Origin: an uncultured Nitrososphaerota archaeon
GTDB lineage: Archaea > Thermoproteota > Nitrososphaeria > Conexivisphaerales > DTJL01
NCBI GenBank assembly: GCA_963842885.1
Contig: CAWJIE010000003.1
Location: 512,459 to 576,458, forward strand
Direction: 5' to 3'
Length of the DNA: 64,000 nucleotides
Part shown: positions 1 to 64,000 of the stretch, one piece after another
Numbering within the stretch: position 1 is the stretch's first letter
How the letters are laid out: each line of letters starts with the position of its first letter
The notes under the pieces: generated by a model
What the model saw: the letters and a program-made list of their open reading frames with translations, nothing else
The model's database searches: none
Told to the model about the DNA's origin: nothing
Translations under genes and position numbers: made by a program

Positions 1-708
1 GCCTCTGCGTCCTCTCAGTCAGGCCCGCCTTGCTGGCGATCCTGGAGACACACTTAACAGGGTCCGTCACGGGCATCCTCAGCTCAAGCTCACGATGGAG
101 GAGCCGATAGCATCTGGCCACGTCCTTCCTCTTCACGCCGCTGGCAGCCGCCACGTCCTTCAAGGTCCTCGGGGTCTCCGTCGCCCTGCAGGCGGCGTAG
201 ACGGATGCTGCGATAAGTGCGCTGATGCTCCTTCCCCTCACGAGGCCCTTCTCCATAGCCTTCCTGTAGATGTAGGCAGACCTTTCGACGACGACGTCGG
301 AGATGCTCAGCTTGTCGGCCAACCTGTCCAGTTCGCTGAAGGCCTGGCGCAGGTTCCTGTCCACAGGTTCGTGGACCTGGCTCCTCCCGTCCCAGGTCCT
401 GAGCCTCTCCATGGCCGACCTGACGCTGCCAGCCAGGTTCTTACCGGAGGCATCCCTGTTCTCCGAGCCGATGACCGTGGCCAGGCCCATGTCGTGCATG
501 GCAAGCGAAGCGGGGATCCCCACCCTGCTCCTGCTTTCCTTCTCTTCGGCGGTGAAGGATCGCCACTCCGGACCCGTCTCCTCGATCCGCTCCTTGGTTA
601 CGAACCCGCACGAATTGCAGACCATTTCACCCTTAGCGGAGTCGACGACCATGGCACGCCTCCCGCACCTAGGACAGCGTTCTGCCTGGGGATTGGGGTC
701 GCCTCCAT
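1..708 (-). CDS. tfb: Transcription initiation factor IIB (TFB), 3' end runs off the window
   Basis: Manual minus-strand translation: Zn ribbon CPRCG...VCNSCG, EETGPEWRSF, cyclin repeat RKAMEKGLVRGRSISALIAASVYAACR. ATG at 708 follows gagggagg but is one base out of frame (C-run near 688-691), so the start is uncertain. Confidence 0.93.
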
Positions 709-776
709 AAGCCTCCCTCTTAGAAGACGTATCGTAACACCAAGAAACAAACAGCGTCCTATGACTTTCAATGGGT

Positions 777-786
777 TATATTTAAA
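777..786. promoter_or_regulatory. TATA box (ttatatttaa), possibly bidirectional
   Basis: AT-rich box between tfb (minus) and a small plus-strand ORF in GC-rich context. Confidence 0.55.
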
Positions 787-813
787 CAACTGACGCCGGA
801 GGGAGCCCTCTTG

Positions 814-939
814 ATGGCGCTCCTGACTCCGTTGATTGCCCTCACGAAGGCCGTAGGAAGGCGGGACGCAGCGATTCTCGACACCTACTTCAGGAGCGTC
901 GGAATCGACCTTGATCGACGCCTACGGCTGATCTCCTAG
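814..939 (+). CDS. Possible 41-aa small protein
   Basis: ATG..TAG ORF (MALLTPLIALTKAVGRRDAAILDTYFRSVGIDLDRRLRLIS) ~28 nt after the TATA box, preceded by ggaggga; fills the tfb-tbp gap. Confidence 0.3.
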   Translation: MALLTPLIALTKAVGRRDAAILDTYFRSVGIDLDRRLRLIS

Positions 940-1493
940 TACACCATCAGCCCTTCGTTTTCAAGAAGCGTATGGAGCTTGCTGACGGCTTCGTAGACCT
1001 CCTCCTCCTTCTTGGCGCCCGTACACACCAACTTCCCGCTGGCGAAGACCAGGATGACCGTCTTCGGCTCGAGCATCCTGTGTATCAGGCCGGGGAACTG
1101 CTCGGGCTCGTACAAGCTCCGAGTCAGCTTCAGGGCGGCCTCCTCCAGCTTGACCCTCCCTCCTAGGCTGACCGACGCGACTATGTTCTGAATCTCCATC
1201 TCCGGCTCGTTCTGTATCTTGATTCCCGACTTCCTCAGGTTCTGCACCACCGTCTGGACCGCCTTGAAAGCCTGTTCTTCGCTCTTCGCACCGGTGCACA
1301 CCATCTTCCCGGTCCTGAAGATCAGCGTGCAGGTCTTGGGCGCCTTCAGGCGGAAGGCCAACCCTGGGAACACCTGCGGGTTGTACTCCACGTCGGGAAA
1401 GAGCCTAGTAATCTCGCTCAGGTCTATGGGTTGGTTGACCCCACCCGAGGCTACCACGTTCTCGATAGAAATGAGCGGGGTGGTCTTCGGCAT
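936..1493 (-). CDS. tbp: TATA-box-binding protein
   Basis: Two TBP repeats (IENVVAS...YNPQVFPGL...IFRTGKMVCTGAK; IQNIVAS...YEPEQFPGL...VFASGKLVCTGAK). Start set at MPKTT (1493), below a TATA at ~1522-1529. Confidence 0.97.
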   Translation of the reverse strand: MPKTTPLISIENVVASGGVNQPIDLSEITRLFPDVEYNPQVFPGLAFRLKAPKTCTLIFRTGKMVCTGAKSEEQAFKAVQTVVQNLRKSGIKIQNEPEMEIQNIVASVSLGGRVKLEEAALKLTRSLYEPEQFPGLIHRMLEPKTVILVFASGKLVCTGAKKEEEVYEAVSKLHTLLENEGLMVY

Positions 1494-1689
1494 GCAAATC
1501 GGCAGTTCGTTCGTAGACCCTACATATAAGGACGAGCGTCGAGGGATTCTGTTGACCGATCTGTCTGCCGAAGCGCTTTTAACCTCGGCGTTGGAGACCG
1601 CCATCGACAGGCCTCATCGGGGGGTTTGCCGCGCTTCTGCCTTGGGGTGCGGAAGTGAAGAGCCCGCCCCAAAGCAGCGACGCCGCCTT

Positions 1690-1739
1690 CATCCATGCTT
1701 CTCCATCCATGCTTCTCCATCCATGCTTCTCCATCCATG
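1690..1739. repeat. Tandem repeat, 14-bp unit catccatgcttctc x ~3.6
   Basis: Read directly from the sequence. Confidence 0.95.
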
Positions 1740-2012
1740 ATGTCGATAAAGAATGGAAGCGGGTCGGATCGACCCGCCCAACCTTCACTGTCTTGGCACG
1801 AGTTCGTTGATGAAGGGTCCGGAATGTATCCACAGCTAGGGGATGTGCCATCTTTTCCTCGGCAGCGTCACCTCCACCGTCCTGGTGACCATCGTGGTGG
1901 CGACGTTCCCGCTGCCGGTTCTCTGAGGCCCGGCCTCCCTGATGCCGTCGGCTAGCTGGGAACGTATTATGAAGAAAAAAGGTACTGGGGGCGGCGAGGC
2001 CGCCTCCATTAC

Positions 2013-2654
2013 TTACTGTGAACCGCTCTGGCCGGCTTCGCCGCCCATGCTTGGCAGGTCGGGGAACTTGTCCTTCATGTTCTGCTCGGCGACGGCCGAG
2101 GCTTCAGCCAGGATGTGCTCCGCGTCCTCGTTCGCGGCCTCGAAGTTGAGTGTCAGGCCGCCAAGCTGTCCGGCGTCGACCAGGATGCTGCTGAGCACGT
2201 TGTTGATATCGCCTATCTCCTGCTCCGCCTCCGGCATCACGCCCGTCAGGCCTGACTTCACGCTCTTTATCACGGCCATGGCGGGAGCGAGGGTGACCAC
2301 TATGTCGCCCAGCTCCGCAGCGGTGCTGAGCCTGAGGATGATCTGTTCCAGCGCGATCCTCGCCGACGTGACCAGCTTCGACATCTTCCTGATCTCGGCG
2401 AGCTCGTTGGAGTAGATCGAAGCATGCTGCATGTCGTGCTTCTGGAGGGAGGAGACGACCTTGTTGAAGAGCGCTCCGTCCCTCTCCTTCAGCTTGTTGG
2501 TCGTGTTCTCGAGCTTCGATACTTGGACCTGAATGTTGCGGACCGCGGCGTCGATGCGCGGCTTCAGGGGCCCCGCAGGGCTAAGCGATCCCCTGACCTT
2601 CTCCCCAAGCCCTGGGGTGTTGGAGGGGACCCATTTCTTACTAAATTCCGACAT
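2013..2654 (-). CDS. cdvB: ESCRT-III / Snf7 family protein (CdvB paralog)
   Basis: GPLKPRI...SNELAEIRKM...ALEQIILRLSTAAELGDIVVTLAPAMAVIKSV, typical of thaumarchaeal CdvB paralogs; start at MSEFSKKW. Confidence 0.9.
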   Translation of the reverse strand: MSEFSKKWVPSNTPGLGEKVRGSLSPAGPLKPRIDAAVRNIQVQVSKLENTTNKLKERDGALFNKVVSSLQKHDMQHASIYSNELAEIRKMSKLVTSARIALEQIILRLSTAAELGDIVVTLAPAMAVIKSVKSGLTGVMPEAEQEIGDINNVLSSILVDAGQLGGLTLNFEAANEDAEHILAEASAVAEQNMKDKFPDLPSMGGEAGQSGSQ

Positions 2655-2962
2655 AATCACTGCGCCTAGATGTTCGTATACCAACTGGCGGCTTATCTTT
2701 GGTTGTCACCAGTCGAGCCCTATACCCGGGTGACACCATCGCTGGTGGCGCATCATTTGGACGACGACGTCTTAGTAGACCACTCAGACGCATGACCGTC
2801 GCTGGAGGCTTCTCGATGACAACAATGTCAAGGCGAAGACCAGGCAGAAACCCCATGAATACGATTCTGAATGAATCGCCGCCTTGCGCATCGTCATGTG
2901 GGAAGGTGATGGCTCGCGCTGCTGCGGCCGCGCAACAAAAACACAGCTGTTGAAAGGGAGGG

Positions 2963-3262
2963 TTACTTCTGACGACTGAGCTTCCGGGACACTTCGGCCG
3001 ACTTGTTCCATTTCATTACTGGGGCCACGTGCGTCCTTCCCACAGACATCAGAGGAATCGCGAAGGAGAAGATTTGGGCGGGGTCCTTGGCTTCAACCAC
3101 GAAGTAGATGTGATGGCCGGGGCCGTCCACGTAGCCCTCGACTATCTTGACGTCGTTGGCGGTGGCCGCCTCGTTCAGGTCGTTGGTGAACTCTTTGTAG
3201 GGGCGGATCGTTCCGCTTGGACAGTGCTCTGCAGCGTGCGTATGGTCGACTATGAATAGCAT
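2963..3262 (-). CDS. DUF3303/GYD-like small ferredoxin-fold protein
   Basis: MLFIVDHTHAAEHCP...GHHIYFVVEA...THVAPV pattern. Confidence 0.6.
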   Translation of the reverse strand: MLFIVDHTHAAEHCPSGTIRPYKEFTNDLNEAATANDVKIVEGYVDGPGHHIYFVVEAKDPAQIFSFAIPLMSVGRTHVAPVMKWNKSAEVSRKLSRQK

Positions 3263-3350
3263 CGCCAGAAGAGGCCTTTCACGGGTCTTATTATCGCTTC
3301 GCAACATTCTGGTGGTTTCATGCGTCAATCAAACGCATGCGGAATGTACA

Positions 3351-3405
3351 GCCTCGTCCCTGGACAGCTTGTCCGCCCTCTTCTGCTCCGCCTCGTAGAG
3401 CGTGT
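3351..3405 (-). repeat. Internal fragment of gene B
   Basis: gcctcgtccctggacagcttgtccgccctcttctgctccgcctcgtagagcgtgt matches 55092-55146. Confidence 0.9.
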
Positions 3406-3492
3406 CGAGGAGTCTCAAGGCGCTAGAAGCCCACAGGGGGGGGCAGGTGGAACAATGTATTTTACGAAGCGCACAATGAGATAGGATCGAGG

Positions 3493-3708
3493 GTGACTCA
3501 AGTGGGCGTAGTCGGCGGACCCAAGGACCTCGCCAGGGGGAGGACGAAGTTCATCGAAGAGGCGCTAAAGGACCTGAGCCCAGGCTTGAAGGACGACGTG
3601 ATGCAGGTCTTGAATGCCTGGGAGGGGGACCCATCGGAGGCGAAGCTCGCGAACCTCGTGGGGAGGGAGAAGGCCAGGCGTCTCGTCCAGTCATTTGGAG
3701 TGAAATAG
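3493..3708 (+). CDS. Hypothetical protein (71 aa)
   Basis: ORF with gene-like codon usage and AT-rich upstream box. Confidence 0.6.
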   Translation: MTQVGVVGGPKDLARGRTKFIEEALKDLSPGLKDDVMQVLNAWEGDPSEAKLANLVGREKARRLVQSFGVK

Positions 3709-3805
3709 GACGTCATTTCGCTTGCGGCTCGTCATCAGCTTCTGCCGGATGTGAGGCGAGGGTTGGGACATTGCAAGGGCTGGCCCTGAGCGCGACGCTG
3801 GCGCG

Positions 3806-4471
3806 TTGACGCGGTGGCAGGACTTGGAGCTAGAGGATTTCGTGGGGAAGTACGGGGAGCCCTTTTCGAAGTTGTTGGGCATCGACCTCCAGTCTAGGAA
3901 GAAGGAGGAGATGGTCAAATGGTTCCTCGCCTCCATCCTTTACAGCAAGCCCATACGCGAAAGCGCAGCCACTCTGACATACAAGACTTTCGAGAGACAT
4001 GGAGTTGCAGACGTCGAAGGGATCCTGTCTACGGGCTGGGGCGGTCTGGTGCGAATCCTGGACGAAGGAGGCTACACCAGATATGACTTCAGCACGGCCA
4101 CCAGGCTGCTCGAAGTGTTCGGCCATCTGAAGAGTGAATACGCCTCGGACCTCTGGAACTTGTACGACCGCTCCTCCGATGGATCTGAACTTGAGAAGAG
4201 GCTGAAAGGACTCGGCAAGGGCATCGGCGATACCACGGTGTCGATCTTCCTGAGGGACATGAGACACATCTGGCCGAAGGCGTGCCCCAACCCGTCTCCG
4301 CTGGTGAGACTGGCGATGGCAGAGCTGGGCATCGATGACCTGGCAGAGATGGCAGAGCGAAGGGGCATGGACGCCGTGATGTTAGAGACCGCCCTGCTCA
4401 GGCTTGGCAAGGATTTCCTCAGAAAGGGTAGGAAGGTCGACGTGAAAGTGGTCAAGGCACTAAGGGTCTGA
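3806..4471 (+). CDS. HhH-GPD superfamily-like protein
   Basis: KWFLASIL...LDEGGYTRYD...LKGLGKGIGDTTVSIFLRDMR helix-hairpin-helix motif. Confidence 0.7.
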   Translation: MTRWQDLELEDFVGKYGEPFSKLLGIDLQSRKKEEMVKWFLASILYSKPIRESAATLTYKTFERHGVADVEGILSTGWGGLVRILDEGGYTRYDFSTATRLLEVFGHLKSEYASDLWNLYDRSSDGSELEKRLKGLGKGIGDTTVSIFLRDMRHIWPKACPNPSPLVRLAMAELGIDDLAEMAERRGMDAVMLETALLRLGKDFLRKGRKVDVKVVKALRV

Positions 4472-4530
4472 TATGATTCGAGGCCGTGCGTTATCACCGG
4501 ACGCCCAGGTTGGTCGCGCACGAGCGACGA

Positions 4531-4599
4531 GCCTCGAAGGCGGTTTCCATCCTGAAGCTGCCGGGGAGCGAGCCGGTGATGCCGAATCCTACGTATTGA
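4531..4599 (+). repeat. 3'-end fragment of gene A
   Basis: Encodes ASKAVSILKLPGSEPVMPNPTY*, versus ASKAVPILKLLGSEPIVLNPMY* at the end of 10496-11032. Confidence 0.88.
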
Positions 4600-4653
4600 C
4601 TCCATATCCCGTAGGTTTAACTAAGGCTGTCGGCGTGATGATCCTAGGTCAGG

Positions 4654-5238
4654 ATGTCTCGAACGCTCCTCATCGTGCCCAGGATTTATGCGAAGAGCGA
4701 ATTCAGGGAGGCCGTATCATACGTTCCTGACGATTACGACGCCCAATCAGAAGAGTTCTGGACCTATGTGGCCGACAAGTTAAGGGCCTTCAGGGGCCGC
4801 ATCAGATGGGTCTTCCGGGAGTCCCTGTCAGGAGATACCGAGGAGGCCTTGAAGGAGGCGAGCGGAGATGAGGGGCGGGGCCTCTCTCTCATAACAGGGC
4901 TCATCGAAGAGGGGGCGAAGCTGAAGCCGACCGAAGATCGCATCCTCGTGGCTGAAACCGAGTCCTGGCTGAAGATGATTAGAGGTTCGTCGAATGATGC
5001 GCTGGTGGGGCTCTACGAGCAGAGCCTTGCGGAACGCAACCACCACATCTCAGACCTCATAGACCAGTCCCTGGGCGAGGGTGAAGTCGGCCTGCTGCTC
5101 ATCGACTCAAGGCGCAAGCTGGAACTCCCGAAGGATATCCGCATCGTCAGGGTCCTCCCCTTTGATCCGGCGGACTACCTGAACGCGGAGATCGTCAAGG
5201 CCAGGCTGAGGTTGGGGAAGACCCAGGGCGGTGGCTGA
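4654..5238 (+). CDS. Hypothetical protein
   Basis: 194-aa ORF overlapping the start of the downstream aminopeptidase. Confidence 0.75.
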   Translation: MSRTLLIVPRIYAKSEFREAVSYVPDDYDAQSEEFWTYVADKLRAFRGRIRWVFRESLSGDTEEALKEASGDEGRGLSLITGLIEEGAKLKPTEDRILVAETESWLKMIRGSSNDALVGLYEQSLAERNHHISDLIDQSLGEGEVGLLLIDSRRKLELPKDIRIVRVLPFDPADYLNAEIVKARLRLGKTQGGG

Positions 5239-6373
5239 TGCAGTCATGTCTGAAGTCCCAGATTACTCTGCGCTCGTCAGGGAGGTGTTCGATACTTGCC
5301 TAGGCGTGAAGCCGAATGACAGAGTCTGGATAGATGGCTGGGACCACACCCTCGACCTGGCGAGGGCCTTCGAATCTGAATGTGTGCGGAGAGGATGTCC
5401 CCGGCTGGTGACGGTGAGACACGAGGACACTTGGCTAAGGTCAATACTCGAAGGTCCGACGGAGCGTCTCAAGGCCGTCCCTCCGAAGGTGAAGGCGGCA
5501 CTGGCGAAGGTCGATTTCTATATCTTCACCATGGGACCCAAGAAGCCGGTGCCGTGGGACTCGATCCCTAGGAAGAAGAGGGAAGCGGTCTCGGTCTGGC
5601 TGGACACGCGCTACGACAAGACATCGTACGCAAGGAATTGGGCGAAGATAGCCAAGGCTCACCGAGTCAAGATGCTCGCGGTGGAGGCGACGTTGGCGAC
5701 GCCAGAGAGGGCGAAGAGCCAAGGGTTGAACTACGAAGAATGGCGTGATGTAATGCTACGGGCATGCATGGTGGACCACAAGGAGCTTGCTAGAAGGGGC
5801 AAGGCGCTGGCCAAGGTCCTGTCGGGGAAGGGAAAAGTCCGCCTAGTGACGCCTTCAGGCACACACCTGAGTTTGGCTCTCGACCGTAGGCCGGTCGAGA
5901 TATCAGACGGTATCGCCACGGAGGAGATGGCCGAGGAGGGAAGGGTCACGTTTCTTCCCGCAGGGGCGATAGAGGTCTCGGTGGACGAAGGAAGCGCTCA
6001 TGGCAGGATAGTCTACGATGCGCCCGTCCGTCTGGGTGATGAGATGATCGAGAACCTTGTTGTCGATCTGAAGGATGGGCGGATCTGCGAGTTCGAAGCA
6101 ACTCGAGGGGCCAAGGCATTCGAAGAATACGTGGAGAAAGGGGGAAGGGACGCCGGGCGCTTCGCCTTCTTTGGATTCGGGCTGAACCCGAGCCTCCGGC
6201 ATGGCTTCACACAAGATGACAAGGTCCTGGGCGGAGTGACGCTTGGCTTCGGCAGCAACGAATCGATGGGTGGGAAGAACGTCGCAGTCGACCAATGGTG
6301 GGCGTCCATCGCCAACGCGACTGTCAGGGTAGATGACACGATGATAATGGACAGAGGAAAGCTGCTAGTCTGA
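5231..6373 (+). CDS. Aminopeptidase, M29 (thermophilic metalloprotease)-like
   Basis: LVTPSGTHLSL...FLPAGAIEV...FGFGLNP...DDKVLGGVTLGFGSNESMGGKN; some metal ligands look substituted. Confidence 0.8.
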   Translation: MADAVMSEVPDYSALVREVFDTCLGVKPNDRVWIDGWDHTLDLARAFESECVRRGCPRLVTVRHEDTWLRSILEGPTERLKAVPPKVKAALAKVDFYIFTMGPKKPVPWDSIPRKKREAVSVWLDTRYDKTSYARNWAKIAKAHRVKMLAVEATLATPERAKSQGLNYEEWRDVMLRACMVDHKELARRGKALAKVLSGKGKVRLVTPSGTHLSLALDRRPVEISDGIATEEMAEEGRVTFLPAGAIEVSVDEGSAHGRIVYDAPVRLGDEMIENLVVDLKDGRICEFEATRGAKAFEEYVEKGGRDAGRFAFFGFGLNPSLRHGFTQDDKVLGGVTLGFGSNESMGGKNVAVDQWWASIANATVRVDDTMIMDRGKLLV

Positions 6374-6574
6374 GGGAACGAAAGCGGTGCTCTACCTTTG
6401 ATTGCTGGCATACGGGCCTGCCTTCTTGTGAAGGCGTAGAAGGCAGAAGGTTGTGGCCCATTTTAAAGGCAGAACGGTGTCGGTGAAGACAGAGAAGGTA
6501 TCTGCTCCTTTGAATGATGATTCGCTCGAAAGCTCAGACATAAATATCATTCTACAGTAGGCGCAAGTGCGTCC

Positions 6575-7090
6575 ATGGGCAGTCAGTCCAGCATCGAAAT
6601 CAGGCAGGCGTCATTGAAGGACCTTCGACCCATCATGCGTCTTGCGAACAGATGCATCCTAGACCTGGCTGGAACCAAGCGTAGGAGGATCTTCCAGGTG
6701 ATTTCGGACAGGATCAAACTTGACCTTACACTGTATCCCAGAACTTGCCTGGTCGCCTCTAACGGCAGGGGGTTGGTGGGTTTCTCGCTGACAGAGGCCA
6801 CTGGCTCATACGCTTCCATATTCCTGCTCGCCGTCAACCCACAGTACAGAAGGAGAGGTGTGGGGTCGGCGCTGGTCTCTGACACGCTCAATCGACTAGC
6901 GGATGAGGGAGTCGAGTACGTCGAACTCATGACCTCCCTGGAGAACGAATCCGCTCAATCCTTCTGGATGAGGCAGGGCTTCACAGACGCTAAGATGAAG
7001 GTCTTCTCAAGGGTCTCAAGGCGACGCAATGCTCGGCGGCAGACTCAAGCCTTCAAGCTAGAGGAAGACGCAAGAGCCAAGGGAAGATAA
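6575..7090 (+). CDS. GNAT N-acetyltransferase
   Basis: LAVNPQYRRRGVGSALV...NESAQSFWMRQGF. Confidence 0.9.
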   Translation: MGSQSSIEIRQASLKDLRPIMRLANRCILDLAGTKRRRIFQVISDRIKLDLTLYPRTCLVASNGRGLVGFSLTEATGSYASIFLLAVNPQYRRRGVGSALVSDTLNRLADEGVEYVELMTSLENESAQSFWMRQGFTDAKMKVFSRVSRRRNARRQTQAFKLEEDARAKGR

Positions 7091-7300
7091 CGTAACTCTG
7101 GGTGCTAGCTGCTGGGCCTCTGTCCTAGAGGTCGAAAACCATTCAGCCCTCGGTCTTGCGTGCGCTCATCCGGAAGAGGATTCCATCTAGAACTGCTAGA
7201 CTCCGTTTCATTGATGCTTGAGCGTGGTCTTTTCCGTAGGGCGCATGTCGACGTTAGGGCATTTGGCTGCCAGACTTCGCCGGTGTCCCTGTCCCCGCCG

Positions 7301-7906
7301 TCAGCTGGGCTTCGCCTTCCTCCATGCCATCCCCTTGCCTAGCGGGATGGTTCCTGGGCCAATGACGGAGTTGGTCACTATCGCGAAGCTGGTGTACGCC
7401 GCCAAGGAGGCGGTGATGATGCCGAGGTACCCCCCTATGGTCGTCAGGGAGGGGATGCCGTAGAGGTCGCCCGCCCCGAGGACGAAGAAGGTAATCCAGA
7501 GGAAGAGGAAGACGAGGCTCAGGGCGCGGTTTATAGTCGTGGACGGTATCCACATATAGAGTGTGAATATCCCCCAGAGGATGAGGGTTGCACCCACTGC
7601 GCTTGAGATGGGCGTTATCACCTTCATGCTGGCGAGGAGCACCAACAGCGCGTAGAAGAGCCAGAAGGCGCCATAGCTGCAGAAGGCCGTGAACCCGAAA
7701 GTGTTTCCCTTCCTCATTTCGAATACCCCAGTCAGCAGCTGGCATAGCCCTCCGTAGGCCAGCGCCAGCGGCAGCAAGACGTCCACCGTCGCGGCTGGAA
7801 GGAGCCCGGCGTTGGCGAAGCTGAGCAGGAAGGTGGTGAAAGCGAAGGCGGCTAACCCCAGAGAGGCGGGGTCGGCCGCGAGGGCCTTATCGGTGGCGAC
7901 GCTCAT
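7301..7906 (-). CDS. satP: Acetate uptake transporter, GPR1/FUN34/YaaH (SatP) family
   Basis: [27 protein letters not shown] motifs; 6 TM; overlaps the acs stop. Confidence 0.92.
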
Positions 7907-9870
7907 GATGTTGCAACTCCGGCAAGCGCAGCCGCCAATTCTGCCTTCAACTCCTCGTAGCTCTGCTTTGCCTCCTCTATGCTCGTTCCGTCCTCCAAAG
8001 TCGTGATGTCTCCCAGCGCCCTCTCTTCGACGATGGCTCCCAGCAGGCGTCTCATGATCTTCCCGCTCCTGGTCTTGGGTAGCTTGCTGACGAAGTAGAT
8101 ATTCTCTGGTGCGGCTATGGACCCAAGGTTGTGTCGCACATGGTTTATCAGCTCCACTCTCAGTTGTGGCGACGCCTTGCTATCTGGCCTGAGGGTGACG
8201 AACGCCACGGGTACCTGCATCTTTATCGGGTCTGCCTTCCCTATCACCGCCGACTCGGCCACGGCTGGATGAGAGATCAACACGTCCTCTAGCTCGGTTG
8301 TGCTGATCCTGTGGCCAGCGACCTTGAGCACCTCGTCGGCCCTCCCGAGGAACCAAAAGTAGCCATCTTCGTCTTTCATGGCATAGTCCGATGCCAGGTA
8401 CATTCCAGGGATCTTCTTGAAGTATGCCTCCCTGAATCTCTTCGGGTTCTCCCAGATGGTCATGAGCTCTCCCGGCCATGGCCTCTTTATGACCATGAGG
8501 CCCTTCTCATTGGGACGAGCCGACCTACCATCTTCTGTGATGACGTCGGCATCAACACCCGGCAGGGGGAGCGTGGCAGAGCCTGCTTTCAGTGGGATAT
8601 GGGCGATCCCTGGCTGAGGGGAGACCATTATGCCTCCCGTTTCAGTCTGCCACCATGTGTCAACGATTGAACATCGGTGGTTCCCCACGTTCTTGTAATA
8701 CCACTGCCAGGCCTCGGGATTGATGGGCTCGCCCACCGAACCGAGCAGACGAAGAGAGGACAGGTCGTGCTTCTTCACCCAGTCTTCCCCATACTTCATA
8801 TGCATCCTGATGGAGGTCGGAGTCGTATACAGTATGGTGACGCCGTACCTTTCGATCATCTCCCACCATCTGTCAGGGGTAGGGTGATCGGGCGCGCCCT
8901 CGTACATGAACGAAGTGACACCTCTCAGAAGCGGGCCATAGACCACGTAGGAATGGCCCGTAACCCAACCGATGTCCGCCGTGCACCAGAAGATGTCCTC
9001 GTCTTGTGCATCGAAGACCACCTTCTGTGTATAGTAGGACCAGAGCATGTAACCAGCCGTGCTGTGCACCACACCCTTGGGTGTGCCCGTCGTGCCAGAC
9101 GTGTAGAGGATGTAACTGGGGTGGGTCCCCTCCAACCTTTCCGGCTCTACGGTGACTCCCGCGGGCTTCGTCAGCTCGTCATACCAGATGTCTCTGTCTT
9201 CGACCATGTTCGCTTCCCTGTTGGCCCTCCTGATGACGATTACCTTTTCGATGGTGGAGGTTTCCTTCAGGGCCTCGTCGACCACCGACTTGAGTTCGAC
9301 CAATTTCCCCCTCCTGTAGAAGCCGTCGGCCGTGATGACCGCCTTGCTCCCAGAGTCGTTGATGCGCTCGGCGACGGAATGGGCGCTGAAACCTGAGAAG
9401 ATCACGGAGTGGATGGCTCCTATCCTGAGGCAGGCCAGCATGCTGATGGGGAGCTCGGGTATCATCGGCAGGTAGATGGTCACTCTGTCCTTCTTCCGGA
9501 CGCCCAGCTGTTTGAGGACCCAGGCGAACCTGTTGACCTCCTTGTAGAGGTCGTAGTAGGTGAGGATGCGGCGGTCCCCGTTCTCCCCCTCCCAGTAGAA
9601 AGCGACCTTGTTCTTCCTCCAGCTCTTGACATGTCTGTCGAGGCAGTTGTACGATAGATTTGTCTCCCATTTGGGGAACCACCTTCCGTACGGGGGTTCG
9701 TCCATGCTTTCGAACACCGGCCCAGACTTCTGATACCAGAAGAGCTCGTCTGCTATATTGCGCCAAAAATTATCAGAATTCTCGAAGCTTTTGGAGTGAA
9801 TCTCTCTTAGAATCTGGATGCTGGGGTGAAACCTTTCATCTGTTGGCAGCACATCCTTAACTTCTGCCAT
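7903..9870 (-). CDS. acs: Acetyl-CoA synthetase (AMP-forming)
   Basis: [33 protein letters not shown]. Confidence 0.97.
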
Positions 9871-10044
9871 TGTGGTTCACGGTCTAAACACAGTCAATTT
9901 AAACCTTCGCAATTATGGCCCCCTGCGCCGACATGGTCGTATGGTTGCTAGTCTTCAAAGAAATGGCTTGATTGCTCCCCTCTGATGCTCTAATATTACG
10001 TATGAGGCATCAAGTCGTTTGCGGAACACTGGAGCACTTGGCTG

Positions 10045-10254
10045 CTAGACTTCGACCGTGTCCCTATCCTTGGGGTCCAGGGCCTTCTTGAGTTGCTTCG
10101 TGACCCAGTCGGAGTTCTCTTCGTTCTTCAGCTCCCTGGCTGCCTCGTCCCTGGACAGCTTGTCGGCTCTCCTCTGCTCGGCCGTGTAGAGCGTGTGCAT
10201 GTCCTTGTAGGCCACCCTCTTCCCCTTCGTGTCCTCCTCGACTACGGACGACAT
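10045..10254 (-). CDS. Gene B, intact copy (69-aa charged protein of unknown function)
   Basis: MSSVVEEDTKGKRVAYKDMHTLYTAEQRRADKLSRDEAARELKNEENSDWVTKQLKKALDPKDRDTVEV*; TTTAAG box ~25 nt upstream of the ATG, also present at the 54995 copy. Confidence 0.8.
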   Translation of the reverse strand: MSSVVEEDTKGKRVAYKDMHTLYTAEQRRADKLSRDEAARELKNEENSDWVTKQLKKALDPKDRDTVEV

Positions 10255-10384
10255 ACCAGCAATCATGTGGGGTGCCTCCCTTAAAGGTGCACCTATCTTC
10301 TTTCTTGACAATTGGTCATCTAACATGTCCGACGTCTCAACATGGAGGATTCCGATCTCTCTTTCATTGATAAGCCCAGCCTCG
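10255..10384 (-). promoter_or_regulatory. Conserved upstream/promoter region of gene B
   Basis: gcctcccttaaaggtgcaccta...ttgacaattggtca...ttcattgataagcccagc; related sequence at 20631-20732, 20888-21004 and 55205-55348. Confidence 0.7.
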
Positions 10385-10495
10385 CTTGGGCGACCCCTGG
10401 TGACCCCCGGTCGTTTCATGCTCTGTCGTCGCTAATGCACCATAGGTCAACTCCCCGCCAACGCCGGCAGTTATTAGAGAAGTGAGGCTCAGGGT

Positions 10496-11032
10496 TTGCG
10501 CCCAACGGTGATTAGCCTCGACCCTGCCTCCCCGGTGATAAGGAAGCTCCCGCTCGAAGTGCAGTCCGTGCTGGCGAAGCTGACCAGCATCGAGAGGGAG
10601 CTCGTCGAGGAGAGCAGGGAGCACAGCTGGGTGTGGATTGGGGACACAATTGTGGGGCGACTGGTGGGGAGGGACGTCTACACCATGGATTCCTTCGAGC
10701 GCGACTTCCTTCCCTCGGACCCGCCCGCCACGAAGGAGCCCCCTCTCAGGCCGGAGGGGGTGGCGGTGATACCGGGGTTCACCTCCGGGCCATGCCAGCC
10801 CCTCCTGATAGTGGTCATGGGGGCCTACGTCGACCACGAGAAGCTCATACTGCAGACGATCGAATACGTCTCCACCCGCTGCCGGGGGGCGACGAAGTAC
10901 GTCGTCTTCTACGCCATCTCTTGGAACGGCGTGGCCTGGGCCGAGCACAGGGACTCGTTCAGGGCCTCGAAGGCCGTCCCCATCCTGAAGCTGCTGGGGA
11001 GCGAACCCATCGTCCTTAATCCGATGTATTAG
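10496..11032 (+). CDS. Gene A, intact (hypothetical, ~175 aa), divergent from gene B
   Basis: Long ORF ending GSEPIVLNPMY*; its C-terminus recurs three more times in the window. Confidence 0.8.
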   Translation: MRPTVISLDPASPVIRKLPLEVQSVLAKLTSIERELVEESREHSWVWIGDTIVGRLVGRDVYTMDSFERDFLPSDPPATKEPPLRPEGVAVIPGFTSGPCQPLLIVVMGAYVDHEKLILQTIEYVSTRCRGATKYVVFYAISWNGVAWAEHRDSFRASKAVPILKLLGSEPIVLNPMY

Positions 11033-11044
11033 TGATCTGAAGCT

Positions 11045-11178
11045 AGGCGGTATGCATACCTATTACGGGTTCAAGTCTGAATGAGGGCGATACAAGGTAT
11101 TCATAATGTGAACTTGTGACATCAAAGACATCGAGGAATGTTGTCGAGGATTTCGATCATACGCATGCCTGTCTCACT
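11045..11178 (+). repeat. Element E copy 1 (~107-bp core, conserved arms)
   Basis: tacctattacgggttcaagtct ... catgcctgtctcact; arm spacing 108 bp as in the other copies. Confidence 0.7.
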
Positions 11179-11239
11179 CCCTGCCGCAACTCGCCCGGCC
11201 TTCCTAAGCCTGCCCGGAGGAAGGAAGAGATCTGACCGA

Positions 11240-11908
11240 TTAGCTGTATCCCTTCGAAACCAATACGTAGAGGACGTCCGACGCGTCCTCGGCATTGTCT
11301 GACACGTTGTCGACCATGTCGATGAAATCCCTGAGCTGCAGCACGGAGAGGACCGAGACCTTCAGGGTGAATACCAGCTCGATGAGTGTGTCCTTGATGG
11401 AGTCCGCAGCCTCCTCATACTCTTCGACCTCCCGGGCGTACCGCAGGAGCTCCCCGTTCCTCTTGCCAAGGGTCTCGATGGCTTCGCGCAAGGAGGATAC
11501 CGCCTTCACGGTCACGGCCAGGTGTTCCTTGACCTTGTCTCCTATGGGCGCCAGCTCGGAGGCTTCGAGGCGCCTCTGAGTGATTATCTTCCCCGCGGTC
11601 TTGGCGCTGTCGGCCACTCCGTCGACCTTCTCTGCCAGGTTCATGAAGTCCGTGCCAAGGTTGGAGAAGAAGACGCCGTTGGAGAGCATCTCGACCAGGC
11701 GCCGATGGACGTGGTCGGCCTCCGTCTCGGCCTTGTCTATGTCCAGATAAGTGAAGTACGCGGTCTTGGGGTCGCCGGCCATGAGCTCGTCGACGACTCT
11801 TTCCAGAAGGCGCGTCGCCGACAGACTGAGCTCGACGTGGACCATGAGCAGCTCGAGGATCTCCTTCTCTCCCGCGCTGAAAGGATGCAGCCACTTTAGG
11901 GGGTTCAC
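11240..11908 (-). CDS. DUF47 / PhoU-like phosphate transport regulator
   Basis: ETEADHV...EEAADSIK...DNVSDNAEDASD repeats. Confidence 0.88.
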   Translation of the reverse strand: MNPLKWLHPFSAGEKEILELLMVHVELSLSATRLLERVVDELMAGDPKTAYFTYLDIDKAETEADHVHRRLVEMLSNGVFFSNLGTDFMNLAEKVDGVADSAKTAGKIITQRRLEASELAPIGDKVKEHLAVTVKAVSSLREAIETLGKRNGELLRYAREVEEYEEAADSIKDTLIELVFTLKVSVLSVLQLRDFIDMVDNVSDNAEDASDVLYVLVSKGYS

Positions 11909-12091
11909 GGCCGGGATCCTTTGGATTTGTGGTCGGAGACGGCCTATAAATGCCTAGGCCGGGGCACTACTACGGCGCCAGGCCGAAGGTCTCCCTGTCT
12001 CCTCAGACGCCGGCTCGACTGACAGGCTCTCGGAACATTTAATTATCGACCGTCAGCCGAGTTTCTACACTAGGACCGAGATGCTAGTGCT

Positions 12092-13552
12092 TTGGCGTTC
12101 GGAAGGAAGAAGAAGGCGCGAGATTCAGAGGGAGGCCTCGGGGAGGACGCCTATGGTCTCAAGAGGGAGATCGGGGTCTGGGGCTCCTTCAGCATGGGCT
12201 ACGCGGACGTCGGCGCTGACGTCTATGTGGCCCTGGGCATCCTCGCACTCTACGCCCACGCCTACGCGCCAATCGCCCTCCTGATCGCTTCAATCACCTA
12301 CGTCACGACCGGCCTCACCTACGCCGAGCTGGCCACTCGCTACCCGGTGGCGGGCGGGGGTCACTTCTACGCCTTGAAGGCCTTCGGTCCCCTGCACGGC
12401 TTCCTGGCCGGATGGGGCCTGATGCTCGACTACACCATAGACATAGCCCTCTTCGCCCTGGCGTCCTCGGGCTACCTCGGTGCCATAGTGCAGGTAGTCG
12501 CCCACACGGACATCCTCCTGCGGCCTCCCTGGTACAGCATCATGGCGGTGGTGGTCATCGTGGCCCTCCTCCTGTTGAACATCGTCGGCATACGCTACTC
12601 GTCGAGGTTCAACGAATTGGTGGTGGCGCTCAACATCGTCACCTTCCTGGTGATAATCCTGATCGGCTTCTACGTCGCGTATCTCGCCGGGGGCATCTCC
12701 TCCTGGACCTCCCAGTTGGAGCCGGGCTACATGGGGACGTCCAGCTTCGCCTATTCGCTCACCCTGGCCATGGCGTCCTTCATCGGCATCGAGTCCATCT
12801 CGCAGGCCGCCGAAGAGACGAAGACGCCGAACAAGGTGATCCCGAAGTCCACGAAGCTGTCGATAGTGGCGGTGCTCACCATAGCCCTGGCCCTCAGCTT
12901 CCTGTCCGTGAGCCTGCTGCCGTGGCAGACGACGGCCAACTCCTCCCAGAACCCGCTCTTCGTCATAACCGCCGCGTTCCCGCTGATAGGAGGAGGGCTG
13001 GCCGCCTGGGTCGCGATCAACGGGTTCTTGATGTGTGCGGTGTCCACCAACACTGGCGTCATAGGCGTGTCGCGCGTCACCTTCTCGATGGGCCGGCTGA
13101 ACCTCACCCCGCGGGTATTCAGCAAGATACACAGGCGCTTCAGGACACCCTACGTCACCATAATACTGTTCTCGGGCGTCGCCGCCTCGATCCTGCTCTT
13201 CAACATATTCCTGCCTGGCGACGAGCTCCTCGACCTGGTGGCCTCCCTTTACAATTTCGGGGCCCTCATAGCCTACCTCTACGTGAACCTCTCGGCCGTC
13301 GCGCTGAGGTTCAAGGAGACGGAGAAGGCCGATTCATACAAGACGCCCCTCAACTTCGGGGTGAACTACCATGGAAGGACGGTCAGGGTTTCGCTCGTCT
13401 CGATCATCGGCGTAGTCTCCTGCGCGGCCATGTGGGTCATCCTGGTCTGGACCCATCCGCTGGGGAGGATCGTCGGCTTCGCGTGGTTCGCGGTGGGCAT
13501 CGTGATGTACTTCCTGTACAGGAGGGCCAGGGGCCTCCAGGTCCTGAGGTGA
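12092..13552 (+). CDS. APC family amino acid permease
   Basis: YAELATRYPVAGG, FIGIESISQAAEET, IHRRFRTPYV; ~12 TM. Confidence 0.93.
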   Translation: MAFGRKKKARDSEGGLGEDAYGLKREIGVWGSFSMGYADVGADVYVALGILALYAHAYAPIALLIASITYVTTGLTYAELATRYPVAGGGHFYALKAFGPLHGFLAGWGLMLDYTIDIALFALASSGYLGAIVQVVAHTDILLRPPWYSIMAVVVIVALLLLNIVGIRYSSRFNELVVALNIVTFLVIILIGFYVAYLAGGISSWTSQLEPGYMGTSSFAYSLTLAMASFIGIESISQAAEETKTPNKVIPKSTKLSIVAVLTIALALSFLSVSLLPWQTTANSSQNPLFVITAAFPLIGGGLAAWVAINGFLMCAVSTNTGVIGVSRVTFSMGRLNLTPRVFSKIHRRFRTPYVTIILFSGVAASILLFNIFLPGDELLDLVASLYNFGALIAYLYVNLSAVALRFKETEKADSYKTPLNFGVNYHGRTVRVSLVSIIGVVSCAAMWVILVWTHPLGRIVGFAWFAVGIVMYFLYRRARGLQVLR

Positions 13553-13662
13553 TGGAGATGGAGGCCACGGGATCGTTGAGCCACTCCTCCGCACTCGGCC
13601 CATCGACGGCACGAGACAAAAACATAAGAGCCTCTCCTTCGCATTCACTAGACAGAGAGACC

Positions 13663-14535
13663 GTGGGGGAGAAGGCGATCGAGTGGGGTTGGAGCGACAG
13701 CCCCATCATATTGCCCCTGGCCTTCGACAGCAGAGAATGGAACGCCGCCTACATCGCGGCCCACGTCGCCGAGTGTTGCGGTGCGACCCTGGTCGTCTTC
13801 CATGTGAGACCGAAGGGAGAGCGAATCGACACTGGCTTCAAGGCGGAATTCGATGATCTAATTTCGACCCTGAAGATAAAGCACGAATACGAGGAGAAGG
13901 AGGTCAAAGGCGAACCCCCATTCCAGACCATCGCCGAGCTCATAGTCCGCGAAGTGGAGACTCGGTCGGCGCAGGCCGTCATAATGGCCGCCCACAAGGA
14001 GGGTTTCCTAGTGGGGAGGGTCTCGGACAGGGTGGCTCGTATGAACAGGGCGAGGACGGTCCTCGTGGAGACCCCGCGACGGGAGACCAGGATGGCCGAG
14101 CACCCGAAGAAGGTCCTCGTCCTCGTCAAGGAGAAGACCAAGCCCAGCGACGCGTTCATCCTAGCGGCGGCGCTGACCTCCCTCGCGACGACGAGGGACG
14201 CGGAGCTCGTGGCGGCACAGGCCATCATCCTCCCTCCCACCGTGCCCCTCGAAGCGATCGAGTTCTCCGACACCTTGAAGGAAGCGGAGAGGGAGTTCGC
14301 CTTCGTGGTGGGCGACAGCATTCGCTCGCTGGGGAGGATCTTCACCCCGCGAGTCCTTGTGTCTCGTGAACTGGGGAGGGACGTAGGAGAATTCGCCGTA
14401 TCGGAGAGGATAGACCTGATGATCCTCACCGGAAGGGGAGCGCGTGACTTCACAAGCCTATTCGGCAGAGACACCACCGACATCGTAAAGAACTCGCCCT
14501 GCGTCGTGCTCGTGGTCTTCCCGCAACGCGCCTAG
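13663..14535 (+). CDS. Universal stress protein (tandem USP domains)
   Basis: C-terminal part of ORF 12412-14535: AVIMAAH...LVGRVSDRVAR; IDLMIL...FGRDTTDIVKNSPCVVLVV. Start uncertain (GTG 13663). Confidence 0.8.
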   Translation: MGEKAIEWGWSDSPIILPLAFDSREWNAAYIAAHVAECCGATLVVFHVRPKGERIDTGFKAEFDDLISTLKIKHEYEEKEVKGEPPFQTIAELIVREVETRSAQAVIMAAHKEGFLVGRVSDRVARMNRARTVLVETPRRETRMAEHPKKVLVLVKEKTKPSDAFILAAALTSLATTRDAELVAAQAIILPPTVPLEAIEFSDTLKEAEREFAFVVGDSIRSLGRIFTPRVLVSRELGRDVGEFAVSERIDLMILTGRGARDFTSLFGRDTTDIVKNSPCVVLVVFPQRA

Positions 14536-14655
14536 GCTTCGAGGATGTTCGGGTCCTTCGGGTCCAGGACCTTCTTGAGCTGCTTCGTGACCCAGGCGGA
14601 GTTCTCTTGGTTCCTCAGCTCCTTGGCGGCCTCATCCCTAGAAAGCCAGTCGGCC
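14532..14655 (-). repeat. 3' fragment of a divergent gene B allele
   Basis: ADWLSRDEAAKELRNQENSAWVTKQLKKVLDPKDPNILEA*; its stop overlaps the USP stop. Confidence 0.88.
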
Positions 14656-14711
14656 GCGGGTCCCCTCCACAAAGTTAAGATAGGAATCCGAAACCATCTT
14701 TCTCTGACGGC

Positions 14712-16337
14712 TTGCCCGAGATAGAGGTAAAGGGACTCTCTTTCACGTATGAGAACCGTTCGGAGCCAGCCTTGGCCGACGTCAACCTGAGCATCGGTAG
14801 TGAGGAGTTCGTCCTCGTCGCCGGTGCTAGCGGGTCGGGAAAGTCCACCTTGATAAAATGCATCAACGGTCTCATACCGCACCGGTACGTCGGCAGCTAC
14901 TCCGGAGAGGTGGCGATCAGGGGAAAGCCTGTGGCCTCTTCGCTGTTCCTAGAGCTTTCGCTTACCGTAGGGACCGTGTTGCAGGAGACAGACAAACAGC
15001 TAGTGGGCTCAAAGGTGGAGGATGACATAGCCTTCGGCCCCTGCAACCTCGCCCTCACCATTCCGGAGGTCGAGGAGCGGGTCACAGCTAGCGTGCAGTC
15101 CACGGGGATGGAAGGCCTCCGGGGGCGCTCCATCTTCGCCCTTTCGGGAGGGCAGAAACAGAGGCTGGCCATAGCCGACACTTTGGCCATGCGGCCCGAC
15201 ATCATTCTCTTCGACGAGCCCCTCGCCAATTTGGACTCCAACGGCGTCAGGCTGATGCAGGAGGTCTTCAGGGAGTTCCACCGGCAGCACAAGACAATCA
15301 TCGTCTCCGAGCACAGGACGGAGGAGGTCCTTCGCGCTGGGCCCACCAGGGTCGTCGTAATAGACAGGGGTCACATAATGGCCGACAGCAGAGACCCGGC
15401 CGTCCTCATTCAGTTCGCCGACGTGCTGAAGGTCCCCGCAAGCTACGCCCTCAAGAACGAAGAGGTGAGGGAGAACCTTCTGCGTGCGACCAGTGCGCCC
15501 GCCATCGCGGCGCCCCAGGCCTCCCAGGAGCTCATCAGGGTCGAAGACCTGAGCTACGAATACCGAGGAGGGGTTAGGGCCCTCGACCACGTCAGCTTCT
15601 CCATCCGTGACGGAGAAAGGCTGGCCATCCTTGGAAACAACGGAGCGGGCAAGTCCACCCTTTCGCTCAACATGGTCGGGATACTCAAGCCCACCTCCGG
15701 CAGGGTTCTGATTAACGGCAAGGACACTCGTCAGATGGAGGTTTCTGAGATCGCAAAGTGGATGGGCCTCGTCTTCCAGGATCCCTTCTCCATGCTGTTC
15801 GCCAAGACGGTCTATGACGAGCTCGCCTTCGGGCCTAAGAACATCGGCGCGAAAGAAGAGGAGATCAGGAGCGTCGTCCCCGAGGTGGCGAAGCAGTGCC
15901 TGATAGACCACCTCCTGGACAGGTCACCCTTCGCCTCCAGCTATGGCGAAAAGAGGAGGATAGGGGTGGGCTCCATCCTTACCATGAAGCCTCGTTGCGT
16001 CATCCTGGATGAGCCGACGGCGGGTCAGGACTACCGGAGCTATTCGCATTTCATGGATTTCATAGGCTCGCTGAAGGGGAGGGTGAGCGCTTCTGTGGTC
16101 ATCACTCACGACCCCGACCTGGCGATAGAATACACAGACAGGGCCATCGTCCTGGGGGACGGGCGCGTGGTGGCCGATGGTCCCACACGGGAGGTGTTGG
16201 CAGACCCCTCCATCCTGTCGACCTGCGCCATCCGGGAGACCTCGCTCATCGAGCTCTCCAGGGAGGTCACCGGGGGGAGGAGCGTGCTTGGGCTCCGACA
16301 GCTGGCGGAGGCCCTGGCGAGGCGGGGAGAGGGTTAA
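14712..16337 (+). CDS. ECF transporter ATPase, duplicated ABC domains
   Basis: Two Walker A motifs (GASGSGKST, GNNGAGKST), LSGGQKQR, DEP. Confidence 0.95.
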   Translation: MPEIEVKGLSFTYENRSEPALADVNLSIGSEEFVLVAGASGSGKSTLIKCINGLIPHRYVGSYSGEVAIRGKPVASSLFLELSLTVGTVLQETDKQLVGSKVEDDIAFGPCNLALTIPEVEERVTASVQSTGMEGLRGRSIFALSGGQKQRLAIADTLAMRPDIILFDEPLANLDSNGVRLMQEVFREFHRQHKTIIVSEHRTEEVLRAGPTRVVVIDRGHIMADSRDPAVLIQFADVLKVPASYALKNEEVRENLLRATSAPAIAAPQASQELIRVEDLSYEYRGGVRALDHVSFSIRDGERLAILGNNGAGKSTLSLNMVGILKPTSGRVLINGKDTRQMEVSEIAKWMGLVFQDPFSMLFAKTVYDELAFGPKNIGAKEEEIRSVVPEVAKQCLIDHLLDRSPFASSYGEKRRIGVGSILTMKPRCVILDEPTAGQDYRSYSHFMDFIGSLKGRVSASVVITHDPDLAIEYTDRAIVLGDGRVVADGPTREVLADPSILSTCAIRETSLIELSREVTGGRSVLGLRQLAEALARRGEG

Positions 16338-16373
16338 TTAACGCAAAGCGCCCATGCATAACAGGGGACTGTT

Positions 16374-16964
16374 TTGGGAGCACCGACGACGGGAACTGCT
16401 ACACCTCAGCCTAGGGAGTCGCTCTTTTCGGCCAAGCAGATCGTAGCCATGGCACTGGGCACCGCACTTTACGCTGGCCTTACGATACCCTTCAACGTCC
16501 TTCAGATACCGGGCGTGGGCTTGATAGCTATCAGGCCCACCATCGCCATCCCCATCATCTTCGGAATCGTCTTCGGCCCCGTCACTGGCTTCGTGGTAGG
16601 CTTGCTCGGGAACTCGATCGCGGACGTACTCTCCTTTGGTGGCTTCTTCTGGAACTGGGACCTCGGGAACGGGATAATCGGGCTCGTCGCAGGCGTCGGC
16701 TTCTACATCATCGCCCGCCGACAGTGGGCGAAGGGCAGGGGCCTCACCATGGCACTCGTGCTGTCCGTAGTCGCTTCGCTGGTGGGCATAGGGTTCGCCG
16801 CGGTTACGGACTACATATTCTCGATCGGCCTCAATACGTGGGGGGCGGCGCTGTCTGAGTTCTACACAGCCGGTGGAACGGACGCGGTGAACGGCGCCAT
16901 CCTGGTTCCGATACTCCTCTACGCGTACGCCACGGCCACAGCCGGAAGGGCGAGAAGAGTGTAA
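16374..16964 (+). CDS. ECF transporter S component
   Basis: Hydrophobic, FGPVTGFVVGLLGNSIAD...WNWDLGNGIIG. Confidence 0.88.
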   Translation: MGAPTTGTATPQPRESLFSAKQIVAMALGTALYAGLTIPFNVLQIPGVGLIAIRPTIAIPIIFGIVFGPVTGFVVGLLGNSIADVLSFGGFFWNWDLGNGIIGLVAGVGFYIIARRQWAKGRGLTMALVLSVVASLVGIGFAAVTDYIFSIGLNTWGAALSEFYTAGGTDAVNGAILVPILLYAYATATAGRARRV

Positions 16965-16985
16965 TGGCGCATCATCTGATGCACA

Positions 16986-17794
16986 ATGACAACGATCAGG
17001 AACTTCCCAGGCAACACGTTCCTACATAGGCTGGACCCACGAAACAAGTTTTTTCTGATCCTCCTCTACATATTCATAGAGGTGACCTTCACCGACATCA
17101 GGGTCCTGGTCCTCCCCTTCGTGGCCTCCATCATCCTCTACCTGTCGGCCAAGATACCTTTCAAGGAGGTCAAGTCCTCCTGGAAGTTCCTGCTCACGAT
17201 CATCGTAGTCATATCGACGGTGAACGCGCTATTCACCCTCCTCGGCGCCAGCGTCGCGCACCCCCATGTCATCGCCAGGTTCTGGGTCCTCACGCTCACG
17301 GAGGAAGGGGCCTTCTTCGCCCTGGCGGCCCTGATGAGGTTCATGTCCGTGGCCATCATAGCTATGACGGTCATCTTCACCACCGAGCCGACGCTCTACG
17401 CCCCAGCCCTTGCCAAGCTGGGAGTCCCCTACAAGGGAGCCTTCGTGGTGGACCTGGCGCTCCGCTACCTCCCCACCTACGCGAATGAGCTCGATACGAC
17501 CCTCAACGCCCAGATGGCCAGGGGCTACAAAGCCAGGGCCAAGGGGGGTTTGAGGGCGCGCATCATCAACACCATTCCGCTGCTGGTCCCCGTCGCCGTA
17601 GGCGCCATGCTCTCCATCTACGACGTGGCCGACGCCATGGAGCTTCGGTCGTTCGGGGCCATGAAGCACAGGACATGGTACAGGGAGGTCAAGGCTAAGG
17701 GATCGATTACGCCGCCTTCGCGGTGATCGCGATACTTCTGGTGGTGGCGATCTACCTCCGCACCCGGATCACTACCTATTGGATACCCAGCTAG
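16986..17794 (+). CDS. ecfT: ECF transporter T component (apparent frameshift at ~17700)
   Basis: LHRLDPRNK, AQMARG, AMELRSFG. Adding one G to the run at 17699-17701 restores a final TM helix (IDYAAFAVIAILLVVAIYL...IPS*). Confidence 0.88.
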
Positions 17795-17814
17795 GTCGTA
17801 CCTTCGTCCGGCTG

Positions 17815-17865
17815 GCGTCCCCGTCCTTGGGGTCCGAGCCGGTGATACTGAACCCTATGTACTGA
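17815..17865. repeat. Fused scar: gene B 3' piece (17815-17835, minus) joined to gene A 3' end (17836-17865, plus)
   Basis: gcgtccccgtccttggggtcc|gagccggtgatactgaaccctatgtactga (EPVILNPMY*). Confidence 0.8.
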
Positions 17866-17872
17866 TGGCCTG

Positions 17873-18232
17873 TCAGCCGTACATGTCTTTCTGCTTGATG
17901 TCCTCTCTCATCTTCGTGACCGTTTCCTGAGCGGCCTCCTCCTTCATGCTCTCGACTATGAAGTTGGCAACCTCATCGGGGTACCTGTAGAAGAGCTTCT
18001 CCACGCCCGACCATAGGACGCCCGAAGATTCCGAGTCGACCCCTCTGCCGCCGGTGACCAGCGTCCTGAGCATGTCGCTCATCCCCTGGGCGATGATGAG
18101 GCCGAAGTACCCGTCGTCGTCCAGCTCCTCGCCCATGAGCTGGTCCGCGATGGCCCTGAACGCCTTCACGAGTTTTGCGTCCCTCTCCGGGAGCTTGAAT
18201 TCGAACCGCGTTCCTTCTGATTCCTGGCCCAT
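17873..18232 (-). CDS. Hypothetical protein
   Basis: ORF 17873-18316, probable start MGQESEG. Confidence 0.65.
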   Translation of the reverse strand: MGQESEGTRFEFKLPERDAKLVKAFRAIADQLMGEELDDDGYFGLIIAQGMSDMLRTLVTGGRGVDSESSGVLWSGVEKLFYRYPDEVANFIVESMKEEAAQETVTKMREDIKQKDMYG

Positions 18233-18354
18233 ATCACACTCATAATCTAAGTGACCCTCCGTTCCATTTCTATGTTTCGGGAGTACCCCATGTTCCAAGA
18301 GCACGGTCTTAATCAATGCCGCTCGTCATGGACCGTTCGGGGCCTGCCTGCAAG

Positions 18355-18465
18355 CTACACTTCGACGGTGTCCCTGTCCTTGGGGTCCAGGGCCCTCTTC
18401 TAATCGGCTTGGTAGACTGTGTGCATGTCCTTGTAGGCCACCCTCTTCCCCTTGGTGTCCTCCAC
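18355..18465 (-). pseudogene. Gene B copy with an 84-bp internal deletion and a nonsense codon
   Basis: VEDTKGKRVAYKDMHTVYQAD*KRALDPKDRDTVEV*. Confidence 0.88.
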
Positions 18466-18608
18466 CAACGTCGCTCGGAGGGTCGTCTTCGGTCATTGCC
18501 ACCCGGGGAGGAGGCGCACTCTCCTCCTCCCCAACACTCAATGCCACCGTTAAGGCCCAGGATACCCTGCACTCGTCCTTCAAGTCCCCCCGGGAAAAGT
18601 GGGGGAAA

Positions 18609-19307
18609 TCATGACTGCCGCGGCGGATGAGGCCTTCTGAGGATCTCCAGTACCTCTTCGTCCGTCAGGTCATACCAGTTCCTGTAGGCATCGGCGACCG
18701 CGAAGGACGGCCCGCTCCTTGTGTTCAAGCACACTATCTCGTCCACCTCAGACGCAAGCAACTCAATGGCGGCCGAGGAGCCAGTCGGCGCAGCGATCAC
18801 CAGCCGTTTGGGCATTTCCTTCCTCACGGACCTCGCCGCCGCCAGCATCGTGTAGCCCGAGGCCAGACCATCGTCGACTATGATGACCACCTTGCCTTTG
18901 AGTCGGGGGAGGGGTCGACCTCCCCTGAACTTTCTGAGCCTTTCTTGGATTGTATCCCTCGTCTTTGAAATGCATTCCTTCATCGTCCTCTCCGAAAGCC
19001 CCAGGCGTTCGACCAGAGGTAGGTTGAGGATGATGTCGCCGTCGAACGACATGGCGCCGAACCCCGATTCGGTAGTCCACGGCAACTGAATCTTCCTGAC
19101 CACGATCACCTCCATCGGGATGTCGAGCTCCGTCGCCACGACATCTCCCACGGGAGCACCTCCAGCCGCGGCGGCCAGGACCAGAGCGTCGCCGCGCGCC
19201 GCGTATTGCCGCAGTTTCTTCGACAGAAGCACGCCGCCGTCCGTCCTGTCTTCGAACACGAACGTCCGTTCCCTGAGAGATATCTCTTCAGTTACCTTGG
19301 CGGTCAA
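18609..19307 (-). CDS. Phosphoribosyltransferase family protein
   Basis: FEDRTDGG, VVRKIQLP, VIIVDDGLASGYTM PRPP-binding loop. Confidence 0.92.
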   Translation of the reverse strand: MTAKVTEEISLRERTFVFEDRTDGGVLLSKKLRQYAARGDALVLAAAAGGAPVGDVVATELDIPMEVIVVRKIQLPWTTESGFGAMSFDGDIILNLPLVERLGLSERTMKECISKTRDTIQERLRKFRGGRPLPRLKGKVVIIVDDGLASGYTMLAAARSVRKEMPKRLVIAAPTGSSAAIELLASEVDEIVCLNTRSGPSFAVADAYRNWYDLTDEEVLEILRRPHPPRQS

Positions 19308-19562
19308 GGGCGGGCATGGCGATGATGGACGACGCCGGATATATCAGCAATTCCTCGTCCCAGGGAGGCGAGTCTCCAAGTTGGACTCGCAGAAGAAGAG
19401 ATTCCGGTGAGGCTGAATCCTGAGACCGGCATGCGCCTGAGCGGCGCACCACTCCAATCACCGCATTGACGAAGGCATACACCTGTCATCCAGCAGACCC
19501 GTCTGTGCTACGATGAGCGACAGAACAGAAGGGATGCTCAGAGGTAACACGCTCCCTTTCCG

Positions 19563-20351
19563 TCAGTCATGTCGGAGAGCGAGTTGAACCCTCATCCTGA
19601 GGCCGTTCATCACCTCGTCGTTGTTCCTTAGGAGAAACAGGTCGGCCTCCAACGATGCGGCTTCGCGGTCTTCTGTCACTTCTAGAACTGTCTCGCCAAG
19701 CGATTCGAGAGCCGACTCTTTCCCGACCGGCATATCGCTTGACAAGACGTTGGCAGGCAAGAGGATCTCTCCTGAGAGCAGGGCTCTCCTGACAATCTCA
19801 ACTTGGTCGTGCGTCGTAATCCACGATTTCGACACTTCGCGGAAGAGCTCCTCCAGGAAGTCAAGGAACTCTCGTTCGACGACGAGGGTGAGCAACTCGT
19901 TGGGCTCTACGGCTCTCAGTAGCTGATAGTCGAGGCCATAGCGCATGAGATCATTGCGAATGCCGGTGAAGGCCGCGCTCAGTTTGGCGTCAGATGCCTC
20001 CTTGTACGTCGGGGCGGCCCCCTGGTCCTCCTTGATCCGCTCGCGATACTCGGTGAGGTCGCGTCGCCAGCTCTCAAGTTCGCGAACGTGGAGGATCAGT
20101 TCAGTGAGTATCCCTCTCCTGAAGGCCTGATACTCGTTCGACTGCTTCGTCATCCAATAACGAGATCGCTTGCCCGGCTTGCCGCCGCCCTCCTTTCTCA
20201 CTTGGCTCTGCCTTACGAGTGCCTGGAGGTGCTTGTTCACATGCACAAACGTAACCTTCGACTTGAGTGCCCTGCTCAGTTGACCGAATGACTCCCCTTC
20301 AGGGTGCTTGGTGAGCTCCTCTAGGATCAGGCTGTCCACGTTCTTGCCCAA
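19563..20351 (-). CDS. Hypothetical protein with N-terminal winged-helix-like region
   Basis: ILEELTKHPEGESFGQLSRAL...VNKHLQALVRQSQVRKE...RYW. Confidence 0.65.
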   Translation of the reverse strand: MGKNVDSLILEELTKHPEGESFGQLSRALKSKVTFVHVNKHLQALVRQSQVRKEGGGKPGKRSRYWMTKQSNEYQAFRRGILTELILHVRELESWRRDLTEYRERIKEDQGAAPTYKEASDAKLSAAFTGIRNDLMRYGLDYQLLRAVEPNELLTLVVEREFLDFLEELFREVSKSWITTHDQVEIVRRALLSGEILLPANVLSSDMPVGKESALESLGETVLEVTEDREAASLEADLFLLRNNDEVMNGLRMRVQLALRHD

Positions 20352-20437
20352 TACTAACTCGCGATACTAACCCAGATTGCTGTATTAATAGGCGTCTAGG
20401 CGACTTATTGGCATTTGCAACAAAGGCATCAGAGAAA

Positions 20438-20629
20438 TCATGGTCGGGGGTCCAGGGCCTTCCTCAGCTGCTTCGTGACCCAGTCGGAGTTCTCTCCGTT
20501 CTTCAACTCCCTGGCCGCCTCGTCCCTGGACAGCTTGTCGGCCCTCTTCTGCTCCGCCTCGTAGAGGGTGTGCATGTCCTTGTAGGCCACCCTCCTCCCC
20601 TTCGTGTCCTCCTCGACGACGGACGACAT
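20438..20629 (-). CDS. Gene B copy lacking the last codons (ends ...ALDPRP*)
   Basis: MSSVVEEDTKGRRVAYKDMHTLYEAEQKRADKLSRDEAARELKNGENSDWVTKQLRKALDP. Confidence 0.8.
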   Translation of the reverse strand: MSSVVEEDTKGRRVAYKDMHTLYEAEQKRADKLSRDEAARELKNGENSDWVTKQLRKALDPRP

Positions 20630-20771
20630 ACCAATTATGATGTTGCGAGCCTCCCTTGATGGCGCACCTTCCTTATTACTTGACAATCGGTCACCTAACG
20701 TATACAACGTCCCAACGCAGAAGACTTCAGACTTATATATTCAGGTCGCACACCATTTTGATGAAGGAAAA

Positions 20772-20816
20772 GTGCCGGCAAAAAAGAAAGCCGCCAAGAA
20801 GACCAAGAAGAAGTAA
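20772..20816 (+). CDS. Possible 14-aa Lys-rich micropeptide (MPAKKKAAKKTKKK)
   Basis: GTG..TAA ORF ~30 nt after ttatatat. Confidence 0.35.
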   Translation: MPAKKKAAKKTKKK

Positions 20817-20887
20817 GTGGTTTCTGATCTGGTGCATGGCCATTCCGGAAGGCTCGAGCTACGATGCTGAACTGAAGAGGATGTGCG

Positions 20888-21004
20888 TGGAGCCTACGTC
20901 AAAGGCGTACTCTACCTTCTTTCCTGACGATTGGTCAGCTGACATAGCTGACGTCCCAGCATAGACGGTTCCGATTCCGCCCTTCATTGATGAGCCCAGC
21001 TTCG
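20888..21004 (-). repeat. Second copy of the gene B upstream region
   Basis: taccttctttcctgacgattggtcagctgac...ttcattgatgagcccagcttcg aligns with 10271-10384. Confidence 0.75.
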
Positions 21005-21039
21005 TAGCACATGCTTTTCAGTGAGCTCGTGCATATCCA

Positions 21040-21582
21040 GTGATGATGACGAAACGATCCATCCTGGTACTCGACTGCACGCTGAAGGGTGAACCGAGCG
21101 AGGGGAAGCTGCTCAAGCAGTTCTTCTCCATCTGCCGCCTCTTCAAACCGGCCAAGGCGAAGGCCGTGTGCTATTCCGTGAGAAGCAAGTCGGAGCTCCT
21201 CAGCAAGCTCGATACCGGCAAGAGGTACGACATCATCCACATTTCGGCCCATGGATTGAAGGAGGGGCCGCGCGATGCGACCATAGGCAACGGCAGCACC
21301 TGGGAGGTATCGGCGGAGGAGATAGATGGGCTGGACCACACGGCGAAGCTGGTGTTCCTCAACGCCTGCGTGAGCGACACCAAGAAGATGGCCGAAGCGT
21401 TCAACTCGGACTACTTCATCGCGCCCTCGACAGAAGTCAGATGGGATGACGCCGCCATGTTCTCGCTCATGTTCTACAAGAGGTATGTCGTGGACGGCGT
21501 GAGCATGAAGAACGCGTTCCAGTTCGCGAGGTCCCATACGAAGACCGGCAAGGACTACAAGAGCTATTGGTACACGAAGTGA
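21040..21582 (+). CDS. Stand-alone CHAT (caspase-like) protease domain protein
   Basis: DIIHISAHG (His-Gly) and LVFLNAC (Cys) catalytic dyad motifs. Confidence 0.8.
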   Translation: MMMTKRSILVLDCTLKGEPSEGKLLKQFFSICRLFKPAKAKAVCYSVRSKSELLSKLDTGKRYDIIHISAHGLKEGPRDATIGNGSTWEVSAEEIDGLDHTAKLVFLNACVSDTKKMAEAFNSDYFIAPSTEVRWDDAAMFSLMFYKRYVVDGVSMKNAFQFARSHTKTGKDYKSYWYTK

Positions 21583-21599
21583 CTCCGAATCAGGCTTCG

Positions 21600-21772
21600 C
21601 GTTCATCTTGGTGGGTTTCGTGCGTCTAGTCCTGATGATGGCGTTGATCGGCTTCCTGCTCTGCCCGCCGTTCTGGCTCTACGGCATCTACGACATATAT
21701 GCGTCCGCGAAAAGAATCAACGCCAGCACACTAAGACCTGACTGACCATAACTCTAGGGAAGCAAGCTGGCG
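21600..21772 (+). pseudogene. 3' fragment of the Zn-ribbon/TM2 gene plus ~27 nt of downstream sequence
   Basis: FILVG...LIGFLLCPPFWLYGIYDIYASAKRINASTLRPD*; colinear with 43466-43638. Confidence 0.88.
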
Positions 21773-21781
21773 TCTCACCAT

Positions 21782-23374
21782 TCAAGCGGTGTCCGTCGGA
21801 GGATTTGGCTCGACCTTCTTCCTTATCTTGACCTTATCCATCTCCATCCCCTCCCAGACCGAGGTGTATCCCAAGGCGTCGAGTACTTCGTGCCCATCCT
21901 TCACTCCAGATGCCTCGATCATCTTCAGGGCATCGGTGAGCCTTTCGATCCCCTCCAGCTTCCAATCTATCTCGCCGAGCTTCGCTTTCGAGATGAAGCA
22001 CTCGCCAACCCTCACGTATCCTTCGGGTTTGAAGCCCTGCACGGCCATCCTTACGGACTCTACCGCAACGCCCCTCTCCCTTGCGATCTCGTCGAGGCTG
22101 ATGACGTCTCCCTTCAGGGCGACGGCTTCTCCCTTCAGCCTCTCCGCCTGCTCCCCGACGATGGAGGCTTCCACCTCCTTCAGGTGCTCGATAATGGGCT
22201 TCAGAGGGACCTCCTTCTTGTAGTATATCACCAGCGCCTTGCCCTTCAGCCTCTCGAGCTTCGAGCAGGCCAGGCTTTCATCCGCTGCGATGATCATGTC
22301 TATCCCTGAAATCGAGTTGAGCTTGCTTATCTTCCTCTCCAGATAGTCGGAGGTCCAGAAGCCAACCACCTCGAGGTACACCTTGGCACCATCCTTCTCG
22401 AAGCTGAAGTCTGGTATGAGCACGTGAGTGCCCGCTATCAGAGGCTCTGGCTCCCTTCTCAAGGCCCATCCAGAACCGTACGAGAGGAACGACTTGGCAA
22501 ACCTCGCCTCAACGGTGCTGTCATAGAGGTTGGTCGGAGGTCCTTCGCCAAACGTTTCCCGTGAAGCATCGACGATCCCCTTCAGTTCATCGGCATCGGC
22601 CTCGAACGCGTATACCCTTCCTCCTCTGCTCCTCGTAAGGATTTCAGCTTTGATGCGCCACGACTCCGACGCCACTATCTGAGGAAGGAGCTTCGCGATC
22701 GACGTGCCATAGCGCTCCGTCATCTTGAAGAGCGAAAGAGGACCATCGAGAGAGACCCTGTAGCCTCCGTGGTCGCCATCTTCCCTCTCCACCGAGTATA
22801 TCAAGCCCAGCCTCTTCACATCCCTGAAGATGTTCTTCCAATTCCCAGAGGCGGAGAACTCCAACCTGAGCGACTTGAAGAGGAGCGTCTGCGTCAAGGA
22901 GAAGTTGTAACGCCTGAGAAGCACATCGGAGTCGAGAGGTTCGAAGGCCTTGAGCATCAGCTCCTCCTCTATGTCGCTGAAGAGGGTCCTCTCCAGATCC
23001 TGTTGAGGAACGCCCAACCTCCTTGAGGCCCTTTGGATTACATCTTCCCTCTGTTCGGGGCTGGTCGCCCTCGCCTTGCTCGCCTCCTCGAAGACGGCCA
23101 TCCTCGCCTCTCTCGGATTCAGCGCGCTTTGAGCCTCGAAGGTGCACCTCCTTTCAAGGAGGGCAGACAATCCTCTGACCAACTTGAAGTCGTGGCCCTC
23201 ATCCTCCACCGCTCTCAACCTTTCGAGGAGCTCTCCCTTCCTCCTTCCCATCCCATCTCTGAATATGCCCGTGATCCTTTCAGCCAGCGCCAGGGTATCG
23301 ACATCCAGGCTCACGTAGATGGGTCGTATCTTTCCCCTTGAGACCTTCGCCCTCAACAGGTTCGACGGAAGCAT
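21782..23374 (-). CDS. bax1: DUF790 / Bax1 endonuclease
   Basis: LDGPLSLF...RYG, YDSTVEARF, REPEP...IPDFSF...YLEVVGFWT; directly downstream of XPB. Confidence 0.9.
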   Translation of the reverse strand: MLPSNLLRAKVSRGKIRPIYVSLDVDTLALAERITGIFRDGMGRRKGELLERLRAVEDEGHDFKLVRGLSALLERRCTFEAQSALNPREARMAVFEEASKARATSPEQREDVIQRASRRLGVPQQDLERTLFSDIEEELMLKAFEPLDSDVLLRRYNFSLTQTLLFKSLRLEFSASGNWKNIFRDVKRLGLIYSVEREDGDHGGYRVSLDGPLSLFKMTERYGTSIAKLLPQIVASESWRIKAEILTRSRGGRVYAFEADADELKGIVDASRETFGEGPPTNLYDSTVEARFAKSFLSYGSGWALRREPEPLIAGTHVLIPDFSFEKDGAKVYLEVVGFWTSDYLERKISKLNSISGIDMIIAADESLACSKLERLKGKALVIYYKKEVPLKPIIEHLKEVEASIVGEQAERLKGEAVALKGDVISLDEIARERGVAVESVRMAVQGFKPEGYVRVGECFISKAKLGEIDWKLEGIERLTDALKMIEASGVKDGHEVLDALGYTSVWEGMEMDKVKIRKKVEPNPPTDTA

Positions 23375-23380
23375 CGCCAG

Positions 23381-24838
23381 CTACCTCCCTGCCGTCTTCC
23401 CGACCGCCCGATCCCCTTCTCCGTCATCATCGCCGTAGCCACTCCCTCCCTGGGATCCGTCCCCAGCTCCTTCTGTGCCAGCTATCTCCCTCCCTCTCCT
23501 CCTCCTGCTGCTGGTCCCCGTCTCCGATGTCTCCCTCGATACGAGCTCTATCAGCCTCGCCTGCCCCTTCCCCTCGCTCTTCCTCAACAGCCTCCCCAGG
23601 CGCTGGATGAACTCCGTCGAGCTCCCTGTCCCGCTCATTATTACGCCAACCGAGGCCTCCGGCACGTCAATTCCTTCATCAAGCACCTTGGACGTGACGA
23701 TCGCCCTGAACCTCCCCTCCCTGAAACCTTTCAATACCTCATACCTCTCCTCCTTGTCCGTCGTGTGAGTTATGAATGGCAGCAGGAACCTCCTCGATAT
23801 CCTGTACACGAGCTCGTTGTGCTGGGTGAAGATCAGTATCCTTTCGTCCGGGTTTTCGCGCAGCACCTCCTCGAGCCTCTCCATCTTCGCCTGGGAGTTG
23901 AATGCGATGCTCACAGCCCTGTTCCTGGCGAGCAAAGCCCGCCTCGCCTGAGGGTCCCTCCCCGTCCTCATTATGAACCTCTGAAAGTCCAGTGGCGACC
24001 TGAGCCATATCCTGTTGCCCTCCAGGTAGTCGGCGAAGACCCTGTAGTTCCTTTCATATTCCTCCTTCTCCCCCTCCGTCAGTTCGACGTTCACCCTCTC
24101 GATGGCGTAATCGGAGAGGTACCTTCCCGCGAGGTCCTCCGGCTTGAGCCTGTACACGACGCCCCCGATCAGCCTTGGCAGTTCGAGGTGGAGGAGGTCC
24201 TCCCTCTCGTAGGTGGCCGTGAGGCCCATCCTGTACGGAGCCGTGAACATCTCTGCGATCTGCCTGAAGCTTTCGGCGGGCAAGTGATGCACCTCGTCGA
24301 AGATCAGGAGGCTGAACCTGTTGCCCAGCTCTCCGGCCCTGATGTAGGCCGAGTCGTACGTGCATATCGTCACCGCCTTGACCGTGCTCTCGCCTCCTCC
24401 GTACGCTCCGACCTCGATGCCAAGTTGCCCCTCGACCCTTCCTCTCCACTGGCCGAGCAGGTCCAGGGTGGGGACGATCACGATTGCAGGCTTGTTAACG
24501 AGCTCCATGGCCTTCATCGCAATCACGGTCTTCCCGGCGCCCGTCGGCAGCACTATGGCCCCCCGCCTCCCCGCCTTGTCCCAGGAGTCGAGCGCCCTCT
24601 TCTGGTACCCCCTCAGGGTTACGCCTTTGCACCTGAGGTCGGGGCACGGAGGGAGGTCCTCGACGTCGTCCTCGATCGCTGACAGGTCGCTCTCCTTCAG
24701 GAACTCGACTATCTCCCTGTAGTACAGGGCCTGGGCCCTGAACGCCCTGACCCTGTCGTCCCAGGTCGAGTGGGGGACCTTCGCCTCTCCCCTTATCAGG
24801 ATGGTTCCCCTGTCGTAGGATAGATGGGTGGGCTGCAC
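23381..24838 (-). CDS. xpb: XPB/Rad25-type DNA helicase
   Basis: VLPTGAGKT, DEVHHL, GLTATYER, LDEGIDVP, QRLGRLLR; probable start GTG 24838. Confidence 0.93.
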   Translation of the reverse strand: MQPTHLSYDRGTILIRGEAKVPHSTWDDRVRAFRAQALYYREIVEFLKESDLSAIEDDVEDLPPCPDLRCKGVTLRGYQKRALDSWDKAGRRGAIVLPTGAGKTVIAMKAMELVNKPAIVIVPTLDLLGQWRGRVEGQLGIEVGAYGGGESTVKAVTICTYDSAYIRAGELGNRFSLLIFDEVHHLPAESFRQIAEMFTAPYRMGLTATYEREDLLHLELPRLIGGVVYRLKPEDLAGRYLSDYAIERVNVELTEGEKEEYERNYRVFADYLEGNRIWLRSPLDFQRFIMRTGRDPQARRALLARNRAVSIAFNSQAKMERLEEVLRENPDERILIFTQHNELVYRISRRFLLPFITHTTDKEERYEVLKGFREGRFRAIVTSKVLDEGIDVPEASVGVIMSGTGSSTEFIQRLGRLLRKSEGKGQARLIELVSRETSETGTSSRRRRGREIAGTEGAGDGSQGGSGYGDDDGEGDRAVGKTAGR

Positions 24839-24956
24839 TGCGCCCGATGTCGTCGGCTCAGGATTTAATTTTATCCGTAACACAGGAGCTTCAGGGAAAC
24901 GCCGGCGGTGCGCCCCTTCGGCGGCTGATGTGCCCTCCCGCACAAGGATGCTTCAA

Positions 24957-26621
24957 TCACGACATGTAGTCCAGCAGCGTGTGCTCCTTCCCCTTATCCA
25001 CCGTTTCCTGGCTTCGAGGCCTTCCTTCGGCGCCCTTCATGTCCCTGATTATCTCTCCCATCCTCTTCTCCTTTCTGACGGTGCTGTAGAGGTAGGATTC
25101 GTCCACGGTGCCCTCCGCTACGAGTATCACCACCCTCCCCGGCATGGTCCTCCCCGTCCTCCCCTTCCTCTGAATGGACCTGACCTCCGAAGGGACCGGC
25201 TCGTAGAATACGACGAGGTCCACGTCCGGTATGTGAAGGCCCTCTTCGCCTATGCTGCTGCTGACGAGCACGTTGAACTCCCTTCCCTCCCTGAACTTCT
25301 CCAGCATTTCTGTCTGCAGCTTCTGGCTCATCCCCCTGTCCCTCTCGCTCTTCGTAGTCTGCCCGACGAACCTCAGCGCCTTGGCCTCCTTCAAAGGGGA
25401 AAGGACGGAGAGGATGGACTCTATCGTATCCCTGTACTGGGTGAAGACCATGATTTTGGAGCTCTCCTTCCTCTCCAGCTGCTCTCCGACTATCGACTTC
25501 ACCTTCTCCAGCTTCGGGTGCTCGACCCTGAGCTTCTCGGCCTGCCCCTGCGCCCTCTGCCACCTCTCGTCGCGCAGCAGCGCCCTCGAAGATTTGTTCC
25601 TCCCCTCTCCCAGGCTTGAGAGGTAGCTCTTCAGGGTGCTCGCTCCCTGCGTCTCCATCAGCTCTATGGCATGGAGTATCATCACCGCCTGGGCCTGCGC
25701 CAGGAGAGCCCCGAAGAGCATCCCCGCGTAGTTGCTGTTCCTTTCCGCGCCCTTCAGCCTGGAGAGTATATCCGCCCTCGACTGCAGTAGCGCCTTCTTG
25801 GAGGGCTCCTGGCCGCGCTTCAGCTGGAGGAGGAACCCCATCCTCTTCAGCTTCGATACCTTTTCCGAGTAGATGTCCTTCAGCTGGGCGATGATGACCT
25901 TGAACTCTTCGGGGAGCCTCACCCTCACCCACTGCACCTTTGTCTCCTCCACGTACTCCCTCACGTCGCCGTCCTCCTCGGTCCTCGCCTCCACGTTTTC
26001 TATGTGCAGGTTCTGCACTATCTCCGAAATCCTCTCCTCCGACCCGCCGGGGGAGGCGGTGAGGCCGAGGATCAGCGGATGGAGGGCCTCCTCCGTGTAG
26101 CGCCTCGCGAGCTCGGTGTACGAATAGTCCCTGACGCACCTGTGGGCCTCATCGAATATCACGAGGACAAAGTCTTTCATGCTGGCTCTGCCTCCCCTGA
26201 CGTCGTTCAACATGGTTTCAGGGGTGGCGAAGGCAAACGTTACGGTGGGATCGGACCAGACCTTCCGTCTTTCATCCGCATCGGTCTCTCCTGTGAGGAG
26301 GGAGAAACGCTCGGCAGGGAGGGAGGCGAAGAGCTTCCTGAAGGTATCGCGGTGCTGGACCGCCAGGGGCTTCGTCGGAGCGAGGAAGACTATCCTCCCG
26401 GTGGACGGCCCCGCGCTGACGGCGTGGGCATCGACGAACTCCCGCAGCCTCGAATCGCATACGAGGGCTGCAACCATGGTCTTCCCCAAGCCCGTCGGCA
26501 ACACGACCAGCGTGTTGGACCTTGAAGCGGATGCGGCGATGTTGACTTGGTAATCCCTGGGCTCCATGGGGCCCGTCAGAAAGGAAGGGGCGGCAGCGCT
26601 CAACTCGCTCGACGCTTGCAA
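24957..26621 (-). CDS. hef: Hef/FANCM-like (ERCC4-related) helicase, no C-terminal nuclease
   Basis: PRDYQ, LPTGLGKT, DEAHR, GLTASPG, SIGEEGLHIP, IQRKGRTGR; only 554 aa. Confidence 0.9.
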   Translation of the reverse strand: MQASSELSAAAPSFLTGPMEPRDYQVNIAASASRSNTLVVLPTGLGKTMVAALVCDSRLREFVDAHAVSAGPSTGRIVFLAPTKPLAVQHRDTFRKLFASLPAERFSLLTGETDADERRKVWSDPTVTFAFATPETMLNDVRGGRASMKDFVLVIFDEAHRCVRDYSYTELARRYTEEALHPLILGLTASPGGSEERISEIVQNLHIENVEARTEEDGDVREYVEETKVQWVRVRLPEEFKVIIAQLKDIYSEKVSKLKRMGFLLQLKRGQEPSKKALLQSRADILSRLKGAERNSNYAGMLFGALLAQAQAVMILHAIELMETQGASTLKSYLSSLGEGRNKSSRALLRDERWQRAQGQAEKLRVEHPKLEKVKSIVGEQLERKESSKIMVFTQYRDTIESILSVLSPLKEAKALRFVGQTTKSERDRGMSQKLQTEMLEKFREGREFNVLVSSSIGEEGLHIPDVDLVVFYEPVPSEVRSIQRKGRTGRTMPGRVVILVAEGTVDESYLYSTVRKEKRMGEIIRDMKGAEGRPRSQETVDKGKEHTLLDYMS

Positions 26622-26676
26622 TACGTAGAGAAGCCCCTATTTTATCTTGGTGTGTGACTGGTCGTCCGGTTCGCGG

Positions 26677-26686
26677 CTAGACTTCG
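26677..26686 (-). repeat. 10-bp stub of the gene B 3' end (ctagacttcg)
   Basis: Exact match to the B terminus at a block boundary; short, so it could be chance. Confidence 0.4.
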
Positions 26687-26989
26687 GCTTCGAGTTGAAA
26701 GACGTCCAGCATTCTCCGACTCGGCCGGGCCGGAAGGGGTCCAGACCTATTATGGGTTCGAATACGCTTACTTCCTCTGCTTTGTAACCTAACCCTGCGC
26801 GGTCGGCGGGACTAACACCTGCGGGTCAAATCCCCGTATGGCTGGAGACGATTATTGCAGGTGAGTTGGGTAGGTGCCGCGTGTCTGTATTAAGGACCAC
26901 GGAGTCGGTTCCTACCAATCCCCCACATCATAATTAGGCCGGCGGAGGTCTCCGGCAGGCTTAACTATACAATCCGGGATAACCAATTC

Positions 26990-27169
26990 ATGGTAAGGGT
27001 GGAGGTCTACGAGGGTCCGAAGAAGATCAGTGAGATCGGCCTACCTGAGAAGAAGTTCGCGACCGGCTCGATTGGTTACTGGGCGAGCGAAAAGCTGGAG
27101 ATGAATGGTAAACGATACCAGTGCCAATTCCAAATGGTCGAAATTGGTAGCAAGCAGAAAAAGGAATAG
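26990..27169 (+). CDS. 59-aa basic, beta-rich small protein (missed by the ORF track)
   Basis: MVRVEVYEGPKKISEIGLPEKKFATGSIGYWASEKLEMNGKRYQCQFQMVEIGSKQKKE*; ttaactata box ~25 nt upstream. Confidence 0.75.
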   Translation: MVRVEVYEGPKKISEIGLPEKKFATGSIGYWASEKLEMNGKRYQCQFQMVEIGSKQKKE

Positions 27170-27404
27170 ATCAGACCCTAACGCAAGCAGATAGAGCCAA
27201 GGTCAGCAGAGCCGAAGTGATAGCGGTTTGCTAACTGGATCGTTCTCTCAGGCCGGGATAGGGACACAGGATGATATGTTCAAACAGGACTCCGATGACG
27301 CTGAAGTCTGTCGCGAAGTCTTATGACTCGCTTTCGTGTCCACCCTGCAGATGCAGATTTCGACATAGTCTTGGACGAAGCTTGTCGGCGCCTTGATTAT
27401 TGTC

Positions 27405-27492
27405 CTAGACTTCGATGGTGTCCTTGTCCTTGGGGTCCAGGGCCTTCTTCAGCTGCTTCGTGACCCAGTCGGAGTTCTCTCCGTTCTTCAGC
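27405..27492 (-). repeat. Gene B 3' fragment (88 bp)
   Basis: LKNGENSDWVTKQLKKALDPKDKDTIEV*. Confidence 0.92.
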
Positions 27493-27791
27493 ATCACCCC
27501 GGCGGCTTGTAGCCGCCTTCGGTCGTGTTATGGTCGGTCGCAGCCCTCCTGAAAGAGCTCGAAGGCCTCACCGTTCAGATAGAGATAATGCCTAATCCCA
27601 AGCGGGCCATCTGGATTGAAACCACAAGATCTATCGTCGACCGGCGATCTTGGCAGCTTCCGTCATGCACAGAGTGTACTCCTTTCTCGCTCCCGCTTTG
27701 AAGAAGACGGTGTCCAACGTGGCTTCTCCTTCCTTCGGGAGAGAAGCTTTGAGATTCTTCAGAAGCGGACGGCTACGGTTAATAGGTTGGA

Positions 27792-28202
27792 ATGACGAAC
27801 CTTCATTGGTTCGGAATGACCGCATACGCTTACGTTTTCGGACACGACGAAAAAGGAGTGGAGGGAGACCCGGAAGCGTCTCTCATCGGTCTAGCAGACG
27901 AAGCGAGAGGGGGAATGGGGGTTTGGAGACATACCCAGAGAGCGGGTGACCCTGACGGAGGTTTCAAGTTCATTGTCGCCTACAACAAGGAGCTGCGGGG
28001 CGAGTTCCAAGTTGTGAAGAAGACTGGACCACACGACGATACGTACCCATGGCACTACCATGTCCGTCCTGGAAGCGTCTGTCTTTACGGACTTAGGCGA
28101 CCATATACCGACCTGGTGAACCAGTTGCACTTCGCTCAAGGCGTCGAAAAGGAAGCGTATGACAACTTCATAAGAAGAGTGAACAAGGAGCCGCTGTATT
28201 AG
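27792..28202 (+). CDS. Hypothetical protein
   Basis: 136-aa ORF between two gene B fragments. Confidence 0.6.
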   Translation: MTNLHWFGMTAYAYVFGHDEKGVEGDPEASLIGLADEARGGMGVWRHTQRAGDPDGGFKFIVAYNKELRGEFQVVKKTGPHDDTYPWHYHVRPGSVCLYGLRRPYTDLVNQLHFAQGVEKEAYDNFIRRVNKEPLY

Positions 28203-28265
28203 TCATTTAAGTGGGAAGCATAGTGAAGTAGCTACCAAACAGTCCCTAGGGCCACGTTGGCCGTC

Positions 28266-28316
28266 CTAGACTTCGACTGTGTCCCTGTCCTTGGGGTCTG
28301 GGGCCTTCTTCGGCTG
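28266..28316 (-). repeat. Gene B 3' fragment (51 bp)
   Basis: ctagacttcgactgtgtccctgtccttggggtctggggccttcttcggctg. Confidence 0.9.
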
Positions 28317-28348
28317 GCCCCAAATCGGGAGATGGGGGGTTTCAGTGC

Positions 28349-28579
28349 CTAGCCTGGAGGATGCGCCGGCGCCTGCCAGGTCTGGTATGCGAGCCTCGGC
28401 GTCCCATCGGCCCTTATGAGGCCGACCTGATCGGTGTCTGAAAGGTCATGAAGCCACGCCCAACACAGCAGGCGCAGGTTCACCCCCTGTCCCGTGGTCA
28501 GACGCCCTGCGACCTAGGTCAGGAACTGCGCCTGACCCTCCTCGCCGCCGAAGTAGTCGCTCGCCGGCCAGCCCAGCTC
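28349..28579 (-). pseudogene. C-terminal remnant of a clan GH-A glycoside hydrolase-like gene
   Basis: ELGWPASDYFGGEEGQAQFLT*...WAWLHD...GLIRADGTPRLAYQTW, with an in-frame stop. Confidence 0.55.
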
Positions 28580-28699
28580 GCTAACCCCTCGCTGCCGCTA
28601 CTTTGGTTGAGTAGTACTGTGCATCTGTCCAGCGGTCAACCAAGGCTTAATGACTCAGTCTCCTCTCAGACCTTTCAGGACGAAAAAAAACAGGTCCCA

Positions 28700-29332
28700 C
28701 TATACTCTTGCCGCGATTTCGTCAACTTTCGATGGTGTCAAGCCCACGGTCCTGTACGCATCGGAGAGGGCCTTTTTGTTAAACAGCAGATTTGGCACTA
28801 CCTTCGGCTTCAACGCAGGAGCAGGCTTCTTCCTCAGGGAGCTACCACGCATTACACTGGCCGTAAGTGAGGGCAATGCCACCGAGGGCGCCGTTGTGCT
28901 TCCAGCGGCTGGCCCGAGGACCTTGGCGATAGCTCTGACGAAGTCTCGCATGTCTTGGATTTCTGATTCGAGTTCCTTCTTGAGTTCTTCGGACGAATCT
29001 TTTTCAAGTGCGGCCATTGTAACCCTGAGTTCCTCGATGTAGCCAATCACTAACACACGCCATCGATTGAGTAGTTTGCGTTCGGGATCATTCTTGTCGT
29101 ATTCATGGATAATCTCGCACATGTTGTACTGCCAGTCGTCCAACGCGGCAGCTTGCTCCGAAGCATCCTGTAACTTGTCGAGGCTTGTCTTTACGTTTCC
29201 TAACGAAAACTTTGCGCCAGCGTAGTCCGCGCTCAGGGAATCAATTTCTAGTGTTCTCTTATCGTATTTTATCAATTTCTTGCAACTAGACTTACCAAGA
29301 AACGACGCGATTGCGCTTGAAAGTTCACCCAT
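28700..29332 (-). CDS. Hypothetical protein (lower GC)
   Basis: 210-aa ORF with an AT-rich upstream box. Confidence 0.7.
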   Translation of the reverse strand: MGELSSAIASFLGKSSCKKLIKYDKRTLEIDSLSADYAGAKFSLGNVKTSLDKLQDASEQAAALDDWQYNMCEIIHEYDKNDPERKLLNRWRVLVIGYIEELRVTMAALEKDSSEELKKELESEIQDMRDFVRAIAKVLGPAAGSTTAPSVALPSLTASVMRGSSLRKKPAPALKPKVVPNLLFNKKALSDAYRTVGLTPSKVDEIAARV

Positions 29333-29401
29333 CTTGTAGATTAAAAGAGTTCTCTTCTATTAAGTCTGTCGACTTTCATCTGGCCGCTTAGGCTCCTGAC
29401 G

Positions 29402-29467
29402 GCCTCCCCTCCTCTGGTCTGACCGGGGGGTCTTGTCAGAGACCCTTCTTTCGTGAGCAGAAGAACA
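29402..29467 (+). repeat. 3' end plus downstream flank of the aldo-keto reductase gene
   Basis: gcctcccctcctctggtctga...cttgtcagagacccttctttcgtgagcagaagaaca matches 50320-50385. Confidence 0.9.
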
Positions 29468-29545
29468 GGAAGTTCAGTTGGGAAGGTTACCTAGTGATCC
29501 ATCAAGAGTTGTATGTAGTTATATCTGCTGACCTTCTAGACCATC

Positions 29546-30166
29546 ATGGAAGAGGTCGCAATCAGCCGAAAGCCTGCGGGTGTGGGGGATGCAGCTGCGA
29601 GCTACAACGCCATCAAGGAATTCGAAGGCAGGAAGTACACTGGAATGAGGGTTGGCGGTAGCCATAGCTGGTACTATCGGCAGGGGGAATGGAAGGAGAC
29701 GAAGGTCGCTCCTGACAGATGGCAATTTACCTACGCTGTGAAGAAACTGAGGAAATGGAACGCGCCCGAAGGATCAGGGGCTCCTGTGGGCACCGAATAC
29801 CACTGGTACATACTTGCCCGCCAGGATGTGCGGAAGCTCAATGCCAATGAATACACCACTTCCATGACGGGGGTGAAATACAAACTAGCTCATCGGCGAG
29901 CGGATAGTGAAGAATGGAGCGCGAGCGAGCGGGCCCAGCTCAGACGATTGATCAAGATATTCGAAGAGAATATCATCCAGCTGCGGCACGAGCTGGGGGA
30001 AGCGGAGAAGGAGCTGGGGGCGGTGCCTCGGGAAGCGGAACCCTTCGTCATGACGACAGATAAGCGACGGGAAGCGATGACCGGCGGCCGGAGGATCCCG
30101 CCGAGGGATTCGCCCCCTAGCGCCATGACAGCACAGCCGCCGCTTGAGATGTACATGGTGCCCTGA
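29546..30166 (+). CDS. Hypothetical protein, aromatic/basic
   Basis: YNAIKEFEGRKYTGMRVGGSHSWYY...APEGSGAPVGTEYHWYILA. Confidence 0.75.
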   Translation: MEEVAISRKPAGVGDAAASYNAIKEFEGRKYTGMRVGGSHSWYYRQGEWKETKVAPDRWQFTYAVKKLRKWNAPEGSGAPVGTEYHWYILARQDVRKLNANEYTTSMTGVKYKLAHRRADSEEWSASERAQLRRLIKIFEENIIQLRHELGEAEKELGAVPREAEPFVMTTDKRREAMTGGRRIPPRDSPPSAMTAQPPLEMYMVP

Positions 30167-30256
30167 GCAAGGGTTTGCTGCCTGAATCGCTCCTTCATAC
30201 CAGGATAGGGGCATAGGATGCTGTGTTCTCTCGTATTATCAAGAGAGCGGCGACCT

Positions 30257-30394
30257 GGGGTCGGGCGGTACTAGTACCTATCACGGGTTCAAGTCCTAAG
30301 AACTTGGTATGGGACTTGGGATGTCAGCGCATCTTTGCCAGTGAACCGTTGGACCTGCCAACAAAACCTGTAATACCGATATGCCCGTTTCATT
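30257..30394 (+). repeat. Element E copy 2
   Basis: ggggtcgggcggtactagtacctatcacgggttcaagtc...acaaaac...atgcccgtttcatt; arm spacing 106 bp. Confidence 0.8.
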
Positions 30395-30401
30395 CGACAG
30401 C

Positions 30402-31151
30402 CTAGGGGGACCACGGCTTCGCCCTCTCCCACTGATCGCGGAAGAGGTCGCCCGCCCAGCCGAGAAATATTGGGTCCCTACCATAGAAGCCAGCATAGTC
30501 TACCCCCCCTCCAATCAGACGAAGGCACACGACGGCCTCCTTGTCCGTGATGGCCATGATCGCTGGGATGTCGGAGAGGCTCCTCACTTCGACGTTTTGT
30601 GCGGTTGCAGGCGGGCTCACGTTAGCAAGAAGGAGACGCTCTGGAGTGAGGAACCTGAACTTCACTCCCTTGCTGGTCTTTTCGTTCACCGTTCTCCCTG
30701 CAGATTCGAGGGCCTGTTCTCCAATGGCCCACACGAACTCCTCGGCCTCGCTGAACATCTTTCCAACCCTGTTGAAGTTCTCTATCGTGTCCGTCGTCAG
30801 TTCCGTCTGTGAGAGCTCCCCTATCCTGTTCACGAACTGATGGGGGAGGCAGGAGACGTCATGATTCAGGAAGTACTCCCTGTGCTTGAATATGAACTCC
30901 GAAGAGGCGGAGAGGTGGAGCTCGAGTCTGCCATATTCCGTGATGGTGTAGGAACCATCGGGCTTCCTTCGGATGAGGGAGGCCTCGCTCAAGCGTTGCA
31001 GCTGCCTGACAGCTTCTGTCGCAGTCATGTCGAGTCGGCGAGCAACCTCCTGAGTCTTGAGATCTTTCTTCTGTAGCTCACGCAGAATGCCGAGCCTGCT
31101 TTCACTGGCAAGTTCGAGGAACAGCCTTTCGACTCCTTCTCGGTCTTCCAA
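30402..31151 (-). CDS. ArsR-type wHTH transcriptional regulator (DUF1724/FilR1-like)
   Basis: LFLELASESRLGIL...RQLQRLSEASLI...YTITEYG, FVNRIGEL; probable TTG start. Confidence 0.82.
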   Translation of the reverse strand: MEDREGVERLFLELASESRLGILRELQKKDLKTQEVARRLDMTATEAVRQLQRLSEASLIRRKPDGSYTITEYGRLELHLSASSEFIFKHREYFLNHDVSCLPHQFVNRIGELSQTELTTDTIENFNRVGKMFSEAEEFVWAIGEQALESAGRTVNEKTSKGVKFRFLTPERLLLANVSPPATAQNVEVRSLSDIPAIMAITDKEAVVCLRLIGGGVDYAGFYGRDPIFLGWAGDLFRDQWERAKPWSP

Positions 31152-31432
31152 GCTCCTTCGCCGATGTTCAAGCGTTTGCGTCTCCACATTATTATCCGTT
31201 GCACACCCCATCGAACAGAGAGAGTCACCACCGCCCTTCGGACCAATGTAAGATTGTACACAGCTTTGCTTACCGGTGAACATCTGAATCAACCAAGGAT
31301 TATCGGCACCGCTATCGGCACCACTGACTCAGGCAAGTGAAATTCGGCAATGTCTGAAAGCAAGATGTTTGAGAAGGAAGAGCTTCTTGCGGACCCCCGG
31401 AGGGCGCAAGGCAACGACGGAGATGAAGGGGA

Positions 31433-32164
31433 ATGACGATTCCAGCCTCGAATGCCGAGACTGCGGACGCTCCATGGAAGAGCCTTTACCGAATTGGTGG
31501 GGTGGGGGGCCTAGTTGCAGGGACACTCATCGTAATTGACCTCCTCGTATTCATGTTGTGGCCGCAACCCAGCACAATTGACGGGTGGTTCGGGCTGTTT
31601 CGAAGGAATTGGCTAGTCGGACTCCTGGACCTTGACCTCCTGGGCATGATTGCGTATGTTTTCACTTTCCCCATCGTCCTTTCCCTCTACTTCTCCCTAA
31701 GAAGGACGAGCCAATCTTGGATGTCGATAGCTACCACCCTCACCTTCGTCGGGATATCTGCATACTTCGCCTCGAACACCGCTCTCTCCATGCTCTCTCT
31801 CAGCAATCAATATGCGGCTGCAACGACTGACGCGCAGAGGTCAATTCTTCTGGCGGCAGGACAAGCGATGCTCGCTCTCTTCTTGGGTCCTGCGTTCACC
31901 GAGAGCTACATCCTCGTATCGTCCTCGCTCCTGATTACCGCAATTGTCATGCTGCTAAGCAAGAGTGAATTCAGCGGGAGAACTGCCTACGTAGGGATAC
32001 TTGCGAATCTGGCCGGAGTGGGACAGTACGTTCCCATCGTGATCACCAGCCTGGCCCTTGGAATAACGAACTGTATTGCTCTAGGGGTTTGGTTCATTCT
32101 GATTGGTCGGAGGCTCCTACGGTCGGGGGAGGCTGGTTCCAAGGTGGAGAGGAATCCGAAATGA
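31433..32164 (+). CDS. DUF4386-like membrane protein
   Basis: Multi-TM, SMLSLSNQYAAATTDAQRSILLAAGQAMLA. Confidence 0.75.
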   Translation: MTIPASNAETADAPWKSLYRIGGVGGLVAGTLIVIDLLVFMLWPQPSTIDGWFGLFRRNWLVGLLDLDLLGMIAYVFTFPIVLSLYFSLRRTSQSWMSIATTLTFVGISAYFASNTALSMLSLSNQYAAATTDAQRSILLAAGQAMLALFLGPAFTESYILVSSSLLITAIVMLLSKSEFSGRTAYVGILANLAGVGQYVPIVITSLALGITNCIALGVWFILIGRRLLRSGEAGSKVERNPK

Positions 32165-32571
32165 CATGGATGCCCTCTCTGAACGTCCTGGCACGGTACC
32201 TGATCGCCTCGGTGGTTGCCAGCCATGGAATAACCTACACCATGTATGCCGCACTAAACGGACAGACACTCGCAGGGTGGAGGGGAAGTTCTTGGCTTCT
32301 CGGCAGTGTTGCTACGGCTAACACGCTCAAGACACTCACGCTCGCTCTCTGGGTGATGGCCGGGGTCGGATTCATTGCCGCCGGAATCGCAATCGCATTC
32401 CCTTCTTCGTTCCAAGGATTCTGGCCCCCGCTGGCTATCGGTGCTTCATTGGTTGGCTTGCTGAGCTTCGCAGCCCTGTGGGACGGGCAGGTCCAACTTC
32501 TGGCAAGGCAAGGCTTCATCGGCGCGGTCCTCAGCTTGATCATCCTCATCTGCGCGATTGTGCTTCCATGA
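32161..32571 (+). CDS. Membrane protein (4 TM)
   Basis: Hydrophobic ORF coupled (ATGA overlap) to the upstream gene. Confidence 0.7.
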   Translation: MTWMPSLNVLARYLIASVVASHGITYTMYAALNGQTLAGWRGSSWLLGSVATANTLKTLTLALWVMAGVGFIAAGIAIAFPSSFQGFWPPLAIGASLVGLLSFAALWDGQVQLLARQGFIGAVLSLIILICAIVLP

Positions 32572-32660
32572 GCCCTCAGCAGAGTTCGGCTCCCCTATTC
32601 GCCTACGAGGGACGACAGGAAAGAAGCGTAGAACATCATGGAATGACGGCTAGCCTCTCA

Positions 32661-32829
32661 GGGGCCGGGCGATATTAGTACCTATTACGGGTTCAAGTCT
32701 CAAAAAGGCGATGTAAGATATGCAAGATAGATGCGCGTCTATTTCAATACAATATTGGATTTGCTGACAAAACATGCGTTATTCTCATACCCGTTTCATT
32801 GGGGGCCGCGTCAACAACCACACGAGTCG
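32661..32829 (+). repeat. Element E copy 3
   Basis: ggggccgggcgatattagtacctattacgggttcaagtct...ttattctcatacccgtttcattgggggccgcgtcaacaaccacacgagtcg; arm spacing 108 bp. Confidence 0.85.
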
Positions 32830-32965
32830 TTCCTGACGGGACATCGAAATCCGTGGGTCCTGGAATCATGTACTTCAGGGTCTGGATCTACTTGGATAGA
32901 GACCCGCAGTCGGCGTCGATTGTTCCGAGGAATCCGAACGGCACAAAGCACGAATGCCCCCGTCC

Positions 32966-33421
32966 CTAATCGTAATCTGCGTAGAGATCTGCGCCCCGCT
33001 CAGGCTCAGGGCCCTCCCTGCGGCCGATCAACTCCCAGCGGATCCTCGTCAGGAGGTTTGGGTGGAGGCGGGTGAGGCTTTGGAAGGACCACGGCGTCAG
33101 AACGAAACAGCGAGTGGCCTCAAGGGCGACGACTTCCGGCGGGTAATTCCAACCGCCCAGAAGGACCGGGCCACCGAAGAAGTCCCCCTTGCCGAGCTCC
33201 GAGGTCGGCTGTCCTCCCCTCTTCAACTGGACCCTCCCCTCCAGTATCATGTAGAAGGGCACCTTCCGGTCGTCTTGCGCCACCAGCGTCTCCTTGGCCC
33301 CGAACCTCCTTTCCTCGCCTAGCCTGACTATGAGTCTCAGCTCCGGCCTTCGGAAACCCGCAAATAGGGTCATTAAGGCGAGCTCCTGCGTAAGGCCTTC
33401 GGGCAGACCCCTGTGCATCAC
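32966..33421 (-). CDS. Cyclic-nucleotide-binding (CAP_ED-like) domain protein, degenerate
   Basis: LFAGF...FYMILEGRVQL...LGKGDFFGG...VVALEATRC. Confidence 0.72.
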   Translation of the reverse strand: MMHRGLPEGLTQELALMTLFAGFRRPELRLIVRLGEERRFGAKETLVAQDDRKVPFYMILEGRVQLKRGGQPTSELGKGDFFGGPVLLGGWNYPPEVVALEATRCFVLTPWSFQSLTRLHPNLLTRIRWELIGRREGPEPERGADLYADYD

Positions 33422-33672
33422 CAGCCAGCACGGCGTCTGAGCATTTGAGCTTTCCCTGAACCCTCATGAGTCGGACGAATCGCCCGCAGTATCCCCTTAG
33501 GGTGATCCTGCGCGACCTTCGGAAGTCGTGCGCTGGTCGGAGGCACAAGCATGAGACGCCGGGTTCAAGCCGTCTGTGGATGACTCCATCGCCGAAGTAG
33601 CCCAACTATGAGCCCTTTCGGCAGAAGCGACCGGCCGAAGCGCGCGCAGTCCGATGGTCGAAGCTCATACTT

Positions 33673-34504
33673 CTACTTCTTCATTATGAAGCACAACTTG
33701 TAGTAAGGAGGCACTATCCTCGTCTGAATGCCCGAAAAGGCGGGAGCGGTGGCATGCAGGCCTGCAGCGTCGTGATGATGGGGTTCTGTGCCCGCGATGT
33801 GCATGTCGAACGGGTGTGAATGGTTGCTTGCGGCCACGCTGACCACTCCCTCCGCGTCGGGATCCAGGACCGGATACACTCTCACAGACTTCATCAGAGA
33901 GGGCCCGATGACCGGCATGACGTGCTGCTCCGAGAGCTTGATACCGTGCAATTGCGCTCAAATTGACCTCACCCGCGTCAGCCTGTGAGAAGGAACTCAC
34001 TGCACGGGCGTTGTGGGAGTGAGAACTTTCATCGGCGGTGGTCCCAGTTATGGCCGGCGCCGAAACAGTGCCTGCAGGAGTGTAATCAGCAGAACCGCCC
34101 GTTCCACCGGTTTCTTCTCCATCGCCAACAGATAGGATGAACCTGTCACGCAGATCGGGCGTGCCGTTCGTGCCGTCGCAAAGCGCCCAACCCTCCGGAA
34201 TGTCGGCGCGAGGGCCAGACCACATCACGATTATCCCTGGGACCACTGGACCCGCGGGGCCGGGGATCCCCTGCGCGCCCTGTAGGCCCTGGGGTCCTGG
34301 TAAACCATCTATGCCCGGCGGACCCTGGGGGCCTGGTGCCCCGTCTTTACCATCCCCTCCGGGCGGACCTTGCGGGCCAGCATCGCCCTTTAGCCCAGGC
34401 GGGCCGGGCTGCCCTTGAAACAACTCAGCCTCAGGGGCGCCGCATTTCGGGCAGACCCTTGCCCCTATAGGCGTCGTCACTCCGCAGTTCCAACACAGAG
34501 GCAT
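33673..34504 (-). CDS. Zn-ribbon + collagen repeat + phage tail-collar domain protein (frameshift near 33960)
   Basis: CWNC..CPKC; (Gly-X-Y)n; GIIVMWSG...[23 protein letters not shown]; C-terminal [12 protein letters not shown] lies in another frame. Confidence 0.8.
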
Positions 34505-34717
34505 GATTAGCGAATATGAAAAGTCGTTATAAAAGCATACGGATTACAGAACGATTCCCTTTCGGAGTCTTTCATCAGTCATTAGCATCCCTCTCTCGAC
34601 TTGTAACAATTAGGTATAGGAGGCGATGACGTTTCAATAGGTTAATCATCTCTATGTTATTGAAAACAATAGGTTAATTGAGTGAGAGGAGGGACGCCCC
34701 ACGCTCGGAGCGTATGT

Positions 34718-34978
34718 TTATCCCAAGTGAAGGTAGCCAGTAACGTAGTAAGAACAATCATTTGAGAAACTCGGTATGCCAATATAGTAGGGCGAAAGAT
34801 GCGCAGCTTGGTGTGACTGCACGTTTAGTCCACCAAACCCAAGGTAGTAGCAGGTCACAGATGCCTTTCCATAGAACAGGTAGTTGTCTACAGAGATGAC
34901 GGGAAAGAATATCGCCACCACCAACACCGCCACGACTACGGCTGTCCCAGCGATGAGGGCTTTCCTCAGCCTGTTCAA
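34718..34978 (-). CDS. Small membrane-anchored protein
   Basis: 86 aa with an N-terminal TM helix; its 5' end is duplicated at 40996-41087. Confidence 0.65.
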   Translation of the reverse strand: MNRLRKALIAGTAVVVAVLVVAIFFPVISVDNYLFYGKASVTCYYLGFGGLNVQSHQAAHLSPYYIGIPSFSNDCSYYVTGYLHLG

Positions 34979-35349
34979 CCTTCGAAATCACATCTCGCCA
35001 AGCGTCTCATGAGCTCTTCTCGTTCTTATACGATGCGACCTGCTCTTGGTCTGGACGTAGGCTTGGACCTGCGAATGGGCCCTCCGATGTCTGTCGCTGC
35101 TGGAAAAAGGAATTAATGCTCTTTAGGCAGGCCAGTTTCCTTGAGACAATTACCGGTCTGCTCAAGCTGCAGCTCAGGCAAATCGGTGATTCACCCTTTC
35201 GAGGGGGCCTTCACCTAATGCCCCACATCTAGATTCGTAGAAATCCGATAGCCTTGGAAGATTCTACGTTCTAGTCCTATACGTCTTGCTTAATAGAATA
35301 AATAAAAAGGGGTGTTGGGGATGAAGCGACAAACTCCATCCTCAACTTC

Positions 35350-36309
35350 CTACGTCAGTATCGCTCTGCTTACTAGAGTCTGGACGATGTTAACCTTGTA
35401 GTGGTTGTTGGTCATCGGAACGGCGTCGGCTACTGCGGCAGCTCCAGCGGCCGCTGCTACTGTGGAACTGATGGCGTTGCCTTTCAGGGCGGTCTCTGCT
35501 CCAGTCGCCTCGATCGGAGTCGGAGCGACTCCACCCAGCCAGATGTTGGCCGTGGTGATGGTCGATGTCGCCGGCGCACACATCAGGCCCACGCTCGCGA
35601 TGGCGAAGTCGAAGCTCTGCCTGAGCTGTTGCTTGATGAAGACCTGCTTGTTGCCCGTCGGAGGAGTCGGCACGTCTATTTCAGTAATGATTTCGTCGGC
35701 GGCGAGGACGTGACCCGGAGAGAGGTCCTTGAAGAACTGGCTGATCGGTATGGTCTGCTTGCTCGTCTTGACCGATGCCCCGAGGGCGAGCAGCGCGATG
35801 GCAGTGTCCGACGCGGCCACGGCGTTGCAACCTCCAGCTCCGCCGAATATGCTGTGGAATGTGTTGTCTCCAGCCGTCGCGTAGCATGTGCTTCCTCCCT
35901 TCCTCAGGCAGTTGAACAGGTCGTACTCCCAGCGGTAGTACCAGCACCAGACCTCCTGGCTGATGTTTCCACCTATGGTCCCTATGTTCCTGATGTTCGG
36001 GGTGGCCACCCAGTTGGCGGCCGTGGCGAGCATGGGGTAGGTGCTAAGGATCGTCGAGTTGGTGGCGACGCTCGCCAGGGTGGCGAGGGCCCCCACGTGC
36101 AGCCCAGACGAATCCGAAGTTATCGCATCGAGGCCAGGAATCGTCTTGAGGTTGATGAGGTAGTCGGGGAGATCATTTCTGATGAACCCCTTCAACTGGT
36201 GAGTCAGGTCCGTCCCTGCGCCTATGACCTTGGCTGCGCTTCCGTACTTGTCCAGCATAGCGACGGCGTCGGCTACCGATGTCGCGTCATAGTGATTGAT
36301 GACTTTCAT
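35350..36309 (-). CDS. Xanthine dehydrogenase family FAD-binding subunit (PaoB/YagS-like)
   Basis: GAGTDL, IRNIGTIGGNI, CWYYR...CLRKGGSTCYA Cys insert. Confidence 0.92.
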   Translation of the reverse strand: MKVINHYDATSVADAVAMLDKYGSAAKVIGAGTDLTHQLKGFIRNDLPDYLINLKTIPGLDAITSDSSGLHVGALATLASVATNSTILSTYPMLATAANWVATPNIRNIGTIGGNISQEVWCWYYRWEYDLFNCLRKGGSTCYATAGDNTFHSIFGGAGGCNAVAASDTAIALLALGASVKTSKQTIPISQFFKDLSPGHVLAADEIITEIDVPTPPTGNKQVFIKQQLRQSFDFAIASVGLMCAPATSTITTANIWLGGVAPTPIEATGAETALKGNAISSTVAAAAGAAAVADAVPMTNNHYKVNIVQTLVSRAILT

Positions 36310-36313
36310 TCTA

Positions 36314-38524
36314 CTACACCACCTTTCCTAACGCCGCCAGAACCTTCCATGGCGTTGCCGGCTGCGACCTGACCCATTTCCCTGTCGCGTTGTAGATTGC
36401 GTTGACGATTGCAGGTCCCGGTGTGGCATTCGGCGGCTCCCCCAAGCCCTTGGCGCCAAACGGACCGTAGATGTCACCCGACTCGACGATGATGGAAGTG
36501 AAGCTGTCCGGGGGCGGTATGTCCATGCTGGTGGGGAACCTGTGGCCCAGGAAGCTGGGGTTCAGCGGAACTCCGTTGTTCTGGTCGACGTACCATTGCC
36601 ACATCAGCTCGAACCCAATGCCATGCACCGCTCCGCTTTGGATCTGACCTTCCGTGCCCAGCCGCGATATGGCCTGTCCCACGTCGTCGGCCGTCACCAT
36701 GTCCAGGACCTCGACGGCACCCGTGTCCTCGTCGACCGCGACCTCGACTGCTGTGGCGACCGTCGTCCTGGTTTGGTGTGAGTAGTCATATGTGTTGTAT
36801 CCCCTGCCCACGATGGGATTTGTAGCGGCGGCCAGGACAGCCGCATGCGTCACGAACTTGGTCGGGTCGCTCGTGAGGAAGATCTTCCCTCCCGCGGCGG
36901 AAAGCTTGTCGGGCGTGGTATTCAGCATGGTGGGCCCGGCGGCGACCGCGAAGAGCTGGTTCTTGACGTCGATACCTGCCTGCATTGTGGCGACTCCAGT
37001 TGTGATTATCCTCGAGCTTCCGGCTTGCATTCCGCAGTCTTGGGTTTCAGCCGTGTTGCCGTAGTTGCCAACCTTCACGTCCCCATAGTTGACGCCTATC
37101 GCTTCGGCCGCGATGCAGGTCTGAGCGGAGGGCGTTTGCTGTATGCCCGTGATGCCGATTATCAGGTAGAACCCGCCGTCGCGAGTCGTGGTGATGAGCA
37201 CGCAGTCGGTATCACCCAGGCGTTGTCCCTTGTTACAGAGGAATCCGCTGATGCCGATTCCATGATACCTGCCGTCGGGGAGCACCTTTGTGCCCGGCTG
37301 ATGCCACTTGGTCGTCCATCCAATGCTGTCGGCCGCCTTCTGGATGCATTCCTGCATGGCCATGCTTGAGAAGGGCAACCCAGTCATGTTGTCTATGTCG
37401 CTCAGGGTCTTCACGTTCTTGAGCCTGAACTGAACGGAGTCCATGCCCAGCTTCTCGCACAACTGTTCGATTACGGGCTCCATGTCGAAGAGGCCACCGG
37501 GCTCTCCTACGGCCCTCCAGTACCCGGTCTTGGGCTTGTTCGTGGTGATCGAGTGACCAGTGAAGCTGGCATTGGGCACATTGTAGGTGATCTCCAGAGG
37601 CGATAACGCGTCGCTCACTGCAGGCCAGGCGTAGGCTCCCACGTCGGTCCAGTATGTGGCTTGTACGGCCATGAGGGTCCCGTCGGCCTTGGCGCCCAGC
37701 TTTATGTCAGCCTTTTCGGCATACTGCTGCGATGCGTTTAGGTACATCTCACGCCTGCTGAGATGGAACTGCACTGGGGCCCCTGCCTTCTTGGCAAGGA
37801 CCGCAGCTACCACGAGCCACTCGTGATGGATCATGTCACCGAAACTCCCTCCGGTGCCGTGGCTGATGACGGTCACGTTGTTCAAAGGAAGGCCTAGGGT
37901 CCCGGCTACCAATTCCTGGTGGAACCATACGTACAGAGAGTTCGTGTAGATAGTGAGCTTATCCTGGTTGCCTGTGTCCCACACGGCGATGCAGGACCTC
38001 GGCTCAAGGAGGGAATGTTGGTACGACGCCGACATCCCTACGGTGTCTTCGACGACTACGTCCGAAGCGGCGAAGCCTGCGCTGACGTCGCCCCAGCTTG
38101 CCGTTATGGGCTCTCCTGCCTCGTTGGTGTTCGGAACGAGTCCGGACAGCGTCTCGTTGGCGATGGCCTTGTCGATGTCCACAACCCACGGCAGCGTCTG
38201 ATACGTCACATTGACCAGTTTCAGGGCCTGGGAAGCGATGTGTCGGTCTGTAGCGGCCACGGCGCACACCTCTTGACCTACATAAAAGAGCTCCTGGGTC
38301 ATTATGGGGCAGTCCACGTACGTCGTGACTGCCTTGACGCCCGGAAGGGCCATCGCGGCGCTGGTGTCTATGGCGGTTATCTTCGCATGGGGGTACGGGC
38401 TGCCCAGCATCCTCGTGTACAGCATCCCTTCGAAGACGTGATCGGTCGAGAAGTCGTGCTTGCCCGTTGCCTTCTGCAGTCCAAGGATGTCCGGGTTAGC
38501 ATTGCCTACCACATTGAGAGACAT
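36314..38524 (-). CDS. Xanthine dehydrogenase family molybdopterin-binding subunit (PaoC-like)
   Basis: SPYPHAKI, GGSFG, RAVGEP, AGSS, EGQIQSG, GAKGLGEP. Confidence 0.95.
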   Translation of the reverse strand: MSLNVVGNANPDILGLQKATGKHDFSTDHVFEGMLYTRMLGSPYPHAKITAIDTSAAMALPGVKAVTTYVDCPIMTQELFYVGQEVCAVAATDRHIASQALKLVNVTYQTLPWVVDIDKAIANETLSGLVPNTNEAGEPITASWGDVSAGFAASDVVVEDTVGMSASYQHSLLEPRSCIAVWDTGNQDKLTIYTNSLYVWFHQELVAGTLGLPLNNVTVISHGTGGSFGDMIHHEWLVVAAVLAKKAGAPVQFHLSRREMYLNASQQYAEKADIKLGAKADGTLMAVQATYWTDVGAYAWPAVSDALSPLEITYNVPNASFTGHSITTNKPKTGYWRAVGEPGGLFDMEPVIEQLCEKLGMDSVQFRLKNVKTLSDIDNMTGLPFSSMAMQECIQKAADSIGWTTKWHQPGTKVLPDGRYHGIGISGFLCNKGQRLGDTDCVLITTTRDGGFYLIIGITGIQQTPSAQTCIAAEAIGVNYGDVKVGNYGNTAETQDCGMQAGSSRIITTGVATMQAGIDVKNQLFAVAAGPTMLNTTPDKLSAAGGKIFLTSDPTKFVTHAAVLAAATNPIVGRGYNTYDYSHQTRTTVATAVEVAVDEDTGAVEVLDMVTADDVGQAISRLGTEGQIQSGAVHGIGFELMWQWYVDQNNGVPLNPSFLGHRFPTSMDIPPPDSFTSIIVESGDIYGPFGAKGLGEPPNATPGPAIVNAIYNATGKWVRSQPATPWKVLAALGKVV

Positions 38525-39504
38525 GTCGAGCTACCTCCCACCAACGCTACGGTCTGCAGAATCTTCATGTAGTTGCCACATACGCACAGGTTGCCCGATA
38601 GGCCCTTTTGTATCTGAGCCATGGTCGGATGGGGGTTGGCATTCAGAAGCGCCCTCGCGGCCATTATGAAGCCTGGAGCACAGTAGCCACACTGAGTTGC
38701 ATCGTTCTGCATCCATGCCGTCTGCAGTGGATCAAGGTTGTTCCCATAGTCGCCACTTATCCCTTCTAGGGTCGTTATCGCGTGGCCTTCCGCTTCAATC
38801 GCCAGGATCTGGCACGAGTTGACGGCCACTCCATCCATCATGATAGTGCATGCCCCGCATTCGCCCAATGAGCAGCCATCCTTCACTGAGAAGAGGTGGA
38901 GCTGTTCCCTGAGCACATCCAGGAGGGAATAGTTGGCCTGTACGAGGAGCGTCTCAGGGTTCCCGTTCACGGTGAGCGTCACTACTTTGGACGCCACCGG
39001 CGGAACTGGCGTCGGAGCGCCGGTCACCATCACCGTCGCAGTGCCGTAGCCCTGCATCCCGTTGCTGTCGGTGACGGTCACGAGGGCCGTGTAGTTCCCG
39101 CCAGCCGTATACGTGTGAGACCCGCTCGCAGTCAGGGTGCTTCCATCGCCGCATGCGATGCTTATGGTGTATGGAGAAGTCCCACCGCTTGGAGTAGCGG
39201 TGAGCGTGACGGAGGAACCTGCTGAAACGGTGCCCGGAGTGGCCGCCAGTGCGACGGTGACTGCCGGTGGCACCACCGTCTTCGTGGTCGTTGCTGTAGT
39301 TGTTGCCGTGGTCGTTGCCGTGGTCGTACCACCCGTGATTGTCTTAGTCGACGTGGATGTGGATGTCTTTGACGGCAGGCCCGGTATCCTTATCCCTTCC
39401 TCGACACCTGCCACAACTACGGCGCCCACCACTGCGCCTGCTCCTGCTCCCTTCAAGAAGTCCCTTCTCGTCGTTTGCTTCTTTTCGGTAGTTTCTGTTG
39501 TCAT
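38506..39504 (-). CDS. 2x[2Fe-2S] subunit (PaoA-like) with Tat signal, Thr-rich linker and PKD-like domain
   Basis: TRRDFLK; poly-Thr; GDGSTL..SHTYTAGGNYTALVTVTDS; GCSLGECGAC; QCGYC...CVC. Confidence 0.92.
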   Translation of the reverse strand: MTTETTEKKQTTRRDFLKGAGAGAVVGAVVVAGVEEGIRIPGLPSKTSTSTSTKTITGGTTTATTTATTTATTTKTVVPPAVTVALAATPGTVSAGSSVTLTATPSGGTSPYTISIACGDGSTLTASGSHTYTAGGNYTALVTVTDSNGMQGYGTATVMVTGAPTPVPPVASKVVTLTVNGNPETLLVQANYSLLDVLREQLHLFSVKDGCSLGECGACTIMMDGVAVNSCQILAIEAEGHAITTLEGISGDYGNNLDPLQTAWMQNDATQCGYCAPGFIMAARALLNANPHPTMAQIQKGLSGNLCVCGNYMKILQTVALVGGSSTCLSMW

Positions 39505-39776
39505 CTAGGAGCTACCTCCTAGTTGACAAAATCGTTTTCCTCTAGTAAGGAGAAAATTCATGGTCGTGAGTATTACACTCTCCAGACACCCAATCCAACT
39601 TCGCAGCTAATAAGCATTTGAAGCACCAAAAGCCATACATATAATGCGCTGTGTGTGTAGCACATCCAATAATCTTTATGTTATTGGAGGCAACTCATCA
39701 ATTCAACGAGAACGAAAGCAGGCACGCGCTCACGATAGCTTTGGATTTCTATTGCTACTGGAAAGAATCTGCTGAC

Positions 39777-40925
39777 CTAAAAGTATGTTCCCGCAGGAAT
39801 GCCAGTTTCATACTCCGCGATCCAGATATGCCAAAAGCCGGAGGCGTTAGAGCTCAAGGCCATGAACGTCCCGTTGGTGGGGTCCCAACTGGGCTGCGTC
39901 GACTGTGCCTTCGGCGGACCCATCCTCATTATGGTGTTGTTGCTCACGCTCCAGACGTAGACCCCCAAGCCGGAAGACGAGCTGTTGAGCACGCACGCCA
40001 CAAGGCCGCCAACGGGGCTCCAACGTAGCGGGTCCGCGGAGATGACGTTCCCTGGACGCTCCCGGGCAGTATCACCGACCTTCAAGTAAGGGTACGACCC
40101 ATGGTAGTTACGCAGGCCGACGGTCCAGACGTCACCCTCGGTTATGTTCAGCAGGTTGACCCAGACGTTAACGCCTGCAGGAGGCGGTAGCTGCGACACC
40201 AACCCCGTCCAGTTTGAATAGTAGGCTATCATGGTGCCGTCTGAGCTTATCGCCCCCGCCCAGTAGTTGGCTCCGCCTGGGCTCAGGATCCCTGTCTGGC
40301 CCGACGTCAGGTTCGTCCATTCCATCACATAGAGTCCGCCTTCTGTATCAGTGTAGACCACCCTGTCCTTCCCGGCCCAGATGGGATTGAAGTCGAGGCT
40401 GTTCACCGCCGCTATAACGCGCTCTGCGTGTGTGCTCATGTCCACGCACATGAGCTGCAAAGTCGACGCCTCCACGTAGAAGAGGAGGTGCGTCCCGTCC
40501 GGGCTCCACACGGGGGTCATGTTCACCGCGTCACCACCGCTGCCGCTCACGGTGACAGTGGAGAGGCTCGAAAGGGTGACCACCCTAATCGAAGCGTTGT
40601 TTCCCTCCAGGCTCCAGTAGGCGATGCGCGACGAGTCGGGGCTCCAAGAGGGATTGGCCGCTACTATGCCCGACGGGGTGAGCTGCCTTTCCCCCGTGCC
40701 CTGGGGGGTAATGACGTAGATCCCCCATCCTCCGTTGCGGTCCGAGGAGAACGCTATCAGCGTCCCGTCCGGGCTCCAGGCGGGGGACGTATCGTTCCAT
40801 GAGCCGGACGTGAGGACCCCGTAGCTCAACGGCTTGGTGTTCTTGAACCCAGGAGATGGTAGGTTCACCGTTACCAGAACCGGCACAACGCAAAGGCCGA
40901 GCACCAGAATGACCGCCCCTGCCAT
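39777..40925 (-). CDS. TolB-like / PD40 beta-propeller protein, membrane-anchored
   Basis: Repeated PAWSPDG, PSWSPDS, PVWSPDG; N-terminal TM. Confidence 0.88.
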   Translation of the reverse strand: MAGAVILVLGLCVVPVLVTVNLPSPGFKNTKPLSYGVLTSGSWNDTSPAWSPDGTLIAFSSDRNGGWGIYVITPQGTGERQLTPSGIVAANPSWSPDSSRIAYWSLEGNNASIRVVTLSSLSTVTVSGSGGDAVNMTPVWSPDGTHLLFYVEASTLQLMCVDMSTHAERVIAAVNSLDFNPIWAGKDRVVYTDTEGGLYVMEWTNLTSGQTGILSPGGANYWAGAISSDGTMIAYYSNWTGLVSQLPPPAGVNVWVNLLNITEGDVWTVGLRNYHGSYPYLKVGDTARERPGNVISADPLRWSPVGGLVACVLNSSSSGLGVYVWSVSNNTIMRMGPPKAQSTQPSWDPTNGTFMALSSNASGFWHIWIAEYETGIPAGTYF

Positions 40926-40995
40926 CGTTGCACGGGAGGACCGCACGGGACTGGTGATGGTATTCACATACTTAAATCTGTAATATACGCGCAAG

Positions 40996-41087
40996 TACAG
41001 GGACGACAGGAACGAACATCGCCACCATGAACACCGCCACGGCTGCGGTTGTCCCAGCGATGAAGACCTTCCTTGACCTGTTCAACC
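40996..41087 (-). repeat. 5' fragment of gene 34718-34978 (92-bp diverged direct repeat of 34889-34980)
   Basis: LNRSRKVFIAGTTAAVAVFMVAMFVPV versus LNRLRKALIAGTAVVVAVLVVAIFFPV. Confidence 0.85.
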
Positions 41088-41323
41088 CACGCCTACGTTT
41101 GAACTAGCGCTTCCTTCCATTCACCCCTTGTAGGCACCCATGGCCCTCGAGTCCAGAAGGCTCTAAAGCCAGAAGGTGAGGAGGCCCCTGTTTTCGCCAC
41201 AATTTTGGATGCCTGTTGCTATTGAAAACAGTTATGATATCCTTTGTCAGTCGGTGGCGATGGAATCTTGTAGCTCCCTGGAAGGAAAGGGCTATGTAGT
41301 TCGCCGACGATTCTTTCAATGCG

Positions 41324-41888
41324 TTGAAGGGGATCATATTCAAGTACGATGCTAACCCTTCAAGATGGAGCGACCTCAGAGACGGTGCTGACAATGGGTG
41401 CGGGCTAGAGGACCCCGACTTTTCAACGAACGGTTTCCCCGTTTGGGCGATATGTGGGCCCTATGCCAGGAAGGGGGTCAAGCCGGGCGACACCCTCTTC
41501 TTCGTCCCGAAGATGAAAGGGCTCCGTGAAGCGGGACTTGGTGACAGGGGGTACTTCTGCACAGGCATTCTCTGCGTTGCCGAGATAGTCGGTGATGAGC
41601 AGACCCTGCAAAGGGACAACAGGTTCTCGGAGGCATACAAGAGGAAATACACTAGCAGCCTGAAAGATTCATCTCATGGGCGACAAGGAGAGAACCAAGG
41701 GCATCAGGCCCTACGGGATCGTCGTTGGGGATCCGGGAAGCTCGAGATGGTTAGGCCGAGAAGGTTACTCAAAGGCCCACGCATTCAGGGAGGTTGGTTT
41801 GACTCATGAAGACTTGTCTGCAAGAAGGGTGTCGTACTTGGGTCCTGAACAAGCTGCTCGACTCTACAAGCTGCTCCTTGGTTCTTAG
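41324..41888 (+). CDS. Nucleotide-modification-associated (Nmad-like) protein, frameshift ~41663
   Basis: EDPDF...WAICGPYARKGVKPGDTLFF; removing one A from ctgaaagatt joins ORFs 41324 and 41676. Confidence 0.5.
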
Positions 41889-42030
41889 CCGTCCCTTGTT
41901 GGTCATTCGCTTCCCCCGCTGCCTTTGTTCCTGCTCGTTCTCCCCTAGGTCAGTATGACTGAGCCTATGTTGTCGAAGGAAATCTCGTCAGCGTAGCTCT
42001 GTCCAGCCTCCTTCACAAATGCGGTCGGCT

Positions 42031-42519
42031 CTAGCTCTTTTGCCCACTGGTTGCTGGTTGGTCTCCGCTGCCCCCAGGCTCGCCCTTGGGCTTGGGTTTC
42101 TTGATGACCATCTTGACTTTTGCCTCCACCATGGGGTGCGCCTGGGACTGGGACAGCTTCAGCTGATAGGTCCCGGCGACATCAACGGGGTACACGAAGT
42201 GCGGCTTGGGGTCTGGCGGAGTGCTAAGGACGGGCTCATGAACAGCGCCGCTGGGATCCTTCCTGAAGAGCTGCGTGATTAGTCTCACTGCCGACGAGAC
42301 GGACACCTCCAGGACCATCCCGGGCTGAAGCTCCCCCGGCACCCTCATAGTATAGCCGGCCTGCCAAAGTGGAGGACCCGGAGGCACCACTTGCATGAGT
42401 CTCACCGACTGCTCGTAGGCTACTTCCTCGTACTCCACTGGAGCTTCGGCCAATTCCCCCAACCCCTCAGGCTCAGTCGGGCTTGTGAGGAATATTAGGC
42501 TTTCGACGAGCTTGCTCAC
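42031..42519 (-). CDS. Hypothetical protein
   Basis: 162-aa ORF. Confidence 0.6.
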   Translation of the reverse strand: MSKLVESLIFLTSPTEPEGLGELAEAPVEYEEVAYEQSVRLMQVVPPGPPLWQAGYTMRVPGELQPGMVLEVSVSSAVRLITQLFRKDPSGAVHEPVLSTPPDPKPHFVYPVDVAGTYQLKLSQSQAHPMVEAKVKMVIKKPKPKGEPGGSGDQPATSGQKS

Positions 42520-42525
42520 TTCGAC

Positions 42526-42786
42526 CTATGAACAAGCTCGAAGCTTGGTTAGCATCCCTTCTCTTTCGTCGGGATACTTACAATAGAGATACTCCGTCAC
42601 TGCCAGCTCAAGAACGGCGTCGCCCAAATACTCTAATCGCTTGTTACTAACGAGAGTCGTAATCCTCTTGTCGTTTATGTAAGATTGATGAATGAAAGCC
42701 CTTGAAGTCAGACCTTGCATCTTCAGCCTCAATCGCAACGATTTCTGAAGTGCCCGCATCTCGTCATGGCTCAATGTCGCTCCCAA
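42526..42786 (-). pseudogene. rnc: Truncated RNase III domain
   Basis: AFIHQSY...NKRLEYLGDAVLELAVTEYLY...EGMLTKLRA signature; stops before the second half of the domain. Confidence 0.8.
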
Positions 42787-42895
42787 GTGAACCGCCCGAT
42801 CGAATCACAACCGTCCGAGGGTATAATCGTCATTGTCGCCTGTAATGGGTCTGCAAAATAGGGCTGGTAGACGTGGGCTTGGACTTGTGAATAGG

Positions 42896-43002
42896 TTAGA
42901 CTTCTACTGTGTCCCCGTCCTTGGGGTCCGGGGCCTTCTTCAGCTGCTTCGTGACCCAGCCGGAGTTCTCCTCGTTCTTCAGCTCCTTGGCAACCTCGCC
43001 CC
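42896..43002 (-). repeat. Gene B 3' fragment (~107 bp, TAA stop)
   Basis: EVAKELKNEENSGWVTKQLKKAPDPKDGDTVEV*. Confidence 0.92.
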
Positions 43003-43128
43003 CTCTCAGAGGCGCGGCCTGAGGGCATGGCATGTTCGGCTGACGGGACTGTTTACGAGTTAGTGTCCATCGCAGCCGCGGCAGCAAGCTCTCAACGCTT
43101 TAATAGGAAAGAGACCTCAGTTGACATA

Positions 43129-43611
43129 ATGGTCTATTGCAGCAACTGCGGGGCAGAAGTGCAAGCTACGGTGAAGTTCTGCCCGAACTGCGGCAGGCCC
43201 ATGAGCTCCTCGGCACCTCCGCCCCAGCCACAGTCCCCCCCAGCTCAGCCACCAAACCAGCCCTACGAAGGGGGAACCAAGTACTGCCAGCACTGTGGCG
43301 CCGTGATAGCCGCTGCCGCCGAGATATGCCCTAAGTGCGGGGTCCGAGTGATGGAACAGCCACGGGTGGCCGAGCCGCTGAAGAACCCCGGGATCGCCGC
43401 AGTCCTCTCGTTCCTCTTCACGGGTCTGGGGCAGATTTACAACGGGCAGATAGGGAAGGGTGTCTCGTTCATCTTGGTAGGTATCGTGTGTCTAGTCCTA
43501 GTGATAGTATTGATCGGCTTCCTGCTCTACCCGCTGTTCTGGCTCTACAACATCTATGACGCATACACGTCCGCAAAGAGGATCAACGCCGGCACAATGA
43601 GACCTGACTGA
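43129..43611 (+). CDS. Double Zn-ribbon + TM2-domain membrane protein
   Basis: YCSNCG..FCPNCG, YCQHCG..ICPKCG, KNPGIAAVLSFLFTGLGQIYNGQIGKG. Confidence 0.9.
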   Translation: MVYCSNCGAEVQATVKFCPNCGRPMSSSAPPPQPQSPPAQPPNQPYEGGTKYCQHCGAVIAAAAEICPKCGVRVMEQPRVAEPLKNPGIAAVLSFLFTGLGQIYNGQIGKGVSFILVGIVCLVLVIVLIGFLLYPLFWLYNIYDAYTSAKRINAGTMRPD

Positions 43612-43681
43612 CCATACCTGCAGAGGAGCAGGCTGGCGCGGAACGGGAGCGCCCCACCGACCTCGTGACTGGAAGGTTAGG

Positions 43682-44221
43682 TCAGACTTTGGTATAGATG
43701 CCCTCGAGGCAGTACACCGTCAGCTTCCCCGGGACAGGGCATTTTGTTCCCAAATCGCATCTGGGGCAGAGCGACTCGGGCGTTACTTCAAGAGTGCCGC
43801 CATTCGCGTGCAGGGAATAGAGTAGCTTCAGGTACTTCCCTTCGGCTACTCTGGGAAGATCGTCCCGCCTTTCGAGGCCGTACCACTCGTAGAGCCTCTT
43901 GGCTCCCTTGCTCGAGTTGCAACCCTGACAGATCCATATGGCGTTGTCAGGGACGTCCGGGCCGCCGCGAGCCGTGGGCAGTATGTGTTCCAAGGAGAGA
44001 TGCGCCTTGGAACAGCAGTAGACGCAGGAGCCGCTGGCTTCGTGCTCCTTTACATACTCTCTTATGGACGAAGACCAAGCGATGTCACCCGACTGCAGCT
44101 TCTTGAACCGATTCATTATGAACCGGTAATTCTCCTTCCCCTCCCCCGCGGACTCCGAGATGATCTTCGCGTACTGCCAGAAGATCAAGTCCCTGATGGT
44201 CCTGACAGCCGGTGGTGGCAT
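43682..44221 (-). CDS. HNH endonuclease
   Basis: CVYC...EHILPTARGGPD..DNAIWICQGCNSSKG. Confidence 0.88.
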   Translation of the reverse strand: MPPPAVRTIRDLIFWQYAKIISESAGEGKENYRFIMNRFKKLQSGDIAWSSSIREYVKEHEASGSCVYCCSKAHLSLEHILPTARGGPDVPDNAIWICQGCNSSKGAKRLYEWYGLERRDDLPRVAEGKYLKLLYSLHANGGTLEVTPESLCPRCDLGTKCPVPGKLTVYCLEGIYTKV

Positions 44222-44329
44222 GACTACATTGAATGCAGGACCATGGCATAAGGGTTGCACCCGTATGCGAGGGGACCATTCCCTCAAGTAGGCTAGACGA
44301 TCATGGCTTGCATCCTTGTTCTACGTCTG

Positions 44330-44351
44330 CTAGACTTCGACGATATCCTTG
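44330..44351 (-). repeat. Gene B 3' fragment (22 bp)
   Basis: ctagacttcgacgatatccttg (KDIVEV*). Confidence 0.7.
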
Positions 44352-44641
44352 CCGTCGTTACGAAGGAGGTAAACGCAAACTCAACGGTCCGCTTGATAAG
44401 AAAGCAGACCCAAGCCTTGATAGCAACGGCCAAATCATTAATCCAAGCGCTTAGAGAGAAGGTAGAAGAACCGTGGAAGGTCTGAACGGGGAGAGCCTAG
44501 AATATCCCTTCCTACTGGCCCAGCTTGGATGGGCCGCCAGATTCAAACGCTTGTCAGGCGCGATTTCCTTGCTTGAGGCTGAGTCGGCCAGGTTGAAATC
44601 ACAACGAAGCTCTCCGAACATCCACGATTTCGGCCGTTCGG

Positions 44642-45292
44642 CTACGTCTTTGGCAGGAAGCCCTTGAAATAGGAAGTCCCAAGATAGCCGACAAGGAAGC
44701 CCACCACCAAGCCTCCGACGGCATCTTCCACCGCCACACCGAGCTGGACGTCGGTCCGCCTTTGGGATATCATGACCAGGAAGAGCCCTAGTATACCGCT
44801 CACGACAGTATTCCAGCTAAGAGAGAGCGTGTTGACCATCGATCCCATTATGCCACCCACGATGGCGCCGACATAGACCTCGATGGGGGATGCCAGGATG
44901 TCCAGGGTTATGGGCACGCTTTGTGTATGATCTTTTCCCCCTTCCAAGCTGAACATCAGATTGAAGTGGGAAAGTTGGCTTCCAATACCAGGGCATTTGC
45001 GAGACCCTCCCACCCACCATGGCCTGCCCGAGCTTATCGAAATCGAAACTGTCCTAGAGCTCCCTGGCGTAAGCGTGATATGCTTATCGGCTTCCTCAAT
45101 TGGGCCCGGGTTAAGCCCCGGCGGCAGCACCCAACTCCAACTAATCGACTCCGCCTTCTTTTCGAGCGTGTTCGTTATGTTTATGTCAAGCTTGAATTCG
45201 TCGCCACGATGAATGACCTTCGCCGAAGTCGTAACTTCCACGGCGAGCTGGTTCTCCGTGGAACCAGCCACCGCAGCAAGGCGCATCACCAT
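44642..45292 (-). CDS. Hypothetical protein, Ig-like N-terminus + C-terminal TM helices
   Basis: Beta-rich N-terminus, three hydrophobic segments at the C-terminus. Confidence 0.7.
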   Translation of the reverse strand: MVMRLAAVAGSTENQLAVEVTTSAKVIHRGDEFKLDINITNTLEKKAESISWSWVLPPGLNPGPIEEADKHITLTPGSSRTVSISISSGRPWWVGGSRKCPGIGSQLSHFNLMFSLEGGKDHTQSVPITLDILASPIEVYVGAIVGGIMGSMVNTLSLSWNTVVSGILGLFLVMISQRRTDVQLGVAVEDAVGGLVVGFLVGYLGTSYFKGFLPKT

Positions 45293-45529
45293 TTCTCTGT
45301 CTTGAGAGTATACGTAGTTCGATTATTTGAATCTTCGGAAAATAACTAAGAAATCACAAAAAGAAGGCCGTTTTTCCCGAATTGTGGCGCAGACAGCAGA
45401 GAGCACCCTTTTCTACCTTAAATCTGTGTAGAATAGGCCGGACAGGATTCATCCCCGAATGGGTAAGAAAGATGGATTCCACCAATTCATCAAGCGAACA
45501 ATAGGCGCCGTCGGCCTCGATCTTCGCCG

Positions 45530-45560
45530 CTAGACTTCTACGGTGTCCCTGTCCTTGGGG
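45530..45560 (-). repeat. Gene B 3' fragment (31 bp)
   Basis: ctagacttctacggtgtccctgtccttgggg. Confidence 0.88.
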
Positions 45561-45604
45561 CTCAGAAGGCTCAATAGAAGAATTCAGTACGGCTTTCACA
45601 GGCC

Positions 45605-45880
45605 TTGGCCATCTGCGCTGCCTGCGGCAGACATACGAGAGCTTTCACAGCGAGCTCACACGGGTACGTTGTCCGAGAGTGGTTCTGCACGAGCTGCAAG
45701 CTGACTTCATCTCCGAACAACCCATTCTGCATGGTCGTCTACTTGGGAAGGATCATCGCCAGGCCAAGTAAAGGTGGGACATTCAGGTTGCTCGTTGACA
45801 AACCTGTGGAGCAGGCAGGGAGACAGATCTTGGTGAAGCTCGAAGGCAGAGTCATGAAGTTGTTCGAAATCTTGATGTGA
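45605..45880 (+). CDS. Small Zn-finger-like hypothetical protein
   Basis: CAAC...CTSC. Confidence 0.45.
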   Translation: MAICAACGRHTRAFTASSHGYVVREWFCTSCKLTSSPNNPFCMVVYLGRIIARPSKGGTFRLLVDKPVEQAGRQILVKLEGRVMKLFEILM

Positions 45881-45932
45881 ACTAGTAAAAGGGCCGGCTA
45901 GAGACCAAATCGTTTTGCGTGCCCAAGAGCTT

Positions 45933-47030
45933 TCAGACCTGAGACGCCACACCCAAGGACAAGATGAATAGTATGAACTTGATGATTGCGATTCTTCTCT
46001 CGCCCTGAATCCACTCTCCCGTTGTAACATAATCGAACCGTTCCGCGATGCCCACTAAATGTCTCCTCTGGAGGTTACCGACAAGGCGCCCAAAATCATT
46101 AGCATTACGAACTAGGGTAGCCTCAAGGGTTGTAAGCGGAGAGGCCCTCCTTCTTGCAGAAACGATTCTGATGCTTTCCACAGCATAATCAGACGCGGCG
46201 GCGAGTGCCACCCAAGCCAAGAAACGAATCGGCGACAGAAGGCCCAACAGGATAGCGGCGCAGCCCAGCAGGGAGCCGACAAAGAGTGTCTCGACAAGAT
46301 TGGGGGCATTGTAGTACCGGTGAGCCGGAAACAGCGTCGGCAATCTCGAGTCACCGTATGCCCAGCGGGCGAAGCGTTGGTAGCTCCGCTTCCCACCATT
46401 CCACCATGGATGTCTGACTACGGCCCCCGGAACGGTCTTGAATTGCTTCCCGCAGCTCTGAACTATTCGCAAACAGAAGTCGATGTCCTCTCCGCCACCT
46501 CCTTTTGGAAAGTCCTTCGAGAATCGAATGTCACCTACGGCGTCCCTGCGCACCAGTAGATTCGCCGTCACCCCCCAAGCCATTTCGTCTCTGGTCTTGG
46601 CGAGATCGAAGAAAGTCAGAATGTCACTCGATTGAACTCCTTTGGTGAAGGAGTTTGCCGCAGGTGGAAAGACGGTCAGGCCAACGTAACCTGGGACCAG
46701 CGGGTTCTCTTGAATTGCTTTTGTATACAACTCCAGAAGACCGGCCTCGGGCGCGACATCGTCATCCAAGAACAGCACATGGCTTCCGGCTCCTGCCTCG
46801 AATCCGCGGTTCCTCGATTGATGTGCCCCTATGTTCGAAGCATTTCTGATTACTGTCACCACCCCGCTCTGATTCACATCGAGTTCCGGAGTGGGGAGGT
46901 TCGGGGCATCTAATACAAAGAAGTAATTGACGGAGACTCCAGCCGGTGGTCTGATCTGAAGCAGTGCCTCTAAGCAAGTCTCATCGATTCTCAAGGTGGG
47001 TATCACGACGTCAATCGAGGTTGGGATCAT
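45933..47030 (-). CDS. Glycosyltransferase family 2 with C-terminal TM segments
   Basis: DVVIPT, SRNRG, LFLDDDV, GGEDIDFC. Confidence 0.9.
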   Translation of the reverse strand: MIPTSIDVVIPTLRIDETCLEALLQIRPPAGVSVNYFFVLDAPNLPTPELDVNQSGVVTVIRNASNIGAHQSRNRGFEAGAGSHVLFLDDDVAPEAGLLELYTKAIQENPLVPGYVGLTVFPPAANSFTKGVQSSDILTFFDLAKTRDEMAWGVTANLLVRRDAVGDIRFSKDFPKGGGGEDIDFCLRIVQSCGKQFKTVPGAVVRHPWWNGGKRSYQRFARWAYGDSRLPTLFPAHRYYNAPNLVETLFVGSLLGCAAILLGLLSPIRFLAWVALAAASDYAVESIRIVSARRRASPLTTLEATLVRNANDFGRLVGNLQRRHLVGIAERFDYVTTGEWIQGERRIAIIKFILFILSLGVASQV

Positions 47031-47986
47031 GGACTTCTCTTGTTCCATTGGTGAGATAGACTCTGATTACAGAAGCAATGGCTGGCCACGGCACAGGTCT
47101 CTCTGATGTGCTTGAACCGGATTCGTGTACCACGGACAACATCCCTGCCTAGAGGGATTGAAGGAGTCTGAGTGTACACCGAGTCGGCCCAGTAGCAGAC
47201 GCTGAGCCTGCCATCTACGAGGATTGACTGCCGGTCGCCCAGCTGGCAGGCCTTGGGGTCCAATTCTCCTCCCGAGGCCAGTTGGGCAACGTCCGTCCAG
47301 AAGCCTGATGGATTCGTGCGTGGGAGCGTGACATCCCCAACCAGCTGGGCCACCTCCAGCAGGCCGGGAACGTCTCTGTCGGCGAGCAATAGCTCCGGGC
47401 AGTTCCTCCCGGCGTAGCCATCATCGAAGACAGGCTGGAACTTCACCGTGTCGATGCCAAGCTCGGCGGCAAACTCAAGGAGAGCCTTCACCGAATGTCG
47501 ATTTGCAGTGACATGGGTCACGGTGGCATTGATGTCCAATTCAAAAGGCCGAGGGAGGTCGGCGATGGACTGGAGGTTCGCCTTGACTCTATTCAGGAGG
47601 GCAGGTGGTGTCGAACGAGTCCAAGCCGCCTCAGATGGACGGACCGAATCAAGCGAAACTGTGAAACCGGTAGCGCCCCAACTCAGGGCTCTTAGAGCCT
47701 TTTGACCGTCAAGAAGATAGCAGTTGGTGAGAACAACAACTTGATCCACGTTCCGCCCATAGTATAATAAGATCTGTTTCAGCTGGGGATGTAAGAGGGG
47801 TTCGCCTCCGGACAAGACCACGCGGCGCGTCCCCAATGCCGCGAGCGTCTCAGTGGGGATGAGGACATCTTCGAGCGGTAATATCCCATCCGCCTTGTTA
47901 TTCTCGTCTCCCCATCGACAGTACCGACAAGAAGCGTTGCACAGGTAGGAGATGTCCACGACCGTGGTGAGGCCCGCGCTTCTCAA
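47027..47986 (-). CDS. Radical SAM protein with C-terminal Cys cluster
   Basis: CNASCRYC, SGGEPLLH; ATGA-coupled to the GT2 gene. Confidence 0.9.
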   Translation of the reverse strand: MRSAGLTTVVDISYLCNASCRYCRWGDENNKADGILPLEDVLIPTETLAALGTRRVVLSGGEPLLHPQLKQILLYYGRNVDQVVVLTNCYLLDGQKALRALSWGATGFTVSLDSVRPSEAAWTRSTPPALLNRVKANLQSIADLPRPFELDINATVTHVTANRHSVKALLEFAAELGIDTVKFQPVFDDGYAGRNCPELLLADRDVPGLLEVAQLVGDVTLPRTNPSGFWTDVAQLASGGELDPKACQLGDRQSILVDGRLSVCYWADSVYTQTPSIPLGRDVVRGTRIRFKHIRETCAVASHCFCNQSLSHQWNKRSP

Positions 47987-48196
47987 GAGTCACTTCATTC
48001 CTTTGTGCCGGACAACATCAACCTGTTGCCAAGACGGAGATGAATGGTTGAAGTCGCAAATAAGCCTGCCCATAGGACATCCCTGCGACGAGCCTTCACT
48101 GCACAAGTCATGGATGCGCGGCTAACAAGTCTCAAATTACAAACAAGGCCTTCTAGCTCCCATTGAGGCTCTCAACCGTTGCAACGAAATCCGGTG

Positions 48197-48233
48197 GGCC
48201 CTCTTCCACTCTGCCTCGTAGAGCGTGCGCATG
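48197..48233 (-). repeat. Internal fragment of gene B
   Basis: ggccctcttccactctgcctcgtagagcgtgcgcatg. Confidence 0.75.
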
Positions 48234-48236
48234 ATG

Positions 48237-48806
48237 TCATTTCTGCGGGGGCGCCAGCAAGGGACGGAGCTTGGGCAGCTCCCTCCTCAGGACCTGGTAC
48301 CATTCGATGACCGTCCTGGCCTCCTCCCTGACATAGGCGAGGATCGCTTCATAGTTTCGGGATGCATACCATCCGGGGACGTTCCCCCCGCCTCCGGCCT
48401 TCCCCAGGAGCGCTGACCACCCCTTGAAGCCGTTATCGTTGATCATGACGCAGACGTGCTTCAGGTCGATGGTCGGCTTCCCCCTGAAGAGGTGGTCCAT
48501 GCAGTCAATGCCCAGGTACTCCCTCGCCATGCGCGCCAGGAGGAAGTAGTCGTAGCCGTAGATGTTGGCCCCCACTGGCACGAAGTCGAACGGCTTCTCT
48601 TCGGAATAGAACTTCCCCCAGAAGTCGACGAACAATTCCTTCTCGCTCTCGTACTCCCATCGCTTCAGTATGACGAGGTCTCCCTTGGGCTTCCCCGTCC
48701 AGGGTTCGAGCTCCTGGTATTGGATCGTCACCAGGTTGTCCTTCGAGGGGTCCGGACGCCTCCCCTCTTCGCCAGTCGTCTCGGTATCGAAATAGAACTC
48801 CGTCAT
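48237..48806 (-). CDS. RNase H-like / DEDD 3'-5' exonuclease domain protein
   Basis: FYFDTETTG, GANIYGYD, IDLK, ILAYVREE. Confidence 0.78.
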   Translation of the reverse strand: MTEFYFDTETTGEEGRRPDPSKDNLVTIQYQELEPWTGKPKGDLVILKRWEYESEKELFVDFWGKFYSEEKPFDFVPVGANIYGYDYFLLARMAREYLGIDCMDHLFRGKPTIDLKHVCVMINDNGFKGWSALLGKAGGGGNVPGWYASRNYEAILAYVREEARTVIEWYQVLRRELPKLRPLLAPPQK

Positions 48807-48860
48807 ATGTGATATCCATCTTTGTTGGCTATTTAACGCTGAACGGCCGATGGGACTCGT

Positions 48861-49208
48861 CTAGAGAACTAGGCTGAGGATTCCGATGCCGATGATCGCC
48901 AGTATCGCCGCTATGACCAGGAAGATGATCACCGCGATTATGGCTATGGCGAACGCCTTCAGCCATCCGCAGTTGAAGAAGAGCCTTATTAGTGCCAGCC
49001 AGACGATGAGCAAGATGACCGACGCCAGCAGGCCGCCTACGTAGGCGTTGACGATCGCGCCGATGACCGTTCCGAGGACAACTATCCAGATGGCATGCGT
49101 GAATCTCGCTTTTCCCTTCCCTGCCAGTGCCCTTCCGGCCAGCCAGAGCACTGGCGCGACTATGATGGTCCCTACCACGATCTGTATCAGCAACGCTAGA
49201 AAGTTCAT
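48861..49208 (-). CDS. Small membrane protein
   Basis: 115 aa, almost entirely hydrophobic. Confidence 0.75.
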   Translation of the reverse strand: MNFLALLIQIVVGTIIVAPVLWLAGRALAGKGKARFTHAIWIVVLGTVIGAIVNAYVGGLLASVILLIVWLALIRLFFNCGWLKAFAIAIIAVIIFLVIAAILAIIGIGILSLVL

Positions 49209-49302
49209 TTCGCTCGTACTTGTTCCCGATTCGTTGGCCTAGGCTCTTAAGCCTAGCGCGTCAGTGAGGACCTGAGTCTGTCAGACCATCACGACGTCGT
49301 TT

Positions 49303-49354
49303 CATCCTGAAGATGCTGGGCTGCGAGCCGGTGGTGCTGAATCCCATGTATTAG
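49303..49354 (+). repeat. 3'-end fragment of gene A
   Basis: ILKMLGCEPVVLNPMY*. Confidence 0.88.
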
Positions 49355-49488
49355 TCGAGCGATAGTCCGCCTTCCTAACGGTTCTCCCTTCACAGGCTTC
49401 GTCGTTCCATCAAGACCATACCGCGCGCCGCGCTGGGCAAGGATTCCGTTATGTCAGCAAGACTTGTTTAGGTGGGATTCCGGAGCCC

Positions 49489-50340
49489 TTGCTGGGCGAG
49501 CGGCGCGTGGAAAGCAAATCCTTCGGCTGGACGGCAAGGCAGGTGACAGCGCTGGGGATGGGTACCTACTACGACTTCCCGTGGATCATCAAGTCTCGGG
49601 CGGGCGTCGTCGGGGGAGGGGAGGCGAAGGTGGCTGCACTGAGGGCGGGGCTCGATGGCGGCATCCGCCTGATAGACACGGCTGAAGTCTACAACTCCGA
49701 GCCTCTTGTCGCCAGGGCGGTCGACGGATTCCCGAGGGAGGACCTTTTCATCGCCACCAAGGTGATGTTCCTCCACCTGCGGCACGACGCGCTCGTGAAG
49801 TCGCTTGAGAGGAGCCTCAAGAAGCTGAACTTGGGCTACGTCGACCTATATCAGGTCCACCAGCCAAGCCCCTTCGTGCCCATCAAGGAGACCATGTCCG
49901 CGATGGAGGAGATGGTGGATAGGGGCCTCATCAGGTACATAGGCGTCTCCAACTTCTCGCTCAAACAGATGGTCGAGGCGAACGATTCCCTGAAGAAGTA
50001 CCGCCTCGCGTCGACCCAGATGCCCTACCACCTCGCCGATAGGCGGATGGAGAAGGAGATACTTCCCTACTGCAGGAAGGAGAACATGGCACTTCTGGCG
50101 TACTTCCCGCTGGGCCACGGGAAGCTGACCTCCAGCAGGGTATTGTCGAGCATCGGGCAGAAGTACGGCAAGACCGCTCCTCAGGTGGCGCTCAACTGGC
50201 TGCTCTCCCAGGAGAACGTGTTTCCCATCCCCAGGGCCTCAAACAGGGCGCACGTCATGGAGAACATCGGGTCCGTCGGCTGGAGGATGTCGGCCGAAGA
50301 CAGGTCCGAGCTAGAGAACGCCTACCCTCCTCCGGTCTGA
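49489..50340 (+). CDS. Aldo/keto reductase
   Basis: IDTAEVY, IATKV, DLYQVH, IGVSNF, IPRAS. Confidence 0.95.
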   Translation: MLGERRVESKSFGWTARQVTALGMGTYYDFPWIIKSRAGVVGGGEAKVAALRAGLDGGIRLIDTAEVYNSEPLVARAVDGFPREDLFIATKVMFLHLRHDALVKSLERSLKKLNLGYVDLYQVHQPSPFVPIKETMSAMEEMVDRGLIRYIGVSNFSLKQMVEANDSLKKYRLASTQMPYHLADRRMEKEILPYCRKENMALLAYFPLGHGKLTSSRVLSSIGQKYGKTAPQVALNWLLSQENVFPIPRASNRAHVMENIGSVGWRMSAEDRSELENAYPPPV

Positions 50341-50404
50341 CCAGGGGACCTTGTCAGAGACCCTTCTTTCGTGAGCAGAAGAACATCTAGCCGTAGAGGG
50401 AACT

Positions 50405-50570
50405 GGACCGGGCGGGCTCTAAACCTGAACGGGTTCAAGTCACTAAAATTGGATGTAAAATCTTCAAAGTAGAATTAAATTATTACTACTATGACTATAG
50501 TTTGTATACAAAACTTGTGTTATTCTCATACCCGTTTCATTGGGAGCCGCGTCAACCACCGCACGAGTCG
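50405..50570 (+). repeat. Element E copy 4
   Basis: acgggttcaagtc...acaaaac...ttattctcatacccgtttcattgggagccgcgtcaaccaccgcacgagtcg; arm spacing 107 bp; abuts a gene B fragment. Confidence 0.85.
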
Positions 50571-50630
50571 CGACGGTGTCCCTATCCTTGGGGTCTAGGG
50601 CCTCCTTCAGTTGCTTCATGACCCGGCCGG
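50571..50630 (-). repeat. Gene B near-3' fragment
   Basis: cgacggtgtccctatccttggggtctagggcctccttcagttgcttcatgacccggccgg. Confidence 0.88.
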
Positions 50631-50694
50631 GACAGGAACGCAGGATGAGAATCGCCGTCGCGGAAGCGCAATGAACCCTAGCAAGGCCCAGATC

Positions 50695-50988
50695 CTATTT
50701 CTCGAATCTGACGAGGAGAATGTACTTCTTCTTCCACCAATCGTAGTTTGTGATTCGGACAGTCTTCACCTGAGCTCTAAAGAAACCCTCGAAGCCCGTC
50801 ATGTCAGCTGTAAACAAATCACAATCATTCTTCTCGCAGAAGACCGCAATATCCTCGTCGCTCGCTCTCTCCGGTAGGGCGTCATCTCCTCCGACTTGGA
50901 ATGTTATTTGATAATCATCCGAGATTTCCTTCTTTCGTTCCTTTGCCCATTTCTCAATCCCCTTGTCGATAACTATATTTTTCGCCAA
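50695..50988 (-). CDS. PIN-like (DUF5615-type) protein
   Basis: IVIDKG...ASDEDIAVFCEKNDCDLFTAD..F. Confidence 0.6.
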   Translation of the reverse strand: MAKNIVIDKGIEKWAKERKKEISDDYQITFQVGGDDALPERASDEDIAVFCEKNDCDLFTADMTGFEGFFRAQVKTVRITNYDWWKKKYILLVRFEK

Positions 50989-51257
50989 GACATAGAACGA
51001 GGTTGTTCTACGGAGATTTATCGATTACGTCCACAATCTCCCTTCGGGTTCACCACTCGGGTTATCTAACTCAACTCCTCGATGAGAAACGCCCGGGCCG
51101 AGGTGCTATGAGCCATATATGGCCACAACCTCTTCTCGCAGCCCTTCAACCTGTATTCTTGGTTGGCTTCAAAATCTGAAGCTTGACTCGCGGCAGAAGA
51201 CTTTTCAGTTCGTTATATTGACTAATGGTCGACAAACTCGGAGCAGGTTTTTTGGAT

Positions 51258-51707
51258 TTGGGTACAAGGAACGCCGGGGACTTCAGCCAATTAACAAATC
51301 AATCTAGGGCCAATTCTCTGGGTTTGCGGATGATACAGTCAGCACTAACGTGGAACAAACCCTCTAGCATAGTCGTCAACACAGCTATAGACTTAGTGGC
51401 CTGGAACATACCAACTGTGGGCGTCCTTGTGGCGACCTACAAGGTCTCGAAAGTTCTGTATAAGATAGCGTCCAAGGCTGAGGAAGAGTATGGCAAGACT
51501 GGAGACGCTAACTCTGCTGCAACCGCTGCGACACAAGAAGTTGTAAAGAGTGCAGTAGACATGACACGGGGGGAAGCTATCAACACCGTCGTAGACGTTG
51601 GATGGACTGCAATCAAGAGTACCGCACATCTTCAAACAAACGAAGTGCAAGATAGAGTCTTGACCACGGCGGCTAAGAACACTCTCGATGAGGTCCTTCC
51701 AAAATGA
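51258..51707 (+). CDS. Hypothetical protein, possible QatB-like N-terminal half (starts MGTRNAG)
   Basis: In-frame TTG start inside ORF 51225-51707 gives M-G-T; operonic with the QueC-like gene. Confidence 0.6.
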   Translation: MGTRNAGDFSQLTNQSRANSLGLRMIQSALTWNKPSSIVVNTAIDLVAWNIPTVGVLVATYKVSKVLYKIASKAEEEYGKTGDANSAATAATQEVVKSAVDMTRGEAINTVVDVGWTAIKSTAHLQTNEVQDRVLTTAAKNTLDEVLPK

Positions 51708-51994
51708 ATACAGATGAGCTTGAGAAAGTAATGACCTTGAATTACAGTCAGGTTTTCCAGGAGATGCTCCTATCCGCCTTAAAGAGCCATCCGAAGTTGA
51801 CGCCTGATTATCTCTCCCAATCGGTTGCTCGTCAGAGAGAGATTGAAGAGGAAATAAAGGAGCGGTCAAGCAAAATGGCGGTTGCACTTGTCGGCAAACT
51901 GAAGGCGAAGGGCTACTTAGCTGACGAACCACCGGACGACGTATTGAAAGGTTTGATTCTAGCTATTATGCAAGAGTTCGGGGTGTCTCAATGA
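51704..51994 (+). CDS. Hypothetical helical protein
   Basis: ATGA overlaps with both neighbours. Confidence 0.75.
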   Translation: MNTDELEKVMTLNYSQVFQEMLLSALKSHPKLTPDYLSQSVARQREIEEEIKERSSKMAVALVGKLKAKGYLADEPPDDVLKGLILAIMQEFGVSQ

Positions 51995-53358
51995 GCAACA
52001 TCTGCGTTGCAAGGGACAGCGACATTAAGAGCGGATACGACTTCTTTCTGAGAACCTACTCTTCTGGAAAACAAAACGAAAGCAGAGTTTCTGTTAGTTT
52101 CCCAGACATGGATCCATACATTAGCAGCACTGACTTGGACCTCTGCTTTGTTGCCGCGGGGCTTTTTGAATATGAAAGCCTTCTCAGAAGGGAGGTTCTC
52201 CGTGGGGATGGGTCAATCACATTTGTCACTCATGACTCGACGGGGTTCGACAGCGACGGTGTGAGTTCGGCCCTCGAAGACCTTCTTTCGTTTACTATCA
52301 AGACCCGTCCCCGGGTGAAGATGATAGAGATGAAGAGCGACGCCCGAGCCTCGGTCAAGAAGTTCAAGAAGAAGAATTCTTGCACGTTGTTTTCAGGAGG
52401 CGTGGACAGCCTCTCGGGAATCACCAGAACAAATCAAAGCCTCGGGCCCACCTTTGGAATGTTCGTATCTCACGACCGGATGCTAAGCAGAGTGAACGCC
52501 ATAGAACAGACCTACTTGAAACCCCAGGGACTGCACATCCACAAGGCTTTGATTCAGAGGCCCCATACCGGGCTCCAACAGCTCAGAGGATTCGTATACC
52601 TTGTCTTTGGGGCTATCGCTGCTCGAGCTCATCAAACAGAGAATGTTGTGATTACAGAAACCGGTCAGACCATGTATCAACCTGAACTGACAGCGCTTGA
52701 TGAAGTAACAGTGACTACGCATCCTACGCTGATGCGCATAACGAAGAAACTTCTAAGGGAGATTTGTGGGAAGGACTTCCTCTTCTACGAACCATTCGAG
52801 AATTTGACGAAGGCGGAGGTTGTTTCCTTGTGCCAGAACAAACCAGGGATTCCATCGACCAATTCCTGCCGTACGACGCGATGGGCCAACTCGCCGATTT
52901 CCCATTGTGGTGATTGTTTTGGCTGTCTCATTCGGAAGGTTGCCTGTATAGTTGCTGGTGTAAAGGACGCTTCGTACGCCAAAGATGTGCTTATGATGGA
53001 CCTCGGAGAATCAGTTGAAGGAAGAAGGCCTAATGAAACTCTTAAAAAGGATGATTTAGTCGGGCTCCAGACCCTGCTCAGGTTCGCAAGAGACGATCTC
53101 GAAGACAAGCTCGACGACGTGGCAGCTTTCAAGATAAGATCGTTCGGGAAGGAGGAGCTTTACAATCGGGCGGCGCTTGATATCTTCGCCGCGCTTCATT
53201 TGTTGTACGGTAGAGATGGAAGTGGCAGGAACAAATGGGTCAGGGGTTTCTATGAGGAATGTAAACAGGATGGCGTAGTCAAGTCTGAAACGATAGAGAA
53301 TAGAATAGCCGAAGTTCGTAGTCAGAAATATGGGCCAAACTTCGCGTACAAGCTATGA
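51991..53358 (+). CDS. QueC-like PP-loop protein (QatC/Cap9-like defence clade)
   Basis: LFSGGVDS, ETG, TTHP, PF..LTKAEV, SC...HCGDCFGCLIR; 455 aa with N- and C-terminal extensions, unlike housekeeping QueC. Confidence 0.82.
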   Translation: MSNICVARDSDIKSGYDFFLRTYSSGKQNESRVSVSFPDMDPYISSTDLDLCFVAAGLFEYESLLRREVLRGDGSITFVTHDSTGFDSDGVSSALEDLLSFTIKTRPRVKMIEMKSDARASVKKFKKKNSCTLFSGGVDSLSGITRTNQSLGPTFGMFVSHDRMLSRVNAIEQTYLKPQGLHIHKALIQRPHTGLQQLRGFVYLVFGAIAARAHQTENVVITETGQTMYQPELTALDEVTVTTHPTLMRITKKLLREICGKDFLFYEPFENLTKAEVVSLCQNKPGIPSTNSCRTTRWANSPISHCGDCFGCLIRKVACIVAGVKDASYAKDVLMMDLGESVEGRRPNETLKKDDLVGLQTLLRFARDDLEDKLDDVAAFKIRSFGKEELYNRAALDIFAALHLLYGRDGSGRNKWVRGFYEECKQDGVVKSETIENRIAEVRSQKYGPNFAYKL

Positions 53359-53364
53359 CTCGAT

Positions 53365-54544
53365 TCATTGTTTCTTAAGGTATTCAGAAAACAGTGGATG
53401 AAACAAGGAGTATTTCCCCCTGCCATATCGCACTAGAAACTCTTTCCTTTCAAGCCTCGAGAGTAACACCGAGGCGCCGCTGAACCGCGGGAAATCGCTT
53501 GGTGAAACGAGTGAATCTTCGGTTTTTGCGATTTCGATCAGCAGTTCCCTTTCTCTCTCCGTGGCCGACCGCATCTTGTCAGCGAAGATAGTGTCAGCTA
53601 AGATGTCTCCGATGCCTAGGCCAGACCCTTTGAAAATCATTCTCCCCGATTGCTCCTGGTCCCCTAAATTGATTCATCATCTCGTACATGACGAGCATTA
53701 TGAGATACGGATGACCTACGGTCTTGCTTACGATCCTCCTGATGACGACATCCTCAACGGTGGTCTTACTGCCCACCAGTTGCAGCCTGACTTGGATAGC
53801 TTCCTTGGCTTCATCGAACGTAAAGGGTTCGAGTTTGTAACGCCTGAAGAACCTTAGAGTAGGCTCGGCCAATCCAGCAATTTCGGCAAACAACGATGAG
53901 GGCGCAGTAACAACCAATGAATAATTACATCTTCGGTTCACTAGTTCTTGGAAGGTTGTCTTCAGATTAAGGTAGGAGGAGTCCTCTGTCCTTATCGAAA
54001 AATAGTGAAGGTCATCAATGAGAACGAAAGCAATCCTCGCTCCTGATGGCTTAAGAGAATCATTCCAGAAGTCTTCGAGTGCCTTGGTGATGCTGGATTC
54101 TTCCTCTTCGGCCCTCCTACTGGCTCCAACGACACCTAGATTCAGATTGACATCCCATCTCCTAGCCTCTCCGGCAATCTTGGTTTTGTAAGTTGTGCTT
54201 GCCACAGTCCTTAACCTGCGTAGGAAATCTGTAGTGAATGCGTCCCAGTCTTTACCATACTGTGGTGACAATGGATAGTAGATGCAGGCACCACGCATTT
54301 CCTCCTTAAGATCTTCCAAGACTATCTGCCTGAACTTATACAGCAGAGATGTCTTTCCTTCTCCCGATGTTCCAAGTATGGCATAATTCACAGGAGTGGG
54401 GATTCGTAGCCTGGCGGAGTTAAGCGCCGTCGCCCTGAAATCGTCCAGGTATCTCTTCCTATCCGCAAAGTACTCTGGCTGGGCTGGATGCTGTGGGGAG
54501 AAGGGGTTGAGGCTATTATTTCTGTTATGATTGTTATTTGCCAA
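53365..54544 (-). CDS. AAA/STAND-like P-loop ATPase with C-terminal wHTH (frameshift ~53617)
   Basis: NPF...YFADR, GTSGEGKTSLL, VLIDD, GHPYLI; second frame ends LLSRLERKEFL..GRGKYSLFHPLFSEYL. Confidence 0.82.
54516..54539. repeat. 24-bp direct repeat copy (ttatttctgttatgattgttattt)
   Basis: One mismatch to 54684-54707. Confidence 0.85.
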
Positions 54545-54550
54545 CTCTCT

Positions 54551-54682
54551 CTACCTGTTAAGCCTGTACCGTTGGATTTTGGCGATTCCGTGGCAGGCCT
54601 TGTGAATCAAACGACCTCCGTAATACATCCCTTCCCCTTCGTAGACTTTCCTCCCACAAATGGCGCAGGTCTTGTAGCCCAC
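54551..54682 (-). CDS. 43-aa LIM-like zinc-finger protein (missed by the ORF track)
   Basis: MGYKTCAICGRKVYEGEGMYYGGRLIHKACHGIAKIQRYRLNR*; tttttaaaa box ~23 nt upstream. Confidence 0.7.
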   Translation of the reverse strand: MGYKTCAICGRKVYEGEGMYYGGRLIHKACHGIAKIQRYRLNR

Positions 54683-54683
54683 G

Positions 54684-54713
54684 TTATTTTTGTTATGATT
54701 GTTATTTTAAAAA
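54684..54713 (-). promoter_or_regulatory. TATA box plus 24-bp repeat (candidate operator)
   Basis: tttttaaaa-taacaatcataacaaaaataac-GTG on the minus strand. Confidence 0.6.
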
Positions 54714-54994
54714 CCTTGCCCATAGGTGGACTCGTTCAAGATAGCACAACTGTTCGAAAGGGCGAAGACATTCCGCTCGAACTGAGAGGTGAACTGAGTA
54801 TCTTACCCTGTTCTTCCGACTGTTGAATAATCGATTTCAGAATGTCTTGAAACATCCTAGCAAAACCTCCGTATTACCAAGAGTCTACTAGGAGCCGTCC
54901 AATGGGGGTCCGAATCGTCGGAACCCGCTAAGCTAGGCAAGACGCCTGATGTTCGACGCGCCTGACTCGAGGACCGTCAGGTTCTCCCTATCGT

Positions 54995-55204
54995 CTAGAC
55001 TTCGACGGTGTCCCTGTCCTTGGGGTCCAGGGCCTTCTTCAGCTGCTTCGTGACCCAGTCGGAGTTCTCTCCGTTCTTCAGCTCCCTGGCGGCCTCGTCC
55101 CTGGACAGCTTGTCGGCCCTCTTCTGCTCGGCCTCGTAGAGCGTGTGCATGTCCTTGTAGGCCACCCTCTTCCCCTTCGTGTCCTCCTCGACGACGGACG
55201 ACAT
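54995..55204 (-). CDS. Gene B, intact copy (69 aa)
   Basis: MSSVVEEDTKGKRVAYKDMHTLYEAEQKRADKLSRDEAARELKNGENSDWVTKQLKKALDPKDRDTVEV*; TTTAAG 25 nt upstream. Confidence 0.82.
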   Translation of the reverse strand: MSSVVEEDTKGKRVAYKDMHTLYEAEQKRADKLSRDEAARELKNGENSDWVTKQLKKALDPKDRDTVEV

Positions 55205-55404
55205 ACTATTCTTCAAGCTTGGGGCCTCCCTTAAAGGTGCACCTACCTTCTTTGTTGACAATCGGTCAACAGACATGATCGGTCGCCTTTCTCCTTCGGC
55301 CGAGGAGTTAACCCTATGTCAACCGAGTATCATATCTTGTTTCATTGACTATTCGGTAATCGGGCTCAGACTGCTAATAAGAGACATCCCCAACTAGCAA
55401 TAGT

Positions 55405-56544
55405 GTGCCGCCTACCAAGTTCGCAGTCAATTTCTCAGCTAGGCCGGCCGTGAAGATGCTGGGCAAGGTGCAGTTCGACCTTAAAGGCTATGATCCGCAC
55501 GACATCGGGCTGGCAATGCAAGACCTCTTTGTCAAGGATTCCGCCGGGGTTCCCTATCCGACAGGCATACAGGTCACCGTAGAGACTTGGGCAGAATCCA
55601 AGGATGAAGCGATAACCAAGGCCGCAGGCTGGGCAAGCGGCTCGGTTGCCATAATGTCATTCATCTCAGACATAGGGATGCCGTCATTTCGCCCGGAGAC
55701 GGCCTTTGACATTACGGCGCAGGCCGACAGCCGAGATTTCATCCAGTTCTTCTGGGATTTCCCCGTGGTGCCCACTTCCAACGGCACGCTGAAGGCCGAG
55801 CTTTTCTCATCTTGCTTTGGAAAGCTAGTAGATGCAGACACCAAGCATAGAGACCGGCTGCAACGTGCCATTGGCCGATACTCCAAAGCCCTAACGGAGC
55901 CAAACGTGATAGACCAGTTCAGCTCCCTTTGGATCGGCCTCGAAGCACTGAACGGACCGCTAAGAGAGAGGCTGAACGCTCCTGACGAAGTCACTAAATG
56001 CCCCAAATGCGGCTTCGAGCGCACCATCCCGACACTGAGCGGGGTGAAGGGGTTCCTGACTTCCGATACCTCGCTGGACGGGTCGGACCTCTTCGGCAGG
56101 GCGAGAAGCATCAGGGTAGATATCGAGCATAGCACCAAGAACTTGGAAGGTCTAGTTCCTGAGATTGCTGCGTTGGTTCCCGATCTGCGCAGAGAACTGC
56201 GGAAGGCGATCTTCTTTCTCTTGGAGCTCCCAATGCCTGAGCCCGAGAGGGCCGAGCCGATCACCAACGTGGCGCCCTTCCACACTGCCATTGAAGCAAA
56301 GATAGTGGGGGCGATAGACGTCGAAGCGTTGCGATCTGATTTCGGCGGCCCTCATTTGGAAGTCTCTGACGTCCAAGTGGAGTCTCATGTGGAAGGGGAT
56401 CAGACAGTCACTTTCTCAGTGCGCCCGACTTTGGTAGGTCGAGTGACGGATTCGGCCAGATTCGAGGTATATGCAACCAGGATGTATGGAGAAAAGGGGA
56501 AGATGAAGAGCGCCAAGTTCAGCGGTCCTATGACACCACCTTGA
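55405..56544 (+). CDS. HEPN-domain protein (ApeA/MauJ-like) with Zn-knuckle insert
   Basis: RAIGRYSKAL...QFSSLWIGLEAL, CPKC, Rx4H motif RVDIEH. Confidence 0.7.
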   Translation: MPPTKFAVNFSARPAVKMLGKVQFDLKGYDPHDIGLAMQDLFVKDSAGVPYPTGIQVTVETWAESKDEAITKAAGWASGSVAIMSFISDIGMPSFRPETAFDITAQADSRDFIQFFWDFPVVPTSNGTLKAELFSSCFGKLVDADTKHRDRLQRAIGRYSKALTEPNVIDQFSSLWIGLEALNGPLRERLNAPDEVTKCPKCGFERTIPTLSGVKGFLTSDTSLDGSDLFGRARSIRVDIEHSTKNLEGLVPEIAALVPDLRRELRKAIFFLLELPMPEPERAEPITNVAPFHTAIEAKIVGAIDVEALRSDFGGPHLEVSDVQVESHVEGDQTVTFSVRPTLVGRVTDSARFEVYATRMYGEKGKMKSAKFSGPMTPP

Positions 56545-56766
56545 TGCTCTTGCCCAGGGCTGGGTTGATCAGGCCGAAGCGGGAGAACATGTCAGGATGC
56601 CCGATGTCCCGCCATCCTGATGAGACCCTGTTTGCCCGATCCCTGGAGACTCACTCCCCCACTTAAATACGAAGAGGCCGTCTCCACACTTGAGCAAGCT
56701 TGCTGTCAGTCCCTTCGACAATACTTGTCGATGGCGCACGACCTATCCAAGAGTTGACTTTGTGAA

Positions 56767-59700
56767 ATGAAGATCGAAGACCTCAGGCCGGGAACGATAA
56801 TTATGGGACCGAAATGGCCCGAAAGAGTGGAGGTGAACAAGGCAGAGGACTTGGGAGGCTACGTTCGCATAATCGGCGCGCAGCTACCTTCGACCAGACA
56901 CGTTGATCAGATTCTTTCTGTTTCTGAATTACAGGAACTCAAACTGAGCGATTCTGCAACCAGTTTTCGGGCGGAGGCATGGAAGACGTTCCTGGCTCTC
57001 GAAGCCAAAAGGTACAGATTCGCCTCCCTGTACGACCCGCTTCTGGCGATGAATGTGTCGAAGGTCGAGCCTCTCCCCCATCAGATTGACGCGGTATACG
57101 GTCACATCCTGAAACTGCCCCGAATCAGGTTCCTCATCGCCGATGACCCGGGGGCTGGGAAGACGATAATGGCCGGCTTGATCATCAAGGAGCTCGAACT
57201 CAGGAACATCGCAAAGAGGTTCCTGATCGTAGTCCCCGGCCATCTGAAGGACCAGTGGATTCGTGAGCTCAAGGATAGGTTCGAGGACACATTCACCTAC
57301 GTCAGTCGCGGCTACATGAGCGCCAGCTATGGGGAGAACGTCTGGGAGAAGGAGAACCGGATCATCACTTCAATCGATTTCGCGAAGCGAAGCGAGATTC
57401 TTCCCTCACTCAGGGCTGCGCAATTTGACCTCATAGTAGTGGACGAAGCGCACAAGATGAGTGCCTACAGGTACGGCGACAAGACTAACAAGACGGATAG
57501 ATATTTGCTGGGCGAGGTGTTGTCTGAGATATCTGAGCACCTCCTGTTTCTTACCGCCACACCTCACCAAGGCGACCCGGAGAACTTCAGGCTCTTTATG
57601 GATCTGCTTGAACCAGGATTCTTCGCAGATGCGAAGATGCTCGCGGATTCGATAGCCGCGAAAGACAACCCTCTGATGATCAGGAGGATCAAGGAGGAGC
57701 TCAAAGACTTCGACGGAAAGCCCCTCTTCCTGCCTCGCCACGCTACGACGGTGGCGTTCGATCTTCTCGACAAGGAGAAGCTCCTGTACAACGGCGTATC
57801 GAAGTACGTGTATGAAGAGTACAACAAGGCCCTGGCCAAGGACAAGAGACGGAATGTGGCCTTCGCCCTCATCATACTCCAAAGACGTATCGCATCGAGT
57901 ACCTACGCGCTGTTGAAGTCCCTCACCAGGAGAAAGGCACGACTGGAAGCGTTGATCCAAGAATCGGACAGGAGGAAGGTGCAGAGCGAGATGCCAGCCT
58001 TCTTTGAATCCGACGAAGTGGAGGAGATGACGGAGGAAGAAAGATGGAAGGAAGAGGCGCTCTGGGAGACGCTGAGTGTCGCGGAGAATCGCGAGGAGCT
58101 GCGCAACGAAATCAGCATCATTGAAGGCCTGATCAAACAGTCAGAGGAGATAATCCTCGAAGAGGGTGAAATCAAGCTAAGACAGCTCAAGGAGACCATG
58201 AGTGCGCTTCAGAAGAAGTATCCCAACGAGAAGATACTCATCTTCACCGAATCAAAGGACACTCTCGACTACCTGGAAAAGAGGATTCGTTCATGGGGGT
58301 TCTCCGTCAACGTCATCCATGGTTCCATGAACCTCGAGGACAGGGTGAAAGCTGAAAGTGTCTTCAAGAACGAAACGCAGGTCTTGATCGCCACTGAAGC
58401 GGCGGGCGAAGGTATCAACCTGCAGTTCTGCCACCTGATGATAAACTATGACCTTCCCTGGAATCCCAACAGGCTGGAACAGAGAATGGGTAGGATTCAC
58501 AGGTACGGCCAGACGAAAGAGGTCTTCATCTTCAACATGGTGGCCGCCAACACCAGGGAAGGCAGGGTCATGGAGAAGATCCTGGAAAAGCTGGAAGAGA
58601 TAAGAAAAGCGATGCGAAGCGACAAGGTCTATGACGTCATCAGCGAAGTGTTCTACGGAAAGGACCTGTCACAGCTTCTCCTGGAGGCGGCTTCAAGCGC
58701 CAGGAACATCGACGACATCTTGAAGGATTTGGACATCCGTGTGGATGAAGAGTACGTCAAGAAGGTCAAGGAGAACCTGGGCGAAAGCCTGGCGACGAAG
58801 TACATCAACTTCACACACATCAAGGAGATGTCCGAGAAGGCACGAGAACAGAGGCTCATACCGGAGTATACGCAAGCTTTCTTCCTGAAGGCTTTCACCA
58901 AGGCCGGCGGAGTCGTCAGGCAAAGGGGTGATGGATTCCTTGCGATCGAATCGGTCCCCTACGCAATCAGAAGCATCGCGGAGGAATATACCTTCAGGAG
59001 GCAGTTCGGCCTGCTTGTGCGGGCCTATCCGAAGGCCACCTTCGACAAGGAGATAGCCTCGAAGAACAACGATGCAGAGTTCGTGTCTTTCGGTCATCCA
59101 CTTTTCGAATCCACACTGGAATGGGTCGAGACATCATTTGAGCCCGAGCTTGCAAAGGGTGCCGTATTCTGTGACCCGTCGGGGGCGCTGAATGGCTACA
59201 TCCTTTTCTTCGAGGGAGAGATCGCCGACGGGAACAGCAAGGTAGCAGGGAGGAGGTTGTTTGCCTATTTCGTCGGGGTGGACGGAAGCGTCAAAGCCGT
59301 CAGTCCAGCGATAATCTGGGACCTGGCCGAGGCCACCAGTTCCGACGTTGCGAGCGTCATCAACACGGACTCGATGAAAGAGCGGGTCTTCGGCGACATC
59401 ATAGGCCAGCTTGAATCGTACAAAGGGGAGATCGGCAAGGAGAGGGAAAGACAGGCCGAAATCAAACGGAAATATGGGCTTGAATCGCTCAAGAAGCTCA
59501 TAATCAAGTTGGATGGAGACCTGATTGAACTGGAAGCACGAAAGGGACGTGGAGACGAAGTAGACATAGTGATACGCAACAAGCAGGAACAGAAGAGGAA
59601 GTATGAGGACGCGGAAAGAGAGCTCAAAGATCAGATTGCAAAGGAGACGAACCTTACGATGGGCACTCCCAGATTCCTCGGTGTGATCCGTGTGAGGCCC

Positions 59701-60123
59701 AGCGAGCAAGTCGAGGCTGCAATGCAACGCGATGAAGAGGTCGAGAAAGTGGGGATGGAGTTGGCCATCAGCTTTGAGAAAGGACAGGGCAGGGTCCCTG
59801 AAGATGTCTCGGCGCAGAACCTGGGGTTTGACATACGATCAAGAGATGCTTCTGGAAGAGTTGTGAGATACATCGAAGTGAAGGCCCGGGCAAGCGTGGG
59901 AGCTGTGGCGCCTACTCCGAATGAATACTTCAAAGCTCACAGACTCGGACCTGATTACTACCTTTACGTTGTAATGAATACAGCGACTAGTCCACAGCTT
60001 TACATTGTCCAAGATCCTGCAGCGAGGCTCCTCCTCATGGAAAAGGTCGAAGTTGTAAGGTACATAGTGTCGGCGGAAGAGATACTAAGCAAGGCTGAGA
60101 AGGTTGGTTCTGTTGTCAACTGA
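56767..60123 (+). CDS. SNF2-family helicase with C-terminal DUF3883 nuclease-like domain
   Basis: [40 protein letters not shown]; GFDIRS...RYIEVKAR. Confidence 0.93.
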
Positions 60124-62813
60124 AGATACCAGCAGGCGATTCATTGAAGAGTCATTTCCCGTAAAGAAGGTGAGCGAGGAATCCGCACATGAGAAGACCG
60201 TCAGACAAGGACACATTTCCACGCTGCATCTGTGGTGGGCGCGCCGTCCTTTGGCATCGTCGAGGGCAACTAACTACGCAGCTCTGATTTCATGGCCAAG
60301 ATCTGAAGAGGATAGGCAGAAGACGGAGCGGTTCATCGGTACGCTTTCAAAATGGGAGAACTCCACAAATCGTGAATTTGTTGGGAGGGCTAGAAGCGAC
60401 ATTTTGGCAACGAATAACGGAAAACAGCCCATTATCTTGGATCCGTTTGCAGGTGGCGGGGCCATACCTCTAGAGGCGCTGCGTCTAGGTTGCAAGGTGT
60501 ATGCCAGCGATTACAACCCTGTCGCCACTTTGCTCCTGAAGTGCACGTTGGAGTATCCCCAGAAATACTGCGGCGTTTCGGAAGAAACATACGGGCCTAT
60601 CTCGAATAAGGCGGACAACAAACTGCTAATCGACTTAGAGAAATGGGGCGCATGGGTCCTAGACGAAGTTACGAGACGGATTGATGAATTCTATCCCAAA
60701 GATCAGGATGGATTCTTCCCCGTAGCCTACATATGGGCGCGTACCATTCCTTGCCAAAATCCGTCTTGTAATGCGGTAATTCCGTTAATTCGGCAATACT
60801 GGCTAGCAAAGAAGAGCGGGCATGAAGGTAGCTCTACTTCCATACATCTCAGGGAGGTCGGTCGAGTTCAAGATTGTTGGGGCAAATCACGAAAAGATGC
60901 CCAAAGACTTTGAGCCAGACAATGGAACCGTTTCAAGAGCCATTGCGACCTGTCCTGTATGCGGTTCGGCAATAGATGACGATGACACGAGGAGATTGTT
61001 CGCACGCAAGCAGTCCGCTGAGAGAATGGTAGCGGTCGTTCTGAACAAAGAAGGAACCAGTGGCAAGATATATCGTCCGGCCACTGACCAGGACATCCTT
61101 CTGTTCAAGAAGGCGGAGGCACGTTTGGTTGAGGACAGGAAAAGCCTTTCAGAGGAATGGGGAGTCGACCCGGTCCCTGATGAGCCGCTTCCTCCGGCAG
61201 GCACGCTGGGTTTCAGGATTCAGCGTTATGACATGAGCAGCTGGGGTGACCTCTTTAACTCTCGCCAGAAGCTGGCTATGATTACTTTCGTCTCTACCAT
61301 AAGAAGAGCGCATAATCTGATGCTTTCTGAAGGGATGGAGAAGGAGTATGCCAAGGCAGTGACTGAGTACTTGGCGCTGACGTTTGACAAGGTTGCTGAC
61401 CTTAACAACTGTCTCTGCCAGTGGGAAGCGGATGTCGAATCTCCACGGCATCTCTTTGTGAGACAAGCCATACCTATAACTTGGGATTACGCTGAAGCAA
61501 ACCCGGTTTCAGGGCTCACTGGCTCTTGGCAGAGCATGCTTAGAAGAACTATCGGCGCACTTCAGTCGATTGACTTCGCAACGGGTCCTGCCACGGTCGG
61601 CCAGTCTTCGGCAACTTCACTTCCACAGCAGGAAGGCTTCTTTGACGCGGTTCTCACGGATCCGCCGTACTATGATAACGTCCCTTATTCCTATCTTTCA
61701 GATTTCTTCTATGTTTGGCTGAAAAGAATTGTTGGCGAGTTAGAACCGGAATTATTCGCCACGCCGTTGACACCGAAGGAAGATGAGATTGTTGCCTATT
61801 CCAACAGAGGAAGTGGCCCTGATGGAGGGAAAGTGTTCTTCGAGGAAATGCTGAAGCGGTCATTCAAGGAGATAGCTCGAGTGCTCAAGCCAAACGGTAT
61901 TTCTGTCATAGTATACGCCCACAAGTCCACCGCTGGTTGGGAAACGCTGGTCAACGCGTTACTAGATTCTGGTTTAGTCGTTACAGGAGCCTGGCCTATC
62001 CACACAGAAATGGGCGCGCGGCTGAGGGCTCAGGAATCTGCCGCCCTCGCATCTTCGATCTACATTGTGGCTAGGAAAACCGAGAGGCTGCCGTTGGGGC
62101 TCTATAAGGATGTCAGAGAGGAATTGAGGACTTTCCTAGACGCTAGGATGGAACAACTCTGGAGAGACGGCATTTCTGGAGCCGATTTCCTTGTATCCGC
62201 CATCGGTTCTTCAGTTCAAGTGTACGGCAAGTACGCGAAGGTCATCAAAGAGGATAAGGCTGTGCGAGCCGACGTATTTCTTGACGACGTGCGAAGAATC
62301 GTGACTGATTATGCACTCAGGCAAGTGCTCCATAATGGTTTTGCGTCTGAAATATCAAACCTAACAAGGTTCTACCTGCTGTGGCGGTGGGCCTACGGCG
62401 AGTCGCCAGCTGTATTTGACGATGCCCGAAAACTGGCCCAAGGCAGCGGTATCGATTTGGTAAGTGAATGGGATAGAGGGTTCATCAGAAAGGACAGGGA
62501 AATGGTGATCGTGCTTGGGCCTAATCAAAGACGTTTACCCGACATAGAAAGCTTAGATAAGAAAGACATGATAGATGTCCTGCACATGGCACTTCTGTTG
62601 TGGGAGAAAGGGGATAGAGACGCCTTGGTAGACCTTCTTAAGGAGACTGGATATGGGTCCAAAGACGCGTTCTATAGGGTCGCTCAAGCCATTGCAGAGA
62701 CTCTTCCAAAGGGCGCCAAGGAGAAGCTGTTATTGGACGGCTTCGTGCCTGCAAGAGATAGGCTGGGAGACGAGATAAGGAAAGGTGGGAGTCAATCGAG
62801 GTTGTTCGAATGA
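60104..62813 (+). CDS. DUF1156 adenine-specific DNA methyltransferase with Zn ribbon (frameshift ~60820)
   Basis: [32 protein letters not shown]; one extra G in agcgggcatg splits the ORF. Confidence 0.9.
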
Positions 62814-62878
62814 GCTTGCGGGACGGAATTACGAAGGCCTTTCATACGATAGCTGTTCCCCACGAGGATATTCTTGCG
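62810..62878 (+). pseudogene. First ~23 codons of a DUF499-like ATPase, truncated
   Basis: ATGA-coupled to the methylase; [22 protein letters not shown] resembles DUF499 N-termini, the expected partner gene. Confidence 0.6.
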
Positions 62879-62879
62879 C

Positions 62880-63003
62880 ACGCCCTGCTGCAGCCTGGCC
62901 TCGCTTACCGAAGACGGCGCCGAGCAGGCGCTTGGAAAAGCTGCTTACCGAACTTTCTCAAGAGATGAGGGAAAAAACTTTAAAAGAAATCCTAAAATCC
63001 TGA
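62880..63003 (+). pseudogene. 3' end of a MetE-like (core methionine synthase) gene
   Basis: TPCCSLASLTEDGAEQAL/EKLLTELSQEMR resembles the TPSCGL C-terminal motif; needs one frameshift. Confidence 0.45.
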
Positions 63004-63036
63004 ATATCTAAACTCTAAACAAATTTCAAAAATCAA

Positions 63037-63541
63037 ATGTCAAAAGTTAAAAATACCGGGGCTATCAAGGTTAGGCGGTTCCGCGAGGCAGACCTGCCGG
63101 CGGTACACAAACTGATACAGAAGACAATTGATATTTCCTACAACAAGGTATATCCCAAAGAAGCCAACGATTTTTTCAAACAAATTCACTGCCCGGAAAC
63201 CATTCTGAAAGACGCCAAGGCAGGTTATATCGTAGTGGCAGAGCGGGACGGCGAGCTTTTAGGAACAAGCACGCTGATAGGGTCGCACATCCAGAGGACC
63301 TTTGTTAATCCCGAATGCCAGCGGCAGGGAATCGGGCGGGATGATAGCAGATGAACTGGAGAAAAAAGCGGCCATGGAGAAACCGGCAGCCATTACGCTG
63401 GAAGCTTCCCTGGTATCGCGGCGGTTCTGGGAGTCGCGGTGGGGGTATAAATTCCAGAAAGAATGCGCCATCCCGGTAAAGAACGGGCAGAAGCTGATTT
63501 ACTTTAACATGATTAAGGAAATTAAAGAACATGGATTGTAA
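63037..63541 (+). CDS. GNAT acetyltransferase (frameshift ~63340)
   Basis: [13 protein letters not shown] + [10 protein letters not shown]...[11 protein letters not shown]; one extra G in a run. Confidence 0.8.
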
Positions 63542-63728
63542 CCTAAAAGCTAACAGGTCCAAATGCAACTGCACCTACGAGCCGTGCGAACGCAAGGGCA
63601 AGTGCTGCGAATGCATCGCCTACCACCTGGAAATGAAAGAACTGCCCGCCTGCGCCTTCCCGCCGGAGATAGAGCGCACCTACGACCGCTCTTTTGAAAA
63701 ATTCGCGGGGTGGGTAAAGGGGAAATGA
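63531..63728 (+). CDS. Small Cys-rich protein (DUF6485-like)
   Basis: [21 protein letters not shown]...LPAC.FP...ERTYDRS. Confidence 0.75.
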
Positions 63729-63742
63729 TTTGAATATAAAAA

Positions 63743-63803
63743 CCCCCTCACCCCGTATCTAGTACGGGGCAGGCTCTGACTCCTCTCCCACAAAGGGGAG
63801 AGG
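63743..63803. repeat. Bacterial REP-like palindromic element
   Basis: ccccctcacc...cctctccc-acaaa-ggggagagg with internal hairpin ccccgtatctagtacgggg. Confidence 0.65.
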
Positions 63804-63884
63804 AGATAAGGAAGAGTGCGTAAGAGGTAAGTTATAGTTGGGGGGGGTGGCGGGGAACGTCGATTCTAAGCTATAGTATTACTG

Positions 63885-63980
63885 ATGAACAAAACAAAAA
63901 GAGTCGCCATGCGCAAGCACCTGAAAGCGAAAAAATTGCTCAAGGAAAAGCAAAAAGCACAATCTAAGACAGCTAAATAG
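63885..63980 (+). CDS. 31-aa basic small protein
   Basis: MNKTKRVAMRKHLKAKKLLKEKQKAQSKTAK*, preceded by a -10-like tatagt/tagtat. Confidence 0.5.
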   Translation: MNKTKRVAMRKHLKAKKLLKEKQKAQSKTAK

Positions 63981-64000
63981 AGCATCTTAATGTCGGAACT

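Follow-up and report, generated by a model that had tools for sequence, protein, structure and literature searches.

Tandem arrays at the 3′ ends of protein genes, and remnants that lack an integrase, have been described before (PMC6563490, PMC5704250, PMC8371274); what is said here of these and other published systems follows excerpts of the cited papers. In bacterial islands of the ICESt1 type and CIMEs, insertion recurs at the 3′ end of a single gene, which remains intact, the units are set apart by internal direct repeats of the gene end, and units without integration genes persist and can move with their neighbours (PMC5704250). Thaumarchaeal integrated elements, whose hosts belong to the same wider lineage as the archaeon studied here (relatives of our sequence are labelled Nitrososphaerota), target small conserved or hypothetical genes, supply the new gene end with its stop codon and are noted to integrate in tandem (PMC6563490). 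Integrons (sedentary chromosomal integrons, CALINs and archaeal integrons: 10.1101/2022.02.06.479319) alternate co-directional repeats of ~100 nt with cargo that is short, unrelated and in many cases specific to a strain; the newest cargo adjoins the platform, and an integrase-less array resembles a CALIN. Breakpoints in SSV-type integration fall inside a small element-linked gene, the 5′ and 3′ pieces of which stand at the borders (PMC7253208, PMC8371274).

The window analysed here (the whole stretch of 64,000 nucleotides) is part of an island of at least 85 kb in an uncultured archaeon of soil and peat, represented by a metagenome-assembled genome (G000) that is 87% complete and in 11 contigs. 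The island consists of blocks of unrelated genes, separated by co-directional remnants of a tiny gene, B, and of its partner, A. It resembles the systems above in the respects named for each. It differs from the ICESt1-type islands and CIMEs in that no unit of its ~85 kb has an integrase, about 22 remnants are present as opposed to 2–3, a second gene (A) is repeated too, homology stops exactly at the stop codon, and the host is archaeal. Thaumarchaeal elements are tens of kb long, come with integrases or casposases and have short att sites (13 bp in one example), and the excerpts of PMC6563490 do not describe a long integrase-less cassette array. Unlike an integron, the array has no IntI, its repeat consists of part of a protein gene and varies in length, the cargo is bidirectional with many multi-gene cassettes, and the ~100-nt B stub has no fold of the attC kind (single-strand folding not significant, z −1.6 and +0.4). 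The split gene in SSV-type integration is the integrase, whereas B encodes 69 aa without recombinase features and most of its stubs are 3′ pieces only. An earlier note on this DNA had proposed a candidate new cassette-accretion system; accretion of cassettes is also the reading favoured here, but a close precedent exists (PMC5704250, PMC6563490).

A BLASTN search (word size 7) of the assembly with the intact copy of B gave 18 pieces, all on contig C3 and all on the minus strand, spanning window positions −30110 to 55276. No match was found on the other 10 contigs of the 2.03 Mb assembly, and TBLASTN was concordant. Four of the 18 lie ahead of the window (at −30110, −11268, −7201 and −944). A 14-mer taken from the B end has 19 matches within the window against 6.1 expected from shuffles, and 7 of its 9 genome-wide matches with at most one mismatch fall inside the window in a single orientation. 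This search also recovered the copies at 26677 (11/14 matches) and 44330 (13/14) and an extra stub at 7270–7283 (12/14). With 4 shorter stubs added to the BLAST pieces, the total comes to 22 copies. All 15 co-oriented copies of the earlier note were thus recovered (12 by BLAST, 17815 by eye and 2 by the 14-mer), and the array is larger than it had claimed. Ten copies, the number it had given, end exactly at the stop codon (10045, 14532, 18355, 26677, 27405, 28266, 42896, 44330, 45530 and 54995), with different sequence past each of them, while the pieces at 3351, 20447, 48194, 50571 and 18391 are 3′-cut or internal. Many stubs are shorter than the class reaching from a breakpoint hot spot to the stop, or are internal. 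As to stub age, identity to the head copy gives no clean gradient along the array. The features of the window are as follows.

3351–3405, minus: internal B stub, codons 20–38, ending at the hot spot
4531–4597, plus: A stub, last ~22 codons to the A stop
7270–7283, minus: B 3′-end remnant, 14 nt (12/14), at the border of the acetyl-CoA synthetase block of relatives (block end 7271)
10045–10254, minus: second intact B, 96% aa identity and dS 0.18 against the head copy; the upstream repeat reaches 10327
10496–11032, plus: gene A, 178 aa, sole intact copy in this genome
11046–11103, plus: repeat P-X, directly after the A stop
14529–14655, minus: B stub, last 124 nt to the stop; longer in related contigs, with the same cargo boundary (14658)
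17799–17866: collapsed module, degenerate B 3′ stub (minus, to 17838) and A end (plus, 17835–17866, last 11 codons)
18355–18463, minus: B with an internal deletion, last 46 nt joined to codons 6–30
20447–20716, minus: B copy, 5′ part and promoter region intact, without the last 27 nt
26677–26690, minus: B 3′-end remnant, ~11 nt
27405–27506, minus: B stub of the ~100-nt class (hot spot to stop)
28266–28316, minus: B stub, last 51 nt
30257–30295 and 32661–32829, plus: further P-X copies
42896–43002, minus: B stub of the ~100-nt class, TAA stop; identical junctions in metagenome contig L045
44330–44343, minus: B 3′-end remnant, 14 nt (13/14); in the relative G002 a 64-nt B stub adjoins the same HNH gene
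45530–45560, minus: B stub, last 31 nt
48194–48233, minus: internal B stub, codons 18–31
49303–49355, plus: A stub, last ~17 codons to the A stop
50410–50570, plus: repeat P-X
50571–50630, minus: B stub, codons 48–67, without the last 8 nt, fused to repeat X
50631–54994: cassette adjoining intact B, with a QatC-like gene, a STAND/AAA ATPase and small ORFs
54995–55204, minus: intact B at the array head, 69 aa; hot spot in codons D36–A39 (55088–55101); conserved upstream DNA reaches ~55277

B is a real, selected gene, with a median dN/dS of 0.13 (60 pairs of 12 intact copies). It had been taken as the repeating unit by itself. The unit is instead a divergent B-A module of ~1 kb, in which A and the B copy at 10045 are transcribed away from each other and both ends are stop codons. 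Six pieces of A were found, all on the strand opposite to B, and the A stubs are co-oriented and end at A's own stop. The order A stop, cargo, B stop occurs four times (4597–10044, 11033–14528, 17867–18354 and 49352–50570), and repeat P-X provides another type of joint sequence where blocks meet. A is absent beside the head copy of B and none was found in G004. Neither protein has a family, fold or PDB match, and their predicted models, of low confidence (pLDDT 65 and 66), gave no significant fold match. B has 37 matches in a library of 1.84 billion proteins, among which ORFs that hold only its last 30–38 residues are recurrent. In the distant lineage L048, B (65% identity) is single-copy, lies beside HMG-CoA reductase and has no array.

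The junctions were counted over the genus and the metagenomes (Logan contigs, which are assembled sequences). Of 48 distinct 3′ junctions, 28 lie at the B stop as opposed to 2.4 expected, and 29 independent sequences follow it; the A stop forms the same sharp edge in 4 contexts. On the 5′ side, 11 of 30 distinct junctions fall at codons 36–39 (2.2 expected, Bonferroni P ~7e-4), and 9 stubs run from this hot spot to the stop with differing flanks on either side. Some other 5′ ends are later deletions within longer copies, as seen on comparing L059 and L031 with G000. The 5′ ends had earlier been described as ragged, and on that ground integrase insertion had been set aside; since they are clustered in part and others stem from later deletions, they do not exclude an integrase. 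A 9-nt motif like the hot spot, picked post hoc, is present 8–11 nt past the stop in 4 of the 29 flanks.

Near-identical metagenome contigs differ by indels of entire blocks. L049 and L035 (98–99% identical) differ by a 6.25 kb indel between two B copies, with the switch point inside B, in the first ~20 nt of homology; this sole mapped crossover is in codons 1–8, away from the hot spot. A contig of run X3 is without 17796–18354. In both X3 and L031 (where B is full-length) B directly adjoins the ECF transporter block, while G000 has an extra gene with A and B stubs between the B stop and the ECF flank, an insertion exactly at the B stop. L045 has a full B ahead of the cargo for which G000 keeps 31 nt (45530–45560), the junction of stop and cargo being preserved in the other context. 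These cases bear out the proposal that new DNA enters downstream of B. The ECF cassette and a cassette with a 147-aa gene are in swapped order in L031 and G000, and the blocks that G000 shares with G002 and G001 are rearranged, many of their ends being B, A or P pieces, so that cargo order is not identical among relatives; three control regions are collinear. In G001 several of the shared blocks lie directly against each other, no B stub being detected at the joint. Identity to G002 is 85–95% for array blocks against 71–88% for core regions. A mixed G002 bin may account for this, several genes being present there at both 91–94% and 78–85%.

Many of the cargo genes had been called defence-like, but the cargo is not mostly so, and much of it is ordinary (acetyl-CoA synthetase, ECF and phosphate transporters, XPB-Bax1 and a xanthine-dehydrogenase-like operon). 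The cassette at 50631–54994, with a GC content of 0.48–0.50, lies below the genome value of 0.58, and it matched nothing in the four congeners. That this low-GC, QatC-like block adjoins intact B agrees with the earlier idea that the newest DNA lies directly 3′ of B with older stubs displaced.

We favour, at somewhat less than even confidence, a reading in which integrase-less DNA circles accreted in tandem through recombination inside B and then decayed. It is very improbable that repeats have caused chimeric joins in assembly or binning and that the array is not as drawn. The genome is metagenome-assembled, incomplete and split over 11 contigs, and the relatives' contigs do break at these repeats, yet the junctions recur in two independent assemblies: L058 spans two stubs and matches at 99.2% over 9.8 kb, and L045 (96.4% identical) matches 2.7 kb that include both junctions. 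Contigs of runs X1 and X2, possibly from the source sample, cross the junctions at 14532, 17799–17866, 18355 and 26677, and the same architecture is found in G002 and many metagenome contigs. Classical serial integration, which we consider unlikely, would have each cassette once an autonomous element (a plasmid or virus) that encoded a tyrosine integrase of its own and whose attP was formed by the last ~100 nt of B, with crossover at codons 36–39; all integrases and mobility genes would since have been lost, so that CIME-like remnants were left. The preferred 5′ stub boundary is as expected from an att core; of 68 integrated elements of Thaumarchaeota, 14 have the 3′-distal part of a protein gene as their target, and a single site is known to be reused in tandem (PMC6563490), and integrase-less integrated archaeal elements have been ascribed to gene loss (PMC8371274). 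G000 encodes tyrosine recombinases outside the array, and L041 and L043 have an N-terminal integrase fragment ~2.3 kb upstream of B. But none of the 5 genome matches to PF00589 lies between C3:482348 and the contig end, and a phmmer search with integrases of this same genome had no match in the array or, apart from that fragment, in 45 loci (10 of relatives, 30 on metagenome contigs and 5 additional stretches of G001). A Pfam scan of 60 ORFs and genome-wide family searches revealed no HUH enzyme in the array and, in agreement with the earlier note, no integrase, transposase or reverse transcriptase. As regards the rolling-circle or retro-like transfer considered in that note, searches of G000 gave neither a Y2 nor an RT gene, and the one Y1 gene is on another contig. 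The cassettes are moreover small, and the genes in many of them are ordinary, host-like and of host GC. Hallmarks of viruses or plasmids were not found, and B and A have no match in the viral contig collection.

A dedicated cassette system, integron-like in its working but unrelated, is likewise doubtful in our estimate. Here the B-A module, or a host enzyme recognising it, would cut and join at the B and A stops, and the ~100-nt B end would be the recombination site of each cassette. The sharp edges at both stops, the unrelated sequences past them, the nine stubs from hot spot to stop, the recurrence of ORFs with the B end only, the orphan status of two conserved genes and the purifying selection on both intact B copies all speak for it. 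As opposed to this, there is no sign of A or B acting on DNA, the stub is without a significant fold, many stubs are shorter or internal, the head B has no neighbouring A, and the cargo genes point both ways and so share no common promoter logic. If the ~1 kb module were rather a small insertion element that landed repeatedly in an ordinary part of the chromosome, the cargo would be host DNA between insertions, reshuffled by recombination between copies. The sharp module ends, internally deleted modules (e.g. 17799–17866) and core genes in the cargo would fit; XPB-Bax1, for example, has one copy in 4 of the 5 genomes that were searched from outside the genus. We regard this as quite improbable, as all copies are in one orientation and one region with none elsewhere in 2 Mb, no terminal inverted repeats were seen on reading its two ends, no transposase-like family matches, and the observed indels comprise module and cargo, never the module alone. 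The outgroup neighbours of XPB-Bax1 are also not other cargo genes, a weak point given that synteny is poor among the outgroups too.

On tandem accretion, the incoming units would be 0.5–15 kb of DNA, most likely in circular form after excision from a comparable array, whether of the same cell or of a related one. Each would bear a B 3′ segment that ends at the B stop, and some would bear A too. Such a circle would recombine with the resident B inside the common B sequence, rebuilding an intact B at the head with the new cargo directly 3′ of its stop and leaving a 5′-truncated B behind that cargo. Repeated rounds would give co-directional B (and A) copies alternating with cargo, later deletions would shorten old copies to stubs, and recombination between any two B copies may remove, move or re-insert whole blocks. 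No circular form or transfer was seen among the Logan contigs. As the cassettes have no recombinase of a known family, the reaction would be done in trans, the candidates being host homologous recombination, a recombinase from another part of the genome, or the A and B proteins. Plain homologous recombination fails to explain why ~29 unrelated cargos start right after the B stop, and likewise fails for the sharp edge at the A stop; a sequence-specific step would probably set the junctions at the stop codon and at codons 36–39. The observation made in the earlier note is confirmed and its interpretation partly supported. Integrative elements are known to accrete at a gene's 3′ end, and on the best reading the array is a variant of this process in an archaeon.

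A BLASTN search of the whole assembly of the studied genome G000 (2.03 Mb in 11 contigs, 58% GC) with the intact minus-strand copy of gene B at 54995-55276 gave 18 pieces. All of them are on contig C3 and on the minus strand, between window positions -30110 and 55276, and four are present ahead of the window start (negative positions being those of C3 before it); TBLASTN gave the same picture. A 14-mer taken from the end of B has 19 matches against 6.1 expected. It recovers the short copies at 26677 and 44330 and adds another at 7270, and when at most one mismatch is allowed genome-wide, 7 of 9 matches lie in the window in a single orientation. One more short copy was found at 17799-17838. Ten copies in the window terminate exactly at the B stop codon, with a different sequence past the stop in each. 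The observation of the earlier note is thus confirmed. The array measures at least 85 kb and holds about 20 cassettes, i.e. gene blocks between the copies.

On testing the nature of B, the median dN/dS was 0.13 in 60 pairs drawn from 12 distinct intact copies, and the two intact copies in G000 differ by a dS of 0.18 and a dN of 0.025. B is present in all four other genomes of the genus (G001-G004) and in none of the 36 more distant relatives searched. A collection of 5.8 billion proteins holds about 49 close relatives of this 69-aa protein, and among 1.84 billion representatives a profile search gave 37 hits, for the most part close relatives or else ORFs annotated on stubs (remnants of B). 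B is a real gene. It belongs to no Pfam or PHROGs family, the best PDB match in a profile search had an E-value of 0.06 with no relative accepted, and AlphaFold models it, with low confidence, as a helical hairpin. Its sequence pattern had suggested a ribbon-helix-helix protein, but no tool supported this and the reading was dropped.

The junctions were pooled from G000, its four congeners and 30 metagenome contigs, after removing those with common flanks. Of the distinct 3′ junctions, 28 of 48 fall at the B stop, where a uniform model predicts 2.4, and 29 independent sequences follow this stop. At the other end, a 13-nt stretch at codons D36-A39 takes up 11 of 30 distinct 5′-truncated junctions when 2.2 would be expected there (P about 7e-4, corrected for the scanning window), and two stubs end inside this spot. 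The remaining 19 lie outside codons 36-39, some being demonstrably secondary deletions. The ragged 5′ ends of the earlier note are therefore correct only in part: the preferred B unit appears to be about 100 nt, and other lengths are traceable to later loss. As examples of such loss, the cargo block 3439-4485 is followed by B codons 51-69 in the metagenome contig L059 and by codons 20-38 in G000, and the stub behind the ECF transporter block begins at codon 10 in contig L031 and in the metagenome runs X1 and X2 as opposed to codon 29 in G000. In 4 of 29 flanks, against 0.33 expected, we also found words resembling GAGGCCGCC 8-11 nt past the stop; as this motif was chosen after inspection of the data, we keep it as a lead only for a second core after the stop. 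CTAG was seen by eye at a few block borders, and it is scarce genome-wide (3208 observed, 7516 expected). Where the 2963 block meets the 28349 block in G001, no remnant of B is present. The island is a real and statistically solid cassette island.

A second gene, A (178 aa), is repeated along with B, and a further repeat, P-X, accompanies the two:
10496-11032, plus strand, full gene A, divergent from the B copy at 10045
-26221, -11348, 4531, 17835 and 49303, plus strand, pieces of A
17799-17866, collapsed module in which a B stub is fused to an A stub
-11348 to -11177, collapsed module in which an A piece is fused tail-to-tail to a B piece
11046-11103 (after the stop of A), 30257-30295, 32661-32829 and 50410-50570, plus strand, repeat P-X

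Four copies of A terminate at its own stop, with four different sequences past it, and the order of A stop, cargo and B stop is seen four times in the window. Among the congeners, full copies and pieces of A are present in G001 and G002 and a trace in G003, and A was not found in G004; the large protein collection holds eight relatives. A has no Pfam family, no PHROGs family and no PDB profile hit. Its AlphaFold model is of low confidence, and Foldseek of this model against PDB returned nothing with an E-value up to 0.001. Repeat P-X consists of a T-loop-like word and a conserved tail of about 125 nt and has more copies in G001 and G002. It matches no Rfam family and no full tRNA in the assembly, and for 30100-33000 Rfam gave nothing with an E-value up to 1. 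ARAGORN found no tRNA, and Rfam no known RNA at the gathering score.

The cargo lies on both strands, many cassettes having 2-10 genes, and comprises ordinary and defence-like blocks, the region beside the head copy of B (intact, 54995-55204) being listed with them:
ordinary, acetyl-CoA synthetase with an acetate-channel gene
ordinary, M29 peptidase and GNAT acetyltransferase
ordinary, PhoU-like gene with a membrane/Usp protein
ordinary, ECF transporter; phosphoribosyltransferase
ordinary, XPB-Bax1 with another helicase
ordinary, xanthine-dehydrogenase-like operon; aldo-keto reductase
defence-like, QatC-like gene with an ATPase
defence-like, viperin-like radical-SAM gene with a glycosyltransferase
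defence-like, HNH protein; CHAT-like fragment
55405-56544, MauJ-like gene on the other side of the head B, from language-model features only
56767-62813, Hma-type defence system with an HmaA helicase of 1118 aa
60104-60913 and 60822-62813, HmaB methylase

The GC content of the cassette adjoining the intact B is 48-50%, and none of the congeners has a counterpart of it. HmaB is probably frameshifted, since it is split into two overlapping ORFs. Some further similarities were noted within the cargo. A 176-nt repeat (21597-21772 and 43463-43638, 83% identity) is the 3′ end of a zinc-ribbon gene at 43027-43611 that is duplicated next to the CHAT-like gene, and in G002 both blocks with this repeat adjoin XPB-Bax1. 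Two paralogous xanthine-dehydrogenase-like three-gene operons with 26-39% amino acid identity are present, one in the array (35350-39504) and one at about C3:471700-475400 (window -40757 to -37066). The protein at 33665-34504 combines a zinc ribbon with collagen-like triple-helix repeats and weakly matches a phage tail-collar domain; its block is 96% identical in L059, where it lies directly after a B stub.

Regarding the setting, the window covers C3:512459-576458, and C3 terminates at window position 64000. Collinearity with all four congeners stops at about C3:434,700 (window about -77,750), 47 kb ahead of the first B piece. As the collinearity in the C3 control region ends there, there are hints that a mosaic zone larger than the B array may span about 140 kb, up to the contig end. 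The window carries the archaeal markers TBP and XPB-Bax1, and the names borne by homologues and related contigs put G000 with the uncultured Conexivisphaerales, known from metagenomes of wetland, peat and soil. TBP and two neighbouring genes of unknown function form multi-copy families (window 2-793, 936-1604 and 2013-2684; also C3:164422-165818 and other contigs). G000 has four TBP paralogues, one of them 99% identical (C3:165195-165818), and G002 has at least four copies each of TBP and its two neighbour families.

We then compared the blocks between populations and relatives. Many joints in the metagenome contigs have sides of 21-52 nt inside repeats and are untrustworthy, and only the joint 17795/18355, confirmed by L031, and long pieces were used. 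The contigs L049 and L035 are 98-99% identical and differ by 6.25 kb between two B copies, the copy switch in L049 falling in the first 20 nt or so of a 172-nt common B sequence. A contig of run X3 links 17795 to 18355 via 28 nt, and L031 has the same 28-nt GC hairpin, with a full B on one side and the ECF block on the other. G000 instead has a 147-aa gene with one stub each of A and B, and these lie exactly from the B stop to the ECF-side flank. The ECF cassette precedes that of the 147-aa gene in L031, and this order is reversed in G000. The cargo 45529-43003 has a full B ahead of it in contig L045 as opposed to 31 nt in G000, with an identical junction of stop and cargo. The island is clearly evolving and still changing between near-identical populations. 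Blocks that G000 shares with G002 (85-95% identity) and with G001 also stand in another order in these relatives, and their ends are often at B, A or P pieces (e.g. window positions 7271, -881, -7203, 17835, 18368, 43017 and 4536). Three control regions of 20 kb, with 71-88% identity to G002, are for the most part collinear with it. The higher identity of the blocks would suggest a recent interspecies exchange, but several window genes have two G002 homologues, at 91-94% and 78-85% (e.g. acetyl-CoA synthetase, C77 and C2), which suggests either a mixed bin or a recent import. The three outgroup genera themselves do not agree on the neighbours of XPB-Bax1, and synteny is thus silent on whether module or cargo was inserted.

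In the search for an enzyme, Pfam scans of the window ORFs gave no recombinase within the array. G000 has five matches to PF00589, none in or beside it, and the recombinase genes found are as follows:
C5:9483-12106, tyrosine recombinases, two adjacent PF00589 frames
C3:398627-400198 and C4:323304-324512, other tyrosine recombinases
C5:361178-361660, serine recombinase, the sole match in G000
C5:213342-213695, IS200-type Y1 gene, the sole match in G000

The stretch C5:9483-13440 contains three neighbouring ORFs of about 400 aa, two with PF00589 and the third, 12331-13440, of 370 aa; it lies about 10 kb from a contig end and may represent a trio of recombinases. No overlap was found between the end of C3 and the integrase-bearing start of C5. 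No reverse transcriptase was found in G000, and a search for Y2 gave no match either in G000 or in the control genomes and is hence uninformative. The loci of relatives and metagenomes have no integrase except an N-terminal fragment in contigs L041 and L043, and neither B nor A was found in a viral contig collection. In L043 we also noted a DDE (rve) transposase gene (10572-11213) about 360 nt beyond the stop of a full-length B. Similarity to the reference is lost 5 nt past this stop, and contig L060 has the same flank.

Bacterial gene-capture platforms, namely integrons and the accretion of integrative elements, are well described, and to our knowledge archaeal ones are little described. An integron has an IntI-type tyrosine recombinase beside its array, which the G000 array lacks, and its cassettes are mostly single promoterless co-directed ORFs as opposed to the multi-gene cassettes on both strands found here. 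Its attC inverted repeats fold as a hairpin, but the single-strand folds of the stubs of about 100 nt are not significant against shuffles (z of -1.56, -1.54, +0.41 and +0.46 for two stubs on both strands), and an attC-like hairpin was thereby ruled out. MITEs and IS elements are dispersed in both orientations and have terminal inverted repeats and duplicated target sites, whereas the B copies are on one strand in one region, and no terminal inverted repeats were seen on reading both ends. Rhs/CDI systems combine a conserved 5′ part with variable toxic C-termini and an immunity gene; in the G000 array it is the 3′ end, of a 69-aa gene, that is conserved and repeated, and the Pfam scans gave no Rhs/CDI family. 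Capture by IS91/ISCR, IS200/605 or a retro-element would have an HUH (Y1/Y2) or RT gene nearby, and no Y1 or RT is present at the array.

The accretion of integrative elements (CIMEs included) is closer. In it, every unit is bounded by direct repeats of a target gene's 3′ end and the target stays intact at one end, which is true here. It would also have an integrase in a unit or in a related free element, of which only the fragment in L041/L043 is present, and a common att core; of the distinct 5′ junctions, 11 of 30 are at codons 36-39 and 19 are elsewhere. PMC5704250 describes how, in bacteria, integrative elements and remnants lacking an integrase accrete in tandem at a gene's 3′ end. For Thaumarchaeota, PMC6563490 places 14 of 68 elements in the 3′ part of a protein gene, and this paper and PMC8371274 note repeated tandem use of one site in archaea including Thaumarchaeota. 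The island differs from these bacterial and archaeal cases in the number of units, the absence of an integrase, the second repeated gene and the exact edge at the stop codon. We file it as a form of known site-specific accretion. The cassette accretion proposed in the earlier note is largely right, but its claim of a new type of system is not established.

In such accretion, a circle with a 3′ segment of B would recombine inside the resident B. The insertion would restore the head B, put the cargo directly past its stop and leave a truncated B behind the cargo, and repeated insertion of circles would build the array. Excision between two B copies would give a circle with the same two junctions, and because of this the junctions would travel with the cargo. 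Homologous recombination between B copies takes place demonstrably, or at least very probably. It cannot by itself give about 29 cargos that start at one base, and we therefore infer an additional sequence-specific step, for which a known recombinase acting in trans, the A/B pair or another agent are candidates. That a new recombination activity underlies the island is doubtful. We likewise consider it unlikely that the divergent B-A pair is a self-contained new recombination module, in which B-A or a recruited host enzyme would cut and rejoin precisely at the stops of both genes, making the island an archaeal platform for the capture, storage and exchange of gene blocks that needs no integrase, transposase or attC-type site.

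The joints of this island are pieces of one tiny orphan gene, in an array with no recombinase of a known family. With a site of about 100 nt, two small proteins A and B and a base-exact junction, it offers a testable substrate for the question of how archaea put together and swap flexible gene blocks, among them defence systems. If A/B or a new host activity drives the reaction, site-specific DNA rearrangement would gain a new class; if homologous recombination or an integrase acting in trans drives it, the accretion model would extend to archaea and to integrase-free cassettes.

Follow-up and report, generated by a model that had tools for sequence, protein, structure and literature searches.

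Which process builds a gene island whose internal borders are remnants of a gene for a small protein, and in which no known recombinase is detected? This question is raised by an island of at least 67 kb in a member of the little-studied peat archaea (non-ammonia-oxidising Nitrososphaeria), where whole and broken copies of a gene, here termed B, lie between blocks of accessory and defence genes, including transporters, oxidoreductases, DNA-repair helicases, as well as Hma and Qat-like defence genes. A large share of strain-level gene variety in microbes is held in flexible islands, and the flexible islands compared in this work are fed by integrases at tRNA genes. The stretch of DNA that was analysed, hereafter the window, comprises 64,000 nucleotides (positions 512,459-576,458, forward strand) of contig CAWJIE010000003.1 of assembly GCA_963842885.1, a metagenome bin of 2.03 Mb (87% complete, 2.2% contamination) of an uncultured Nitrososphaerota archaeon (DTJL01). 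On balance, the evidence leans towards repeated single-crossover recombination at B, followed by decay of the spare copies, with the B coding sequence serving as the anchor of a hypervariable island in this genus.

Gene B is a real gene for a strongly conserved cellular protein of 69-73 aa. Among 52 candidates, 46 are homologs, most of them 69-73 aa in length and 80-96% identical; B is present in all four other genomes of the genus, and single-copy in all nine genomes of a second family. Between species, the sequence common to B alleles coincides exactly with the coding sequence of 210 nt. Where a genome or contig has one intact B, the neighbours change sides: the HMG-CoA reductase gene lies on opposite sides of B (upstream or downstream) in L008 and L057, and so does a ParB-like gene in L009 and L010.

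The window contains 13 B segments, all on the minus strand. With a profile built from 17 intact alleles, nhmmer detected those at 3348, 10045, 14532, 18355, 20447, 27405, 28266, 42897, 45530, 48184, 50571 and 54995 (E 1e-4 to 8e-68), and four further segments upstream of the window on the same contig. In the whole assembly, there are 17 matches with E <= 0.002, and every one of them falls into an 85-kb stretch of a single contig, exclusively on the minus strand; the rest of the 2.03-Mb assembly outside that contig region yielded no B match with E < 0.01. The segments and their neighbours are as follows, with nucleotide (nt) numbers referring to the whole gene.

3348..3405, minus strand: inner fragment of B, nt 59-116
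4530..4598, plus strand: 3' stub of gene A, nt 469-537 of 537, at a synteny break relative to the sister species
10045..10254, minus strand: whole B, divergent from whole A; the acetyl-CoA synthetase gene forms its downstream flank
10342..20446: segment of 10.1-10.3 kb between two direct B repeats, absent from metagenome contig L042
10496..11032, plus strand: whole gene A, encoding 178 aa and divergent from B; the product weakly resembles the restriction-endonuclease fold
11039-11103 (just past the A stop codon), 30257-30302 and 50429-50570: further copies of repeat D9-D11
14532..14655, minus strand: stub of B, nt 87-210
17827..17865, plus strand: 3' stub of A comprising the final 12 codons, with the ECF block on one side and ORF147 on the other
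18355..18466, minus strand: copy of B that is internally deleted, nt 15-90 being fused to nt 165-210, and contains a stop codon
20447..20629, minus strand: B nt 1-183 only, last eight codons replaced (nhmmer)
20935-21606: ORF223, conserved upstream neighbour of the 20447 copy
27405..27494, minus strand: stub of B, nt 121-210, with two nucleotide differences from the 54995 copy
28266..28325, minus strand: stub of B, nt 151-210
32661..32829, plus strand: longest copy of repeat D9-D11, which in this genome occurs in the array only
42896..43004, minus strand: stub of B, nt 102-210, TAA stop codon; its 5' edge is a synteny break relative to the sister species
43682..44287, minus strand: HNH endonuclease gene (PF14279, E 6e-10)
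44330..44350, minus strand: 21-nt stub of B encoding KDIVEV and the stop codon (TAG, 44330-44332), about 42 nt upstream of the listed TTG start of the HNH frame
45530..45565, minus strand: stub of B, nt 175-210
48184..48233, minus strand: inner fragment of B, nt 54-103
49278..49353, plus strand: 3' stub of A, nt 462-537
50571..50628, minus strand: fragment of B, nt 145-202, last 8 nt absent, abutting repeat D11
54995..55204, minus strand: whole B (69 codons and TAG), 5'-most copy of the array

The truncation edges are scattered over the entire gene, with 5' starts between nt 15 and 190 and 3' ends between nt 37 and 202 (nhmmer), and therefore do not point to a single crossover site. Seven stubs in this genome keep the exact 3' end and one keeps the 5' end; in the sister species G048 stubs of the two kinds stand at about 5 to 4. 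The asymmetry in this genome is not expected from random decay and may reflect a directed process or selection acting on the flanking cargo. The 3' side is also cut in seven B fragments, and the 20447 copy is without its last eight codons, both of which had been overlooked in the preliminary description of this locus. Upstream of the gene, the 54995 copy shares about 70 nt of homology with the other long copies, and the homology of the 10045 copy to the 20447 copy continues to position 10341.

In line with the preliminary description, the copies differ in their last codons: threonine is encoded by ACG at 10045, by ACC at 18355, 45530 and 54995 (as well as at 27405), and by ACA at 28266 and 42896; valine by GTC, GTA (42896, 45530) or GTG (the last valine of 18355); and the stop codon is TAG throughout, except at 42896. 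Likewise, the variants RDTVEV, KDTIEV (27405), KDIVEV, QKRA and QRRA are present, and the 14532 stub, which ends in PNILEA and a stop codon, is the most diverged of the stubs that keep their stop codon, differing from its nearest allele at 19 of 123 nt. These differences had been ascribed to selection at the protein level, which is supported in part. Constraint on the protein is visible, and in the long copies and the stop-keeping stubs without 14532 the differences fall mostly on the third codon position (13, 32 and 55 for positions one to three). However, the even spread that had been named as the sign against such selection is nearly attained over all copies (201, 282 and 260), and the doubly cut or outlying fragments are even (52, 56 and 59); decay is evident in the fragments truncated on both sides. 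Pooled B copies show a pN/pS of 0.44-0.54, as compared to 0.24-0.27 in the intact alleles (17, of which 15 are from other genomes). The copies compared with the resident intact copy yield 0.44, with a synonymous share of 0.39 against 0.22 expected (p 1e-5) or against a conservative 0.30 (p 0.02), and stub-stub pairs yield 0.54 (bootstrap CI 0.34-0.86). In addition, 364 of 416 stub codons occur among the 15 intact alleles of other genomes, and the changes private to stubs are near neutral, 13 of them leading to a residue known from intact alleles and 39 to a new one. Taken together, the codon statistics fit functional alleles that subsequently decayed neutrally.

An occupied and an empty site can be compared for the segment 10342-20446, which harbors gene A, a PhoU-like gene, a permease-Usp gene, stub 14532, an ECF transporter, stub 18355, a phosphoribosyltransferase gene and ORF262; its ORFs yielded no match to a mobility, methyltransferase or restriction family. 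It is bordered by a direct repeat of 270 nt with 87% identity (10072-10341 and 20447-20716), which comprises the 5' part of B and 90 nt upstream. Contig L042 matches the window from 22394 to 20447 at 98.3% and from 10341 to 9374 at 94.9%, and at the joint, flanked by ORF223 and the synthetase gene, it has a single whole B of mosaic sequence, corresponding to an empty site. We infer that window and L042 differ by a Campbell-type indel, though a deletion between two pre-existing repeats reads equally well for this pair. L042 is the only clean counterpart found, and serves for this one unit. L041 and L046 show other rearrangements; the order in L041 (B, ECF block, B fragment, ORF147 block) is a circular permutation of that in the window. 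Joints at which short-read contigs go back lie within repeats that are 92% alike, and may be assembly chimeras. In G048 the same blocks are found at 81-95% identity, reordered over several contigs and with stubs of B or A at several of the breaks. These identities are compatible with vertical descent plus rearrangement.

The preferred reading, recombination anchored at B, would proceed as follows. DNA bearing B, often together with a divergent A, would be gained, lost or moved through a single, Campbell-type crossover between B sequences, the crossover probably being homologous rather than enzyme-directed. The incoming DNA would take the form of small replicons, or of circles that had been cut out of arrays in this or a related strain; the circular intermediates are presumed, as are the order of events and the transfer between cells. 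Each event would leave two B copies in direct orientation flanking the incoming block. Since one copy suffices, the surplus ones would decay through deletion and point mutation, leaving stubs of B, and of A, at the block borders on one strand, and, with conservation limited to the protein, the homology of the stubs would not extend past the coding sequence. Campbell integration predicts direct repeats, and these are observed: every B segment in the window is on the minus strand and all four pieces of A are on the plus strand. Homologous recombination is inefficient over stretches of 50-270 nt at 85-95% identity, which counts against a crossover anchored in B.

Alternatively, the copies could be old in-place duplicates, formed by local copying of B before the split from the sister species and diverged in situ with occasional gene conversion, without any outside DNA. 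The preliminary description had instead read them as serial horizontal acquisitions from different donor genomes, a view that the data do not establish: the tree leaves 15 of its 19 inner branches unsupported, there is no gradient of divergence away from the intact copies (rho 0.16, p 0.57), and most stubs have the resident 54995 copy as their nearest allele, alone or in a tie. The latter is in keeping with local copying, as are a clade of the three long copies, which is not rejected (AU p 0.06), and the sharing of at least one stub/flank junction, that of ORF147 with 18355, between the window and G048. Moreover, comparing an old local copy with a resident gene under constraint would on its own yield a ratio of about 0.6, near the values observed, and dN/dS therefore cannot tell a foreign from an old resident allele. 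We nevertheless regard in-place duplication as unlikely. In no two copies does the similarity continue for more than 3 nt after the stop codon, and between species the identity is limited to the coding sequence; thus, the copies are not segmental duplicates. In addition, the ratio among stub-stub pairs lies below 1 although both partners are non-functional, and the blocks between the copies are mutually unrelated and reordered in relatives. Very improbable is an artefact by which strain variants were joined at the common B during assembly. The source is a metagenome bin, the contig ends 9 kb from the array, and contigs of relatives frequently break beside B. However, the copies differ by 2-20% and hence are not collapsed reads, in agreement with the preliminary description, and related strains share several stub/flank junctions, which excludes an assembly artefact for these: contigs from four public runs of three studies, 92-99% alike, bridge synthetase/10045, ORF147/18355, ORF262/20447 and 27405/28266. 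Likewise, the depth is even along 20 kb, and a similar array is present in the independent genome G048.

Two further explanations invoke an enzyme. Elements with a tyrosine recombinase might have targeted the 3' end of B and brought a replacement end, re-use of the site displacing older stubs downstream and the integrases being lost later. The homology of seven stubs stops exactly at the stop codon with a different sequence after each, the 5'-most copy of the array is whole, and thaumarchaeal elements in the 3' ends of protein genes as well as arrays formed by re-use are on record (PMC6563490). Yet an integrase gene or fragment was found neither in the array nor on the B-bearing contigs of the five genomes. 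The array is without a match to Phage_integrase (PF00589), the nearest of five matches in the genome being more than 100 kb away, and the ten matches in four relatives are all on contigs without B; the single match to the resolvase family PF00239 is on another contig, and Pfam scans of 115 ORFs of the window and 117 ORFs around B elsewhere revealed neither integrase nor resolvase. A recombinase of an unknown family could be encoded among the unannotated ORFs (A, ORF379, ORF223). Moreover, the stub 5' edges do not define one core, copies that are whole (10045) or 3'-cut (20447) occur within the array, and the repeat of the resolved indel spans the 5' part of B and not its 3' end, so that we hold site-specific integration to be rather doubtful. 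Still less probable is capture driven by a nuclease, in which a break at or near B made by A or the HNH enzyme would be repaired with foreign or ectopic DNA. Gene A often pairs divergently with B and likewise leaves 3' stubs, and in all three decayed B-A pairs unrelated DNA takes the place of the inner parts. An HNH homolog or fragment follows the B stop codon by an estimated 26-45 nt in three of the five genus genomes (G000, G095, G048). In VIA-align, the predicted model of A aligns with EcoT38I in part (Z 7.0) and over most of its length with BstYI (Z 6.7, 137 aligned, rmsd 5.5), OkrAI (Z 6.2), BglII (Z 6.1) and BamHI (Z 5.6), although values of Z under 8 are common for unrelated folds and the model is of middling confidence (pLDDT 66). 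However, for A neither Foldseek (E <= 0.001) nor a PDB profile search, Pfam or PADLOC gave a match, A is missing beside B in three of the five genomes, and the HNH neighbour is seen at three B copies only, with that of G095 frameshifted. We give as little credence to a fuller version, in which the B-A pair would be an integrase-free archaeal platform for gene capture: A, as a putative small nuclease with the fold of restriction endonucleases, would cut within the pair or next to it, the HNH enzyme might help at some copies, and repair would draw in circular or foreign B-bearing DNA to form a one-directional array of accessory and defence genes, integron-like though of different chemistry.

Under either mechanism, recombination at B or cutting by a nuclease, B stubs offer a practical marker to find such islands and to date their layers in metagenomes. 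Should simple homologous recombination underlie the anchor, a gene that is short and highly conserved can act as a landing pad for exchange between strains; if the process is driven by a nuclease, it would represent a new mechanism of capture.

Like the array in the window, integron cassette arrays consist of unrelated, one-directional cargo with a recurring recombination sequence in between, and their orders vary as if via circles. Unlike integrons, the array is without an IntI-type integrase in the searches described above, its recurring sequence is a protein-coding gene where integrons have attC hairpin sites, and its blocks contain several genes in both orientations. In contrast to casposons, no Cas1-family (PF01867) casposase match was obtained in the assembly, which is 87% complete. 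The HNH gene or fragment beside B in three genomes matches the placement of a free-standing homing endonuclease next to its conserved target gene. The thaumarchaeal integrated elements (Krupovic et al. 2019, PMC6563490) are similar with regard to phylum, protein-gene target and stacked insertions; 14 of 68 have used the 3'-distal part of a protein-coding gene as their site, where the end of the gene, with its stop codon, can be replaced by sequence from the element. However, they are described there as carrying their own integrase or casposase and as having short att sites or target duplications (median 17 bp), whereas the window shows coding repeats of 21-270 nt, edges anywhere in the gene and whole copies inside the array. 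As to the features of an integrase-borne element, no recombinase was found and att repeats of fixed extent were not seen, while an empty site was seen for one unit (L042). The tycheposon islands of Prochlorococcus (10.1101/2020.12.28.424599) likewise form a hypervariable island at a conserved target, in which newer arrivals push older ones inward, with scattered partial remnants of the target gene and with accessory and defence cargo; their target is a tRNA gene and their tyrosine recombinases are whole or fragmented, whereas the window has a protein gene as target and no detectable recombinase. Finally, insertion with long target duplication (Furuta et al. 2010) differs in that the insert of the window holds no recognisable restriction-modification pair, the target was used many times and the host is an archaeon. 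It agrees in the indel of less than 20 kb, the direct repeats of more than 30 bp, the single-copy empty target and the lack of an integrase or transposase, as reflected by the 270-nt repeat and the 10.3-kb insert that distinguish the window from L042.

Gene B is a real gene: its intact frame at 54995-55204 encodes 69 residues, and a search of 5.8 billion proteins yielded 46 relatives at E ≤ 0.001 among 52 candidates, mostly 69-73 amino acids in length and 80-96% identical, none of which is named or carries a Pfam domain of its own. Among 301 sampled genomes of the class, B is present in 14, namely the genome studied here, four of four others of the genus and nine of nine of one other family, where it is single-copy and 45-50% identical, with the final nine residues nearly invariant. 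We found no family for B in Pfam, PHROGs, NCBIfam or PADLOC and no match among 72,556 plasmid records. The best hit in a profile search of the PDB had an E-value of only 0.72, the AlphaFold model is poor (pLDDT 59.5), and the top score in the ESM Atlas (0.82) lies under the usable level. In a viral collection, 11 stretches encode a B relative, possibly originating from the window genome or one very near it. Among the matches listed for Conexivisphaerales or thaumarchaeal integrated elements, the literature yielded no description of the gene or its array, which does not prove its absence.

The window forms the end 64 kb of a 576-kb contig, in a bin of 11 contigs and 2.03 Mb (completeness 87%, contamination 2.2%). 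Employing a profile built from 17 intact alleles, we detected B segments at 12 places in the window and at 4 directly upstream on the same contig, every one on the minus strand, and no match under E 0.01 in the rest of the assembly. A 13th window segment of 21 nt, with TAG at 44330, was seen by alignment with two relatives.

B segments in the window, named by the position of one edge
10045 and 54995, minus strand: whole copies
20447, minus strand: copy without the final 8 codons
18355, minus strand: copy with an inner deletion, stop codon kept
14532, 27405, 28266, 42896, 44330 and 45530, minus strand: six 3′ stubs with the stop codon kept
Remaining segments, minus strand: cut at both ends

The truncation points are scattered across the entire gene, as indicated by the precise nhmmer edges, whose spread led us to reject a preferred breakpoint at about codons 55-62. 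Likewise, the idea that 27405 and 20447 are halves of one split gene (59 nt shared at 98%) was dropped, since neither lies closer to 54995 than the other. In a predicted metagenome protein of 106 amino acids (P0044), the final ~35 B residues are joined to an N-terminal stretch of a type IB topoisomerase (PF02919); B stubs therefore adjoin broken core genes in other populations too.

The most telling result on the origin of the array was obtained with L042, a metagenome contig with one whole B. Its first 1948 nt correspond to window positions 22394 to 20447 at 98.3% identity, comprising Bax1, ORF223 and B through nt 183, and its nucleotides 1679-2646 correspond to positions 10341 to 9374 at 94.9%, comprising B and the acetyl-CoA synthetase gene; the overlap holds one whole mosaic B. 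The window thus has an additional 10.3-kb segment, flanked on both sides by a direct B repeat of 270 nt. This is the form left by a single crossover of a circle with the chromosome, and a deletion between two repeats could equally account for it.

Several further observations point the same way. Permuting the window order circularly gives the order on contig L041: B, ECF transporter block, B fragment, ORF147 block. Moreover, in the sister species G048 these blocks, 81-95% identical, are arranged differently over at least 6 contigs, and several of the breaks carry stubs of B or of its divergent partner, gene A. Where a single intact B is present (genomes G065, G095 and G060, and metagenome contig L057), the neighbour gene is located upstream of B in one case and downstream in another; such a switch would result if B had flanked the gene on both sides and one or the other copy had been lost. 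The scattered truncations and the missing recombinases agree with L042 as well: no tyrosine recombinase, resolvase or Cas1 was found in the array or on the B-bearing contigs of four relatives, nor did Pfam reveal any of these among 115 ORFs of the window and 117 from around B at other loci; its only mobility-type matches there were a pair of TnpB-like genes, an rve fragment and a DDE transposase. Taken together, the array is best seen as the scars of recombination that recurred at one small, conserved gene within a hypervariable island.

The preliminary description had taken the stubs for functional alleles from different donors, shaped by protein-level selection and acquired serially. The codon differences that it listed among the copies are all present. 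We determined pN/pS ratios by Nei-Gojobori counts.

pN/pS ratios of B copies and alleles
17 distinct intact alleles, pooled: 0.24
Same 17 intact alleles, stub-covered codons only: 0.27 (bootstrap CI 0.18-0.38)
Window-genome copies against the resident 54995 copy: 0.44
All copy pairs of the window genome: 0.47
Stub-stub pairs only (46 pairs): 0.54 (CI 0.34-0.86)

Counts of differences at codon positions 1/2/3 separate two groups of copies. One, made up of the long copies together with every stop-keeping stub except 14532, gives 13/32/55; the other, the doubly cut or outlying fragments, gives 52/56/59. Intact alleles show 972/982/2510 differences. In addition, 364 of 416 stub codons are seen at the same position in at least one of 15 intact alleles carried by other genomes; the private codons give a residue known from intact alleles in 13 cases and a new residue or a stop in 39, a split near the neutral site ratio of 3.9. 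For the most part, then, the copies vary as working alleles do, with neutral decay on top, in agreement with the preliminary description. The long copies and the stop-keeping stubs other than 14532 are third-position biased, but over all copies the differences are nearly even (201/282/260), and the doubly cut fragments are decaying.

The data give no proof of a serial acquisition from different donors. A stub decaying beside a constrained resident gene would likewise give a ratio of about 0.6, so the selection numbers do not demonstrate foreign donors, and for most stubs the resident 54995 copy is the nearest allele, alone or in a tie. Of the 19 inner branches in a maximum-likelihood tree built from 22 long sequences, 15 lack support; forcing the three long window-genome copies into one clade costs 10.3 log-likelihood units, and because the AU p value is 0.06 this single clade is not rejected. 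No divergence gradient away from the intact copy was observed (rho 0.16, p 0.57). As regards local duplication, self-comparison of the region revealed that any two B copies share at most 3 nt past the stop codon and that upstream homology (70-90 nt) exists only among the three long copies, and between species the alignable part is exactly the 210-nt coding sequence. The copies are thus not segmental duplicates; the proposed view of alleles under protein-level selection instead of local duplicates is partly right.

The array is likewise no assembly artefact, in line with the earlier reading: in four public runs from three studies, contigs 92-99% like the window span several of the same stub/flank junctions, with even depth along 20 kb. 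As the best-matching runs contain only 0.40 of the sampled words, they represent related strains and not the window strain. Joints between B copies in these contigs were not counted as evidence of circles or deletions, the repeats there being at 92% likeness.

At 10045, B is divergent from gene A (178 amino acids), for which only 8 relatives are known, the window's own protein counted. A leaves 3′ stubs too, all on the plus strand. The window holds four B-A pairs; in the three decayed ones, unrelated DNA (1.0-3.2 kb) has taken the place of the inner parts, namely both 5′ ends and the spacer. The B-A pair plus cargo may therefore be what repeats. That these inner parts are diverged A genes was rejected, as tblastx and tblastn with the 8 family members match the final 12-26 residues only. 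For A, nothing was found in Pfam, PHROGs, NCBIfam or PADLOC, by profile search of the PDB (0 matches), at a usable level in the Atlas, or with Foldseek against the PDB at E ≤ 0.001. Its model (pLDDT 66) aligns to the restriction endonucleases EcoT38I, BstYI, OkrAI, BglII and BamHI with Z 5.6-7.0, values that according to the tool often occur between unrelated folds. In 3 of 5 genomes of the genus, a B stop codon is followed shortly by an HNH endonuclease gene or a piece of one. Both the resemblance and the adjacency are no more than leads towards a possible nuclease-driven version of the model.

The repeat D9-D11 (up to ~170 nt; 11039-11103, 30257-30302, 32661-32829, 50429-50570) has an invariant 13-nt core with the look of a tRNA T-arm. 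Within this genome its 4 copies are confined to the array, one directly after the A stop codon, and it occurs on several contigs of relatives. The candidate tRNA attachment site was dropped: ARAGORN found no tRNA in the window, and Rfam gave no match at gathering score and a single one at E ≤ 1 (STAXI, 14.5 bits). The B fragment 50571-50628 is an apparent insertion in one D9-D11 copy as compared with the copy at 32.8 kb (at 32829-32832), with similar sequence on both sides. Sequences of 45-70 nt at 34630-34705 and 35015-35083, found 80-100% identical on many contigs of G048, G065 and G095 among the related genomes searched, may be small dispersed or MITE-like repeats. A 176-nt repeat (83% identical) lies at 21597-21772, after Bax1, and at 43463-43638, within the zinc-ribbon gene block; it is a further rearrangement point, since the Bax1 block of G048 continues straight into the zinc-ribbon block.

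Directly upstream of the intact B lies an Hma-type defence system (56767-62813), in which HmaA is an SNF2 helicase with a NOV_C end (E 5e-210) and HmaB (DUF1156 methylase) is divided between the overlapping frames 60104-60913 and 60822-62813, most likely through a frameshift. At 51991-53358 and 53594-54544, a protein resembling QatC (QueC-like; NCBIfam QatC E 8e-21, which is below cut-off; PADLOC QatC 6e-19) stands beside an AAA/STAND-like ATPase, and a Qat-like defence set may thus lie between two B copies. An amino-acid permease frame (12092-13552) overlaps a two-Usp-domain frame (12412-14535) in a different reading frame, probably as a single frameshifted permease-Usp gene (12092-14535), whose stop codon overlaps the opposite-strand stop codon of stub 14532. 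Adjoining stub 42896, the 86-amino-acid frame 42526-42786 matches the first third of a ribonuclease III domain only and resembles a gene remnant. A ParB_N-domain protein of ~340-355 amino acids (L010:6044-7075, L009:5629-6654, L060:14387-15454) lies within 0.2-3.3 kb of B, on either side, in three genomes of the genus.

Elements of Thaumarchaeota integrate into the 3′-distal part of protein genes and form arrays through site re-use (PMC6563490), Prochlorococcus tycheposons are found in islands with scattered partial target genes (preprint 10.1101/2020.12.28.424599), and restriction-modification units insert integrase-free with long target duplication (PMC2853133). The B array lacks the integrase and the fixed core of known elements, and in contrast to restriction-modification insertions the resolved window insert is devoid of a restriction-modification pair; nevertheless, the array shares features with each of the three, the Thaumarchaeota elements, the tycheposon islands and the restriction-modification insertions.
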